In this document: piece after piece, positions 1-34,185 of the stretch
Position numbering within the stretch: the stretch's first letter is position 1
How the letters are laid out: each line of letters begins with the position of its first letter
DNA from: Candidatus Bathyarchaeia archaeon
Lineage (GTDB): Archaea; Thermoproteota; Bathyarchaeia; Bathyarchaeales; Bathycorpusculaceae
Length of the DNA stretch: 34,185 nt
Direction: 5' to 3'
NCBI GenBank assembly: GCA_049515895.1
Contig: JBEKTQ010000028.1
Coordinates: forward strand, 1-34,185
The notes under the pieces: model-generated
Seen by the model: the letters and a program-made list of their open reading frames with translations, nothing else
The model's database searches: none
What the model was told of the DNA's origin: nothing
Program-made: the position numbers and the translations under genes

Positions 1-449
1 CCCGCAACAAATGCTGAGGCTCCTTTATTATTTGCAGTCATTGAGTTTTGATAGTTTCCTGTGTCTGTTCTACCAAAGGTGTACAGAGTTGGGGAAGGCG
101 TAGGTGTTGGAGTTGGGGTTGGGCTTGGAGCAGGAGTAGCTGTGGGAGTTGGCGTTGGGGTTGGCGTCAGCGTTGGTTTTGGAGTTGGCGTGGGGGTTGT
201 GGTTGGTGTAGGCGTTAGAGAAGGTGTTGGGGTAGGTGTTGGAGTTGGCGTTGGCGTGTGTGTGGGGGTTGGAGTGGGCGTTGCCGTGGGTTTAGGTGTA
301 GGCGTCGGGTAAGGATGGCGGAATATTCTAGCATCTGATGTTGGCGCCAGAGAGGATGATATGAGTGCAGTAATCACCAATATTACTATTAACAGGCTAA
401 TTGTTCCCTTAACTTTTTCAGGCAGTCGAGGAAAAGTTATTTTCGGCAA
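1..449 (-). CDS. Secreted/surface protein with N-terminal signal/TM and long Pro/Thr linker (3' part runs off the window)
   Basis: Manual translation from TTG at 449: [62 protein letters not shown]...; open to base 1, GGGGG just upstream. Absent from the ORF track because no stop lies in the window. Confidence 0.8.
90..309 (-). repeat. Degenerate low-complexity repeat encoding a (PT)n linker
   Basis: Repeating ggtgtt/ggagtt/ggcgtt hexamers on + strand, i.e. Pro/Thr codons on - strand. Confidence 0.85.
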
Positions 450-862
450 CCATTTGCCCCCAAGCGCGCATGCATATCGAACGGCTCGTTGAAATAATTT
501 TTGAAACTGGCTCCGAATTGACCAATGGCAGTTTTCGAATTTTCAGCTTTTTCTGTGGCCAATTCTATTATCGGTTTTTCTTGGGCTAAATAGTAGATTG
601 TGGTTTTTGATACCTTGCGTTTATTTAGCCATCCCATACGGGTGAGTTGATTTAGGTAATTGCTTTCTAACGCGCGGCTTCGCCCAGTCAGATTAGAAGC
701 CTCTGTAGCGTCGCATTCGCCCTTGGAAGAGACAGATATGTATGTTCTTCGCAGGTGGTCTGGCAAGGAAAAAAGTTTTGATTCGGATATTTCTACAGGT
801 GGTGGGCTCCATTTTGACAGGTGTTTTTCAAGGTCGTCTAAACGAAAATGAATAGTTTGCAT
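437..862 (-). CDS. Winged-helix DNA-binding protein (archaeal HTH regulator)
   Basis: [10 protein letters not shown]...[32 protein letters not shown]...IYY has wHTH helix-turn-helix plus wing pattern; frame is open a further 13 codons to ATA at 901. Confidence 0.7.
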
Positions 863-1432
863 CTCACGAAATATTTTTTCAAATACCGATCTTTTGACTA
901 TTTATGTTCCCCTCTCATGATTTTCGCCTCCCCTTTAAGCCAATATAGAATTTATGATTTCTTGAGAATCTGAATAACGTTATTTGCTAATTTGCATAGA
1001 ATTTTGTCAGTTCTCCTTCGCTTGTTTGTCAAGTCGGCTTTGTAAAGAATAATTTCGAGGAGATTTAGTGTAATTTTAGAATAGTTCAGAATGAATAAGC
1101 AGCCTAAAGAGATGAGTTGTATCTGGAGTAAAGTTTGGTTTTATGATCTAGAGTTAAGTTTGGGTGCTCGTCATCGCCCGGTTCTTTTTTGGGCAGATTG
1201 ATGATCGACACGAATTACGTTCTTAAAAACTGTCATTCCTGATGTTGTGTTTAGCTTTTCAGGGTCACTTCTGCTTATATTCCTATTTCGCGGGCGCTGC
1301 AGATTCAATGGTGATTTCAGATAATTCGCACTTTGTTAGAAACTAATGTTTGCACATCCTTCTTACGACTGTAGCCTGGTTAAGTAATATTTCAAAAAGA
1401 CTATAATACAAATTCGACTATAGATTTGAGAG

Positions 1433-3424
1433 ATGATGGAGTTTCAATATTCAGAAAAGAAAAAAGTGAAACCACTCAACTTAAGGAACATACTGCATTC
1501 CATAAACCTCAGAAAGCTCACGATACCAGCGGCATTATGCCTCAGCGCACTCTTAATCCTGACAATGCTATCAGCGTTCTCATCCACTTCAGACAAAGCA
1601 ACAACAGCAGCACCTTTGCGTAGCGCGCGCTCTTCTCAACATCCAAATTATTCCGCTCCAGATGATCCGGCTGGCACTCTTTCGAGAACGATGTCACTTT
1701 ATGTAAATTATACTGCGACACCACTTGATTATGCTCCCACATTTGCAACGACAGTTTATTATAATGCTACACGAGGAGGAGAAACATCATTATTTTCCAT
1801 AGATATTATTGATTGGACTAATATTCAAGGGTACATATTCAGCACTAACGCAACTGGCAGCATGGTTAATTCAACTTACACCACGCTTTCGGGGTCTCCA
1901 ACTTCGGTGACGATTAATTCCACAGCAGTCATGCCGTCTCTTGGGAATTCTCTGCAGATTCAATGGTTCGCAAATGGCACTGATGGAACTTGGGGAAGTA
2001 GCCCAACATTTACTTATTTAAGCTACTCTGTAGCAGGAGGAACTTACGTTGCTGGCAACCAACTCTTTTACCCAAACGGAACGGTCTTAACTTTAACAGG
2101 TATGGTCTACACGTATTTCTTGGATAGTGAAGGCGGGTCATGGATGTATCCTGACGGTTCTGTCCATTGGCTAACTGACCCAATGGACACAACAGGTGTT
2201 GCAGATTTGCTTGATTTTACAGAGGCATGTAACTGTAACGTAATCAGATTGCATTTAACTGTGCAATACTGGTTAGATAACTTAGACAATTATCAGAGCA
2301 ATCTTGAATACTTCATAACTCAAGCAGCCAACAAAGGCATATACATTGATTTCGAGTTTTTCGCAGATTCATTCAATTCTACTTCTTACACTTTCAGCGG
2401 TGACCTTTGGCTTGGAGGTAATGGTGTATTAAACAGCACCGCTGATTTTGTGAATCTTTGGGGAAATACCAGCACGATCTTGAAAAACTACCCAAACGTC
2501 ATATTTGAACTGTGGAATGAACCGTCTCCACCAGATGCACCTGAAGCAACATGGATGAATGTAACGGAACAATGCATCGACAGAATACGTTCAACAGGTG
2601 CTATTCAACCGATAAACGTAATGTGGAACCAGGCAATTTACTACGATTTCGGTGACGGATACACTGGTGTAGGTGGTGCTGGTCGCACCATGAATTGGGT
2701 AACCGATTACCCGTTAAATGACCCATGCGGAAACCTAATTTACAGCACACACATATATCGTAACGACTTCTTCAATTCGTCAAACGGTTATCAGCAAATT
2801 TACAGCTACTTCGACATGAATTACGCTTTAACCTATTGTGGAGTTTATGGTGTTGCACAAAATCATCCACTTGTAATTTTCGAAATAGGTGCCAATCTAT
2901 GGGCATCAGACCCAACAAACGAAACAAACTGGCTGAACAATACTTTAACATGCCTTGACCAACACGGAATCGGCTACGCATACTTTGCTGCACCACCTTG
3001 GCGATCCGGAGCACAACAATGGGGTTTGGTCACAGAAAACCCAGACTTCACTTTAGACGCTGCGGGAGTAGTATTTATAGCTCACACGGGTGGAATGAAC
3101 TATACAGATTGGCTTACTCTTCAACAGCCAACTCCCACTCCTTCGCCGACTCCAACTCCCACTCCTTCGCCGACTCCAACTCCCACTCCTTCGCCGACTC
3201 CAACTCCCACCTCATTACAAACGCCGACATCTACTTCAACACCAACACCAGTTACAACACCGGTTTCAACACCAACCCTATCAGCATCACCAACACCGTT
3301 AACTACAGCTCCAATAGGTGGTGTTTCAACTGATACTGCGATCATCATAGCATCAGCTGTAGTATTAGTTATAGTGACGATTTCGTTCGGAGCATATGCG
3401 TACACAAAAAGAAGCAAAAAATAA
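1433..3424 (+). CDS. Membrane-anchored glycoside hydrolase family 5 (cellulase-like) protein
   Basis: GH5 motifs NVIRL, IFELWNEP (acid/base Glu), STHIY, VIFEIG (nucleophile Glu); N-terminal hydrophobic segment, PT linker, C-terminal TM plus basic tail (KRSKK). Confidence 0.85.
   Translation: MMEFQYSEKKKVKPLNLRNILHSINLRKLTIPAALCLSALLILTMLSAFSSTSDKATTAAPLRSARSSQHPNYSAPDDPAGTLSRTMSLYVNYTATPLDYAPTFATTVYYNATRGGETSLFSIDIIDWTNIQGYIFSTNATGSMVNSTYTTLSGSPTSVTINSTAVMPSLGNSLQIQWFANGTDGTWGSSPTFTYLSYSVAGGTYVAGNQLFYPNGTVLTLTGMVYTYFLDSEGGSWMYPDGSVHWLTDPMDTTGVADLLDFTEACNCNVIRLHLTVQYWLDNLDNYQSNLEYFITQAANKGIYIDFEFFADSFNSTSYTFSGDLWLGGNGVLNSTADFVNLWGNTSTILKNYPNVIFELWNEPSPPDAPEATWMNVTEQCIDRIRSTGAIQPINVMWNQAIYYDFGDGYTGVGGAGRTMNWVTDYPLNDPCGNLIYSTHIYRNDFFNSSNGYQQIYSYFDMNYALTYCGVYGVAQNHPLVIFEIGANLWASDPTNETNWLNNTLTCLDQHGIGYAYFAAPPWRSGAQQWGLVTENPDFTLDAAGVVFIAHTGGMNYTDWLTLQQPTPTPSPTPTPTPSPTPTPTPSPTPTPTSLQTPTSTSTPTPVTTPVSTPTLSASPTPLTTAPIGGVSTDTAIIIASAVVLVIVTISFGAYAYTKRSKK
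3128..3210 (+). repeat. Perfect 24-bp tandem repeat x3.5 (ccaactcccactccttcgccgact) encoding PTPTPSPT
   Basis: Units start at 3128, 3152, 3176 and a partial unit at 3200. Confidence 0.9.
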
Positions 3425-4105
3425 AATAAACCTCGTCCTTCTTAACATCGGACGTAAGACCAACTTCGACTGGCTCGTCTATGCGTCATCGCATCCAAAC
3501 TTGATTTTAGAGAAGTATTGAGCAGGCTAAGTGCCTTAACCAAAATTGTTTTGGAAGGCGTTTACCTTATTTGATGGGTCATAATACCGAGGACAACACC
3601 AACAAAATCCACTCGCAACATAGTCACGACTGGCTATCTATAAATATCACAAAACCCGATTGAAACGTTAAAAAGGAGATACATACGGTTGGAGCTTTCA
3701 AGAGTTAAGTCTTGTAGCATCTGCCAGAATCAATTAAAAAAAGTTTAGTCTGTATCCAAGTGTGGTAGCAGAAGGCAAGAGATCTGAAAAGCTCAATATG
3801 CCGATTCAATGGTGATGTTAGGAGCAAGGTCTCCGTGGAAAGTTCTTTTCGAACTACAAGATCGAGAGGATAGGTGAGTGCGCGCGGAGTAGAAAAGCAT
3901 AACCTGAAATGAAGCACAGCGAGGCTAGTGCGAACGACATTTTCAGCGTAATTGAACCTCAGTTCTTGTGGAGACGTCTCCCGAAGTGCAATCTGGTAAT
4001 CGGCTTTTCGCTATTTTGATATACCAACCACCATGAAGGCTCGCTCCCAAATAAACTACGCCATGGAAGGTGCCACTATACTTCTTCTTAACGCTTTCAA
4101 AAAAG

Positions 4106-4825
4106 TCATCCTGACTGTTTTTGGGCTAAAACTGCGTTCCAAGGCGATTCAGCTTTAGTGAATACTTTGACACCCACAAAATCAACTGACCGCATAGTAT
4201 TTCGTATTTCTTCCAATGGAATAAGGCGCACGTGGGTTTCCTCAATCAATTTTGGATACTTAACTTCGTACACCCCGTCCTGAACCATTTCATTCACCAG
4301 AAGCAGTTTTCCGCCTGGCTTCAGCACCCGTTTTATTTCCACTAGGGCATCGCGAAAACTGAGCCAAAAATAATAGGTTTCAAAAGCTGTCACTAAATCA
4401 AAATAATCGTTGGGAAAACTCATTTTCTCAACTGACCCCTCAACTATTTGCACACGGTTTTGGGCAATCAGCTTTTTGTTCACTTTTTTGGAATAATCTA
4501 CCATGTCAGCTGAATAGTCGATGCCGAAGACTTTTCCTTGGGGGGCCTGCTGGGCTAATCTGCTAACTGTTTTGCCGCCTCCACAGCCCACATCCAAAAT
4601 TACATCGTCAGATGCGATTTTTACCGTTGTTAGTCCCCACAATGTAAGCGGTTCGTGTCTTTGGTTCATCAGTTTGGCGGCTAATCTGCCTGGGCGACCC
4701 GATGGGCATCGATATTGGTCCTTTAATCCAAACTTCCCCGCCACTATTCGAGTTAGCGCGCGTTCAAGGACATATTCGAGGAACGCCTTTGGATTATGCT
4801 TAGATTTTACTTTCGATCGCTTCAT
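4106..4825 (-). CDS. Class I SAM-dependent methyltransferase (true start possibly GTG at 4744)
   Basis: Motif I ILDVGCGGG, GIDYS, FDLVTAFETYYFW, RVLKPGG. Confidence 0.85.
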   Translation of the reverse strand: MKRSKVKSKHNPKAFLEYVLERALTRIVAGKFGLKDQYRCPSGRPGRLAAKLMNQRHEPLTLWGLTTVKIASDDVILDVGCGGGKTVSRLAQQAPQGKVFGIDYSADMVDYSKKVNKKLIAQNRVQIVEGSVEKMSFPNDYFDLVTAFETYYFWLSFRDALVEIKRVLKPGGKLLLVNEMVQDGVYEVKYPKLIEETHVRLIPLEEIRNTMRSVDFVGVKVFTKAESPWNAVLAQKQSG

Positions 4826-5097
4826 GATTAATCCTTTTCATTGAAGGGAGCAAGGAGGTTTTTGGTGCGCAACCGCGGCATGCATTACTCTTTCTCCCCT
4901 GTTCAAGTATTCAGGTTCTGTCTAATAGTCTTGCGTTGATATTCGGTTTTGACTCTGATGTAGCGCGCAGATTCATTTGGTGATCTCAAGAGTAGGGTCT
5001 CTCTGTGGAAAAAGTCCTTTTCCCACTATAAAATATCGCGCTTTTGGTAAATCCTTCTCTTGTAGAGGTCATTTGTCGTTTTGTGCTATAAGGGTGT

Positions 5098-5292
5098 CTA
5101 AACTCGCATTAGAACTGTAACCAGAAAAGCTAAGCCGCAGCCGAGGGCTGCTAGCCTCAATTTTTTCTTGTCTATACGGAATTGTGCTGAATACTCTGGT
5201 AGTGAAAGCAGCAGTTCTGATGTTATCAGTAATATTATGGCTGTGACTGCAAGCCAGAGACTTATGTCTGACAATGATAAAGGAAAATCCAT
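5098..5292 (-). CDS. Small two-TM membrane protein
   Basis: Two hydrophobic helices; starts 6 bp after the stop of the upstream gene. Confidence 0.7.
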   Translation of the reverse strand: MDFPLSLSDISLWLAVTAIILLITSELLLSLPEYSAQFRIDKKKLRLAALGCGLAFLVTVLMRV

Positions 5293-5298
5293 TTTACG

Positions 5299-6132
5299 TC
5301 AACCTTGCACAATTTGATACTCTGTATCTATTGTTGAATCATCTGGGTGTACATCGGTCCTTTGTATTGTGACAGTTTTTCCTGTTGCCATGGCGAGGGC
5401 ACAGGCAATGGCGCTGGCGATTGGGCAGCCGAGAAAATATATACTTTTCAGTTTGTAGTCGCGGTTGTAAAGGTTTTTGTAAAGTGAGTCGCGGATTGTC
5501 AGTTTGACTCTGTCTGCCTCTGCATTCATGGTTAAGTCTTTAGCTACGTTGAAGTCTTCTAATATGATGCGGGGCAGCACTTCGCATAATTCGTTTAGTT
5601 CTATTTTTGTGATGTTTGGGATTTTCTTTTCGATTTGGTTGAGGAGGCCTATTCCGGGTGGCGCTACGAGTATGCCTTTTGGGTTTGTGAGTAGGAATTT
5701 GCCTTGGGCAGTTTCTTCAATCGAGGGCAGGGTATCATTTTTTTCGGCTGCGATGAAGACAATTGTGTCTTTGAGTCCTTTGAGATGTTCTGGAAGGTAT
5801 GCTTCTCGGGGGTAAGACGGTACGTAGCAGCTTTTTCCGGTGTACTTGAAATCGTTGATTATTCGGTCAATTGTTGAGTACGTTGAGACTGCTGTGCTGG
5901 TTAGGAGATTGCTTTCAACGTAGCGTACTGGTGTCACGAGGAGGAAAAGGGCGCCCCAGAAGGTTAAACCTAAGCCTGTGAAAGCTAAGATTTGGGATGA
6001 TGCGTAAACTGCGAAGATGAGCGCCAGGATACCTGCAATCAGGAAGTTTACGCTGATTAGGCTTGAAGTTGAGCGTCTGATTTTGCGTTTTTGCTTTTCA
6101 GATTTGGGTTTTTCTGCAGGGTCCTTAGACAT
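5299..6132 (-). CDS. Hypothetical membrane protein (two N-terminal TM helices, soluble C-terminal domain)
   Basis: 277-aa ORF, N-terminal hydrophobic pair, LGCPIASAIACALA motif, operon context. Confidence 0.7.
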   Translation of the reverse strand: MSKDPAEKPKSEKQKRKIRRSTSSLISVNFLIAGILALIFAVYASSQILAFTGLGLTFWGALFLLVTPVRYVESNLLTSTAVSTYSTIDRIINDFKYTGKSCYVPSYPREAYLPEHLKGLKDTIVFIAAEKNDTLPSIEETAQGKFLLTNPKGILVAPPGIGLLNQIEKKIPNITKIELNELCEVLPRIILEDFNVAKDLTMNAEADRVKLTIRDSLYKNLYNRDYKLKSIYFLGCPIASAIACALAMATGKTVTIQRTDVHPDDSTIDTEYQIVQG

Positions 6133-6229
6133 TTGGGCGTTGCCTTACGGATTATTTGATACTGACTTCTTTAAGTTTTCTGAAAACTGCCTACACTCTC
6201 CACGTGAGACACTGATTACAAATTAGGCA

Positions 6230-6853
6230 TTAAGTGGTCATGTTAAACCCTAAAGATGCGAAACGCTCGTGATATTGAAAATTGCTTATTGTGCTATTGT
6301 AAATCCAGAGTTCAAAGACGAGGTTTCCGTAGAAGACTTTTTTTTGTGCATCCCATGGCGAGTAGTTGTTGGCAAGATTTAGATTAACACCGTTGAGAGT
6401 CAACTGGTTATAGTCAATTTGTGATTGGGTTTGGTTATAAGTGTATTCAAACGAAAAACTCAGAGGTAATTCCCATGTTTGCTTGTCGGCTACAAAAGCT
6501 GTTATGTTGTAAAGTGAGGGCAAACTGCTGGCGGTAAGGTTAAAAGGATTGGGAGCTGACTGATTTTGATTGCGGAATTTCACTTCTACTTGGTAATAGG
6601 CGCAGTAGCCTAAGTGGTTTGCGGCACCTAAGTAAATGGTGTAGTTTTCGTTGCTCGTTACGTTGTATGGGAAGTTTGCGGCGGTGTGTTGAGGACCAAG
6701 AAGGTAAAATTCCGTGAAAAATTCTGTTTGGGGAGAAACAAGGAAATGTTGGAGTGCAGGGGAAGCCACAATTAACGCTGAAACAGCTGTTATGATGAGT
6801 ATTAACCCTTTGTATTCTCTAGGATTCATCTGTTTGTGCTCCCGATGGCTCAC
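6230..6853 (-). CDS. DUF1616-like membrane-anchored protein
   Basis: N-terminal TM then EFFTEFYLLGP...A.NFPYNV...ANHLG...Y.VEVK, typical of the DUF1616 domain. Confidence 0.7.
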   Translation of the reverse strand: MSHREHKQMNPREYKGLILIITAVSALIVASPALQHFLVSPQTEFFTEFYLLGPQHTAANFPYNVTSNENYTIYLGAANHLGYCAYYQVEVKFRNQNQSAPNPFNLTASSLPSLYNITAFVADKQTWELPLSFSFEYTYNQTQSQIDYNQLTLNGVNLNLANNYSPWDAQKKVFYGNLVFELWIYNSTISNFQYHERFASLGFNMTT

Positions 6854-7307
6854 ATTTTCTTTTCAACTTATACCACAATATTGTGCCGGCGGCGATTACA
6901 GCAAGAGTTCCAGCAATTGAAGCAGCTACAATCAAGGATTCTTGGTTTTCTTGTTGAATGGCTGCAACTTTTAGATCGTTTGCTTGGGAAATGAAATTGT
7001 CAAGTTTTGATTGGCTTTGGGTTGCGAGATTGATGGCTTGGTTAGAGTTTCCTGTGAAATAAGCTAGCTCGGCTTGGGACAGCAATGCGCCGGCATTGTT
7101 GAGGATATTTGTCAAGCTTGTAATGTTGGCACCTGCGGCGTCTGCTTCTTTGGCCGCGTTATAACAGCTTTGGATTTGGCTCTGAGCTGTAGATATGGAG
7201 GTTGCCGCTCCAGACTGTTCAGCCAAAACATTTGATGGCAAAGCACCAAGAGATAACACTATGAACATGGCTACTAGCAGAAGCTTGGCGTGTTTTTTAA
7301 ACATCAA
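6819..7307 (-). CDS. Helical secreted/membrane protein with signal peptide and C-terminal TM
   Basis: Signal-like N-terminus, Ala/Gln-rich helical body, C-terminal TM plus basic residues; overlaps the DUF1616 start. Confidence 0.7.
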   Translation of the reverse strand: MMFKKHAKLLLVAMFIVLSLGALPSNVLAEQSGAATSISTAQSQIQSCYNAAKEADAAGANITSLTNILNNAGALLSQAELAYFTGNSNQAINLATQSQSKLDNFISQANDLKVAAIQQENQESLIVAASIAGTLAVIAAGTILWYKLKRKCEPSGAQTDES

Positions 7308-7461
7308 TTGTTTTTCACATATGTGCGTTTCTCAATTAATGATTGCCCATTGAGGTAATTTCTTTGTTCTTAAATTTAGGTTAGCAAATTTAAGTATTCT
7401 TCACTCTTCCAGTGCTTTGCTGGGTTCGGGTCGGCCACGACGTTTCGCCAATGGCGCCAAG

Positions 7462-8457
7462 CTATTGCAAAGATATCTGATTTTTATATGCAAGACTGAT
7501 TGCTTCTAAGTCTTTCAGTCCATCTTCTCCTGAGGATGAAGGAGGCAGATCATTGATGATGCAGTTGAGAAAATGCCGTAGTTCGTCAAAGTGGCCCTGA
7601 TGGAACTGTGTTTTGCCGGTAGTTAACATCTGGATTCCTGCTGCCAACTGGCTTGATGGTGAATGTTGGGCGCTTTCGCTTTTTACGCTACCAAAGAAAT
7701 CGAGTTTAAACGTGTATTTTTGGGAAAACCAACCAACATTAATTAGAGCAATTGTTCCTGAATCAAACTTGGCTAAACACATGGCAGAATCTTCAAAATC
7801 CATGTTGAAGCGATGCCCAAAATAGCCTTTAATGTCGGTGATTTCGCCGAAGTACCATCGCATCAGGTTTATCATGTGGCTGCCCAAGTCCATGAGGACG
7901 CCGCCTCCGGTGAGTTCTTTGTTGAACCACCAGTCGGGAACAGGAACTGGCGTACTGGCTTCGGCTCTGTGGAAGAAAGGCCCTGAGCTTATGAAGGTCG
8001 CGTATGCGTTTTCGACGTCGCCGATTAATCCTTTTTCCATCTTTTCTTTGACGAAACCGAATTCCTCGTTGAACCTCATTGGGTAGCCCATCATGAGTTT
8101 TACGGAATTTCGCTGAGCGGCGGAAATAATCTCTTTTGCTTCTTCAACGTTTCTCGCAATTGGCTTCTCAAGAAAAATAGCCTTCCCAGCCTCCGCCGCT
8201 TCCCTTGCACACTGCAAGTGAAGATGGGTGGGCAAACCTATTATCACTGCTTCAACTTCCGAGTCCTTCAAAAGCTCGCTGTAGTTGGTGAATGTTTTTT
8301 TGACGCGGTCTTTCTTGGCATTTTTCAAGGCTTTCGCGGAAACATCCGCAACTGCCAAAACCTCCGCGTTCGGAATTTTCAGGCAATGGCGAAGATGAAT
8401 TTGCCCAACATAGCCCAGGCCAATAATTCCCAGTTTAACAGTTCTCACTTCGTTCAC
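7462..8457 (-). CDS. Gfo/Idh/MocA family oxidoreductase
   Basis: GIIGLGYVG Rossmann motif, EKP motif, GGGVLMDLGSH. Confidence 0.9.
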   Translation of the reverse strand: MNEVRTVKLGIIGLGYVGQIHLRHCLKIPNAEVLAVADVSAKALKNAKKDRVKKTFTNYSELLKDSEVEAVIIGLPTHLHLQCAREAAEAGKAIFLEKPIARNVEEAKEIISAAQRNSVKLMMGYPMRFNEEFGFVKEKMEKGLIGDVENAYATFISSGPFFHRAEASTPVPVPDWWFNKELTGGGVLMDLGSHMINLMRWYFGEITDIKGYFGHRFNMDFEDSAMCLAKFDSGTIALINVGWFSQKYTFKLDFFGSVKSESAQHSPSSQLAAGIQMLTTGKTQFHQGHFDELRHFLNCIINDLPPSSSGEDGLKDLEAISLAYKNQISLQ

Positions 8458-8471
8458 CTAAATGCTTTGGG

Positions 8472-9362
8472 TTATCCTATTCCAAGTTTCTTAGCTAGCT
8501 TTAAACGAACTACCCAGATGTATGCTTGGCCCATCAGTTTTTTCTTGAGGTTCTTTTTGGGATAGACAGCTCTGAATTGGTTAAGGGGCTCACCTTTAGG
8601 AATGAAATCCACGGATCCTAAGCCTTCTCTGTTTGCGAGCTTGAGATACTTTATTTTTCTAGGGTTTAGTCCCGCGATTTTTGCTGATGCTGCATCTATG
8701 GCGACAGGGTCTTTGCTTGCCATAACTAGCCCCAGTTTGCGTGGTTGGATTCCTGAAACGATGTTGCCATCTATGATACAGAGGTCAAACTTCATTGCTT
8801 TGTTGAGTGAAACAATAGCGTTTCCAAGTTGTGGATGATACTTGGATTTTTGCGGATAGGGATTGCAACCGTAGATATTTTTAAGTGAGCAGGTCAATTC
8901 GATTCCTTTCATTGTGTATTTTATTTTTGGCAGGTTAATTCTCAAATCTGCGTTCTTAATTATTTGAGGAACCTGAAAATTGTGTGATTTTCCATCACAT
9001 GTTACTGTAGCCTCTTCACTCTTTTCTTCTGAAAGGTTAACAAGCCTAACGCCTGAATCTTTGAAGAGTTTTTCATACCCCAAAAACTTGAAGGCGTATT
9101 TACATTTCATTGCTGACGCGTCAGATTCCACCAGTGCTATGTCGGAGACCGAGGTTTTCTCGCGCAAAATGTCAACTAAAGCTGCGACGAATTTTGGATC
9201 AGTGGTCTGCCCTGTGGAGTAATCCCAGTAATAACACATGTTGGGCTTTATGACGACTTCGCCAATTTTTCTGTCAAATGAATACCCCAGCAAATTCAGT
9301 GAATCTTCAATTGCTTTCTTGAAATTGGATTTTTCGATTTTAACTAGGCTGACCACGCTCAT
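8472..9362 (-). CDS. DUF362 domain protein
   Basis: VVIKPN, TTDP, INLPKIK, SLKNIYG, IIDG, DPVAID motifs; GGTGA RBS. Confidence 0.8.
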   Translation of the reverse strand: MSVVSLVKIEKSNFKKAIEDSLNLLGYSFDRKIGEVVIKPNMCYYWDYSTGQTTDPKFVAALVDILREKTSVSDIALVESDASAMKCKYAFKFLGYEKLFKDSGVRLVNLSEEKSEEATVTCDGKSHNFQVPQIIKNADLRINLPKIKYTMKGIELTCSLKNIYGCNPYPQKSKYHPQLGNAIVSLNKAMKFDLCIIDGNIVSGIQPRKLGLVMASKDPVAIDAASAKIAGLNPRKIKYLKLANREGLGSVDFIPKGEPLNQFRAVYPKKNLKKKLMGQAYIWVVRLKLAKKLGIG

Positions 9363-9476
9363 TTTTGTTCACCCACTTCTCATGATAGCGTAATATAAAG
9401 ATTATATCAGATTGCTCTATAACGTGAGTACAATTTCAGGGTACCCTTAGGCGCGCTCCCTTGTTTATTCTCCTTA

Positions 9477-10496
9477 TTAGGCGTCTGGATCCTTGTTTCT
9501 CTTGATTCGATCATAAATGTGTTCGATAAGGCTATATTTTGAAATTGATTTCCTAAAAATGTAAGCAGGATCTAGGTCTCCGTTCCATTCTCTTTTCCAT
9601 CTCCATATACCCACATCGTGCAAACCCTTCGCATCAGGCCGCACATCACCCATATGATACTTTAAAAAGCCTCGTTTACATCCCCACTCCATAATTTTCC
9701 AATGAAGGAGGTCATTCGGTCTGGCTTCAAGAGCCATATTAAGATAGCCCCATCCCAACGCGTAGATTGTCTTAGCATGGATTGTCGTAAAGACACTCGA
9801 TACGTTGTTCCCTTTCCATCTGGCGAAGAATAGCCTTGAAGAATCTTTCTGGCTTCGTGACTTCCAGATCGTTTGAAACCAGGCGAGTGATGTGGGGACA
9901 AAATTGTGTCTATTCGCAATATCAAGAAACAGACGGTAGAATTCTTCAATATCCTCAAAACTACTGGTTTCTATGATTTCGACTCCTTTGTCGAGTGCTT
10001 TTTTGATATTCCTTCTCTTATTCCCATAAATACGGCTCCATAGGTCCTCTGCTCCTTTGCCTAAGTCTACAGTGTAAGCAGTATTTGTTCCAACGTATTT
10101 GTAACCCATGTTCCCGAACAAATCGGTGTATCCCCATTTGTAAGGCCACAGTATTTTGATCCGCAAGACGCGATTCTTGACCCCAAGCTTCTCAAAAGCA
10201 GGGATAATAGATTTCAATACACCGGGTTTATCCTTGCTCGTCATACTCAGTATCGGGCCTTCTTGGATATTCATGACCGTGCCAAATCCGAGATACTTTG
10301 AGAATCTACCTTGGGCTATACCCTCTGGCTCACCGTCCCGTGTGGCAATTAACCTGGGCGTTCTTGTGTGAGGATAAAGTTTTTTGATAGATTCGCCATA
10401 GTCAATCGTTTGCCACAAGTTCCCAAGTGAATTAATGGCTAGAAAAGAATCCCAGAGATCACGGTTAGGGTTTTCCAAAATCGAATATTCAGGCAT
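9477..10496 (-). CDS. FemAB/FemX-like GNAT-fold transferase (start reassigned to ATG 10496, MPEYSIL)
   Basis: WDSFL...GNLWQT, KRRNIKKALDKGVEI, PNDLLHWKIMEW, GIWRWKREWNG pattern of the FemABX/Acetyltransf_6 family. Confidence 0.8.
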   Translation of the reverse strand: MPEYSILENPNRDLWDSFLAINSLGNLWQTIDYGESIKKLYPHTRTPRLIATRDGEPEGIAQGRFSKYLGFGTVMNIQEGPILSMTSKDKPGVLKSIIPAFEKLGVKNRVLRIKILWPYKWGYTDLFGNMGYKYVGTNTAYTVDLGKGAEDLWSRIYGNKRRNIKKALDKGVEIIETSSFEDIEEFYRLFLDIANRHNFVPTSLAWFQTIWKSRSQKDSSRLFFARWKGNNVSSVFTTIHAKTIYALGWGYLNMALEARPNDLLHWKIMEWGCKRGFLKYHMGDVRPDAKGLHDVGIWRWKREWNGDLDPAYIFRKSISKYSLIEHIYDRIKRNKDPDA

Positions 10497-10736
10497 AAGT
10501 GTTCCATCATTATGACATAATCCACTTAGTGGAATCGTGCAAGTTTGGCATGCGTATATAGCGCGCTGCGCGCGACTAGTCACCGCGCGACATGGGGATG
10601 CCTAATACCCCAAAAGGCCTCCTCGAAGGGTAGTGCTGTTTGAACTTGCTTAAGGAGAGATTCCGTTAAGAGTTTTTCCCTACAACAAAAAGCAGAATTC
10701 ATTCAATCTCAATAATAAGTGGATGCGCAGGGTTCC

Positions 10737-11987
10737 TCATGTTCTCAAGTACCGCATTCGAATTCTTTTAATCCTTTTCCTACGCGTGTAATCTTTCGCC
10801 AAGTTTTTAGCTTCTTTCATTCGCCTCATTTTGGTTACCTCGGGTACGCGGTCTTTCAATTTCAATGACGGAAGGTTTGGTCTTTCACAATATATGTACC
10901 AATTAATCCTATCGAAATATGAGTGGCTGAGTAGATTCATTGTTTTTTTGAAGTCGTCTTCTGTTTCTCCTGGGAATCCCAGCATTATACTAGTGAGTAT
11001 CCGTATGGATGGGTAGTTTTTGTCAATGTCTTGTATGGTTTTTTCCCAGTCGTCGAGGTTAAACGTCTTGCCCATTTGTTTCAATATTCTCTCACTTCCT
11101 GACTGGATGTGGCTGCCGATTTCGAATATCCTTTTTGATAATAGTTTTTTATCTAGTTTGGGGTACAGGGCGATTAAGGAATTTGGGGAAACGTTATTTA
11201 TTGATATTTTGTATTTATTGTCTGGATATGTCTCGGCTATCTTGTTCAATAGGTCAGCCAGAGTTAAGCCTATGTCATGACCGTAGCAACCAAGATCTCT
11301 CCCGACGAATTCGAAATGCATATAATTTGCTGCCAATCCAAGTTCGAATTGCCTGAGAATTGTTTCGATGGGTACATCTCTTGACCATCTATAGGCAAGA
11401 CGATCACTACAGTAGGTGCAGCAGTTCCTGCATCCGCTCACTATTTTTATGTACCACTTCTTATGCGTGTAGCTGTAGAGCTTATCAACCGTGAAGTCGA
11501 TTATTCGGTGGGGCGAGGAAAAAGTCACCTGAGAGTTTACTTGAGGATACAGAGCGTTGGCAAATACGAGGTTAGTTCTTTCCCTCGGTTGATTGAAAAG
11601 GTCTGCGAAGAAGTCCCACTCTTCTGGACCGAGGAGAGGACCGTCATAAATTGCTTGGATGGCCCCAGGATTTATTTTTGGAAGACAGCCCCACACTATT
11701 AGTCTTGCTGAGGGTTTTTTCAGCCTGTTTATCCTTTCGATGATTTGCGCAGATTCAACATCATGCATGTCAAGGTGGCCGCATGCGTAGAACAGGATGA
11801 AATCGGCCTGTCTAACATTGTTTGTGCATTTGAATCCTGCGTCTTTCGAGAGAAGTTTTAATCTTTGCGTGTCTAGCAACCCTTCTTCACAAGCGTTGCT
11901 TATGAAATGCACTTTGAGGGCCTTGGGAGACTGCAATGTTGTTCCCTTAGTTAATCTCGTTTTCTCGATTTCAAAACATCTATTCAA
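10737..11987 (-). CDS. MiaB-like (methylthiotransferase-type) radical SAM protein without TRAM domain
   Basis: N-terminal UPF0004-type Cys triad (NAC, YAC, WGC), CxxxCxxC (GCRNCCTYC), IQSGSERILKQM, GFPGETEDDF; ends before any TRAM domain. Confidence 0.85.
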   Translation of the reverse strand: MNRCFEIEKTRLTKGTTLQSPKALKVHFISNACEEGLLDTQRLKLLSKDAGFKCTNNVRQADFILFYACGHLDMHDVESAQIIERINRLKKPSARLIVWGCLPKINPGAIQAIYDGPLLGPEEWDFFADLFNQPRERTNLVFANALYPQVNSQVTFSSPHRIIDFTVDKLYSYTHKKWYIKIVSGCRNCCTYCSDRLAYRWSRDVPIETILRQFELGLAANYMHFEFVGRDLGCYGHDIGLTLADLLNKIAETYPDNKYKISINNVSPNSLIALYPKLDKKLLSKRIFEIGSHIQSGSERILKQMGKTFNLDDWEKTIQDIDKNYPSIRILTSIMLGFPGETEDDFKKTMNLLSHSYFDRINWYIYCERPNLPSLKLKDRVPEVTKMRRMKEAKNLAKDYTRRKRIKRIRMRYLRT

Positions 11988-12524
11988 CTTTGTTTGAGCG
12001 CTGCCTTGTCCCTGTAATAGTTAAAGTTATCTTTTTGGACTATCCAAGTAATAGACTAATTCTTGAGAACATCGCAAGGGCGGTCTGAGCGTTTGCGTTC
12101 CAGGTTTTCCCAATTCATTGGTAAAGTGCGAACAATTCCGTAAGAGGTTAAACAGCTCAGATTTGCCCTCAAATCAAAAAATAAGAGTCATAACCATTTT
12201 ATTCCAATTTCGGGACAAGCCAGCGTGCGCTACAGGAGTACCTCAGCATTTATAATCTTACTAAGGCGCTGGTTGAGACAGCAATACCAAAGATAGGGAA
12301 CAATGAAGCCCGATCTCAGGATCGAGACGTGATATTTGTCGTAATGCATGAGGTTAAGTTAAAGTCGAATATCATAAATTGAGTGCGCGCGCTATACCTG
12401 CTTTAGAGTGAAGTCTGCAAAATCACAAATGGTCGGTGCGTTCAAAAACTTTACCTCTCCGTTTAAGAATCAAGTAATTTACCTAGAAACTGGTCCATTT
12501 TCATTTGCCTAGCGCGTTCGTTGA

Positions 12525-13637
12525 TTAGAAAGTCATTTGTTTGTAAATATTGGAGAGCTTTTTCACTTGTGTTTCCAAAGAAAAGTTATTGATTACTTGT
12601 TTTCTTCCTTCTCGCCCAAACTCAACTATGTCATCCTTATTCTCGAGCAAGCGCTGTATTGCGTTTGCTAGTTCCGCCGGTTCATTTCGAGACGTTAGGA
12701 TGCCAGTATTATAATTTCTTACGATTTCCGGAATTCCTCCTACAGGTGTTGCTACCACCGGAGTCTCACATGCAAGAGCCTCTAAGATAGTCATTGGAAA
12801 GGCTTCGTTGAACGAAGGTAAAACAAAGAGGGATGCTTTTTGATACCATTTTGCTATTTCAATATTGTCCATTGGGCCCAAATATGTTATCTTGTGTTTT
12901 CCTCTTCGATTTTCATCTTCGATGAGCCCCAAAATATAGGGCCGATAGTTGTTATCCATTGGACCAATAATAGCGAGTTGCACAGGTTTTTCTATATAGC
13001 GCAGAGCATTGACGAGCATATGTACTCCTTTGTTAGCCGTTACTCGCCCTACAAACAATAAGAGGTTGTCTATTTTTGATCCGTAAGGCTTGAATATGTT
13101 AACGTCTACGCCATTTGGCAGGTAGAAAATTCTGTTTCTGTTAATGCCTAAGGATACCATTTCATTTGTCATTTGACGTGATATGGAGATGCAGTAGTCT
13201 GGCAAGTGCTTCATTAACATGTGACTGATCCAATATCTTCTTAGAAATTGCACATCGAGACCGTGGCAGTGCAGAATTTTCGGCTTTCTTACTAATGATG
13301 AAAATAAGGGAAAACTGAATTCCAACTCGTGATAATGAAGTATGTCGTATTTGCTTAGGATGTTTGTAAATCTACTTGGAATAAGGTTTACTCTCATAGT
13401 AAGTCTGTGCGAGCGAAGAGCCCATAGAAGATTTAAGGCTGGAATCTTGTATACGGAAAAACCATCGTTGTTTTCTGTTTTTCCTTGCCAACTGGGAGTT
13501 CGCCATTGATCGGTGTTAAAGGTCAAAACATCGGTAGGAATATTGGCTTTGTTAAGGAGCATAGAAAGATTTCGAACAACGGTTTCTGTCCCGCCTTTTA
13601 CGGGGAAATAACAAGGTGTGATCATCAAGACGCGCAA
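12525..13637 (-). CDS. Glycosyltransferase family 4
   Basis: GGTE, PNGVD, FVGR...KG, E.FPMTILEALACETPVV motif. Confidence 0.9.
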   Translation of the reverse strand: MRVLMITPCYFPVKGGTETVVRNLSMLLNKANIPTDVLTFNTDQWRTPSWQGKTENNDGFSVYKIPALNLLWALRSHRLTMRVNLIPSRFTNILSKYDILHYHELEFSFPLFSSLVRKPKILHCHGLDVQFLRRYWISHMLMKHLPDYCISISRQMTNEMVSLGINRNRIFYLPNGVDVNIFKPYGSKIDNLLLFVGRVTANKGVHMLVNALRYIEKPVQLAIIGPMDNNYRPYILGLIEDENRRGKHKITYLGPMDNIEIAKWYQKASLFVLPSFNEAFPMTILEALACETPVVATPVGGIPEIVRNYNTGILTSRNEPAELANAIQRLLENKDDIVEFGREGRKQVINNFSLETQVKKLSNIYKQMTF

Positions 13638-13699
13638 TAAAATACCTTCGTTAAGCTTTTGTCTGTCTTTGGATAATTCTCCGCTGTGATTTGTGGTTA

Positions 13700-14638
13700 T
13701 TATTTAATTTGAAAAAACTCTTTGAAATGTGCGTAAATAAATCTGGGGGTGTATTTGAAGTATTTCTGGGGCCATATGATGCTTGTTTCATAACACAGTT
13801 GCACTTGGTCTTGAGTGATTGTCAGTTCTTTTGATGATGTCATCAAATTTGAGTTTATCTCCAGCAGTCCCGCACTCCGCAACTTCGAGATTTGCTTGAG
13901 AAGTAACTCGAATTTTTGGAACATTGCGCGTGTTTCTTTGGCAGACCTTAGAGGTACTCTCAGTAGTTTGGATGGGTTGCCCATGTAGTAAATAGAATCC
14001 CACATTTTCTGGTGCATGAATTGCGTGGGATGTAGATCAAGAACGGCAATTTTTCGCTTTAGAACCGCGGATAATAAACATTGATAATCATGCCGAGTGC
14101 CAAACCAATGCTGCATGAACGTGTCTGGATAGAAAGTTATTCCTTTATATCGAACTGGTTCAGATGTAGTGATGCTTGAAGAAAAGTCAAATTCTATGCC
14201 CAGATTAGATAATGCCTCCAAATTTGGAGGAGTCCAGCTCATCCCGGGGGCGCGGTAAGCTCTTATCCTTTTTGGTTTGAAAAGTTCCTGAAGTACGTAT
14301 ATTCCGCCTTCTCGTTCTGCTTTTCCTGTCAATGGGTTTATGTGTGCGGTTTCTCTCTTTAATGAGATTAGATAAGCTTGTTTGTAGCTTCGTAAATCGG
14401 CATACTCTGCAATTAATGGACGAACCGAATGTCCAGATGAGTGAAAGCCTATTTCATGATTTCTAAGTAGTTCCAAGATTTCTGGGAAATTGCCTAGTTT
14501 TTCAGCCATGTGTCCGCTAATAAAGAATATGCCTTTCAATTCGTATTTTTCCAGCATCTCCAAAAAAGTTCTGAGTGCACTTATTTCGTTTGCGCTCACG
14601 AAATCTTCAACATCAAATGTTAACATTAGCTTGTGCAT
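13700..14638 (-). CDS. Polysaccharide deacetylase family protein
   Basis: LTFDVED, HEIGFHSSGH, YRAPG, DLHP NodB-like motifs. Confidence 0.8.
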   Translation of the reverse strand: MHKLMLTFDVEDFVSANEISALRTFLEMLEKYELKGIFFISGHMAEKLGNFPEILELLRNHEIGFHSSGHSVRPLIAEYADLRSYKQAYLISLKRETAHINPLTGKAEREGGIYVLQELFKPKRIRAYRAPGMSWTPPNLEALSNLGIEFDFSSSITTSEPVRYKGITFYPDTFMQHWFGTRHDYQCLLSAVLKRKIAVLDLHPTQFMHQKMWDSIYYMGNPSKLLRVPLRSAKETRAMFQKFELLLKQISKLRSAGLLEINSNLMTSSKELTITQDQVQLCYETSIIWPQKYFKYTPRFIYAHFKEFFQIK

Positions 14639-14882
14639 GACATCTCACCTGTAAATGACTTAAAAATAAACTGTGCTTCTGCTTGTATCCTATTATTTGC
14701 CCCGTTTGTTCTGTTTCCTAAAGGAAGGCTAACAGTTTTTAAAGAAGTCAACTAATTCCCGATTTTTTGATCGGCCCTAGCGTGAATTGTTGTTTCGAAA
14801 TTGGTCAAAATTATCATATTCCATTTCTTGCTGTCTGTCCATTGCGCGCGCGACGCGTACTATTCGCTGATTTCTTTTTTGT

Positions 14883-16046
14883 TTAATGTGTTAGTGCGTC
14901 TAGATAAACGTTCAAAGTTCTCTTGGCAATAGCATCCCAAGAGATTTCTATTGCGTGTTTTCGGGCAGCATTTCCTAACTCTTTTCTTAAGTCAGGTTTG
15001 TTCATGAGTTTCAGAATAGCATCGGCTAGAGCCTCTGGGTCGTTTGGAGGAATTAGAATACTGCAGTCTTTTGAGTATTCAGTTGTTCCTCCAATGTTTG
15101 TCGCGATTACTGGTGTTGCGTTTGCCATTGCTCGCGTGAGAATACTGCTTCCATGAACAGGTTTTGTGTAGATAGCAAAAGTGAACATGCTCTCTTGCAT
15201 TTTTCTGTCAAATTCGTCTTCGCTCAGTCTTCCGCCCCAAACAATGCAATCCTTCACGCCCAATTCTTCAGCGCGAACATCCGCAGATTCATTTTCTGAT
15301 GCACTATAAATCCCGTAAAAATGAACCAGAATCTTTTTTCCTTTTTTCTTCAGTATTTTTAGTGCTTCGAAAAGGACGAATACACCTTTTCCTTCTACGG
15401 GAGCTCCGAAGAAAGTTATTTCATTCCTTTCTTTAGATAATAGGGTAGGAATCTTCGCTCCGTGAGGAATGACTGTTATTATAGAAGCGTCTGTCCCAAT
15501 TGAGATCAAGCTTTCTCTCATTTCTTTTGAGTGTACTGTTATCCTATCCGCTTTGTTGTATATTTGCTTATATATTACCTTGAGTACTTTTAGCCCCCAC
15601 ATAGTTTTGTCTATTTCATGGGCTGTTATGATTTTCTTATTGGAGGTGGGGATCAACATAATTGGGAACAATGGCAGCATCCCAAGTGAATAAACACTCT
15701 GCTGATAATGAATGACATCATATGATTTGCATTTAGCAAGATAACCGACTCCGCGTAGGAATTGTAAGGAAACTTGAAGAACCACATTAAGTACACGGCT
15801 TACTGGGTTCTTGGGGTATGTGTAAACATATGGTGGGAAGTTGACAAATTGACAGTTTTTGTCATGTAGCTTGTTCTCTACTCCGGTGAATCTTGAGCGC
15901 GCGCAAAAGCAATGGGAAGACACAACGCTCACAAGAACAAAGGGAAGTTTTTCAAGGCTATCTCGTAGATTGTAGGAATAATTAGTCACGGACAAATCCG
16001 TGTACCAACATGTTATGAGTCCGATTTTTATGGTCAAATTTCTCAA
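14883..16046 (-). CDS. Glycosyltransferase family 4
   Basis: ITAHE, IPHG, FFG...KG, AMANATPVIATNIGG, SWDAIA. Confidence 0.85.
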   Translation of the reverse strand: MRNLTIKIGLITCWYTDLSVTNYSYNLRDSLEKLPFVLVSVVSSHCFCARSRFTGVENKLHDKNCQFVNFPPYVYTYPKNPVSRVLNVVLQVSLQFLRGVGYLAKCKSYDVIHYQQSVYSLGMLPLFPIMLIPTSNKKIITAHEIDKTMWGLKVLKVIYKQIYNKADRITVHSKEMRESLISIGTDASIITVIPHGAKIPTLLSKERNEITFFGAPVEGKGVFVLFEALKILKKKGKKILVHFYGIYSASENESADVRAEELGVKDCIVWGGRLSEDEFDRKMQESMFTFAIYTKPVHGSSILTRAMANATPVIATNIGGTTEYSKDCSILIPPNDPEALADAILKLMNKPDLRKELGNAARKHAIEISWDAIAKRTLNVYLDALTH

Positions 16047-16112
16047 TCACCAACGTTTTAGATCCTATTAATAATCAGCACACGCGAAAGTTGACTTCAA
16101 CACATTGTGAAC

Positions 16113-16283
16113 CTACAATCGCGCGACGCGCGTAAAGCAGATTACGAAGCTTCTTCCTCTCTTTTGTCCAATTACCCATTCTCGATCTTCTTCATCTGTT
16201 AGAACAGACTTTGCATATTCCTCGAATTCTTCCTCAGAGCGCATCTCACTCATTCTGTTTATTCTCAGGTATGCTATCGGCAC
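16113..16283 (-). CDS. Small hypothetical protein, 56 aa (below the ORF-track cutoff)
   Basis: GTG start preceded by GAGGAG; MPIAYLRINRMSEMRSEEEFEEYAKSVLTDEEDREWVIGQKRGRSFVICFTRVARL*. Confidence 0.45.
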   Translation of the reverse strand: MPIAYLRINRMSEMRSEEEFEEYAKSVLTDEEDREWVIGQKRGRSFVICFTRVARL

Positions 16284-16365
16284 AAAATTCTCCTCTGTTT
16301 AGCGCGCACTAGTCTAATTCTCTCACATTTTCCCATCATTATGATCAAAACGTCCATTTGCTATG

Positions 16366-17373
16366 TTAAAGGTCAATCTCATCTATTTCTTGTATCAACT
16401 TTAGTGCGCGTCCGTTAAACAAGTTGTAATACCATCCGACGGTAAGCTCCAAACCCTCCTCCAAACTGACCCGCGGTTCGTATCCTATTAGAGTCTTGGC
16501 GAGGAGATTAGAACCGAAAAATCTTCGAACGTCCCCAGGGCGTCTATCCGTGTAAATTGCAGGCTTATTATAGTTCATTAGTTTGGCGATTCGCGACAGA
16601 AGATCTTTGATTGTAGTTTCTCCGCCGCTGGCAATGTTCAATACTTTGCCTCTCGTTGCTTTCACATCATATATCCTAATCGTAGCATCAACCAAATCTG
16701 ATACATACGTAAAATCTCTAGTCTGTAGTCCATCACCATGGATTATCGGTGGCTTCCGATGGATGATTCTTCTTATGTTTAGCGGTATTACAGCTGAATA
16801 AAATTTTTCGTTCTGTCTAGGACCGAAGGCGTTGAAGGGTCTTACTATCGATACATCAATCCCAAATGTTAGAATGTAAGACAGAACAAGGTGATCAGAC
16901 GCTATTTTGCTTGCGCCATAAGGCGTGGTTGGATTCAAGGGGTGTTCCTCAGTCATAGGCACATCAATGGCGTCTCCATATGCTTCAGAGGAGGAATAGT
17001 GAATGAGAGTTCTGTAATACCCCTTTCTCGCTAGCTCGCATAAAACTGAGGTGAGTTTCACATTTGTGTCATAAGCCAACTTCGGCTTACTTAGACACTC
17101 GGGCAATGGAACAATAGCCAGGTTGAAGACGACATCAACACTTTCCTTTTCTAGGATGGACTCCATCCGACTCATTCTAGTTGCGTTCTGCCTGTATACT
17201 TTCAGCTCAGGGTAATTCTGTTTTGCCAAAACCAAATTTCTCTCCTTACCAAGAGAAAAATCGTCGACAACAACAAGATTATCCGGTTTTTCCTTTATTA
17301 TTCGATCTACCAAATGGCTACCAATAAAACCAGCGCCGCCAGTTACCAGGACGGATTTGTTTTTCAAGCTCAT
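16366..17373 (-). CDS. NAD-dependent nucleotide-sugar epimerase/dehydratase (extended SDR)
   Basis: TGGAGFIGSH, SSSEAYG, YGASK, RPFNAFGP, GDGLQTRDFTYV. Confidence 0.92.
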   Translation of the reverse strand: MSLKNKSVLVTGGAGFIGSHLVDRIIKEKPDNLVVVDDFSLGKERNLVLAKQNYPELKVYRQNATRMSRMESILEKESVDVVFNLAIVPLPECLSKPKLAYDTNVKLTSVLCELARKGYYRTLIHYSSSEAYGDAIDVPMTEEHPLNPTTPYGASKIASDHLVLSYILTFGIDVSIVRPFNAFGPRQNEKFYSAVIPLNIRRIIHRKPPIIHGDGLQTRDFTYVSDLVDATIRIYDVKATRGKVLNIASGGETTIKDLLSRIAKLMNYNKPAIYTDRRPGDVRRFFGSNLLAKTLIGYEPRVSLEEGLELTVGWYYNLFNGRALKLIQEIDEIDL

Positions 17374-17493
17374 ATATGATCACCGGAGTAATGGTCACTT
17401 TTTGTTTACATCAGCCAAAGAAATAGGAATCCCCTTTTTGGGCGACTCGACGCGCGCGTGGCTGTTCCGAAATTTGGTCAAAAATGGTTTTTA

Positions 17494-17868
17494 TTAGGCG
17501 ACTTTAGGTATCTGCGGACAATTTCGCGAATTGCATCCGGTTTTGGTCTCTTTGCAAAAGCCACCTTTCTCAAACCTGCGCAGATGCTTTAGGCGGGAGA
17601 AAGGAAGATGGACAAGCTCAATTGAAGAGTCTAAGAGTGCGGCAGAAACCTGCTTCTTAGCTTTAGGCGGGACGTCATAAACATACTTTGGCCTCCCAAG
17701 ACCTGGAGAAACTATTTTTTCCCGCGCTAATACACCTTCGCTTAACAATTTCTTAATATGCAGTTTTAGAGTGTTGTGAGAAAACCCCACCTCATCAAGG
17801 AGATCAGTGAAAGGTTTTGGCTTCCCAATCTTCAAAACAGAGAGAGTTCGCTCATCGATGATATCCAT
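17494..17868 (-). CDS. ArsR-like winged-helix protein with Cys-rich C-terminus
   Basis: FTDLLDEVGFSHNTLKLHIKKLLSEG...GRPKYVY wHTH; C-terminal CKETKTGCNSRNCP. Confidence 0.8.
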   Translation of the reverse strand: MDIIDERTLSVLKIGKPKPFTDLLDEVGFSHNTLKLHIKKLLSEGVLAREKIVSPGLGRPKYVYDVPPKAKKQVSAALLDSSIELVHLPFSRLKHLRRFEKGGFCKETKTGCNSRNCPQIPKVA

Positions 17869-17890
17869 GATTAAACCATGTCAAAACGGA

Positions 17891-17905
17891 CTTAAAACCA
17901 TTTTT
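17891..17905 (-). promoter_or_regulatory. Putative BRE/TATA promoter inside the right inverted repeat
   Basis: Minus strand AAAAATGG-TTTTAAG ending 23 nt before ATG 17868, the usual spacing for a leaderless archaeal transcript. Confidence 0.45.
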
Positions 17906-17936
17906 AGCCAATTTTAGGAACAAACATGCGCGCTAC

Positions 17937-19040
17937 TTAGCGTATAATTTCCTTAAGACCTGATATCAAATGATCCGATATTTCCTCGCTTGTTATTGGA
18001 TATCTGTGCCAGTCTATCCATATGGACTCGTCGCGCAATTTTTCAGCTGTTGGACACTTTCTGGCGAAACGTTGGTAAAAAGGTAATTCATAAAGAAGCC
18101 CAGAATATCCTCCTCCTATGGTTCTTCTAGGTATTCCATTGTCAAGTCCTTTCATTTTAAGGGCTTCTAAGAAACTGTCTCTAGACATACCAGCTTTCTC
18201 ATCCAGAAAACGACACCCAATAATGTAGCAGGCGGACTTCATGTAGCTAGGTGGTTGTGGAAGTTCTAAACAATCAGGAAGAACAGAAGCTATGAACTTA
18301 GCATTTCGAATCTGCCAGTCAACTTGGAACTGTAAGCTATCCATTTGGAGAAGCCCAACAGCTGCTTGGAGGTCTGACATACGGAAGTTAAAACACAGAT
18401 AATTTGCCCCATTTTTTTCTCCATGATTTCGGATGTTTCTACATTTCTCAGCAATCCTATCATCGTTAGTAACTATCATCCCCCCCTCACCGGTGCTTAT
18501 CATCTTGGTCATATCTCCTCCAAGACTGAAACACCCAACAACACCGACGCGTCCAACCTTTTGTCCTTTGTACTCTGCTCCTAACGCCTGGGAACAATCT
18601 TCAATTATAGGAACACCACTGGGAAACTCGTCTAATTCACACGGCATACCCAGCTGATGAGCAGCAACAATACCTTTAAGTGGGTTTTTCCGAAGGCTTT
18701 TTTGCAGCTCTTTTGGATTAATGTTACCCTGTTTGTCTACATCATTGAACATGGGAACGGCTCCAGCGAGTAGTATTGGAGCCACAGATCCGATGTGCGT
18801 GTAGGGTGAGACCGCCACTAGGTCGCCTTGCCCTATCCCGCAAGCACGCAAAGCAACGTAGATGCTGGCAGAACCGTTTGAAACAGCTATCGCGTGTTTG
18901 GCTCCAATATACTCTGCGAACTTACGCTCAAATTCCAGCAAATATGGACCGCCATTAGGTGATCTCCACCAGCCACACAAGCGTCCACTCTTTAACAATT
19001 CTATAACGCAGGACCAATCGATGTTGCCAAGTATTGCCAT
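17937..19040 (-). CDS. DegT/DnrJ/EryC1/StrS PLP-dependent sugar aminotransferase
   Basis: FERKFAEYIG, VSNGS, IEDCSQALG, FS...KMISTGEGGM (PLP Lys), NFRMSDLQAAVG. Confidence 0.9.
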   Translation of the reverse strand: MAILGNIDWSCVIELLKSGRLCGWWRSPNGGPYLLEFERKFAEYIGAKHAIAVSNGSASIYVALRACGIGQGDLVAVSPYTHIGSVAPILLAGAVPMFNDVDKQGNINPKELQKSLRKNPLKGIVAAHQLGMPCELDEFPSGVPIIEDCSQALGAEYKGQKVGRVGVVGCFSLGGDMTKMISTGEGGMIVTNDDRIAEKCRNIRNHGEKNGANYLCFNFRMSDLQAAVGLLQMDSLQFQVDWQIRNAKFIASVLPDCLELPQPPSYMKSACYIIGCRFLDEKAGMSRDSFLEALKMKGLDNGIPRRTIGGGYSGLLYELPFYQRFARKCPTAEKLRDESIWIDWHRYPITSEEISDHLISGLKEIIR

Positions 19041-19491
19041 AACCCCACCTTATTACTTTCTCGTAAATATTGAGTACATAAATAACTCATTTATGAAAAA
19101 TTGGTTCATATTAAGAGTTCATGCGAAACGCTGATAGAAGATACTCGGGGCGGATCTAAGTGAAAAAACGAACAAACAAGCGCGCGGTCGATCTTTGCGA
19201 TAGCCCCGAGTTTTTATAGAGCTTTATTGTGAATCCCTGAGTTTGTTCATACATCTTGTTTCTCTGAATTCTTTCTCTGGTTCAAATATTCCAGCTATAT
19301 GCTGTATTAACTATGTAACAACGAAATATGACACTAGAACCACACTATATTGATCGAGAATACACTTTCCAATTAGGGCACTCTCCAACTCAATTTGCCA
19401 GGTCCATAATTTCGGATAAAGCCTTCAGAAAGCAGTTATTCATGTAGCCCCCACTTTGAATGTCTGATGTTTTACATTCAAGTGCAAAGTT

Positions 19492-20295
19492 CTATGTGTC
19501 GCATTTTTCTTTCGAGTGAATCAGGCGAATTGGTATTTCCCTCAATTTATACAAGAGAATTAGCAAGCTCTCAAGAAGGTCATCCAGTTTTGTCTTTATG
19601 TGGGTTTTTCCTTCCCAGTGACAGGGATGTATCAAGAGCTGAACTCGCCGTGGGTGATTGTTCAGCAGAATAAATAAACTTTTAATTGACCAGAGTCTTC
19701 GCGAGTCATGAACGTAAACATCTCTGAGACGAGGATCATCGGCATTTGCGTAGCCGCGTATTTGTAAGAATGAGTTGGGATTACCTCTAAACGCATGACA
19801 ACTGATGGCCGTGATCTTTCTGCCCAAGAGATTTTCGAGTATGTCTATCTCCATTTTCAGGGCTTCCGCATCGTCCCGCCCGTAACACTCATATTGATAA
19901 GTATCATAGTGAAGTCCGATCTCATGACCGAGCGTACATATCTTTTTCATAATACACACGTTTCTCCCTTCCAAAAGGTTGTAACCCTCACCCGACAGCC
20001 ACACGAAGTAGGTTGATTTTACTCCCATTTCATGTTCAATTTCAGCCATTTTCAAGGCCGGTTCTAGAGAAACATCTATATCGTGGCGAAGAACAAGGTA
20101 GGGAAGGTCTTCTTTTGGTATTTCACCAAACGGAACAACCTTGTAGATTTGACCCAAATATTTCACCAGCTTCACGTAAGTCTTTGGATTGAAACTCGCA
20201 AGTTCCTTGACGCTCGGTTTCTCCACAGAAGCCGCCTCCTGGTTTTTGTTTTTGAAAGTTAAGGTCTGAGCCATTGGTGCATCAATAGCGCTCAA
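19492..20295 (-). CDS. Polysaccharide deacetylase-like protein (WbmS-like); start uncertain
   Basis: LRHDIDVS...AEIE...KSTYFV, GHEIGLHY, LLIHPCHW. Confidence 0.75.
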   Translation of the reverse strand: MSAIDAPMAQTLTFKNKNQEAASVEKPSVKELASFNPKTYVKLVKYLGQIYKVVPFGEIPKEDLPYLVLRHDIDVSLEPALKMAEIEHEMGVKSTYFVWLSGEGYNLLEGRNVCIMKKICTLGHEIGLHYDTYQYECYGRDDAEALKMEIDILENLLGRKITAISCHAFRGNPNSFLQIRGYANADDPRLRDVYVHDSRRLWSIKSLFILLNNHPRRVQLLIHPCHWEGKTHIKTKLDDLLESLLILLYKLREIPIRLIHSKEKCDT

Positions 20296-20548
20296 AGAAG
20301 ATGAGTCTCATGTGAGTACAAGGCGGTCTTCTAGCGAGCGCTAAGCCATATTCTGCCTTCTTTGCAGCTTTCATGGTAAATATATCGACGTGAGTTCCAC
20401 AATTAATCACCGTGTGTTTCTCCTCGATCTTTCGAAACAGGTCATAGATTTCTGGAGAACAGATACGATCTATTGTTGGCCGGCTGTCCCAATAATGAGT
20501 TGCCACACAATCGTCAGGGAGCTTCGAATATGCCAACACTTTGTTCAA
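20282..20548 (-). pseudogene. Degenerate N-terminal remnant of an FkbM-like methyltransferase
   Basis: EIYDLFRKIEEKHTVINCGTHVDIFTMKAAKK resembles the FkbM motif I region (VID.GAH.G.FT..AAK) with key residues lost; only 88 aa. Confidence 0.5.
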
Positions 20549-20705
20549 ACATCGTGTTCGAAAGCAAATGCCCTAGTCAAGGCTACATAATTTCCAGAAA
20601 GTTATAGGGTTGAATCGCAAAATCCGAACGGCATCCTGAAGCATTCCCCGAAGCAAGAAAGAAATCGCCTCGGGCTCAAGCGAGCGAACATCTGCTATGC
20701 CCTTC

Positions 20706-21956
20706 TTAATATTCAACCTGTGCGGGGACTCGGTTCGGACAAAAGATACCACGCGCCATTCTGATTGGAGAATTCAATACATACGCCTGCATGTACTTCT
20801 GTGATATCTTCCTGCTTCTTGATTCCTTGGTCTTCTCAGACACTTGGCTTGCCATGCGAGAAGCGTAGACCCCTGGTCTTGCAGAGAATTTGAAGATGAC
20901 CATGGAATCAAGAAACAAGGGATAATCAAAAAGTTTCAGAGTCGCTGCAAAATCCTCCTCTGTTTCCGTCGGAAAACCAACCAAGAAATGTGTCGAGAGT
21001 CGAATATCCGGGAATCCGCTATTGATTCTTATCATACTTTCTCTCCATTCTTCAGCTGTGTAGGGTCTGCCCATAAGTCTAAGGATCCTATTACTTCCAG
21101 ACTGCACTGGACAATTCAACGCTGATATTCTTCCTGAAGCAAATATCTTCTCCAAATCGGGAAGCATTTTCTTCAAATAGGATGGAAATACTTGATTAAG
21201 AGCGATTTTGAAACTTCTATTGCTATCAATACGGACCATTTTCTCAAGAAGATCGGAAAGTGTGACACCTATGTCTTTACCATAAGCCCCAAGATCGGTG
21301 GCAATTAAAGAAATCGTGTTGTAGCCTTGTTGCAACCCCAGTTCCAAATCAGAAATTATCTTGTTAATGGGTCGGCTTTTGAGTTTACCATACACTAATC
21401 GCTCGCTGCAGTATGTACAATGCCCTGTACAACCTGCAGCGATCCTAATCCAAAACTTGGTGTTTTGTCTGGATCGCGCCCAAAGTCTGTCCCAGTTTTG
21501 CTTTAGGAGAATGAAAGCGCCACCTAGGCAGTCGGCCTTGTCAAATTTGTTCAGCCCAGAAGGTTGGCTTGAAAGAAGCAAATTCTGGGCGCCAGCGATA
21601 TCCAAACTGTCGAAAGGAACCCTAGTTGCTTCCAAGATTTCTTTCAAGGAGCTATTGTCCGTTGATACTACGAAAGGACCATTGTAAATCCCTAACAGCG
21701 ACTCGGGGTTTATCTTTGGCAAGCATCCACAAACGATGAGCTTTGTGGCAGGCTTCATTTTCTCTTGTACTCTCCTTATTGCCAATAGGGAGTCTTTTTC
21801 GCTTCGTTCCGTCAATCCACAAGCCCAGAAAACTACCGTTTCTGCTTGTGATGGACCATTCACGATTGTTAGTCCGTTCTCTCTGAGAAAACGCGCGATA
21901 TTTGTAGAGCTAAGTTGAGCTTCTATGCATCCATTGGTGCCTACGTATACTCTCAC
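20706..21956 (-). CDS. Second MiaB-like radical SAM protein without TRAM domain
   Basis: Cys triad (NGC, WAC, CGC), GCTGHCTYC, VQSGSNRILRLMGR, GFPTETEEDF, FSARPG; GGAGG RBS. Confidence 0.85.
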   Translation of the reverse strand: MRVYVGTNGCIEAQLSSTNIARFLRENGLTIVNGPSQAETVVFWACGLTERSEKDSLLAIRRVQEKMKPATKLIVCGCLPKINPESLLGIYNGPFVVSTDNSSLKEILEATRVPFDSLDIAGAQNLLLSSQPSGLNKFDKADCLGGAFILLKQNWDRLWARSRQNTKFWIRIAAGCTGHCTYCSERLVYGKLKSRPINKIISDLELGLQQGYNTISLIATDLGAYGKDIGVTLSDLLEKMVRIDSNRSFKIALNQVFPSYLKKMLPDLEKIFASGRISALNCPVQSGSNRILRLMGRPYTAEEWRESMIRINSGFPDIRLSTHFLVGFPTETEEDFAATLKLFDYPLFLDSMVIFKFSARPGVYASRMASQVSEKTKESRSRKISQKYMQAYVLNSPIRMARGIFCPNRVPAQVEY

Positions 21957-22182
21957 ATGTTTCTACCTCCGCAAATTCTATTCTATCGTTCTCGAACTCT
22001 CTTGAGCCAAATTCCTTGCGCGCAAGCCTTCTGGCCGCCTCTTGTTCATATACTTTCAATTTTGGATATTTTGTTTTGCAGATAACAGATTTCTTTCTTT
22101 ACGAAGAGAAAAGTTGCGCGCGCACTTTTGTTCAACTCTCAAAGGCTCTTCTTTCATTGTTTCTATTTTTGTAGCGCGCTAA

Positions 22183-23337
22183 TTATGTACAAGGGTTTTT
22201 TGACGTGTCTAACATCTTCTTGTACATCTCGATTAATCTTGCTGCAACACTCTTCAAACTGTAGCCTTCTTCAATTCTTCTTGCGGCAGATCTACCGTAT
22301 TTTTCTCTAGTTTCTTTGCTGGTCAATATCAACTCGAGAGCTTCTGCCAGCTTGGCAGGATTATTTGGAGGGACTATTAACCCGTTTTCGTTATGTATAA
22401 TAACGTGATTTTGGGTTCCGATCACAGGTGTGCCACAGGCTAAGGCTTCCAAAGCGGAGAGTCCTTGCCCGCTAACACCGATCAAATCTGGTCTTACTAG
22501 TACTGTAGCCTTTTGATACCAATTCACTAATTCAGAATGATTAATACTTCCCAAGTATTTGACATTATGGAAACCATTCGCATTTATCTTTAGTCGCATT
22601 CTGTCAATTTGTTTGAAGTATACAGGGTCGTTCACCGGCCCAATTAATACTACTTGAGCTTTCGAATTCAGATATTGCAGAGACTCTAACAATATATGCA
22701 GTCCCTTGAGGGGGTATATTCTACCCACAAATAGAATTAGGTCATTGAGCTTTTGTTCTCTGTCAGGATGAAAGATTTCAGTATCAACTCCCTCTGGCAA
22801 TATTGCGATCTTATTTTTCGGTATGCCCATTTCCTCAAGGACAGCCTTTTCTTCTGGGGAAAAGACTATGTACAAATTTGCAAGGGTTCTGAAAATTCTT
22901 GCAAGAATTTTTCCCATCATGGCATGTCTATTCCCCAAGCCTGGTATTGCCACGCAGTGCATGATTTTTGGCTTTTGAATGGAGCGTGAGAGGATAGGCA
23001 TACTTAGGTCTGCTTCGCCCAGAAAGTGAATTATATCATAATCGTGGAACTTCTTCTTGAAACCAGGCTTTGGCAGTACATTTATTCTTAGAGGGGGGTG
23101 AAGTGGACTTACTTGAAGAAACGGGAAAGGATTTAATGCTGGCATTTTAAAAACTTGGTGATTGATACCAGTTTCGACTTTTTCGCTGTAGATTGGCTTC
23201 CATTTCTTTTCCATATTGAAAGCCATAATGTCAGTGTGAATTCCCGCCTCATTGAGTTCGGTTGACAGAGCTCGAGTTAGTATTTCTGATCCGCCAACTA
23301 TGGGGAAATAGGATGGTGTGACTATTAGTACTTTCAT
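22183..23337 (-). CDS. Glycosyltransferase family 4 (start reassigned to ATG 23337, MKVLIV)
   Basis: GGSE, GVDT, FVGRI..KG, LEALACGTPVI; clearly paralogous to 12525..13637. Confidence 0.88.
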   Translation of the reverse strand: MKVLIVTPSYFPIVGGSEILTRALSTELNEAGIHTDIMAFNMEKKWKPIYSEKVETGINHQVFKMPALNPFPFLQVSPLHPPLRINVLPKPGFKKKFHDYDIIHFLGEADLSMPILSRSIQKPKIMHCVAIPGLGNRHAMMGKILARIFRTLANLYIVFSPEEKAVLEEMGIPKNKIAILPEGVDTEIFHPDREQKLNDLILFVGRIYPLKGLHILLESLQYLNSKAQVVLIGPVNDPVYFKQIDRMRLKINANGFHNVKYLGSINHSELVNWYQKATVLVRPDLIGVSGQGLSALEALACGTPVIGTQNHVIIHNENGLIVPPNNPAKLAEALELILTSKETREKYGRSAARRIEEGYSLKSVAARLIEMYKKMLDTSKNPCT

Positions 23338-23619
23338 ATAGACACCTGCTCGCGCTTCCTTTGAAAGAAACCCTACGCGCCGAGTTCCTTGCACTCTAAC
23401 AATTTAGTCAAACTCAGAGAGGCACGCGCTTTGTTTATCCAGAGGGATGGGAAGGGGGATTCATAAAGATAATATATACTGTCCTTCCCAATTATTCTAA
23501 GTCATAGCGAGCACCAATAGTATACATATATACCAAGTTTTCCGCACCATCCGAAAATCTAGCAGTCATAGAACCGAGAATCTACTTCTTCTTTCGCGTG
23601 CGCCTATTAAACTTACTTC

Positions 23620-24750
23620 TTAGCTGTAGGTTAAGGATCTTTCAAGGAGTTTATTGATTTTCGATTTTTTGATTGTTCTAATTCCTAGGTTGTAGAGTCT
23701 CGAATTAAACTTCTTGTTTACAAATGTTATTTTCAAGTTTCGCCTATATTTTGCGGTCCAATAGGACTTGTATGTTTCATCACCCTTTAAGAAATCATAT
23801 TCTTTCAATCCCTTCTCGATGCTTTTCTCTATAACTTTCCAGTGCAAAAGATTTCCGACGCTATATCGAATGTAGTCAGGATCAAATCCGCTTACCGCAG
23901 CTAGCATCTTTTTGTCATACTCAAAGCTGTATAATCCTGCTATCGGTTCATCATTAATTGCTAAGAAATATAGAGCAAGCCAGCCTCTATCTGCAAAAAC
24001 TTTTGCTACATCTATATAGAAATCACGGACTTCTTGGGTATTAAAAGCCCCACGCATGTTTCTCGATTTCCATCTTTTCTGATTCAAGTCAAAATGAATT
24101 TTCATCGCCTCCTCAACCGAACCAAACTCATGATACCCCTTCAGTTTCACATTTTGAAAATCCTTCTCTAAATTCCTCATGCACCTTCGGAGATTGTTTC
24201 GAGGCTTTTTACCTAGTTCTCTCAGAAGCATTTCGTTGGAGTTTGGAAGAGGCAAGTAATAACAAAATGCCCCTTTTTCTAGTTCGAACTTGAGGGGAAT
24301 ATCCCGGGACGCTTCAGTCAATAGATTTGGAATTACAGAGGTTTCGGGAACATCTGTAAGGTAAATAAAATCCCAATCATCATACTCAACAAGATGATTG
24401 AAGATCATTCTCAAACAATCTGCCTTTCGTTCCACCAACATGAAACCTGTGTAATCTGCTCCTTCTGGCATAAGCCCTCGAGTCCCTAAAGGTTCGACCA
24501 CATCAAAGCCGAATGGGCCAATAAAACCTAAGCGCGATTGTCTTAGTGGTGCAATACCGATAATTTCATTTTTGTCTTCAATGCACAAAATCCTCATTTT
24601 CGTCTCTTGCCCAAAATGCTTCCAATAAGTTGACAGATATTCCCAAGTTAAGTAGACGTTCTTATCTGGGCATCTATTCAAAACATTGTTCCAAATATGT
24701 TTCATTTCGAGAAAATGATTAATGTCGTTAATTTCAGTTACACGAAGCAT
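23620..24750 (-). CDS. GNAT-fold acyltransferase, CelD/BcsL (Acetyltransf_6)-like (start reassigned to ATG 24750)
   Basis: YLTWEYL..YW, GIAPL, DY.GF, RNNLRR..R.L, GFDP...YSVGNLL, YDFLKGDE.YK..W; AGGTGA RBS before 24750. Confidence 0.82.
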   Translation of the reverse strand: MLRVTEINDINHFLEMKHIWNNVLNRCPDKNVYLTWEYLSTYWKHFGQETKMRILCIEDKNEIIGIAPLRQSRLGFIGPFGFDVVEPLGTRGLMPEGADYTGFMLVERKADCLRMIFNHLVEYDDWDFIYLTDVPETSVIPNLLTEASRDIPLKFELEKGAFCYYLPLPNSNEMLLRELGKKPRNNLRRCMRNLEKDFQNVKLKGYHEFGSVEEAMKIHFDLNQKRWKSRNMRGAFNTQEVRDFYIDVAKVFADRGWLALYFLAINDEPIAGLYSFEYDKKMLAAVSGFDPDYIRYSVGNLLHWKVIEKSIEKGLKEYDFLKGDETYKSYWTAKYRRNLKITFVNKKFNSRLYNLGIRTIKKSKINKLLERSLTYS

Positions 24751-24852
24751 TGGATGTTCACCTATTTCTAATAGAAAATACTTGTCAGTATTTGCAGAAC
24801 AGGAGAACCATTTAATCAATCTAATTATCTTTGAACCTATGGGCTTGGAACA

Positions 24853-25799
24853 TTATTTAGCGATTAACAGTCGTATTTTAGATTTGATCTGGACTTTGTA
24901 ACCTAAATCTCTGAGTTTTTTCTCAAGTTGCTCGTAACCTCTGTGATAATTCATAATCATTTCTTCATAATTCCTCTTTTTAGCCAATCGAGTATGATAT
25001 CATATTCACATCCTTCACAATTTAGCTTAAGTACTTGAGCATCCAGCGGCGGAGTTACTGTTTTGACAGAAATTTGAATTGTGTCCTTATTCTCATGACC
25101 GTAAAGACTGGCGTCTGTTGAAGCTTTTGGAACATTGAGAATGGCTTCTCCATCAGTAATTGTTACAGCATAAGGAATAACCCTAACGATCTCTGAAAGA
25201 TTATTTAAAATAATGTTCTTCTCAAGCACTTTTGCAACCCATGGTATAGGCTCGTATGCATAGACTTTCTTTGCTCCCTTCATCGCAAAATATATTGCTG
25301 TATCACCATAGCTGGCACCAATATCAGCGACAATCTTGTCTTTGACATCTAGTGGACAATACTGGTCCTCAATAAAAGTTACATTTAGGTTGCCTAGTGT
25401 GTCAAAATCTTCAGGATCAAAAAAATAATTGATTGTTCTCCCTTTAAAAACAAACTGACAACATCCCTCTTGACTAACCTTGGCGTCAAGCTGTTTGTAG
25501 AGACTTGAGAGTACATATGCCCTGTAAACTGAACGTTCATCAGTAGTCGAAAAGACTATTTCACTGTCACCAATGAGAGCCTTGTATGTATAAATAGTTT
25601 CACACAGAATACGCGAGTTCAGAGATATCTTGATTAGCCAGAACACTAGTTTCCAGTTCGACTTATCTTTTATCTGAAGTTGTATACCATTTCGAAACAC
25701 AACATTAAGGTCTTTTTTCAAACCAGCATATAATAATAATGCTGAAGGCCAATTTTTGGTCGTTCTTATTGTCTCAGCGAAAGACCTAAATGAGACCAT
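24853..25799 (-). pseudogene. FkbM family methyltransferase with a 1-nt frameshift near the 3' end
   Basis: DIGASYGDTAIYF, YAYEP, LKLNCEGCEY. The ORF stops at 24957, but the shifted frame continues NYEEMIMNYHRGYEQLEKKLRDLGYKV...LIAK* to 24853, matching the expected FkbM C-terminus. Confidence 0.7.
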
Positions 25800-26083
25800 T
25801 TTTTTTCAGATACTCCTTACCAAGGGCGCGCGCTAATACGACATCATCTACAGTGAGCTGAACCAAGAGATGCAAAGGAACTCGATTAGCGCATTAGGGA
25901 AGCAGAGCAATGCGAATTGAAACGTAAGGAAGAAGCTGAACAAGAGTGGAAAGAGCTCAAAACCAAAGAAGAACGTCTAAGAAGAGAATGGCTTAAAGCG
26001 GGTGGAATTGAACAATAGCAAATCTCGCGCTTAACTACGCCTGTTTAGAAAAGAAGGGTGCAACCAAGGGGGATAGTTTTCCT

Positions 26084-26887
26084 TTGAGTCTTACATATAA
26101 GGAAGTTATTGAAGCCAACATTGAGCTACATCGTAGGGAAGCCAAGATTTATGACCGCATTCATCAGGAAATTTGGAATAGTCGAGAGCAGAAACGCTCA
26201 TGGAAGATTCTTAGGTTTGCAGTTTCGCAAGTTGAAGGTAACAGATTTAGAGCTCTGGATTTTGGTTCAGGTACGGGTAACGTAACTGGAAAATTGTTGG
26301 ATTTAGGCTTTGAAGTGACAGCCATTGACCTTTCACCTGAAATGAACAAAATACTAAAGCTAAAGTATTCAAAGGATGTTGTGACGAGGAAACTTCAAAT
26401 TTTGAACTTGAATATTGACAAGGTGCAAATGGAAGGTGATTTTGATTTTGTCGCTTGTTTTTCAGTCTTACATCATCTTCCAGACTACATTGGAACCTTA
26501 AGGAAGCTGGCACGTCTAATTAGAAAAGGGGGAGTATTCTATCTTGACTTTGAACCTGCTCCTTTATTTCCAGAAAGAAATCCGCGTTTCATTTTAAATC
26601 GTGCCGTGAAATTTTCTCATTACTTCACAAGGAGTCTTCTGAATCGCCTTTATTTTTGGAGTGTTAACCTTCCCAAACTCGACTACTCCAAAGCAGATGT
26701 GTACGCCGATTCTGGCGATTTAGACTATGAGCTCATCATAAACGTGTTAAGGGAAGAGGGGCTTAGAATAGTTAAATTCTATTCTTATTTTTTTGCTGAC
26801 TCTTGGTTTAGGCTGCCTACTGCCCCATTTTATAAGGTAGTGTCAGTACCTGATAAAACATTGTTGATTGCTAAGAAAACAGAGTAG
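26084..26887 (+). CDS. Class I SAM-dependent methyltransferase (opposite strand to the cluster)
   Basis: ALDFGSGTG, AIDLSPEM, FDFVACFSVLHHLPD. Confidence 0.85.
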   Translation: MSLTYKEVIEANIELHRREAKIYDRIHQEIWNSREQKRSWKILRFAVSQVEGNRFRALDFGSGTGNVTGKLLDLGFEVTAIDLSPEMNKILKLKYSKDVVTRKLQILNLNIDKVQMEGDFDFVACFSVLHHLPDYIGTLRKLARLIRKGGVFYLDFEPAPLFPERNPRFILNRAVKFSHYFTRSLLNRLYFWSVNLPKLDYSKADVYADSGDLDYELIINVLREEGLRIVKFYSYFFADSWFRLPTAPFYKVVSVPDKTLLIAKKTE

Positions 26888-27086
26888 CTTCGACGCCTTC
26901 GTCAGCGATGGCAACACAAAAGGCGCATGACAATATTTCTCACATCTCATCATGTTCCGTCATCACATCCCCTTGCTCTACACTGTGGCGCGCGCTTTAG
27001 ACTTTTCACAAACTTTCAACGAGCCAGCGCGCTAGTCTTTCAAAGATTGGCGCCTTCAAAACACAAAATAGGTTATTGAGCAAAGC

Positions 27087-29210
27087 CTATCCAGAATGCT
27101 GATAAACTAAGCTATTGCCATTGTCGTATACCAAATTTGAGCTGTTAAATACTGAGGAAAGATCAGTGGAATTCCAGGTTAATGTGGAGCCAACTATTAT
27201 TCCATACTCAACATTTAATGTATTCAGATAAATAACACCGCCCGTTCCAATCGTTGTTACGTTGCTCAAAACGGTATAGTTGTAGGTTAAACCATAAATA
27301 AAATCGTTTTGTGACGGTACATCGGCATATATGGGTTGATTTGAATTAATGTTTCTCGCCAACCATTGAGCGCCAAACACACTGTGTGCGTCGGTGTACC
27401 CCATGTCGTAATATAAGTAGAAGGGACTCATTCTGTTCTTGGTTAAAAATGAATAACTTTCATTTTTTGTTATCTCGTATACGAAGCCTGTTTGAAAAAG
27501 AAAATAGGGAACCAAAACCAGCAGCAACAGAATAGAAACCCAAAATATTCTTTCTCGCTTGGACACAATTTTGATCAATGTAGCCCCACCTAGTACACAC
27601 AAAGGAGCCAACAAGAACAACAGTATATGATAAAACCGAGTCATGTTAAGGGTGTTTGCAAGTCCCGGTACTACTACGAGAGACACCAGAAACGCGACAG
27701 CCGTTAGTATGAAGACGAAATACTGGTCTCCAAACTGATGTTTCTTCAATTTTTGCAATGCCAAACCAAGGAATCCAACCGCTAAAAGTGCTTCTGTAAC
27801 ATATGCTATTGCCCGACTAATCGTGTTCCAAATCGAGGGCGCCGATGCTAATCCCAGACCTGCTAATACGGTGCTACCCCGCGAACTTAGGCTGAAAAAA
27901 GAACTAAATTGATCCCGAACGTAAGTTCCGAACAATATAAAACTGTTGAAAGTGGATCCGCTTGATGTGTAGATGTACCATGCAAACATTGCAACTGAGA
28001 AGAGAACAACCAATCCTGCTGTTACCTTTCTGATTGAACTTTTCAAAAAGATCGAAGCGATCATGGATACAAAAGCGAATAACAAGAAAATCTCTGCAAG
28101 TGAATAATGTGACACAATCAGGGCAGCGCCAAAAACCATGAAACATATTACCTTATCAAAGTGCTTCAGTTTATTGTTAAAGAGGATAAGCAATAGCAAA
28201 GCAAAAAACAGTTCAGCAATCATCTGTCTATTTAGAGCTAACATTTCTGTGTAGAACGTTGATTGAGCCATTAACAGAAAAGTAGAAATGAAAGCATATT
28301 TTGCTCCAATTTGTTGTTTCCATACATAGTATAAGGTTAGAGGTACGAGAGAAAAGAGAAATGGAGTGAGTAGCTTGAACATCCAAGTGGGATCTAAGTT
28401 AAGTAGGGTTGAGTATGTCGTTGGGAGAATTGTTATGCTCAACATCGAATTGAATCTGCCAAAAATTACATACCCTGGGAACGGATTGGTTGGACTCCAA
28501 TAGGCATTAGTTTTGGTAATACTAAAGGCGAGGAATTCACCACCGATGTCTGAGCCGAATGTAACTAAATAGGCGGATATTAAAGAAGATTGAAAAAGAA
28601 TCGCGATAGCGCTCATCAATATAGCTACTGGATAAAATTTCGGAGGCAGAAATCTCTTTGACAAAACTCCTACGGAAAATAGCAAGGCTATCAAAATTAT
28701 CGTGAAAAGGAGAACTAGATTATTCGCATAAGAATTTACGATCGTCGCTCCCACGATGCTCAATACGGGAAGAGCCAAAAATAAGAGAACGGATGGAGCA
28801 GGCATGCTGAATGTTTCAGATTCTGAAGCGGTGACATGTTCACCTCTCAGAAAAACTATTACTCCGCCCAGAAGTGTAAGACCGCTTAAAATGATTAGCA
28901 AAGGCATGAGCGAGAGAGGCCGCGGAATGTTGAGTAAGAAAAAGGATTCATTAATTAGTAAACCAGAAAACATCAAGAAGGCTAAACTGAATCCTACAGA
29001 AAAAAGCAAGCTAATAACTAAGCCTACCCTCTTATCCAGCCTTAATAGTTTAACAAAAACAAAACCTGGAACAAAAGTGAAGTAAACAAAGCCAATAATT
29101 TGCCTGGCAACTGGAACATTAAAGAAGATTGTCACGTACAATATGAATTGCAAAAATAGCATGGCTATCAGGAAATTAAATGGTCTGCGTTGGATTATGG
29201 TGGGTGTCAT
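27087..29210 (-). CDS. DUF2206-like multi-pass membrane protein (possible GT-C fold glycan transferase/polymerase)
   Basis: 707 aa, many TM helices, FVPG, SVGFSLAF, G.D...E, SMLSITILP, RQMIAE, SHYS, R.YH motifs. Confidence 0.75.
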   Translation of the reverse strand: MTPTIIQRRPFNFLIAMLFLQFILYVTIFFNVPVARQIIGFVYFTFVPGFVFVKLLRLDKRVGLVISLLFSVGFSLAFLMFSGLLINESFFLLNIPRPLSLMPLLIILSGLTLLGGVIVFLRGEHVTASESETFSMPAPSVLLFLALPVLSIVGATIVNSYANNLVLLFTIILIALLFSVGVLSKRFLPPKFYPVAILMSAIAILFQSSLISAYLVTFGSDIGGEFLAFSITKTNAYWSPTNPFPGYVIFGRFNSMLSITILPTTYSTLLNLDPTWMFKLLTPFLFSLVPLTLYYVWKQQIGAKYAFISTFLLMAQSTFYTEMLALNRQMIAELFFALLLLILFNNKLKHFDKVICFMVFGAALIVSHYSLAEIFLLFAFVSMIASIFLKSSIRKVTAGLVVLFSVAMFAWYIYTSSGSTFNSFILFGTYVRDQFSSFFSLSSRGSTVLAGLGLASAPSIWNTISRAIAYVTEALLAVGFLGLALQKLKKHQFGDQYFVFILTAVAFLVSLVVVPGLANTLNMTRFYHILLFLLAPLCVLGGATLIKIVSKRERIFWVSILLLLVLVPYFLFQTGFVYEITKNESYSFLTKNRMSPFYLYYDMGYTDAHSVFGAQWLARNINSNQPIYADVPSQNDFIYGLTYNYTVLSNVTTIGTGGVIYLNTLNVEYGIIVGSTLTWNSTDLSSVFNSSNLVYDNGNSLVYQHSG

Positions 29211-29633
29211 CAGTAGATCACTTTTCGAATTTGTCTCTTTGATTTGAAACCAATAAATCGAGATTATAAGTAAGTAGTTACAACCAAAATTACCTATGGT
29301 TAGCCATACTACTCAGAACTAGACTCTGGGGACAATACAAAATCCAAAATACTGAGATTTTATTTTCGTAAGTACCATCATGCATAACGCGCGCTTTTAG
29401 TTTACAAGCGCACGCTTAGCGTTGAGTCTTGTACCATAAGACTTAATACGTGCTTTTGTATTCTGGTTACCTCTAAAGGCATGACAAAAAAGCATCACGG
29501 TCAATCAAGATAATGTTTCCAAGCGTCTGCAACCTGTATTTGTGTAGTTCACATTAACACGAAAGTGTATTAAGAATACACAAGTCTCTTAAACCAAAGA
29601 AACCCAAGGAAATGTGAAGGCAGAGCGGTCCCC

Positions 29634-31052
29634 ATGAATCTGAATACTCGATTCATAAAACTGGTACTCATAGCTGTGCTAATTGTAATTCTTGTAATTC
29701 CTGTGGGTTACACTTTACTCACTGCCTCGATCACAATAAACTGTTCCGGAACTGTGGCGTCCTCAAATGTAACAGCGTTAAGCGGTTCAGCACCTGACAT
29801 TCAAGCAGCCGTAAATACCGTCGCGGCTGCAGGCGGAGGCACAGTCCACATCCCTGCAGGAAACTTTGCGTTTAATCCACCGGCAAACGGAATAGGGGTG
29901 ATTATTCCATATACGAATGTTCCAATATCCATTATAGGTGCTGGAATAGGGCAAACTGTTCTAACAGAAACACAATTTTCAGGCTTCTCAACCATGTTTG
30001 CGCGTACTTGGAGCGGGCAGAGTTACAGTGCAGCTTCAGTTCGTATTTCAGGGATATCTTTCGTTGGCTTTGTTTACGCTAAAGACTTGCCGACAGGGAT
30101 AACTGACGATTGGAACACGCAAGGTAATAATGGGATTTCAATAGCTTGTACGCAAGACTTCAGAATAGACCATTGCAGTTTCCAAAACTTTTGTAGCGCA
30201 GCGATAGGCACTAATGCCAACACAGGATCGATTGATTATACAACAATCATTGACAGGGGAGTTATTGACCACTGCACGTTTTCTAACCCATACAAAACAT
30301 TATGTCAGCCTTTCAATGCAACTGGCGTGTATTCTGCTATTGGCGGCTACGACATAATAGTTGTTGGCGATTATTATGCTTGGGACTCGAATATTCAAGA
30401 TTATTTAGGACATTATTACCAGTTTGCTACATTAAACAGCACCAATGATGGAAACCCAACCCAGCTTGAGTATGGAGCACCTGTACCGCAAACAATCTAC
30501 ATCGAAAACAACAATTTTACTGAATATCGACATGCCATATCCTCAACCGGCGGTGGCTACTATGTTGTGCGCTATAATTATTTCAGTATGCCTGCGCAAT
30601 ATAGAGCTGTAGATATTCATGGCAATCCAGGCGGTTCTACTGAAGTTGGTGGTCGTGGACTAGAAGCCTATGGTAACACTATTGATTTAACAAATGAAAG
30701 TATGACTAACGGAGACTGTGCAGCGTTTGGTCTGAGAGGAGGCAGCGGCGTAATCTGGAATAATACAATAATAATTCCGAATGGTGGCAACGTGGCTGAA
30801 GGTTTAGCTTTAGGAATAGAATTCAACAATGATGCTGATAGGTCATTTTGTTTAGTTAATCATCTCTATTATTGGAATAATGCTATTGAAGAACAGAGTG
30901 GTACGCAAATTACGGAAGCACAATCCATTAGTACCGCTAACTATAACCCTGGTTTAAATGTTGGATATTTCCTACGTGCTCCTGATACGACAGATGATGG
31001 ATTCACTTACACGCCTTACACGTATCCGCTTCCTCTAACACTTGAGCCGTAG
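29634..31052 (+). CDS. Membrane-anchored/secreted right-handed beta-helix protein (pectate lyase/GH28-like fold)
   Basis: N-terminal TM, DIQAAVN..AAAGGGTVHIPAG, IIGAG.G.T, repeated IDHC.F / IENN.F / N.I units. Confidence 0.75.
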   Translation: MNLNTRFIKLVLIAVLIVILVIPVGYTLLTASITINCSGTVASSNVTALSGSAPDIQAAVNTVAAAGGGTVHIPAGNFAFNPPANGIGVIIPYTNVPISIIGAGIGQTVLTETQFSGFSTMFARTWSGQSYSAASVRISGISFVGFVYAKDLPTGITDDWNTQGNNGISIACTQDFRIDHCSFQNFCSAAIGTNANTGSIDYTTIIDRGVIDHCTFSNPYKTLCQPFNATGVYSAIGGYDIIVVGDYYAWDSNIQDYLGHYYQFATLNSTNDGNPTQLEYGAPVPQTIYIENNNFTEYRHAISSTGGGYYVVRYNYFSMPAQYRAVDIHGNPGGSTEVGGRGLEAYGNTIDLTNESMTNGDCAAFGLRGGSGVIWNNTIIIPNGGNVAEGLALGIEFNNDADRSFCLVNHLYYWNNAIEEQSGTQITEAQSISTANYNPGLNVGYFLRAPDTTDDGFTYTPYTYPLPLTLEP

Positions 31053-31229
31053 ATGTAACTTAACTTTCAGAGCACAACTACACTCAGTTTCTTGATGCGC
31101 TATAGATTGCAGATTTAGAACCTCGCACGTTGCTATCGACAAATCGAGATTGTAGAGAGTTTTTTTGGTAATCGCGCAGGATTATTGTAGATGCCTGTTC
31201 TTATCGATGAATATCCTCATCATGAGCGA

Positions 31230-32327
31230 TCATGTAACAGTATTTTCCAAATCAACGCGTTGATTTTTGAATTGATTCAGGTTCACAGCAATCGATCGTT
31301 GCTCAATCAGAGACTTCTCGATACATTCCAATAGATTGACGGCGTCACGACCTTGTTCCGGCAAGATAGGAGGCGGAAGATCTTTTTGGATATTCATAAT
31401 ATACCTGCTAATTAGCTTGAAATGAGGAATCATTTTTCGCTTCAACATATAATTTAAATCGAACTTGGTCCATTTCTTCAAAGTCCGTTTTTCATCCGCA
31501 AAAAAACTTCTTGCAACACCACCGGGAGTTAGTGGTGGTAAAGCAGTATTCTCTAGAAAGTAGTCGAAATCTCGATAAATTTGTGCTCGTTTCCCTTTGG
31601 AATCACACATCTCGTAGACTATTTCGGTCTCCTGCGATATCCATGAAAGGTCAATGAGACCTGAATTTTCATTTGATGCTCTTAGCAAAACGGCAAAATG
31701 ATCATACACTGGATGTTTAGCTTTGCCACCAACTGCATAAACCTCTTTAATATCGTTTAAGAAATGCAATTGAAGATAAGCGAGATGGCAACAGACTTCC
31801 CATATAATTCCTCTTTGCTCAGGCATCACCATCCAATCTGAAGCAAGCCCGAGAGCTTTAAGGAGCTCAAAACTCTCTTTTTGCACTGTTTTGAATGAAA
31901 CAAGATCAAAAACTCCTTTATCAATAAGTGCCTTAGCTCTTTCGATTGACGGAAGGAAGATTTGGTTGTGTCCGACGCAGAGTTTACTGTTGTGTTTTCT
32001 AGCTTCAGAAATCATATCTTCACATTGAAATGTGTTAAGAGCCATAGGTTTCTCCACAAGGACAGCAGGAACAGCCTTGACCGCATCGCAAACTATACGT
32101 TGGTGAGTCGAAACTGGAGTGCACACATCGACTAATCCAAGATCTTTGATGTCAAGAAGATCATTATAGTCACCAAAGACTTTCTCCACGTTGAATCTAT
32201 GCCCAAGTTTTTTCGCTCTTTCGAGATTTAGGTCACAGACACCGACAACATTCACGTCCCTAATGCTTTTGAGAACTCTCATGTGAACGTTAGCGATTCC
32301 ACCACAGCCTATAAGCCCGACATTCAT
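31230..32327 (-). CDS. Gfo/Idh/MocA family oxidoreductase
   Basis: GLIGCGGIA, VCTP...H, VEKPMA. Confidence 0.88.
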   Translation of the reverse strand: MNVGLIGCGGIANVHMRVLKSIRDVNVVGVCDLNLERAKKLGHRFNVEKVFGDYNDLLDIKDLGLVDVCTPVSTHQRIVCDAVKAVPAVLVEKPMALNTFQCEDMISEARKHNSKLCVGHNQIFLPSIERAKALIDKGVFDLVSFKTVQKESFELLKALGLASDWMVMPEQRGIIWEVCCHLAYLQLHFLNDIKEVYAVGGKAKHPVYDHFAVLLRASNENSGLIDLSWISQETEIVYEMCDSKGKRAQIYRDFDYFLENTALPPLTPGGVARSFFADEKRTLKKWTKFDLNYMLKRKMIPHFKLISRYIMNIQKDLPPPILPEQGRDAVNLLECIEKSLIEQRSIAVNLNQFKNQRVDLENTVT

Positions 32328-32396
32328 AACAACCCGCCAACGAAGGTAAGTAATTGGAAGTACAAATATTAGCGTGTTAATATGTATGCTGTTGTT

Positions 32397-33299
32397 TCAG
32401 TTCCATGCAGCTCTTGAATCTAGACGGCCTTTAAGAAAGCCGAGCAGCCATGCTATTCTTTTGAACAAATAATGCAAAGGTAATAGAAAAGAGATTTTTC
32501 TTCGAGTTAATCTATAGGCATCTGGGATTCTAAACATTTCAATTGCAATTGCAATTGGTGGCACCATTTTATGAAGGTTAAGCATCCTTGGATTTTTGTC
32601 GAATAAGTAACGCCATGCGTAGCCATGCCAGAAATATTCTTTCCAGAGCGATCTCCAGCTGTCTCTACGGTGCTCATAGAATCTTGCTTCTGATACGTAG
32701 AGCGCCCAACCCTTTGCTCTAATTCTGTCTTCGATGTCGTTATCCTCTCCAGCACCTTTAATTCTCTTGTCAAACCCACCTACCTGTCTTATTGCTTTTG
32801 TTCTATAGATACATCCTGATGCGCCTAATGATTTAGCGTTTGTCTCACCAGTGTGTTGAAAGCTTAAAACCAGCTCAATGTTTTCTAATGTAGCTATTGG
32901 TTCTTGATTCTCCAGAACACCGTATTTTCCTTTGGCTATTCCGACAATTGGGTTTCTTTCCATGAATTCTACCTGTTTCCGGACATAATCACTTGGAAGT
33001 ATCATGTCGCCATCAACCCAAACTATGTAATCTCCTTGAGCGTTCTCAACCACAGCTTGCCTCGCTGAACCTAACCCCTGATTTTCTCGGAAAAACTTGG
33101 CCGTCATTTTTAGTTTGTAAAGATAACTTTTAATGATAGAAATGGTCTTGTCAACACTAAAACCGTCAACAACAATTAATTCGGTACTTTCGTGAGGAAA
33201 ATCTTGGACAACTATGCTTTCAATTGCCTCTTTGACCGTTGACGCTGCGTTCTTTACAACTAATCCTACTGTGACTTTGCAAGCTATCAAATCTCCCAT
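32397..33299 (-). CDS. Glycosyltransferase family 2
   Basis: IVVDGFSVDKT, VWVDGD (DxD), VGGFD, GED. Confidence 0.9.
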   Translation of the reverse strand: MGDLIACKVTVGLVVKNAASTVKEAIESIVVQDFPHESTELIVVDGFSVDKTISIIKSYLYKLKMTAKFFRENQGLGSARQAVVENAQGDYIVWVDGDMILPSDYVRKQVEFMERNPIVGIAKGKYGVLENQEPIATLENIELVLSFQHTGETNAKSLGASGCIYRTKAIRQVGGFDKRIKGAGEDNDIEDRIRAKGWALYVSEARFYEHRRDSWRSLWKEYFWHGYAWRYLFDKNPRMLNLHKMVPPIAIAIEMFRIPDAYRLTRRKISFLLPLHYLFKRIAWLLGFLKGRLDSRAAWN

Positions 33300-33366
33300 C
33301 TTTGAGATAACTCCGAAAACCCGACTATTATTAGGTGATAGTTATCTTCTTATATTTGAAGCGCGC

Positions 33367-34185
33367 CAGTTTGTTGCTAAATTATTTGCATTGACATTTT
33401 CATGCTGAACAGATTTGTATTTGATCGAGTTCTTGTTCTATTATGGAGAAGAATGAAAGTTCTTGCTCCATTTTGCGGAGTTTAAACCTGGACGACATAG
33501 AAGAGACCCTGTCAGAAGCTTACCACCAGGAGGGCGCGGGCAGACCTCCAAGAAAACCCATCGGCATTTTCAAAGCACTCATAGTCAAAAGAGTCAAACA
33601 GATACCAAGCGACAGAGAACTCTATAGGCGGTTGTGGAATGATGAAGATTTAAGAGAAGTCTGCGATATCGAAGAATACGAAAAGCCCTACCATCCTTCT
33701 CAGTTAACACGCTTTAGGAACCGCGTTGGAGTGACCAGGCTTGAGAGAATTATGGATCATCTGGTTGACGAGTTGATTAAAAACAAACTGATTGCTGGCA
33801 AACAGGTGGTTTTCGACGCTACTTTCGTTAAGGCTTACAGCCGGCGTGATCCTCATGACAACAGCAAAGGAGCTTCAGATCCTGAGGCAAGGGTAGGCAG
33901 AAACGGCAAGACTTACGAGCTTGGTTACAAACTGCACGTGGCAGTAGATGCGAAGTCCGAGTTGCCTTTGACTGTTATTGCAGCACCAGCTAATGATAAT
34001 GAGAAGAAGCATGCTCCGACACTTTTTGAGAAGGCTTTGAGGTCGACGAATAAGAGAGTGGAGCTTTTGGTCGCTGACTCTCAGTATTCATGCCGAGGCC
34101 AGAGAGAGCAAGCGTCCAACTCTGGCGTGAAGGCTGTGATTCCTTATCCTGCGAATCAGATGAGGCAGCAGAAGGGACTTTTGAG
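33367..34185 (+). mobile_element. IS5/IS1182-like insertion sequence, left part (truncated by window end)
   Basis: Begins right after GCGCGC (33361-33366) with CAGTTTGTTGCTAAATT and is followed by a transposase ORF; the end position is inferred from similarity to the 17458-17927 termini. Confidence 0.7.
33443..34185 (+). CDS. DDE transposase (DUF772-like N-terminus plus DDE_Tnp_1 core), partial
   Basis: Manual translation: MEKNESS...GRPPRKP...SDRELYRRL...HPSQLTRFRNR...VFDATFVKAYS...DPEARVG...GYKLHVAVD...PANDNE...LVADSQY; open to window end. Confidence 0.88.
   Translation, partial: MEKNESSCSILRSLNLDDIEETLSEAYHQEGAGRPPRKPIGIFKALIVKRVKQIPSDRELYRRLWNDEDLREVCDIEEYEKPYHPSQLTRFRNRVGVTRLERIMDHLVDELIKNKLIAGKQVVFDATFVKAYSRRDPHDNSKGASDPEARVGRNGKTYELGYKLHVAVDAKSELPLTVIAAPANDNEKKHAPTLFEKALRSTNKRVELLVADSQYSCRGQREQASNSGVKAVIPYPANQMRQQKGLL

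What the first reader, a model, noticed from the sequence alone, without database searches (positions are those of the whole stretch)
464..33366. GCGCGC/(GC)n tracts mark nearly every gene boundary of the glycan cluster
By eye, perfect GCGCGC occurs at about 23 loci: 464, 1623, 3880, 4756, 4963, 9451, 10561, 10568, 12385, 14844, 15897, 16302, 17452, 17928, 19180, 22018, 22116, 22174, 25826, 26988, 27027, 29389, 33361. There are also near-matches (12223, 12512, 16120-16132, 23423, 23596, 26025, 29408). At roughly 41% GC only 2-3 are expected. About 19-20 are intergenic, often 3-30 bp from a stop or start codon, and 464 and 4756 lie just upstream of probable starts. None occur in the tightly packed block 5098-9362 or in 31230-33299. 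Inference: these are recombination/insertion junctions at which single genes were added, giving an integron-like cassette array without attC sites.
Basis: partly seen in the sequence, partly recalled or inferred. Interest (0 to 1): 0.88.

Follow-up and report, generated by a model that had tools for sequence, protein, structure and literature searches.

The report
GCGCGC landing sites between accessory genes
A six-letter GC palindrome really is packed between the genes of this archaeal sugar-coat gene cluster, but it marks the variable, mobile-element-rich part of the whole genome and the spot where its jumping genes land, and nothing shows an integron-like cassette system.

Summary
There are 23 GCGCGC tracts (30 overlapping matches) against 3.0±1.8 expected. 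Nineteen are intergenic, and 15 of 24 spacers carry one.

It is not specific to the glycan cluster. GCGCGC is the most over-represented hexamer in all non-ORF DNA of this 3.18-Mb archaeal genome. The excess lies in the flexible genome: 2.4% of spacers between genes shared with the closest congener carry a tract, against 13.8% between unshared genes (p=6e-17). The window is the densest island.

Every intact IS5/IS1182-like IS or MITE end abuts the hexamer. Seven copies in a congener fit a 4-bp CGCG target duplication. One window unit, the HTH gene at 17452-17933, is such a TIR-bounded element.

Only 27 of 918 tract flanks show TIRs. Boundaries of single-gene insertions are not enriched. Homologous genes in other genomes lack tracts. 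Independent metagenome contigs show no cassette-level variant.

Best reading: a preferred, duplicated landing site for transposons that accumulates in flexible islands. The cassette-array reading is not supported. The origin of most solitary tracts is unresolved.

The parts
464..469 (.). GCGCGC tract, in the 3' end of ORF 437-862 and 15 nt upstream of the TTG start of ORF 3-449
1623..1630 (.). GCGCGCGC tract inside the GH5 ORF (N-terminal region)
3880..3885 (.). tract in the convergent spacer 3425-4105
4756..4761 (.). tract in the N-terminal part of the methyltransferase ORF 4106-4825 (probably coding)
4963..4968 (.). tract in spacer 4826-5298, 138 nt upstream of the methyltransferase start
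9451..9456 (.). tract 20 nt after the stop of the FemAB-like gene and 89 nt before the DUF362 start
10561..10573 (.). double tract GCGCGC-T-GCGCGC in spacer 10497-10736
12156..12229 (-). remnant of a MITE/HTH-element end; its terminal hexamer has decayed (GCGTGCGC at 12223). Read depth is 2-5x in three runs and loose ends lie at 12109/12225
12385..12392 (.). GCGCGCGC tract in spacer 11988-12524
14844..14851 (.). GCGCGCGC tract 31 nt after the stop of GT4 gene 14883-16046
15897..15904 (.). GCGCGCGC tract in the N-terminal part of the long GT4 ORF (start codon uncertain)
16302..16307 (.). tract 58 nt after the stop of the epimerase gene
17452..17933 (-). 482-bp element: GCGCGC, a 34-nt TIR, a 124-aa winged-HTH gene (17494-17868), a TIR, GCGCGC. 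The arms are 40 nt and 83% complementary, with IS-B-like terminal sequence
19180..19185 (.). tract in spacer 19041-19491; its left flank matches the TIR core weakly (TTGTTTGTTCG)
22018..22023 (.). tract 62 nt upstream of the radical-SAM gene start
22116..22123 (.). GCGCGCGC tract, paired with 22174 at a 50-nt gap
22174..22179 (.). tract 3 nt after the stop of GT4 gene 22183-23337
25826..25833 (.). GCGCGCGC tract in the divergent spacer, 27 nt upstream of the FkbM-methyltransferase start
26988..27032 (.). pair of tracts 31 nt apart in the convergent spacer 26888-27086
29389..29394 (.). tract in the divergent spacer 29211-29633, with near-match GCGCACGC at 29408
33361..34185 (+). left end of an IS5/IS1182-like IS (IS-A type): GCGCGC directly followed by the TIR CAGTTTGTTGCTAA, then the transposase ORF from 33443. 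The contig ends inside the IS

Best explanation
GCGCGC is a genome-wide mark of the intergenic DNA of this archaeon's flexible (accessory) genome. It is the preferred landing site of the genus's IS5/IS1182-like insertion sequences and the MITEs derived from them. The glycan cluster is the densest such island.

Shown:
- The hexamer is the top over-represented word in non-ORF DNA.
- It sits at background level between core genes and is 4-fold enriched between unshared genes.
- All intact ends of three IS types, a MITE and a small gene-carrying element abut it on both sides.

Inferred:
- The transposases cut the target with a 4-nt stagger and duplicate CGCG. The element termini C...G then regenerate GCGCGC on both sides, so each insertion into a hexamer adds one more.
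- Tracts therefore accumulate, together with the elements, in islands where insertions are tolerated. They then decay by point mutation, which leaves the near-matches.
- They are not recombination sites of a cassette system.
- Most solitary tracts are unoccupied or formerly occupied landing sites. Why they are so numerous is only partly explained.
For: (1) Genome-wide signal. 339 per strand against 84 expected from dinucleotides in 776 kb of non-ORF DNA, rank 1 of all hexamers under order-1, -2 and -4 models; depleted in ORFs.

(2) Flexible-genome bias. Spacers with a tract: 17 of 715 (shared|shared with G003), 62 of 624 (mixed), 108 of 785 (unshared|unshared). Fisher p=6e-17, or 2e-14 without the window's contig. 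In-ORF tracts show no bias. GCGCGC is the top hexamer separating the two spacer classes at equal GC (184 vs 27, z=8.5). G003's own tracts show the same gradient (0.117, 0.228, 0.340 per kb). Core DnaJ loci: 20 of 23 have no tract, whereas G000's accessory DnaJ copy has 4.

(3) Element ends. IS-A, IS-B, IS-C, a 165-bp MITE and the window's HTH element are each bounded by the hexamer. The TIR core lies at the exact offset in 21 flanks against 0.8 at control offsets. Seven IS-B copies in G016 (six 97-99.8% identical to the reference copy) have invariant CGCG next to termini C...G, with only the outermost base varying (G..C x5, G..G, A..T; 11 of 14 ends are perfect hexamers). Decayed TIR copies carry decayed hexamers at the same offset.

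(4) Scaling across six congeners. GCGCGC counts of 571, 348, 223, 195, 113 and 87 go with TIR-adjacent pattern counts of 21, 19, 6, 3, 0 and 1 (Spearman 0.94; n=6 and the genomes are related, so this is weak).

(5) Proximity. Within accessory spacers, density is 0.58 and 0.44 per kb within 5 and 5-20 kb of an element end, against 0.27 beyond, with the two big hotspots and the end-tracts themselves excluded.

(6) Short pairs of tracts (<100 nt) are in excess, 23 against 9.4 expected.
Against: - Only 27 of 918 tract flanks have a recognisable TIR core, and only 4-5 of the window's 23 tracts lie at a recognisable element.
- No empty site was found, so the 4-bp duplication is inferred from seven occupied sites only. 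A TIR that includes CGCGC with no duplication fits the same data.
- Insertion followed by precise loss gives no net gain. Excision footprints would be C/G-flanked runs of 8-10 nt, but most tracts are exactly 6 nt with A/T flanks (362 of 459 are 6 nt; -1 is C in only 60).
- Far from any recognised element, accessory spacers still have 0.27/kb against 0.12/kb in core spacers.
- The window exceeds ordinary accessory spacers 7-fold, and this model does not predict that.
- The correlation across congeners cannot tell whether elements create tracts or thrive where tracts exist.
Confidence: 0.5

Rival explanations
1. Integron-like cassette array. Each tract is the junction left when a single gene was inserted by a recombination system that recognises GCGCGC.
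For: - 15 of 24 window spacers carry a tract, while tightly packed operon-like blocks have none.
- Nearly all genes are co-oriented, and old paralogue pairs (32-35% identity) stand in shuffled order.
- The HTH gene is a real single-gene unit bounded by tracts, and its homology to the G016 copy ends exactly at the hexamer.
- Homology of the accessory beta-CASP gene to congeners ends 13-50 nt before a G000 tract.
Against: - Boundaries of single-gene insertions relative to G003 carry tracts in 9 of 236 cases, near background.
- The GT4-deacetylase pair in G020 and the beta-CASP gene in 5 congeners have no tract in 4-4.4 kb.
- No integrase or recombinase family appeared among the 28 window ORFs scanned.
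- There is no conserved flank or attC-like structure.
- X2 contigs bridge 12385-29389 with no difference, and no joint lies at a tract other than MITE forms (contigs cannot exclude rare variants).
- The same enrichment occurs in non-glycan islands.
Confidence: 0.07
2. Protein-binding or epigenetic site. A dimeric DNA-binding protein or a methyltransferase recognises the palindrome and regulates, insulates or silences accessory genes. Transposons merely exploit the same sites.
For: - It is a perfect 6-bp palindrome with a weak symmetric TA flank.
- It is the top intergenic hexamer.
- Tracts are under-represented within 60 nt of start codons (10, against 23 within 60 nt of stops, in co-oriented spacers). 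In the window several lie 60-90 nt upstream of starts.
- Hotspots are rich in small HTH regulators.
Against: - There is no fixed distance to starts or stops, and tracts occur in all spacer types, most densely in convergent ones.
- Tracts are not conserved with the genes they flank: 3 of 3 non-element comparisons (GT4-deacetylase, beta-CASP, accessory DnaJ).
- Counts vary about 6-fold among congeners.
- A C5-cytosine methyltransferase is found in G000 and G014 but not in the GCGCGC-rich G016 and G003 (N4/N6 enzymes were not tested).
Confidence: 0.2
3. Self-complementary microhomology. GC-rich palindromes in AT-rich spacers are the favoured joints of illegitimate recombination. Segments of different origin, mobile elements included, therefore end up joined at GCGCGC.
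For: - Repeat boundaries coincide with the hexamer at 0.144 per copy against 0.007-0.063 for ten control hexamers, and 51 of 459 tracts lie at a boundary.
- At least 11 different repeat families start in register at a tract.
- Tract frequency rises from colinear spacers (1.2%) to rearranged (5.4%), island boundary (5.9%) and island interior (11.2%), and rises with island size.
- Both G000 copies of the beta-CASP gene have a tract 65-108 nt beyond the end of their mutual homology.
Against: - Breakpoints examined base by base lie near the tract, not on it.
- 408 of 459 tracts are not at any detectable repeat boundary.
- Single-gene insertions are not flanked by tracts.
- No nuclease that would expose such ends was identified.
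Confidence: 0.13
4. Structural (GC)n element, such as Z-DNA forming or supercoil-absorbing, or the recognition site of a restriction-modification system.
For: It is an alternating GC sequence, and the hexamer equals the BssHII-type site (the site name is recalled, not from a call).
Against: - 362 of 459 tracts are only 6 nt long.
- Density is highest in convergent spacers, not in divergent ones where negative supercoils collect (the supercoiling expectation is recalled).
- Alternating GC runs are generally suppressed in prokaryotes (PMC4060949, passages seen).
- Restriction sites are usually avoided, not enriched (recalled).
- Core spacers are at background.
Confidence: 0.05

Closest known systems
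Target-specific IS5-family insertion (IS5 group: short palindromic target of the CTAG/YTAR type with a 4-bp duplication; recalled from ISfinder-type knowledge, not from a call)
   Same: DDE_Tnp_1 + DUF772 transposases of about 307-333 aa with short TIRs. The ends fit a 4-bp duplication of a palindromic core. Derived MITEs are present.
   Different: The target core is CGCG within GCGCGC, which was not found in the searched literature (listings only). The transposases score below NCBIfam's curated cut-offs for the IS5 and IS1182 families. The target word is itself the most over-represented intergenic hexamer of the genome.
REP/BIME extragenic palindromes and the IS elements that insert into them (recalled; related papers seen only as listings)
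   Same: Short GC-rich extragenic palindromes, biased to 3' sides and convergent spacers, that serve as specific landing sites for IS elements and vary strongly in number between related genomes.
   Different: REPs are imperfect palindromes of about 20-40 nt that form hairpins and have conserved sequence. Here only a bare hexamer is shared and flanks are unique. No REP-type extended motif was found, and no RAYT-type transposase was looked for.
Integron gene-cassette arrays (attC sites, IntI integrase)
   Same: Co-oriented genes separated by a recurring short sequence in a variable locus.
   Different: No attC-like imperfect inverted repeat, no integrase, no attI/Pc, and no evidence of cassette exchange.
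GC clusters of yeast mitochondrial DNA (recalled)
   Same: GC-rich palindromic islands in AT-rich intergenic DNA that are linked to rearrangement junctions and vary between strains.
   Different: Those are mobile elements of about 30-60 bp with recognisable families. Here the unit is 6-10 bp and is not demonstrably mobile on its own.

Membership tests
Integron cassette array | attC-type recombination site (imperfect inverted repeat with conserved core) at each cassette boundary | tested here: not met
   No conserved flank around the 459 tracts, and no asymmetric or hairpin context.
Integron cassette array | Adjacent tyrosine-recombinase integrase | tested here: not met
   Pfam scan of 28 window ORFs found no integrase or recombinase family. 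The only mobility gene is a DDE transposase at 33443.
Integron cassette array | Cassette gain, loss or reshuffling with breakpoints at the sites | tested here: not met
   X2 contigs are identical across the tracts, and the only joints are MITE forms. Boundaries of single-gene insertions carry tracts in 9 of 236 cases. No close variants of the cluster exist in the metagenome collection, so the test is incomplete.
IS5/IS1182-type insertion sequence with target-site duplication | DDE transposase of the family | tested here: inconclusive
   Pfam DDE_Tnp_1 + DUF772 score above their cut-offs. The NCBIfam IS1182 and IS5 models match at E 1e-24 to 1e-44 but below their curated cut-offs.
IS5/IS1182-type insertion sequence with target-site duplication | Terminal inverted repeats at both ends | tested here: met
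   IS-A, IS-B and IS-C in G000 and seven IS-B copies in G016.
IS5/IS1182-type insertion sequence with target-site duplication | Short direct duplication of the target flanking each copy | tested here: inconclusive
   CGCG lies directly outside termini C...G at 14 of 14 ends of 7 copies, and only the outermost base varies. This is consistent with a 4-bp duplication, but no empty site was found.
MITE | Short non-autonomous unit with the TIRs of a resident IS, in several copies | tested here: met
   165-bp unit at C26:45870-46034. TIR-to-TIR joints in runs X1 and X4. TIR matches in many congeners.
REP/BIME-like extragenic palindrome | Conserved imperfect palindrome of about 20-40 nt able to form a stem-loop | tested here: not met
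   Only the hexamer is shared, and flank base frequencies are near background.
Core promoter or intrinsic terminator element | Fixed distance and orientation relative to start or stop; T-run or TATA context | tested here: not met
   No distance peak, presence in all spacer types, and no T5 or TATA enrichment at an offset.
Z-DNA-forming (GC)n tract | Alternating run long enough to flip (about 10-12 bp or more; threshold recalled) | tested here: not met
   362 tracts of 6 nt, 83 of 8, 13 of 10 and 1 of 12.
Restriction-modification recognition site | Cognate methyltransferase or nuclease present wherever the pattern occurs | tested here: inconclusive
   PF00145 is found in G000 and G014 and not in G016, G003 or G001. 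Other methyltransferase classes and nucleases were not searched, and specificity cannot be read from sequence.

The most novel reading that the evidence does not exclude
GCGCGC acts as a universal, orientation-free 'sticky joint' of this lineage's flexible genome. A staggered cut at G^CGCG C, made by the resident transposases or an unidentified nuclease, would let any DNA segment that ends in the palindrome be cut out and re-ligated at any other hexamer. That includes IS, MITEs, the small HTH-gene units and ordinary genes. Islands such as this glycan cluster would then be assembled and reshuffled gene by gene without attC sites or an integrase.
Probability: 0.1. Interest if true: 0.85.

Novelty: new variant of a known kind. 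Interest (0 to 1): 0.5.

Why it matters
A bare 6-bp word separates the flexible from the core genome of an uncultured peat archaeon better than any other hexamer. The same word is where its transposons land.

If the landing-site reading is right, it gives a simple sequence predictor of where insertions and island growth will occur in this genus. It would also be a new target specificity for IS5-like elements, and an example of how target duplication can write a compositional signature into a genome.

For the glycan cluster, it means the cell-surface sugar genes sit in the most insertion-prone DNA of the genome. That would favour rapid variation of the surface.

The part that remains unexplained is why hundreds of solitary, A/T-flanked hexamers exist in accessory spacers. 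This can be tested with strain-resolved metagenomes.

Tried and rejected
- **Extended motif.** Flank base counts and in-register BLAST of 918 oriented flanks gave only small families (29 flanks in 11 families) and no general motif.
- **Promoter or terminator role.** No distance peak, no T-run or TATA context.
- **Glycan-specific feature.** Rejected, because other hotspots encode AFOR, DnaJ, beta-CASP, regulators, surface proteins, Cas1 and ABC transporters.
- **'Housekeeping genes also flanked'.** I first read the C10 hotspot this way. I withdrew it when its DnaJ and beta-CASP proved to be accessory copies.
- **Synteny of the window with relatives.** No DNA-level synteny in 30 relatives apart from short repeats, one epimerase stretch and a GT4-deacetylase pair in G020. 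The metagenome scan returned only the source contig and one 56%-identity locus, which I did not analyse further.
- **Empty-site search.** Flanks of two G016 IS-B copies were never adjacent in the 41 genomes searched. No G000 element end lies between anchors colinear with G003.
- **Read evidence.** All four runs are contigs. Parts without cover in X3 and X4 are low depth and say nothing. No joint at a tract other than 17493>17892 (X1) and 17495>17883 (X4), plus a 67-nt skip at 10303 in one X1 contig of depth 3. Rare variants cannot be excluded.
- **First small synteny sample (800 kb of G003).** Not significant, and superseded by the full comparison.
- **C5-methyltransferase link.** Not supported.
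- **Excision-footprint origin.** Poor fit to tract lengths and flanks.
- **Recent duplication of paralogues within the cluster.** Rejected; they are 24-35% identical.
- **Not used.** Structure, complex and atlas tools were judged irrelevant to a DNA-motif question.

Full report
**Observation.** The window is a whole 34,185-bp contig (C28) of a 3.18-Mb, 53-contig genome. GCGCGC occurs 30 times counting overlaps, as 23 separate tracts at exactly the coordinates listed. 100 dinucleotide-preserving shuffles gave 3.02±1.83 and at most 8. The genes form a surface-glycan cluster: three GT4 and one GT2 glycosyltransferases, a DegT aminotransferase, an NAD epimerase, a polysaccharide deacetylase, FemAB-like acyltransferases, two MiaB-like radical SAM enzymes, methyltransferases, DUF2206, DUF1616 and a GH5. 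An IS transposase lies at the right end. A TFIIB-type factor elsewhere in the genome and the domain repertoire point to an archaeon. With curated starts, 19 tracts are intergenic and 15 of 24 spacers of >=20 nt carry at least one. The two tract-free stretches and the near-matches are as described.

**Not a property of this cluster alone.** Genome-wide there are 459 tracts. In 776 kb of non-ORF DNA, GCGCGC is the most over-represented of all hexamers under order-1, order-2 and order-4 Markov models (678 on both strands against 167.5, 250.7 and 485.3). In ORFs it is among the most depleted under low-order models (456 against 1018, rank 4053 of 4096). A published survey found alternating GC runs of >=6 nt to be generally suppressed in prokaryotes (PMC4060949, passages read), so this goes against the usual trend. 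The window has the highest density of any large contig (0.67 against a mean of 0.144 per kb). A second hotspot, C10:100-125 kb, encodes an aldehyde:ferredoxin oxidoreductase, DnaJ, a beta-CASP RNase, a CBS protein, an HTH protein and two IS. Further hotspots hold hypothetical ORFs, regulators, surface proteins, a solo Cas1 and ABC transporters.

**Not a promoter or terminator signal.** Tracts occur in convergent (0.446/kb), tandem (0.297) and divergent (0.264) spacers, with no peak of distance to starts or stops. When oriented by the neighbouring gene they show no T-run, TATA-like box or other asymmetric context. In co-oriented spacers they lean mildly toward the upstream gene's stop (KS p=0.04; 23 within 60 nt of a stop against 10 within 60 nt of a start). 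Outside the hexamer only a weak symmetric A/T preference is seen.

**A mark of the flexible genome.** I compared all 2758 crude G000 ORFs with the complete contig of the closest congener sampled, G003 (about 78% DNA identity in core DnaJ).
- A tract occurs in 17 of 715 spacers between two shared genes (>=50% aa identity): 2.4%, 0.120/kb, which is about the dinucleotide expectation.
- It occurs in 62 of 624 mixed spacers (9.9%) and in 108 of 785 spacers between unshared genes (13.8%, 0.466/kb).
- Fisher p is 6e-17, or 2e-14 without the window's contig. Tracts inside ORFs show no such bias.
- GC content of the two spacer classes is equal (0.398 and 0.401). GCGCGC is the hexamer that separates them best (184 against 27, z=8.5), followed by its one-step variants and a MITE-TIR word.
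- G003's own tracts show the same gradient (0.117, 0.228 and 0.340 per kb, p=0.03).
- Of 23 DnaJ loci other than G000's accessory copy, 20 have no tract in about 4 kb and 3 have one. The accessory copy in the C10 hotspot has 4.

The motif is not a general regulatory or chromatin signal.

**Link to mobile elements.** Every intact IS end in G000 abuts the hexamer.
- The IS-A type reads GCGCGC|CAGTTTGTTGCTAA...; the window's 33361 is such a left end.
- The IS-B type (38% aa identity to IS-A) reads GCGCGC|TGGTTTGTCCCGAAATT....
- A third type on C12, a 165-bp MITE on C26 and the window's 17452-17933 unit are likewise bounded on both sides.
- A loose TIR core stands at the exact offset next to the tract in 21 flanks, against about 0.8 at 44 control offsets.
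- Decayed TIR copies carry decayed hexamers at the same offset, including the window's near-match at 12223.
- Seven IS-B copies at different sites in G016, six of them 97-99.8% identical to the reference copy, share invariant ends N|CGCG|C-TIR...TIR-G|CGCG|N'. Only the outermost base varies (G..C five times, G..G once, A..T once).

The simplest reading is inferred, because no empty site could be found. It is a 4-bp CGCG target duplication with element termini C...G, so that insertion into GCGCGC yields a hexamer on each side. The transposases carry DDE_Tnp_1 and DUF772 domains and resemble the IS1182 and IS5 models below their curated cut-offs. Literature searches for such a target found nothing relevant (listings only).

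**Quantitative limits of the element link.**
- Only 27 of 918 flanks have the TIR core.
- Only three places in the window's non-coding DNA match repeats elsewhere in the genome (12156-12229, the two TIRs, and the IS).
- Boundaries of repeated DNA fall at the hexamer at 0.144 per copy, against 0.007-0.063 for ten control hexamers. Even so, only 51 of 459 tracts are at such a boundary.
- Pairs of tracts closer than 100 nt are in excess (23 against 9.4), but most tracts are solitary.
- Across six congeners the GCGCGC count (571, 348, 223, 195, 113, 87) rises with the count of TIR-adjacent hexamers (21, 19, 6, 3, 0, 1) and roughly with transposase matches. Five further IS-rich congeners have 178-340. 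The genomes are related and few, so this is suggestive only.
- Within accessory spacers, density is about twice as high within 20 kb of a recognised element end. This holds when both big hotspots and the end-tracts themselves are left out.

**Tests of the cassette idea.**
- Relative to G003, tracts are found in 6 of 502 colinear core spacers (1.2%), 8 of 147 spacers between core genes that are not colinear (5.4%), 31 of 524 boundaries between a core gene and an unshared block (5.9%) and 63 of 564 spacers inside unshared blocks (11.2%). Each step is significant.
- Frequency rises with block size, from 9 of 236 at single-gene insertions to 38 of 270 inside blocks of nine or more genes. Tracts are thus linked to rearranged and inserted DNA, but single added genes are not flanked by them.
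- The GT4-deacetylase pair shared with G020 has no tract in 4 kb there.
- The accessory beta-CASP gene is 79-92% identical in five congeners, none of which has a tract in 4.4 kb. Their homology to G000 ends 13-50 nt before G000's tract.
- Contigs of an independent run (X2) are identical to the window and bridge the tracts from 12385 to 29389. The only joints near tracts join the two TIRs of the HTH unit, that is, MITE-like copies. These are contigs, so rare variants are not excluded.
- No closer variant of the cluster exists in the collections searched.
- The paralogous genes inside the cluster are old (24-35% identity).

**The one true cassette.** The 124-aa winged-HTH gene at 17494-17868 is weakly Lrs14-like, below cut-off. 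It lies between 40-nt inverted arms capped by the hexamer. It has three paralogues in G000 at only 49-65% identity, each with the same kind of capped TIRs, and a copy in G016 whose homology ends exactly at the hexamer. This family of about 480-bp units carries a single small regulator gene, presumably moved in trans by IS-B-type transposase.

**Verdict.** The tracts are real and highly non-random. The best-supported reading is that GCGCGC is the preferred, duplicated landing site of the genus's IS5/IS1182-like elements. It accumulates in the intergenic DNA of flexible islands, and this glycan cluster is the extreme case (7-fold above other accessory spacers). The integron-like cassette reading is not supported beyond the HTH unit. 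The origin of most solitary, A/T-flanked hexamers and the reason for this cluster's extreme density remain open. A protein-binding role, or a role as a general microhomology joint, is not excluded.

Noticed in passing
window 17452-17933; G000 C12:24570-25055, C26:4759-5230, C18:60106-end; L008 (G016): A family of about 480-bp units, each made of IS-B-like TIRs capped by GCGCGC around one small winged-HTH gene (120-124 aa, weakly Lrs14-like). The copies are only 49-65% identical in protein but keep the TIRs. TIR-only (MITE) forms exist at C26:45870-46034 and in runs X1 and X4.
   Followed up: partly
window 3-449 (-), 3100-3320 (+); many other contigs: Long Pro-Thr repeat linkers in predicted surface proteins (the GH5 protein and ORF 3-449). 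Their DNA cross-matches dozens of PT-repeat regions elsewhere in the genome.
   Followed up: no
G000 C10:112136-113263 and C10:122104-123501: The C10 hotspot carries a second, divergent DnaJ (64% to the core copy on C3; close homologue only in G034). It also carries an accessory beta-CASP RNase present in 5 of 24 congeners at 79-92% identity, with another copy on C6 (85%). Chaperone and RNase genes behave as island cargo here.
   Followed up: partly
G000 C14:63623-64684: A C5-cytosine methyltransferase domain in circularly permuted order (profile positions 184-322 come before 3-194) lies inside a 1011-aa open frame. A colinear homologue exists in G014.
   Followed up: no
G000 C34:4766-5950 (L005): A Cas1 gene stands in a GCGCGC-rich contig next to IS ends. 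No other cas family appeared among that contig's 18 ORFs of 100 aa or more that were scanned. I did not check whether it is a casposon or part of a CRISPR locus.
   Followed up: no
window 9477-24750: Old paralogue pairs stand in shuffled order on one strand: radical SAM g11/g19 at 32% identity, and GT4 g12/g20 at 35%. The FemAB-like and deacetylase-like pairs are not detectably similar by BLASTP.
   Followed up: partly
window 33361-34185 and ends of C26, C34, C36, C45: Several contigs, the window's included, end inside IS copies. The assembly breaks at these elements, so true IS copy number, and the number of hexamer-flanked ends, is under-counted.
   Followed up: no
G003:C1 about 300-320 kb, 360-380 kb, 500-520 kb: The congener G003 has its own local GCGCGC hotspots (6-9 tracts per 20 kb). 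Fragments matching the IS-A/IS-B transposases and IS-B DNA lie in or beside the first two (313.5 and 351.7 kb). Their gene content was not annotated.
   Followed up: no
G016 L025; G000 C11:14119-14135 and 16977-17060: IS and MITE ends pile up against each other at the same hexamer, with an IS-B end directly abutting an IS-A or MITE end. This is as expected if the hexamer beside an existing element is itself a target.
   Followed up: partly

Follow-up and report, generated by a model that had tools for sequence, protein, structure and literature searches.

TRAM-less methylthiotransferase-like radical SAM proteins encoded in a probable surface-sugar gene cluster of an archaeon

Two paralogous genes of a Candidatus Bathyarchaeia archaeon appear to specify radical SAM enzymes from a distinct methylthiotransferase (MTTase)-like clade that lacks TRAM, and we tentatively propose that they serve a glycan pathway, most likely as thiolating or methylthiolating enzymes. 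Both lie on the minus strand of the 34,185-nucleotide stretch of contig JBEKTQ010000028.1 that was analysed (hereafter the window), gene A (P0001) at 10737..11987 and gene B (P0002) at 20706..21956. If the proposal is true, A and B may modify sugars with sulfur groups instead of acting on RNA.

Domain content and gene cluster

The products of A and B are paralogs sharing 32% identity, and the groups to which they belong were named family A and family B. Each frame is open across 416 codons; the start of P0001 is probably at 11936 rather than 11987, since the public gene model for this protein (P0122) is 399 amino acids long. Pfam domains UPF0004 (E=3.1e-10 in P0001 and 2.3e-14 in P0002) and Radical_SAM (E=2e-14 and 1.2e-17) were found in both, while no match to TRAM or TRAM_2 was found in either, even at E≤1. 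The N-terminal site for an auxiliary [4Fe-4S] cluster is formed by C33, C69 and C101 in P0001 and by C10, C46 and C78 in P0002, and the CxxxCxxC motif by C186, C190 and C193 and by C176, C180 and C183, respectively. Together with the structural models these results bear out the initial annotation, which described two 416-residue reading frames with a three-cysteine N-terminal domain and a CxxxCxxC core, lacking TRAM.

Each of the six cluster cysteines is kept in at least 97% of 37 aligned family A and B proteins, the three N-terminal ones in 97–100% of these and in all 38 canonical MTTases. Other motifs of the canonical enzymes are retained as well, namely GS287-288, L292, M295, GFPxE327-331, D335, R360 and R380 (P0002 numbering). 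A second set of residues (W76, G47, L79, S184, G207-L208, G296 and W304) is invariant in families A and B and unlike the canonical proteins. The proteins were also compared with cobalamin-dependent (class B) radical SAM methylases: neither matched the B12-binding domain PF02310 at E≤1, and they scored only 43–64 bits with TIGR04013 and TIGR04014 (cut-offs 251–360).

The genes around A and B, all on the minus strand, make up a probable archaeal surface-sugar gene cluster. Downstream of A lie a FemAB/Acetyltransf_6-like (amino)acyltransferase gene, directly adjacent (9477..10583; Acetyltransf_6 5.9e-14, FemAB 4.1e-13, with weak NCBIfam FemAB and FemX matches under their cut-offs), a DUF362 gene (8472..9362; 1.1e-36) and a GFO/IDH/MocA oxidoreductase gene (7462..8457) identified by Pfam, the product of which resembles UDP-GlcNAc 3-dehydrogenase or inositol dehydrogenase by NCBIfam matches under cut-offs. 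Between A and B are genes for two GT4 glycosyltransferases (12525..13637 and 14883..16046; Glycos_transf_1 3.2e-35 and 8e-23), a polysaccharide deacetylase-like protein (13700..14638; Polysacc_deac_1 E=9.8e-7), an NDP-sugar 4,6-dehydratase/epimerase of the SDR type (16366..17373; Epimerase 6.9e-53, the top NCBIfam matches being dTDP-glucose 4,6-dehydratase and LegB, both under cut-offs), a LegC/PseC-like DegT/DnrJ/EryC1 sugar aminotransferase (17937..19040; Pfam 2.6e-68, NCBIfam LegC and PseC under cut-offs) and, directly downstream of B, a 267-residue protein of no recognised family (19492..20295). A third GT4 gene (22183..23394; Glycos_transf_1 1.9e-27) stands directly upstream of B, followed by those for a second Acetyltransf_6/FemAB-like acyltransferase (23620..24819; Acetyltransf_6 6.8e-32), an FkbM-family methyltransferase (24957..25799; Methyltransf_21 4.2e-5, and TIGR01444, cut-off 37.7, passed at 75.2 bits), a DUF2206 membrane protein (27087..29210; 7.4e-50) and a GT2 glycosyltransferase (32397..33299; Glycos_transf_2 1.1e-23). 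In total, the window holds four GT4 genes and one GT2 gene, the DegT aminotransferase, the SDR dehydratase, two GFO oxidoreductases, two FemAB-like transferases, the deacetylase and methyltransferases; a DUF1616 gene was also recognised by Pfam. The glycosyltransferase and DUF362 genes that the initial annotation placed near A and B were thus found by Pfam, as were the two FemAB/Acetyltransf_6 genes; of its "deacetylases", the protein at 13700..14638 was recognised, whereas that at 19492..20295 matched nothing in Pfam or NCBIfam.

The TRAM-less branch and its genomic context

The match to the broad MiaB/RimO model TIGR00089 covers profile positions 1–369 in A and extends up to 361 in B, out of 429, from which it follows that the TRAM part is absent. 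We built a TRAM HMM from 35 canonical C-termini; a search with it across the window, cut into 594 six-frame segments, found nothing (best E=0.63), where the initial annotation had allowed for a separately encoded TRAM partner, and gave no match to the aligned A and B proteins. No TRAM Pfam domain occurs among the 120 homologs listed for P0001 or the 120 listed for P0002. Given these homologs, and with no TRAM-like segment in the window, the sequences indicate that the absence of TRAM in the two proteins is not an artefact of truncation. In the predicted structures (pLDDT 86.7 for P0001 and 83.7 for P0002) both proteins finish in a single long basic helix in place of the TRAM barrel, at residues 366–398 and 374–405, respectively. 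In the model of B, the stretch that links UPF0004 to the radical SAM domain (residues 132–147) is of poor quality. The best PDB folds for P0002 were MtaB, MiaB and RimO at TM 0.69–0.72, the next class scoring 0.58; MgmA matched at TM 0.58 against about 0.7 for the MTTases.

A careful-mode maximum likelihood tree (IQ-TREE) of 77 proteins, 37 from families A and B and 38 from MiaB, MtaB, e-MtaB and RimO, placed A and B in one group (support 100/99), with all 38 canonical proteins beyond a branch that also has support 100/99. The four canonical families were each monophyletic (bootstrap 99–100), P0001 fell inside the family-A clade (100/95) and P0002 in the family-B clade; A and B therefore lie outside the canonical tRNA MTTase clades, as the initial annotation would have it. 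Profile scores agree: P0001 and P0002 are under every NCBIfam cut-off, including that of TIGR00089 (190.9 bits for A and 229.2 for B; cut-off 251), and their top equivalog scores are 149.9 and 196 bits, the four equivalog cut-offs being 314.7–357. An equivalog cut-off was passed by 76 of the 80 MTTase proteins at the loci described below. Identity to canonical MTTases is about 26–29%, a level at which radical SAM chemistry can change.

Among the best 150 representatives at 50% identity, at least 146 are TRAM-less relatives; for 146 the A/B models outscore the canonical ones, none matches the TRAM HMM, and 48 can be assigned clearly to A or B by a margin of 80 bits or more. The ESM Atlas gave a similar picture, with 24 of 30 feature hits being clusters with Radical_SAM and UPF0004 only. 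Such relatives are annotated publicly as "radical SAM protein" or "MiaB/RimO family", the named relatives of A and B come from Bathyarchaeia and Jordarchaeaceae, which with the DUF1616 and DUF2206 genes makes an archaeal origin of the window likely, and our literature searches on this TRAM-less radiation found no paper. By these sequence comparisons A and B are paralogous subfamilies of a large, uncharacterised TRAM-less MTTase branch. TRAM loss by itself is no pointer to sugars, because TRAM-less relatives also occur in non-glycan contexts: two Bacteroidales proteins (L004 and L007), on a separate long branch of the tree, are encoded in radical SAM/ABC-transporter clusters, and another (P0367) is fused to a peptide prenyltransferase.

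Most family members lie on metagenome contigs; gene neighbourhoods were compared at 80 MTTase loci fetched from a reference-genome scan listing at least 599 stretches. Only two of these, L001 and L002, carry family B, and both are from Bathyarchaeota MAGs. Each holds GT2, GT4, two DegT and PS_pyruv_trans genes and DUF2206 or DUF1616; a Polysacc_synt flippase gene is present in L002 and not in L001, and the DUF2206 gene of L002 (4356–6617; 4.2e-41) is of the same family as that in the window. A DegT gene lies within two genes of B at all three loci, the window included. Glycosyltransferases together with DegT sugar aminotransferases were found at both fetched family-B loci versus none of the 78 other MTTase loci, so that the association of homologs with glycan loci expected by the initial annotation held for family B. 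In a tblastn control, 14 glycan proteins of the window, queries which favour archaeal relatives, gave three or more hits only at L001 and L002 (five each) and none at 72 of the 80 loci. The three loci are all from related archaea and thus not independent, and the glycan link of family B is partly supported. L001 and L002 carry B with no A within 10 kb, so the two families are not generally paired as they are in the window. A homolog of A and one of B (P0128 and P0118) are nonetheless each listed with a longest contig of 33,907 bp. For family A, the context is known from the window and from two fusion proteins (P0219 and P0135), in which about 85 N-terminal residues from an NDP-sugar epimerase/dehydratase are joined to a family-A body.

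Proposed function and alternative explanations

The initial annotation regarded A and B as TRAM-less MTTase-like enzymes of a glycan pathway, a view that stands as regards their architecture, separate clade, the glycan context of family B and the lack of TRAM in the window. On the sequence evidence, it is somewhat probable that A and B work on a non-RNA substrate of this pathway. They would act there rather than on tRNA or protein S12, and the putative substrate would be either an NDP-amino/deoxy-sugar, or a lipid-linked glycan, or else an acyl or aminoacyl group put on by the neighbouring FemAB-like transferases. Homology and gene neighbourhood suggest that the reaction may be methylthiolation or sulfur insertion on a sugar; that it would be methylthiolation proper is a possibility we hold with some doubt. 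By homology, a first SAM would methylate sulfide on the auxiliary cluster, and cleavage of a second at the radical SAM cluster would give a 5'-deoxyadenosyl radical. This would take hydrogen from an unactivated sp3 carbon in the substrate, and the substrate radical would then capture the methylthio group, so that the mass would rise by about 46 Da net.

Perhaps the substrate is a sugar or glycan and the MTTase scaffold has been repurposed for another reaction, such as C-methylation, dehydration, deamination, epimerisation or the formation of a C-C bond. In that case the N-terminal cluster would serve to bind substrate or to transfer electrons. We regard this as unlikely, though it deserves consideration. 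It is consistent with the long branch that separates A and B from all characterised MTTases, with their scores under the family cut-off and with their own set of invariant residues. AprD4, a sugar-modifying radical SAM enzyme of related two-domain build, is among the fold matches (rank 13, TM 0.55), and in L001 a second radical SAM gene directly follows B, its top NCBIfam match being DesII (81 bits; cut-off 450), which makes non-thiolation radical sugar chemistry plausible in these clusters. The auxiliary-cluster cysteines and MTTase motifs, however, are kept almost without exception, and MTTases clearly lead the fold matches. According to a 2023 paper (PMC10702137), methylthiolation is the only reaction known for this fold family, and no MTTase substrates other than tRNA and S12 are known.

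According to the same paper (PMC10702137), all three MTTase domains touch tRNA, and in chimeras substrate choice is set by the MTTase or radical SAM domain rather than by TRAM. A and B might accordingly still modify RNA or protein, through other recognition surfaces or a TRAM protein encoded elsewhere, their glycan location being incidental. Four fetched proteins (L012, L023, L059 and L070) have the scores of true e-MtaB or MiaB but stop before TRAM. The C-terminal helix of A is strongly basic in sequence, and a basic helix at this position could still bind nucleic acid. This explanation is nevertheless improbable: one glycan cluster holds two paralogs, family B is in glycan clusters at three of three loci versus 0 of 78 for other MTTases, A and B form their own clade, and no frame of the window encodes TRAM. 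In addition, a different Bathyarchaeia MAG (L020) carries a TRAM-bearing e-MtaB, so this lineage probably has an enzyme for the tRNA role already.

That A and B are decayed or truncated, functionless pseudogenes of a canonical MTTase, as the missing last domain and scores under curated cut-offs might suggest, is extremely improbable and, in view of the sequence conservation, as good as refuted, given the full-length open frames, the retention of every catalytic cysteine, hundreds of homologs of the same length and domain content, the confident models and the absence of a downstream TRAM remnant in any frame.

Comparison with known methylthiotransferases

The usual archaeal MTTase is the e-MtaB/CDKAL1-type tRNA ms2t6A methylthiotransferase (TIGR01578). 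A and B resemble it in the three-cysteine UPF0004 domain, the CxxxCxxC radical SAM core and the overall fold, and it is among their best specific NCBIfam models, being first for B (196 bits) and second for A (139.9, behind MtaB at 149.9). Unlike A and B, e-MtaB has a C-terminal TRAM region; both proteins score far under its cut-off of 314.7 bits and lie outside its clade (100/97), and the fetched e-MtaB loci are not in glycan clusters.

MiaB is the tRNA ms2i6A synthase, in which TRAM and other domains engage the tRNA. Its structures (PDB 7mjv–7mjz) give fold matches at TM 0.69–0.72 and 22–23% identity, with the same two-cluster architecture. Unlike MiaB, A and B have no TRAM and a longer linker joining the radical SAM domain to UPF0004, and they score 126–159 bits against its model (cut-off 355). 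They share the TRAM-less state with the public radiation, inside which contexts vary, as in the Bacteroidales radical SAM/ABC loci.

RimO is the beta-methylthiotransferase of ribosomal protein S12 Asp88. Of all solved structures, it gives the strongest sequence match (PDB 4jc0; E=3.2e-32, aligned core residues 168–397), with fold matches at TM 0.70–0.72. Unlike A and B, it carries a TRAM-type domain at the C-terminus, and its substrate is a protein; A and B score 134–167 bits against its model (cut-off 357) and fall outside its clade. RimO methylthiolates an sp3 carbon in a substrate other than RNA and is in this respect the closest precedent for modification of an amino-acyl or sugar carbon.

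Gene content of the window

The 34,185-bp window (G+C about 0.42) carries, between about 25,800 and about 4,100, a nearly unbroken series of minus-strand genes. Assignments from Pfam and NCBIfam scans were obtained for 26 ORFs. On the minus strand, from the upper end, there are genes for an FkbM methyltransferase (24957–25799), an Acetyltransf_6/FemAB-like transferase (23620–24819), a GT4 (22183–23394), the second methylthiotransferase (MTTase)-like protein (20706–21956; UPF0004 and Radical_SAM matches; P0002, family B), a 267-aa product with no family match (19492–20295), a DegT aminotransferase (17937–19040), a 124-aa HTH-like protein with a weak HTH_20 match (17494–17868), an SDR 4,6-dehydratase/epimerase (16366–17373), a GT4 (14883–16046), a polysaccharide deacetylase-like protein (13700–14638), a further GT4 (12525–13637), the first MTTase-like protein (10737–11987; the same two matches; P0001, family A), a FemAB-like transferase (9477–10583), a DUF362 protein (8472–9362) and a GFO/IDH/MocA oxidoreductase (7462–8457). 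Below these are a DUF1616-like protein (6230–6853) and a class I methyltransferase (4106–4825). The outer part of the window specifies a DUF2206 protein (27087–29210, minus strand), a second GFO oxidoreductase, one GT2 and a GH5 cellulase-like protein (ORF 1433–3424). These genes probably constitute a surface-glycan or polysaccharide cluster with many amino- and deoxy-sugar enzymes. The public gene model of the first MTTase-like ORF (P0122) is 399 aa long, and its start is therefore probably at 11936.

Several other features deserve mention. The HTH-like ORF 17494–17868, which separates the sugar dehydratase gene from the aminotransferase gene, has on either side 40-nt inverted repeats (17452–17491 and 17894–17933, 83% complementary), and together they may be a small inserted element or regulator cassette. 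A 12/24-nt tandem repeat at 3104–3247 encodes the Pro/Thr-rich linker of the GH5 cellulase-like protein, and an imperfect inverted copy of it lies at 97–153, within the ORF at the left window end. A DDE transposase ORF (33443–34183; DDE_Tnp_1, DUF772) adjoins the glycan cluster and leaves the window at the right end. Translation of the plus-strand ORF 29634–31052 gives a 472-aa product with a hydrophobic N-terminus, presumably a secreted or surface protein, for which Pfam and NCBIfam had no match. Scans of the window returned no tRNA genes and no Rfam matches; a sigma-70 promoter scan gave 25 sites against 23.3 expected, the organism being probably archaeal.

Domain structure and phylogeny of the MTTase-like proteins

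Pfam recognizes UPF0004 and Radical_SAM in both 416-codon ORFs, and no further notable domain. The two proteins show 32% identity across 383 residues. The initial annotation had described both as retaining the N-terminal three-cysteine domain and the radical SAM core while lacking TRAM, and each part of this description is borne out. Together with the two Pfam matches, the three N-terminal and the three radical SAM cysteines are each present in 97–100% of the 37 family rows of our 77-row alignment, as the same six are in 38/38 rows of the canonical enzymes (MiaB, MtaB, e-MtaB and RimO). TRAM is absent according to the Pfam scan, to a broad MiaB/RimO model that covers both ORFs only to profile position 361–369 of 429, and to a TRAM profile derived from 35 of the 38 canonical C-termini, which had zero matches among the A/B rows. 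When the window was translated in six frames, none of the 594 segments matched this profile either (best E 0.63). Since it finds nothing in six frames, there is no frameshift in either ORF and no TRAM gene nearby, and the separately encoded TRAM partner that the initial annotation named as evidence against its reading is missing from the window.

The broad MiaB/RimO model gives 190.9 bits for A and 229.2 for B, both below its cut-off of 251, and the scores fall far under the NCBIfam equivalog cut-offs for MiaB, MtaB, e-MtaB and RimO. GS, L..M, GFPxE, D and two R positions are common to the A/B family and the canonical MTTases; the family's own invariant residues are (P0002 numbering) W76, G47, L79, S184, G207-L208, G296 and W304. 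Confident AlphaFold2 models (pLDDT 83.7 from 35 sequences for B, 86.7 from 32 for A) both end in a single long helix (B 374–405, A 366–398), the beta-barrel being absent. The best PDB matches of the B model are MtaB, MiaB and RimO (TM 0.69–0.72, 22–25% identity), followed by a cobalamin-dependent methylase (TM 0.58); a sequence comparison with solved structures ranked RimO 4jc0 first (E 3.2e-32). As far as can be told from sequence, A and B resemble MTTases in the way they work. Of five testable features of membership in the characterised family they miss three, having no TRAM domain, a score under the curated cut-off and a position outside the characterised clades.

An additional MTTase-like subfamily was reportedly named by Arragain et al. 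in 2010 (JBC). A genome scan in which at least 599 stretches matched provided 80 MTTase loci. At E<=1e-70, NCBIfam labelled 23 of them e-MtaB, 35 MiaB, 16 MtaB and 2 RimO, so that canonical MTTases occupy 76/80 and four (L001, L002, L004 and L007) are unlabelled; family B was represented among the 80 by L001 and L002 only. The canonical loci were used both as outgroups for the tree and as controls for gene neighbourhood. Our tree comprised 77 rows (38 canonical, the four unlabelled, 19 family-A and 14 family-B database proteins and the two window proteins); the other 38 canonical loci were left out for size. It was computed with IQ-TREE (LG+C20+F+G4) from 385 retained columns, the TRAM columns being gone, and is unrooted.

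The 37 rows of the A+B group were recovered with support of 100/99, the 38 canonical rows lying on the opposite side of that branch. Family A had 100/95, and the canonical clades 100/97 (e-MtaB), 100/100 (MiaB), 99/95 (MtaB) and 100/100 (RimO). A quick tree united family B with L001 and L002 (SH-aLRT 98). Short proteins from two Bacteroidales MAGs (L004 and L007) form a long sister branch to A+B. The tree shows that A and B are nested in no characterised family, and leaves the relative age of the branches undecided; the placement within canonical tRNA MTTases that would have overturned the initial annotation was thus not observed.

Four further loci, L012:9935–11101, L023:414–1484, L059:9962–11134 and L070:3436–4572, exceed the e-MtaB or MiaB cut-offs and end 7–23 residues beyond the radical SAM core, without TRAM. 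They nest within, or score as, ordinary e-MtaB or MiaB and are a different phenomenon from A/B; split genes or assembly errors may explain them, or they may be genuine TRAM-less canonical enzymes.

Database relatives and genomic context

At E<=1e-10 we found 2,129 relatives of P0002 among 8,000 scored candidates and 201 of P0001 among 4,307. For either protein, none of the 120 relatives among the matches listed has a TRAM Pfam domain. Those of family A share 41–79% identity with P0001 and those of family B 44–82% with P0002, the opposite family appearing in each list at 32–39%. The named relatives belong to Bathyarchaeia/Bathyarchaeota and Jordarchaeaceae. Where public labels are given, they read 'MiaB' ('tRNA A37 methylthiotransferase MiaB'), 'MtaB', 'CDKAL1' or 'MiaB/RimO family'; the names MiaB, MtaB and CDKAL1 are probably wrong for the TRAM-less branch.

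A 35-sequence A+B profile run against 1.84 billion 50%-identity representatives returned 7,387 at E<=1e-30, canonical MTTases included. The best 150 were scored with our own HMMs, built from small samples: 48 could be assigned clearly to A or B, exceeding the canonical models by 80 bits or more, 98 favoured the A/B models by a smaller margin, and in four, two of them multi-module proteins, the canonical models won. The TRAM profile at E<=0.01 matched none of these 150. This points to a large TRAM-less branch, of at least 146 clusters at 50% identity in the best 150. Among ESM Atlas feature matches, 24/30 were clusters with Radical_SAM and UPF0004 only. Tblastn of a plasmid collection with P0002 matched 56 records, every one below 60% identity, with no A/B member among the matches listed; the best 25 had 26–29% identity, and their annotation, where present, named rimO, miaB or mtaB.

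Eight loci contained short proteins, and Pfam was applied to 46 of their 113 ORFs, namely those of every neighbour in L001, L002 and L004 plus the inner region of L007, with L012, L023, L059 and L070 excluded. L001, on the 2.35-Mb chromosome OY970280.1 of a Bathyarchaeota MAG, has 17 neighbours including two GT2, four GT4-type and two DegT proteins, a polysaccharide pyruvyl transferase, a methyltransferase, another radical SAM gene and DUF1616. The 16 neighbours in L002, from a second Bathyarchaeota MAG, include four GT2, three GT4-type and two DegT proteins and DUF2206, together with one gene each for a pyruvyl transferase, a methyltransferase, a Polysacc_synt flippase and a radical SAM protein. 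In the window, as in L001 and L002, a DegT gene is found no more than two genes away from family B. For a control, all 80 loci were searched by tblastn (E<=1e-6) with 14 of the window's glycan proteins: L001 and L002 each gave five distinct matches, every other locus at most two and 72 none, a comparison biased towards archaeal relatives by the use of the window's own proteins as queries. Family B thus recurs in a glycan context at three loci. The association of homologs with glycan loci, whose lack would have counted against the initial annotation, stands for family B in these loci; it does not extend to the short MTTase-like proteins of L004 (4297–5583) and L007 (9962–11185), outside A/B, whose neighbours are radical SAM, B12-radical SAM, SPASM, UbiA and ABC-transporter genes, with no glycan genes.

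A family-A copy was sought within 10 kb in L001 and L002, and none was found. A hint for family A comes from P0128 (A) and P0118 (B), for each of which the longest contig is given as 33,907 bp. Immediately downstream of the family-B gene in L001 is a 482-aa radical SAM gene (11298–12746), the second radical enzyme of that cluster. It was rejected as a member of family A (BLASTP E 0.086); its top NCBIfam match, far sub-threshold (81 vs 450 bits), is to the sugar-deaminating radical SAM enzyme DesII.

Fused relatives were also inspected. P0219 (556 aa) and P0135 (479 aa) begin with the initial ~85 residues of an NDP-sugar epimerase/dehydratase, followed in frame by a full family-A body, which the family-A HMM scores at 605 bits. 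They look like the outcome of a deletion that fused two adjoining genes; the epimerase fragment being so short, we rejected a functional fusion and took the pair as evidence of adjacency. A search for longer forms yielded only P0367 (1002 aa), fused to a LynF/TruF/PatF-type peptide prenyltransferase and, at 28% identity, a distant relative and not an A/B member. P0268 (1245 aa; MurB_C and two MTTase-like modules) and P0353 (1019 aa; tandem modules) were set aside as context evidence, since the A/B models score them no better than the canonical ones. The TRAM-less radiation seems to have roles in several pathways unrelated to RNA.

Possible function of the A and B proteins

Methylthiotransferases are textbook modifiers of tRNA and the ribosome. 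The available text of a 2023 study gives tRNA and protein S12 as the only known MTTase substrates, with generally one MTTase per archaeal genome (PMC10702137), and TRAM-less forms go unmentioned in the available portions of PMC7545696 and PMC9016551. In our literature search, which did not reach subscription journals or supplements, no paper dealt with glycan-cluster MTTases that lack TRAM; earlier notice of the branch is possible.

From their gene context we infer that the A and B proteins serve the glycan pathway. Given this presumed role, and with RimO as the best precedent for a reaction at an sp3 carbon outside RNA, we propose that A and B methylthiolate either a carbon of a sugar or an N-linked acyl or amino-acyl group. 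A cluster-bound sulfide would be methylated in a SAM-dependent step, the 5'-deoxyadenosyl radical would abstract a hydrogen, and the methylthio group would then be captured. Two FemAB-like transferases and two MTTase-like paralogs per cluster would fit two rounds of decoration, and we claim no more than that fit.

That A and B carry out some other radical reaction, on a substrate of this same kind, is a serious possibility, if short of probable. A TRAM-independent MTTase acting on RNA or protein is improbable; against it stand the glycan neighbourhoods of family B. That the ORFs are pseudogenes, as a lost domain might suggest, can hardly be credited with both reading frames free of frameshifts and the cysteines conserved.

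Methylthiolation in the glycan pathway would make A/B the first radical SAM MTTases with a carbohydrate-pathway substrate, adding one or two methylthio groups to unactivated carbon, a reading that we offer tentatively and with low confidence. The target might be an amino/deoxy-sugar carbon, such as a 6-methyl group, or else an amino-acyl or acyl group attached by the FemAB-like enzymes. Two TRAM-less subfamilies in glycan gene clusters are a concrete candidate for carbohydrate C-H thiolation, open to enzymologists' tests, and suggest that uncultured archaea may carry on their surfaces a sulfur-containing modification not seen so far. Should methylthiolation in the glycan pathway prove true, enzymes that thiolate C-H bonds of small molecules and glycans would have a reservoir in the wider TRAM-less radiation. 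The product would be a thioether-bearing archaeal surface glycan, made by a route unrelated to that of mycobacterial methylthioxylose, which derives from methylthioadenosine and is, to our knowledge, the sole methylthio-sugar route.

Follow-up and report, generated by a model that had tools for sequence, protein, structure and literature searches.

A Bathyarchaeia cassette family without a transposase gene that shares its outer ends with IS5-like insertion sequences and encodes a predicted winged-helix protein

MIC231 of Bacillus cereus is a mobile insertion cassette (MIC) that is mobilised by the insertion sequence (IS) IS231. Some autonomous IS encode end-binding repressors of their own, as in the case of IS1 InsA and IS911 OrfA, which are parts of the transposase reading frame. 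The targets of IS5 and IS427 are YTAR or TA. Bathyarchaeia, which are uncultured archaea, are abundant in peat and sediments, and very little has been written about their mobile DNA. In the literature searched, neither IS nor cassettes of Bathyarchaeia were described; the 2026 archaeal IS survey PMC13343696 has in its main text neither 'Bathyarchae' nor 'passenger' nor 'insertion cassette', and 'Bathyarchae' is likewise absent from the text of the 2024 MITE census PMC11602168. Prokaryotic MITEs include archaeal ones of Sulfolobus and Haloquadratum (PMC10969869). In PMC3281130 the IS5 group is listed with direct repeats of 4 or 6 bp and IS1182 with 4 bp; those of the IS427 group measure 2 bp, or 4 bp in one case.

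The unit described here has a length of 482 bp and occupies positions 17452-17933 of the window, by which we mean the whole stretch of 34,185 nt that was analysed. Judged by its sequence-level features (IS-like terminal inverted repeats (TIRs), no transposase gene, an unrelated passenger gene and copies in unrelated contexts), it is a MIC-like element, in the sense in which the term is used for such elements in PMC3129680 and PMC3281130. As presumed for MICs with their IS-type TIRs, single passenger gene and lack of a transposase, it would be mobilised in trans by a resident cognate IS. Unlike MIC231, it has an archaeal host (Bathyarchaeia) and an IS5-like partner, not one of the IS4/IS231 type. 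Its passenger is always the same conserved, presumably DNA-binding protein, for which each arm has a second, inner module made up of likely binding sites, and the outer modules appear to have been exchanged between IS subgroups, which also sets it apart from MIC231. With MITEs the cassettes share small size, IS-derived TIRs, multiple copies and mostly intergenic positions. A strict MITE was nevertheless rejected as the identity of the unit because, unlike MITEs, the full cassette codes for a conserved protein of 124 aa, which is under purifying selection; MITE-like character is limited to the deleted derivatives (163-233 bp).

The window corresponds to contig C28 in its entire length. The genome, a peat Bathyarchaeia MAG, comprises 53 contigs with a total of 3.18 Mb. 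The cassette is situated in a gene cluster for surface-glycan synthesis, 3 nt past the stop codon of an aminotransferase gene and 78 nt ahead of the start of an epimerase gene, and has the same orientation as both of them. It could alter the expression of the downstream gene. The features of the window are as follows.

11996-12228, plus strand: degenerate, internally deleted second cassette copy of 233 bp (nhmmer arm match 12229-12180, E 4e-8; sequence)
14780-14812, plus strand: solo degenerate arm remnant, weak (nhmmer E 0.091; sequence)
16366-17373, same orientation as the cassette gene: NAD epimerase gene (PF01370, E 6.9e-53)
17452-17457, no strand: hexamer GCGCGC at the stop-codon (3') end (sequence; present in 52/68 aligned arms)
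17452-17477, plus strand: outer TIR module of the 3' arm, consisting of the hexamer, 5 nt and TGTTCC GAAATT; presumed transposase recognition site (resembles the right end of IS-A, see below)
17472-17491, plus strand: inner repeat module of the 3' arm, two TGGT-containing repeats ~10 bp apart (motif scan)
17494-17868, minus strand: passenger gene for a 124-aa protein, predicted winged helix (ORF, alignment, structure model, dN/dS)
17869-17897, minus strand: upstream region with TATA-like TTTTAAGT, presumed promoter of the passenger gene (sequence; conservation)
17894-17913, minus strand: inner repeat module of the 5' arm, AATTGGCTAAAAATGGTT (repeat search, motif scan)
17908-17933, minus strand: outer TIR module of the 5' arm, consisting of the hexamer (17928-17933), 5 nt and TGTTCC TAAAA (resembles the left end of IS-A)
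17937-19040, same orientation as the cassette gene: DegT-type aminotransferase gene (PF01041, E 2.6e-68)
33361-34185, plus strand: left end and first 247 codons of an IS5-like IS, truncated by the contig end (arm match; ORF 33443-34183)

The inverted-repeat search gave two arms of 40 nt each (17452-17491 and 17894-17933) with 33/40 positions matched (83% complementary) and 402 nt between them. After mononucleotide shuffling of window positions 17200-18200 (200 shuffles), the best 40-nt inverted repeats averaged 23.4 matches and never exceeded 27. A first-pass annotation, made from the sequence alone, had described 29-bp inverted repeats with 25/29 identical positions, each lying 5 nt inside a GCGCGC. 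This core was recovered as described and could be extended to the full arms, which have the hexamers at 17452-17457 and 17928-17933 on their outer sides. A 124-aa winged helix-turn-helix gene had been said to fill the space between the repeats and to stop 2 bp from one of them; the arms indeed enclose a single ORF of 50 aa or more (17494-17868, minus strand), its stop codon (17494-17496) is separated by 2 nt from the arm end at 17491, and a winged-helix fold was obtained with AlphaFold2 and Foldseek. The same annotation had placed a likely TATA box within the other repeat. A TATA-like TTTTAAGT was found on the minus strand at 17890-17897, ~25 nt upstream of the ATG, but it straddles the inner end of the 5' arm. 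This spacing would give a nearly leaderless mRNA. The upstream region is conserved ahead of the paralogs on contigs C12 and C18 of the same genome and in other genomes, and the 3' inner module overlaps a sense-strand oligo-T run directly past the stop codon. Two further statements, that the unit lacks a transposase and that it lies between aminotransferase and epimerase genes, agreed with our results, as the sole ORF has no transposase domain and no similarity to the partner transposase and the neighbours were assigned to PF01041 and PF01370. A known RNA was dropped as the identity of the unit since no Rfam family was matched within 11500-18500 at E values up to 1. An integron cassette or att-type unit was also dropped, as both ends are mirror-image IS ends.

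The passenger protein scored beneath the cut-off for Pfam HTH_20 and HTH_24. Against NCBIfam, weak matches to Lrs14, Sta1 and SufR were obtained, all far under the cut-off; Lrs14 (NF040939) scored 34.8 bits (E 1.3e-8) against a cut-off of 90. The AlphaFold2 model, based on a 30-sequence alignment, had a mean pLDDT of 70.8 and the element order H-H-H-E-E-H, with a C-terminus of low confidence (pLDDT <50). Its top Foldseek matches were AbfR2/Lrs14, MarR and PadR regulators, with AbfR2 6cmv_C as the best (E 6.4e-4). On the basis of this model, the protein is predicted to be a winged helix of regulator fold, and its likeness to the Lrs14 family appears to be in fold only. It resembles the Lrs14/AbfR archaeal winged-helix regulators in fold and size and is unlike them in having an extra C-terminal H-x-C...C-x6-C-x4-CPQ motif and in being borne by a mobile cassette.

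The family alignment contains the conserved blocks FSHNTL, GRP and the C-terminal H-x-C-RFEKGG-x-C-K-x5-C-x4-CPQ, which are invariant or nearly invariant. The window copy has Arg at the position of Cys97, where Cys is present in at least 90% of the 30 aligned sequences. For the C-terminal His/Cys motif, Rrf2-type Fe-S winged-helix regulators, which have a cluster-binding Cys triad, offer an analogy; the Rrf2 family was absent from the Pfam and NCBIfam lists for the passenger protein at the thresholds used. Pfam, NCBIfam and Foldseek revealed no transposase or catalytic domain in the 124 aa, and derivation of the protein from a transposase N-terminus was ruled out (hhalign probability 0.3%). 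The family comprised 89 clusters at 90% identity. At 50% identity there were 173 representatives (E <=1e-10) or 533 (E <=1e-3), many of them fragments. The passenger gene is under purifying selection, with a median dN/dS of 0.18 among intact genes (39 of 210 pairs, dS 0.05-1.5).

By tblastn, four copies of the passenger gene were found in the genome itself: the window copy and those on C12 (54% aa identity), C26 (49%) and C18 (cut by the contig end). The latter three have arms and hexamers as in the window, and the DNA outside is unrelated. The frame of the C12 copy is disrupted at a poly-T run and the C26 copy contains in-frame TGA and TAG codons. An arm-profile search of the same genome added solo or paired arms, such as the gene-less element C26:45870-46034 (165 bp), and the second copy in the window (11996-12228) has retained both arms and the final gene codons. 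In other genomes 76 cassette loci were found, of which 72 were titled Bathyarchaeota or Bathyarchaeia. When 68 arms from these genomes were aligned at the hexamer, GCGCGC was present in 52 and TA preceded it in 31. No base preference was seen at the six positions beyond the hexamer, at which homology stops. Metagenome contigs sharing the arms leave the window sequence exactly at 17452 and at 17933/17935.

The span was 461-483 bp in 40 of the 46 arm pairs and 163-197 bp in four; the remaining two measure 499 and 623 bp. There were 39 full-size elements, with one pair present twice as the same sequence; 22 of these elements have an ORF of 115-140 aa and 17 (~44%) are broken. The nearest relative of the window copy, L009, has 94% nt identity and a broken ORF (33 aa). 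In the loci examined, the passenger protein is always between arms, and many cassette copies are situated at contig ends. Distribution is patchy: of 301 genomes sampled from the class, 26 carry the passenger gene, with 1-4 matches each, and these represent 17 of 107 genera. The 482-bp unit is a multi-copy, decaying and sharp-ended repeated element. The first-pass annotation had proposed that multiple copies per genome, or conserved TIRs with GCGCGC in unrelated contexts, would support mobility. Four gene copies in different contexts of one genome, together with homologs in other genomes that are followed by unrelated DNA, were what we observed, and the suspected mobility gained further support from the gene-less derivatives and from a partner IS that encodes a transposase and has its outer ends in common with the cassette.

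This partner came to light as many of the arm-profile matches share only the outer ~25 nt of the arm. Complete elements of ~1.1 kb with the same outer ends were found at C10:118396-119505 and C10:120126-121247, each with one ORF (329-333 aa), and further such IS lie at contig ends, including window positions 33361-34185. The ORF of the partner IS matched PF01609 (DDE_Tnp_1, 1.3e-24) and PF05598 (DUF772, 5.1e-14), both exceeding the Pfam cut-offs, and scored under the NCBIfam cut-offs for IS5_4 (122.9 bits vs 140) and IS1182 (150.5 vs 270). These profile scores suggest that the partner is IS5-like and outside any named subgroup. It shares with IS5/IS1182 a DDE_Tnp_1 + DUF772 transposase of ~330 aa, a length of ~1.1 kb and short TIRs, and differs from them in scoring beneath the NCBIfam cut-offs and in its apparent target, an alternating-GC tract. 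The IS at 33361 begins with the hexamer, CAGTT and TGTTGC; its ORF (33443-34183) is open at the 3' end and matched DDE_Tnp_1 (1.2e-14) and DUF772 (3.3e-13) in Pfam. A trans-acting transposase might be supplied by this IS.

A third IS subgroup (IS-A) is represented by a 1078-bp element at L010:3869-4946, which is located ~450 bp from a cassette and has the core TGTTCC, as in the window. Past the hexamer, the promoter-side arm is identical to the IS-A left end at 15/18 positions and the stop-side arm to the IS-A right end at 16/18. As both cassette arms match the corresponding IS-A ends, the passenger gene occupies the position of the transposase gene, in the same orientation. In the assembly that contains the window, IS-A is represented by end remnants only, and the best transposase identity to IS-A is 44-50%. 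The cassette and transposase lists were also compared over the same 301 genomes of the class. The transposase (E 1e-25) was found in 55 of these, namely in 19 of 26 cassette-positive vs 36 of 275 cassette-negative genomes, which are in part related and thus not independent; seven of the 26 cassette-positive genomes had no transposase at this threshold. In genome G164, the resident IS and both cassettes share a TCTTGC core.

Direct repeats were not seen outside the hexamer. G164 contains seven IS copies of 1138 bp, whose left ends are identical over the 60 nt compared and whose right ends are identical in five copies over the 24 nt compared. Their hexamers vary, mostly at outer positions (left CAACGC in one copy; right ACGCGC twice, GCGCGG and GCGCGT). 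Of these copies, 6/7 fit a 4-bp duplication adjoining the element and 3/7 a 6-bp one; 7/7 fit a 3-bp CGC duplication if the right end is taken to be longer by one base. In one MAG, four near-identical cassette 3' ends carry GCGCGC, GCGCGC, GCGCGT and GCGTGC. Among the variant cassette hexamers, one pair is direct-equal and one pair is inverted-equal, and two abutting elements share one hexamer. GCGCGC had initially been taken for either a palindromic target duplication or the outermost part of the TIR. The seven G164 copies suggest that it is probably a 3-4-bp target duplication, at the inner positions, plus GC-tract context; in the window copy it may be the same. Under the 3-bp or 4-bp model, the target before insertion would be an alternating-GC tract of ~8 nt, and the partner IS group appears to prefer such targets. 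The genome to which the window belongs contains 88 alternating-GC tracts of 8 nt and 14 of 10 nt. TA was rejected as the duplication because only 31/68 arms have it and because intact IS have non-matching dinucleotides outside the hexamer; it is a target preference at most.

Both cassette arms contain, in their inner ~20 nt, the two TGGT-containing repeats ~10 bp apart, and the IS ends are without them. The repeats persist among cassette lineages with saturated synonymous sites. Recognition helices and repeats were compared for 52 distinct near-full-length ORFs. The recognition motif is S[HRY][NI]T-like, THNT or unclassified in 46 of them, and these are accompanied by ATGG-type repeats in 45 cases and by a tie in one. 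The other six have xR[SAQ]T and are accompanied by AGAY-type repeats in 6/6. As these six form one clade (support 99/97), the association of helix and repeat represents a single evolutionary change. Since the repeats are absent from the IS ends and differ in type between the recognition-helix clades, we consider them to be the operators of the protein itself, that is, they are probably its binding sites. Like InsA and OrfA, the passenger is a small HTH protein encoded in the element and would bind the ends and its own promoter; unlike those, it is unrelated to the transposase and is encoded in an element that has none.

The outer module behaves independently of the ATGG/AGAY split, as the outer subtype CAG..GTTGC was found with both repeat types. 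On the protein tree the outer-core label changes at least 17 times, against a minimum possible of 5, with the labels assigned by a crude regular expression and some of them wrong. In loci L013 and L014 one outer arm differs though the proteins are near-identical. We read the outer module as an exchangeable transposase site. One IMG/VR contig carries a cassette copy with ATGG repeats and a further, different outer end; a single contig is too little for a claim that viruses spread the family, and none is made.

Insertion was also examined by comparing flanks. In place of the 165-bp gene-less derivative C26:45870-46034, the relative G056 carries an intact small gene, of which 344 nt occupy this position. 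The flanks are 81-95% identical on both sides and homology ends at both element ends; this difference is a replacement with deletion and no simple insertion. The window flanks had no DNA match among 40 relatives, the aminotransferase flank had no ortholog at E 1e-60 in 60 genomes of the genus, and for the C12 and C26 gene copies the five closest genomes contained no orthologous flanks. When metagenome contigs were scanned for the exact patterns of both window flanks, 0-12 nt apart, 0 hits were obtained, and among the contigs over 16800-18600 from four peat or wetland runs none links 17451 to 17934. In two metagenome contigs the arms are directly connected and the gene is missing (17493>17892 and 17495>17883); these contigs were considered as excision products and are read instead as gene-less relatives situated elsewhere. 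Two candidate empty sites proved false. In L113 vs C12:84437 the flank in common is one end of a further IS, which bears a transposase and likewise terminates in GCGCGC, and in L032 vs C20 it is a different repeated element inserted into the 5' arm. An empty site in relatives had been named at the outset as a further test of mobility; a clean one was not found for any cassette copy among the relatives and metagenome contigs searched.

We propose, with a probability of about 0.8, that 17452-17933 belongs to a non-autonomous transposable cassette family of ~481 bp in Bathyarchaeia, which is mobilised in trans by an IS5-like transposase and whose inner repeats are bound by its own protein. The outer ~25 nt (GC hexamer, 5 nt and TGTYSC-AAAT core) copy the left and right ends of the ~1.1-kb IS5-like IS. 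Acting in trans, the DDE transposase of such an IS would move the cassette by cut-and-paste into alternating-GC tracts, with 3-4 bp being duplicated. Most likely, the winged-helix protein of the cassette binds the inner repeats at both ends; binding at the 5' arm would repress its own promoter, and binding might in addition protect the ends or offer them to the transposase. The architecture, copies, sharp boundaries, decay, IS-shared ends, transposase co-occurrence and purifying selection were observed; the trans-mobilisation, the exact target duplication and the DNA binding by the protein with its effect are inferred. It is conceivable, if rather unlikely, that the cassette is a hyperparasite of the IS5-like IS, with its end-binding protein helping to capture the transposase and its outer modules being swapped by recombination so that several IS subgroups are exploited. 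A two-layer modular terminus of this kind, with a transposase-recognition part and an operator part, was not found described in the literature searched.

The arms might instead be nothing but operators of an ordinary, autoregulated family of paralogous regulators, the unit being non-mobile. The inner repeats do resemble protein-binding sites and are of a different type in each of the two recognition-helix clades, the 5' arm extends into the presumed promoter, and no empty site was found. The outer arms, however, are common to transposase-bearing IS, homology ends sharply at the hexamer in unrelated contexts, gene-less derivatives exist, 17 of 39 copies (~44%) are broken, many copies lie at contig ends, and the unit is patchily distributed and co-occurs with the transposase. 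We consider a purely regulatory unit to be very improbable. The first-pass annotation had named repeats that act only as operator sites as an outcome that would contradict mobility; the operator role apparently holds for the inner part of the arm, but beside mobility and not in its place. Even less credence is given to an autonomous unit in which the winged-helix protein is itself the recombinase. Its constant position between arms, its purifying selection and the conserved His/Cys motif would be compatible with such an activity, but a 124-aa protein of plain regulator fold, with no catalytic domain detected and no profile similarity to a transposase (hhalign 0.3%), is a poor candidate, and the outer ends copy those of an IS with a DDE transposase.

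A question of a different kind is whether the family is, or was, mobile while the window copy is a dead relic with a damaged protein and no cognate transposase. We regard this as having a little less than an even chance. The substitution of the conserved Cys97 by Arg, the divergence of the arms to 33/40, the broken 33-aa ORF of the nearest relative L009 and the presence of only IS-A-type end remnants, with no close IS-A transposase, in the same assembly all point to a relic. On the other hand, the 124-aa ORF is intact, the copy could be cross-mobilised by two other IS subgroups that are present and resemble it in their outer ends, and IS copies lie at contig ends, so that the assembly under-counts IS. 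With Arg at Cys97 and an assembly without a close transposase of its TIR subtype, the window copy may be inactive. The trans-mobilised cassette remains our preferred reading for the family.

The family supplies a defined IS5-like group that appears to favour alternating-GC targets and, with it, a non-autonomous partner element that always carries the same regulator. Natural variation separates the transposase-recognition module from the probable operator module within one arm. If the protein binds the ends, the cassette would be a compact model of non-autonomous elements competing for a transposase, and its ends would be candidate parts for archaeal genetic tools. The cassette family is also a practical explanation for contig breaks and for scattered small regulators annotated as 'ArsR/Lrp/HxlR-like' in these MAGs. 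The loci with related cassettes were titled Bathyarchaeota or Bathyarchaeia MAGs and came from peat, palsa and wetland samples, and the metagenome runs containing the window stretch were peat and wetland metagenomes.

Traces of a second and probably of a third copy of the transposase-less cassette were found in the window, together with an insertion sequence (IS) at the contig end:

11996-12228: degenerate, internally deleted second cassette of the same family (233 bp)
14780-14812: degenerate solo arm, consisting of GCGTGA, 5 nt, TGTTTC and GAAATTGGTCAAAATT
33361-34185: IS5-like insertion sequence cut by the contig end, with an ORF (33443-34183) containing DDE_Tnp_1 and DUF772

The copy at 11996-12228 has retained both arms, with a TGTCCC core, as well as the final codons of the gene (...ICPQIKK followed by the stop). 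The solo arm, with a GC tract about 35 nt beyond it, is probably the leftover of another cassette copy. Contigs C26, C34, C36 and C45 of the same genome begin within copies of the IS family found at 33361. The assembly is thus interrupted at IS of this family. Tandem Repeats Finder also detected tandem repeats with periods of 12-30 nt at 97-287 and 3128-3210.

Two regions on other contigs of the genome were also characterized:

C12:83501-84561: fourth, more distant DDE-transposase IS, with a 332-aa ORF 29% identical to IS-A (an IS5-like subgroup with ends like those of the window's cassette)
C11:14100-17800: clustered IS and cassette fragments, nested within or adjoining one another

GCGCGC also terminates the end of the C12 IS and, in the relative G047, a truncated cassette adjoins an IS of this type, with a single hexamer common to both. 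The C11 cluster contains a junction of two IS ends at about 14126, as well as an IS with an internal deletion and a cassette arm that is truncated. A 165-bp gene-less derivative (C26:45870-46034; 2071-2235 of locus L100) stands in place of 344 nt of a small gene. This gene is intact in another relative (contig C4 of G056; locus L106), and from its translation the product is read as a small membrane protein.

Of the cysteines in the C-terminal His/Cys motif of the cassette protein family, the one at position 97 comes first and is present in at least 90% of 30 aligned members. Codon 97 of the window gene (17494-17868) encodes Arg.

Cassette loci L020, L038 and L074 come from MAGs with bacterial labels (Deltaproteobacteria, Thermodesulfovibrionales and Desulfaltia). 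The contigs that carry them are short (1.5-12 kb), and mis-binning seems likelier than transfer.

Three homologous intergenic stretches (C1:125950-126010, C5:8415-8480 and C31:790-880) in the window's genome each contain 5-7 tandem 10-bp units. The unit, TGGTTA plus an A-rich spacer, resembles the inner repeats of the cassette arms, and a common sequence of about 60 nt follows the units in all three stretches. The C1 stretch is adjoined by a tRNA gene, and a partial duplicate of the tRNA 3' end is present.

Follow-up and report, generated by a model that had tools for sequence, protein, structure and literature searches.

GCGCGC-bounded insertion sequences of Bathyarchaeia and a winged-helix-carrying element with the ends of a sister lineage

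Insertion sequences (ISs) of the IS5-type subgroup of the IS5 family are characterized in the ISfinder descriptions by their size, a single ORF and a 4-bp palindromic duplication. To our knowledge, the mobile elements of Bathyarchaeia are almost undescribed, and a limited literature search for GCGCGC-associated ISs and for ISs of Bathyarchaeia returned nothing relevant. A second point of comparison is provided by IS1272 of Staphylococcus, a member of the IS1182 family that, according to the excerpted text of PMC5678879, inserts at palindromic or stem-loop targets without target-site duplication.

The window analyzed here is an entire contig (C28, 34,185 nt) of a Candidatus Bathyarchaeia archaeon whose genome assembly (G000) comprises 3.18 Mb in 53 contigs. 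Our best explanation of its mobile elements, to which we assign a probability of about 0.75, is that the contig ends inside an IS of a lineage that we call A, that a winged-helix (wHTH) element further upstream derives from another lineage, W, and, with less confidence, that the hexamer GCGCGC bounding both is terminal to them. The features concerned are as follows, with strand in parentheses.

33361 to 34185 (plus): left 825 bp of a lineage-A IS5/IS1182-like IS, delimited by the start of homology, by complete relatives and by right parts on contigs C34 and C36
33361 to 33366 (no strand): boundary hexamer GCGCGC, read from the sequence and perfect in 97 of 116 related ends
33367 to 33383 (plus): core of the left terminal inverted repeat, CAGTTTGTTGCTAAATT, made up of CAGTT (33367 to 33371) and TGTTGCTAAATT (33372 to 33383) and conforming to the lineage-A consensus CAG-nnn-GTTGCTAAAT
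33443 to 34183 (plus): transposase ORF, first 247 of about 330 residues, with the N-terminal DUF772 domain and the first part of DDE_Tnp_1
17452 to 17933 (minus): wHTH element, a discrete non-autonomous unit of 482 bp, hexamers included, with ends of the lineage-W pattern
17458 to 17499 (plus): left inverted repeat of the wHTH element, GTGGCTGTTCCGAAATTTGGTCAAAAATGGTTTT..., from sequence comparison
17886 to 17927 (minus): right inverted repeat of the wHTH element, also upstream of the ORF start, from sequence comparison
17494 to 17868 (minus): winged-helix ORF of 124 residues, Lrs14/Sta1-like with profile scores below the family cut-offs
11996 to 12228 (no strand): 233-bp MITE with lineage-B ends, GAGCGC-TGCCT-TGTCCC ... 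GGGACA-AGCCA-GCGTGC, scoring 20-26 bits with the B profile
14780 to 14812 (plus): decayed solo W-type end, GCGTGA-ATTGT-TGTTTCGAAATTGGTCAAAAT, a weak nhmmer match (E = 3.4)

The window transposase resembles both families. Its partial ORF scores 49.9 bits against DUF772 (PF05598) and 55 bits against DDE_Tnp_1 (PF01609), both above the Pfam cut-offs, and a full-length relative (L005) reaches 87.8 bits against the latter model. Residues D125 and D212 are invariant in a five-sequence alignment, and the ERV stretch lies on C34. The top NCBIfam match, to three stretches of the 488-position IS1182 model (NF033551), amounts to 127 bits for the fragment and, for the full-length relative, to 152.2 bits, where the cut-off is 270; the second, to IS5_4 (NF033581), amounts to 121.4 bits against a cut-off of 140. 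The closest annotated plasmid genes, at 24-29% identity, are named “IS5 family transposase.” On these scores the label given in a preliminary description of the window, an IS5/IS1182-like DDE transposase, is right, with no curated family threshold reached.

Like members of the IS5 family, the clade to which the window IS belongs has a single DDE_Tnp_1 transposase of about 330 residues with an N-terminal DUF772 domain, a length of approximately 1.1-1.2 kb and short terminal inverted repeats. Unlike them, it has an invariant GCGCGC at both boundaries, and no 4-bp duplication was demonstrable. Its link with the IS1182 family is the best NCBIfam match (152 bits for the full-length relative), but its transposase of some 330 residues contrasts with the 488 positions of that model. 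The habit of IS1272, as far as the excerpted text of PMC5678879 describes it, resembles that of the window clade in its palindrome-bounded ends and lack of a detectable duplication, and differs in that the clade boundary is one fixed 6-bp palindrome and not a set of variable stem-loops. By analogy with the family, the HTH region of the N-terminal DUF772 domain would bind the inverted repeats, and the DDE domain would then cut and join the element ends.

The transposase ORF is open at the contig end and, since the window is the whole of C28, the truncation of the IS comes from the assembly and not from biology. Homology to lineage A, with copies in six other genomes of the genus, begins at 33360/33361, and contigs of four peat or wetland runs join the lineage-A left end to at least four different flanks, always with the break at this same position. 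Complete lineage-A copies (L004 from G004 and L005 from G003) are 1121 bp long and have the same ends and a 330-residue ORF. BLAST within the source genome located paralogs of the window IS on C26, C11, C45 and C10. Contigs C28, C26, C34 and C36 all end within the lineage-A IS: C28 and C26 terminate in the same roughly 130 bases, and positions 1-277 of both C34 and C36 are right parts of the IS that start within the 3' part of the transposase gene, about 19 nt past the C28 and C26 ends when the C11 copy is taken as reference. The first 231 nt of C34 and C36 encode the transposase C-terminus (THGPNIEKRLYRLRSSIERVNSRLKEQ...), so placing its last 76 residues, the SIERVNSRLK stretch included, on these contigs, and the C28 part would continue into them in frame across a gap of about 19 nt, the length found in the C11 copy. 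Both right parts reach ...AAATTAGCAACGCACTG-GCGCGC, the right end reading ...TTAGCAACGCACTG-GCGCGC. An IS is expected to be bounded by terminal inverted repeats and to occur in multiple copies whose flanks differ, and both were observed; the window copy is probably an intact element of about 1.12 kb on which the assembly broke.

A scan of one genome per species gave 80 loci for the clade, nearly all titled Candidatus Bathyarchaeota or Bathyarchaeia, with one from Methanomethylicia and one from Woesearchaeota; judged from these sequences, the clade is found almost only in Bathyarchaeia. Within it we distinguish five or more lineages (A, B, C, W and the C12 type) plus a longer variant of B, and transposases are 28-75% identical among lineages. 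All lineages have terminal inverted repeats of about 20 bp of the form GCGCGC-N5/6-(T)GTnnC-nAAAT and differ in the core and in the 5-6 bases that follow the hexamer, where they continue as follows.

Lineage A: CAG-nnn-GTTGCTAAAT, about 1121 bp
Lineage B: TG(G/C)(C/T)T-TGTCCC, about 1100-1113 bp, source-genome copy at C10:118397-119505
Longer variant of lineage B: TGCC(C/T)-TGTCCCTAAAT, about 1275 bp
Lineage C: TAGG(C/G)-TGTTTAGAAATT, about 1215 bp
C12 type: ATAAG-TGTTCATTAATTC, on contig C12 of the source genome
Lineage W: RTG-NN-TGTTCC-KAAA

We gathered 116 clade ends, comprising 25 A-type, 81 B-type and 10 C-type ends, and a perfect GCGCGC adjoins 97 of them. The preliminary description had anticipated that other copies and homologs would be flanked in this way and that the IS would end on the right in an inverted motif, AACA-N5-GCGCGC. 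Both were borne out, the motif taking the form AAC-G-CACTG-GCGCGC on C34 and C36. Hexamer positions 2-6, G13 and T14 are invariant in an alignment of 15 ends, and the first G, C17 and T23 nearly so, one row being one base short. The flanks of clade ends beyond the hexamer are near-random and without a direct repeat. Full-length clade transposase genes were found in the source genome for lineages A and B only. The lineage-B MITE of the window has subterminal sequence like that of the wHTH element and 76-83% matches over 11989/11998/12016 to 12225/12233 in five genomes (G130, G094, G019, G075 and G074). The decayed solo end adjoins a GCGCGCGCG tract at 14844-14852.

The preliminary description further put the window IS forward as a candidate autonomous partner for the wHTH element, since its left end resembles the right end of the latter. 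The resemblance holds. The wHTH right end (reverse complement of 17911-17933) reads GCGCGC-ATGTT-TGTTCCTAAAAT and is identical to the window IS end at 19 of 23 positions with the same spacing; the left end agrees at 17 of 23, and the two wHTH ends, which belong to inverted repeats about 42 bp long, agree with each other at 18 of 23. It could be argued that an IS end is here matched by chance to the unrelated promoter or operator of a small regulator gene, given that the wHTH start codon is closely preceded by the right inverted repeat, which could contain the promoter of the gene. The source genome, however, contains 1142 GCGCGC-anchored 23-mers (both strands) and, with a probability of 2e-5 for at least 13 matches in the 17 positions after the hexamer, chance would produce 0.023 such matches; the genome has ten, namely IS copies and wHTH-type ends. 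Moreover, the 482-bp unit recurs with unrelated flanks in G074 (94% identity), G086 (75%) and, truncated, G016 (82%), MITEs without an ORF bear the same inverted repeats, and an IS with the same ends exists. We therefore regard a chance match as negligibly probable.

A transposase of the window IS that recognized shared ends of the form GCGCGC-N5-TGTT.C.AAA, and so moved the wHTH element, would account for the matches at 19 and 17 of 23 positions. Membership of both elements in one IS clade fits such a partnership, as does the source assembly, where lineages A and B contribute the only full-length clade transposase genes found. The details of the ends nevertheless point to lineage W. The W pattern, searched as GCGCGCRTGNNTGTTCCKAAA with at most one mismatch, occurs in 32 of 120 genus genomes, with no occurrence in the reversed control; both wHTH ends fit it with no mismatch, whereas the window IS end needs three by our reading. 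With the profile of A ends, the wHTH ends score -6.3 and +0.6 bits as against 31.6 bits for the window IS's own end, and identity between the A and W transposases amounts to just 46%.

Inverted pairs of W ends include 15 (by our reading) of 131-173 bp, which are MITEs (confirmed in 14 of 14 fetched loci), three of about 480 bp, which are wHTH elements, and five IS-sized pairs of 1044-1078 bp. One of the latter, a 1067-bp IS at G074:C23:16914-17981, encloses an intact ORF of 328 residues with DUF772 and DDE_Tnp_1, and the remaining four are degraded. The ends of this IS read GCGCGC-GTGGT-TGTTCCGAAATT... and GCGCGC-GTGCG-TGTTCCTAAATT..., the first of which agrees with the wHTH left end at 22 of 23 positions. 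The wHTH right end matches the second at 19 of 23, equal to its match with the window IS, and with this tie the case for W rests on the left end together with the lineage-diagnostic positions (RTG and TGTTCC). The same genome, G074, has both the intact W IS and the 94%-identical wHTH element. We infer from these comparisons that the wHTH element is a non-autonomous derivative of lineage W, its likely cognate partner, and that the 19/23 match reflects inverted repeats conserved across the family in sister lineages and not partnership. The partnership with the window IS put forward in the preliminary description is accordingly improbable to us.

No intact W transposase was found in the source assembly. 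A tblastn search with this transposase yielded only A and B copies at 42-50% identity and two remnants, its last 21 codons at C39:7472-7534 and a 31-residue match at C16; a third remnant is an end at C9:4370 beside an ORF that begins with the same 11 residues as the W transposase. With W reduced to remnants there, the wHTH element is probably immobile in this genome unless an A or B transposase cross-acts. An IS absent from an assembly of 53 contigs may, however, be merely unassembled.

The wHTH element and the 131-173-bp elements resemble MITEs and similar non-autonomous derivatives of ISs in having no transposase and in sharing their terminal inverted repeats with an autonomous IS, that of lineage W. 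What sets the 480-bp form apart is its passenger winged-helix gene. The 124-residue product scores 34.8 bits against Lrs14 (cut-off 90), 28.3 bits against Sta1 (cut-off 80) and 19.9 bits against Pfam HTH_20 (cut-off 27). A truncated transposase was also considered and ruled out (E = 4.1), the protein not being transposase-derived.

The survey of the wHTH ORF covered six copies of full length and a further one (G000:C18) that runs off its contig and is open thus far. The window copy is the sole complete and uninterrupted one among the six; the N-terminus is out of frame in G074, the C-terminus is altered in G086, the copy on G000:C12 is without an ATG start, and those on G000:C26 and metagenome contig L232 have in-frame stops. 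The dN/dS ratio between the source genome and G086 is 0.15 over 108 codons. Taken together, this ratio and the state of the copies suggest that the gene is under selection while its element is active and decays later. Related wHTH genes are also present within elements with lineage-B ends (G000:C12, G000:C26 and L232), and the L232 element abuts a B-type IS. These results define an IS clade of several lineages whose boundary is a fixed palindrome, together with its MITEs and an unusual non-autonomous form carrying a small winged-helix gene, and simple sequence patterns are now available to annotate such elements in metagenome-assembled genomes, where they break assemblies.

The role of the hexamer is less clear-cut. 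The preliminary description had the transposase targeting GCGCGC; we lean instead toward GCGCGC being the outermost base pairs of the element, which would travel along with it and leave no detectable target duplication, insertions sometimes entering existing hexamers. Uninterrupted homologs of one flank are without a complete GCGCGC at the breakpoint for four junctions.

Lineage-B IS on C10, left junction: five genomes and two paralogs, reading gtgtc/TGGGTG
Lineage-A IS on C10, right junction: six relatives, with at most GCGC (in one relative)
MITE on G019:C40, right junction: 13 paralogs, reading ggtcagtc/taagacg
Intact W IS of G074, left junction: G019 and G075, alignable as far as the junction and read by eye, continuing with TTAGCTCATGCC and TAGTTTATGTCG

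All four comparisons are one-sided, the opposite flank never being homologous and, because the elements lie at the edges of variable segments, these junctions are not simple insertions. Deviations from the hexamer, counted from the outermost to the innermost position over 112 ends, number 9, 3, 4, 1, 0 and 0. In elements with both ends readable, no deviating hexamer was found as a direct repeat at the other end.

A different reading, which we hold to be possible but would not favor, makes GCGCGC a pre-existing palindromic target that is duplicated, either as a 6-bp target-site duplication or in its central 4 bp, CGCG. In the CGCG version the outer G and C would be flanking context, and under either version the elements proper would start at CAG, TGG or RTG. 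A single hexamer shared by abutting elements is a prediction of such a duplicated target, and exactly one hexamer separates the elements in both cases of abutting ends (2/2), which read B end-GCGCGT-A end in L088 and A end-GCGCTC-W-like end in L060. The outermost base is the most variable, which is unusual for IS termini; it deviates on one side in six loci and on both sides in one, with the inner CGCG intact, and this fits a base of flanking context. The 459 tracts of the source genome are mostly element-free and cluster in the IS-bearing contigs C28 and C10. On G000:C26, a (GC)5 tract without an IS adjoins a module whose G003 homolog abuts a lineage-A IS, and this also counts against a terminus. 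A precedent is available in IS1272, a palindrome-targeting member of the IS1182 family in the excerpted text of PMC5678879.

A duplicated target is at odds, on the other hand, with the uninterrupted homologs in the four one-sided comparisons. The inner three hexamer positions show one deviation against 16 in the outer three, which uniform decay would not give, and imperfect hexamers are never direct repeats at both ends. Targeting of GCGCGC is thus rather disfavored by the one-sided comparisons, while the two abutting-element cases point the opposite way. What little probability we leave beyond these two readings goes to a mixture of them, for example palindrome replacement as in IS1272. Tracts of (GC)n can slip in length, which blurs tract lengths, as in L232, where only GC lies between two ends. 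Arguments from tract length (L091 and the right flank on C10) were for this reason dropped as decisive.

No clean filled/empty pair was obtained when the flanks of 41 ISs (of the 80 loci) were compared by BLAST with the source genome and the collected loci; only the left flank of L089 matched the source genome (C1), with an unalignable intergenic part. Genus searches with the wHTH region, the C10 island, the G074 wHTH locus and the G074 W IS locus likewise gave no clean pair, the elements always lying between a conserved and a non-homologous flank or nested among other repeats. Over 14186-34185, contigs of four peat or wetland runs contained no joint skipping the wHTH element and, among the matches listed, no empty allele of the IS site, absence from such contigs meaning little. 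A search by tract length for abutting lineage-B ends gave 0 matches in 120 genus genomes. In the corresponding metagenome scan, 106 of 118 matches were a gap-0 palindrome, which is GGGACAAGGCATGCCTTGTCCC in all copies among the matches listed and comes from apparently unrelated organisms, and L232 alone was relevant.

GCGCGC is not over-represented genome-wide (571 observed versus 579 expected under a first-order Markov model), and 19 of the 459 tracts adjoin recognizable ends by a strict motif. Tract density is 6.7 per 10 kb in the window versus 1.44 genome-wide. The 34 kb of the window contain 23 GCGCGC tracts, nearly all intergenic, alongside the A-type IS, the wHTH element, the B-type MITE and the decayed solo end, and C10 has 19 tracts in 20 kb. 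The preliminary description regarded the IS as a mechanism for building the glycan locus of the window. The data are compatible with elements having built this locus, a conjecture drawn from circumstantial co-occurrence.

A bolder view, which we consider doubtful, is that GCGCGC represents both the termini and the scars of the clade, the islands being a cassette-exchange system driven by DDE transposons. As the hexamer is palindromic, the two terminal copies of an element are direct repeats, and an element lost by recombination or slippage between these would have a single GCGCGC in its place. The scars would be preferred points of re-entry, as palindromes are for IS1272, and cycle after cycle a field of modules delimited by GCGCGC would build up. 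Such a process may explain the tracts in nearly every intergenic region of the glycan locus and the coincidence of tracts with breakpoints on C10. Should the hexamers prove to be scars or targets of insertion, they would record how gene cassettes have turned over in surface-glycan islands. The genus matches of the glycan genes are coding hits of 65-85% identity, whose ends are uninformative on the tracts. In the C10 island, by our reading, 7-8 of 11 tracts fall at homology breakpoints of modules common to other genomes.

GCGCGC tracts, the hexamer that bounds the inverted-repeat ends of the IS5/IS1182-like lineages A, B, C, and W, occupy almost all intergenic regions of the window. There are 23 of them, a density of 6.7 per 10 kb versus 1.44 across the genome, and many carry TA flanks, forming palindromes of the TAGCGCGCTA type. 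Examples of these tracts and a short B-ended element from the window are as follows.

Window 3880, 4963, 9451, 12385, 14844, 16302, 19180: GCGCGC tracts
Window 22018-22179, 25826, 26988-27032, 29388: further GCGCGC tracts
Window 11996-12228: MITE, 233 bp, with lineage-B ends and subterminal sequence resembling the wHTH element

The MITE has matches of 76-83% identity in five genomes of the genus (G130, G094, G019, G075, and G074).

The two lineage-A copies located at contig ends of the source genome (end of C28, which is the window, and starts of C26, C34, and C36) are mosaic. Their 5′ parts, on C28 and C26, share 79% identity. No difference separates the last ~130 bases of the IS at these contig ends, and the 3′ parts, carried by C34 and C36, are the same except for a few bases. 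This pattern suggests either that IS lineages have recombined or that the assembly graph has collapsed. A rearranged lineage-A copy was also observed at C11:14100-17100 of the same genome. It consists of a derivative that retains both ends and carries an internal deletion, after which come other genes over 1.7 kb and then the 3′ part of the transposase. The separated 3′ part is preceded by a GCGCGCGC tract, and ~100 nt are duplicated. A W-type solo end adjoins the left end of this copy, and a B-type end is present at C11:14124.

In X1, one of four peat/wetland metagenome runs compared with window 14186-34185, a single contig fuses window position 17936 to 33361, leaving out 15,424 bp. At this joint, the triplet following the right hexamer of the wHTH element directly abuts the left-end hexamer of the IS; the contig has a depth of 30 and its shorter side spans 24 letters. 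A deletion allele of the present population as the source of the joint is unsupported by the depth of the left flank, and the contig may instead derive from another strain in which these two elements are adjacent.

Two diverged copies of the wHTH element, C26:4757-5238 of the source genome and 436-910 of fetched locus L232, share the position of an in-frame stop, which falls after residue 43 in both (...LQRLTG* and ...LDSLAE*), and the frame runs on past it; this may reflect either coincidence or recoding. A W-ended element of another kind was found in another genome of the genus.

G067:C2:7069-7642 (L256): W-ended element, 574 bp, with a different ORF of 93 aa

A Pfam search with this ORF returned no match. 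Because it differs from the winged-helix ORF, small passenger genes of more than one kind may reside within W-type ends. The wHTH element of G074 (L014, G074:C65) sits between two multi-copy elements, one of 1.3 kb (L014 1-1337), the start of which matches C45:5669-5897 of the source genome, a region containing another DUF772-type ORF, and one of 280 bp (L014 2151-2433).

A segment encoding an RNase is present twice in the source genome.

C10:122068-123582, also C6:396-1828: 1.5-kb segment encoding a 465-aa beta-CASP/metallo-beta-lactamase RNase

Identity of this segment across many genomes of the genus is 84-96%, far above the 65-80% typical for other genes, and several genomes (G093, G124, and G125) have two copies. 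The right edge of the segment falls at a GCGCGCGC tract.

A metagenome scan for abutting lineage-B ends produced 118 pattern matches, 106 of them gapless, and all of the gapless matches listed were the 22-bp palindrome GGGACAAGGCATGCCTTGTCCC. This palindrome, frequently within GTA...TAC, is common in contigs of many unrelated metagenomes (loci L131-L250) and has no relation to the Bathyarchaeia elements. Five contigs of the source genome (C48 and C50-C53; 2.7-3.7 kb) have a G+C content of 55-60%, compared with 40-47% elsewhere, and may represent contamination or rRNA-type sequence.
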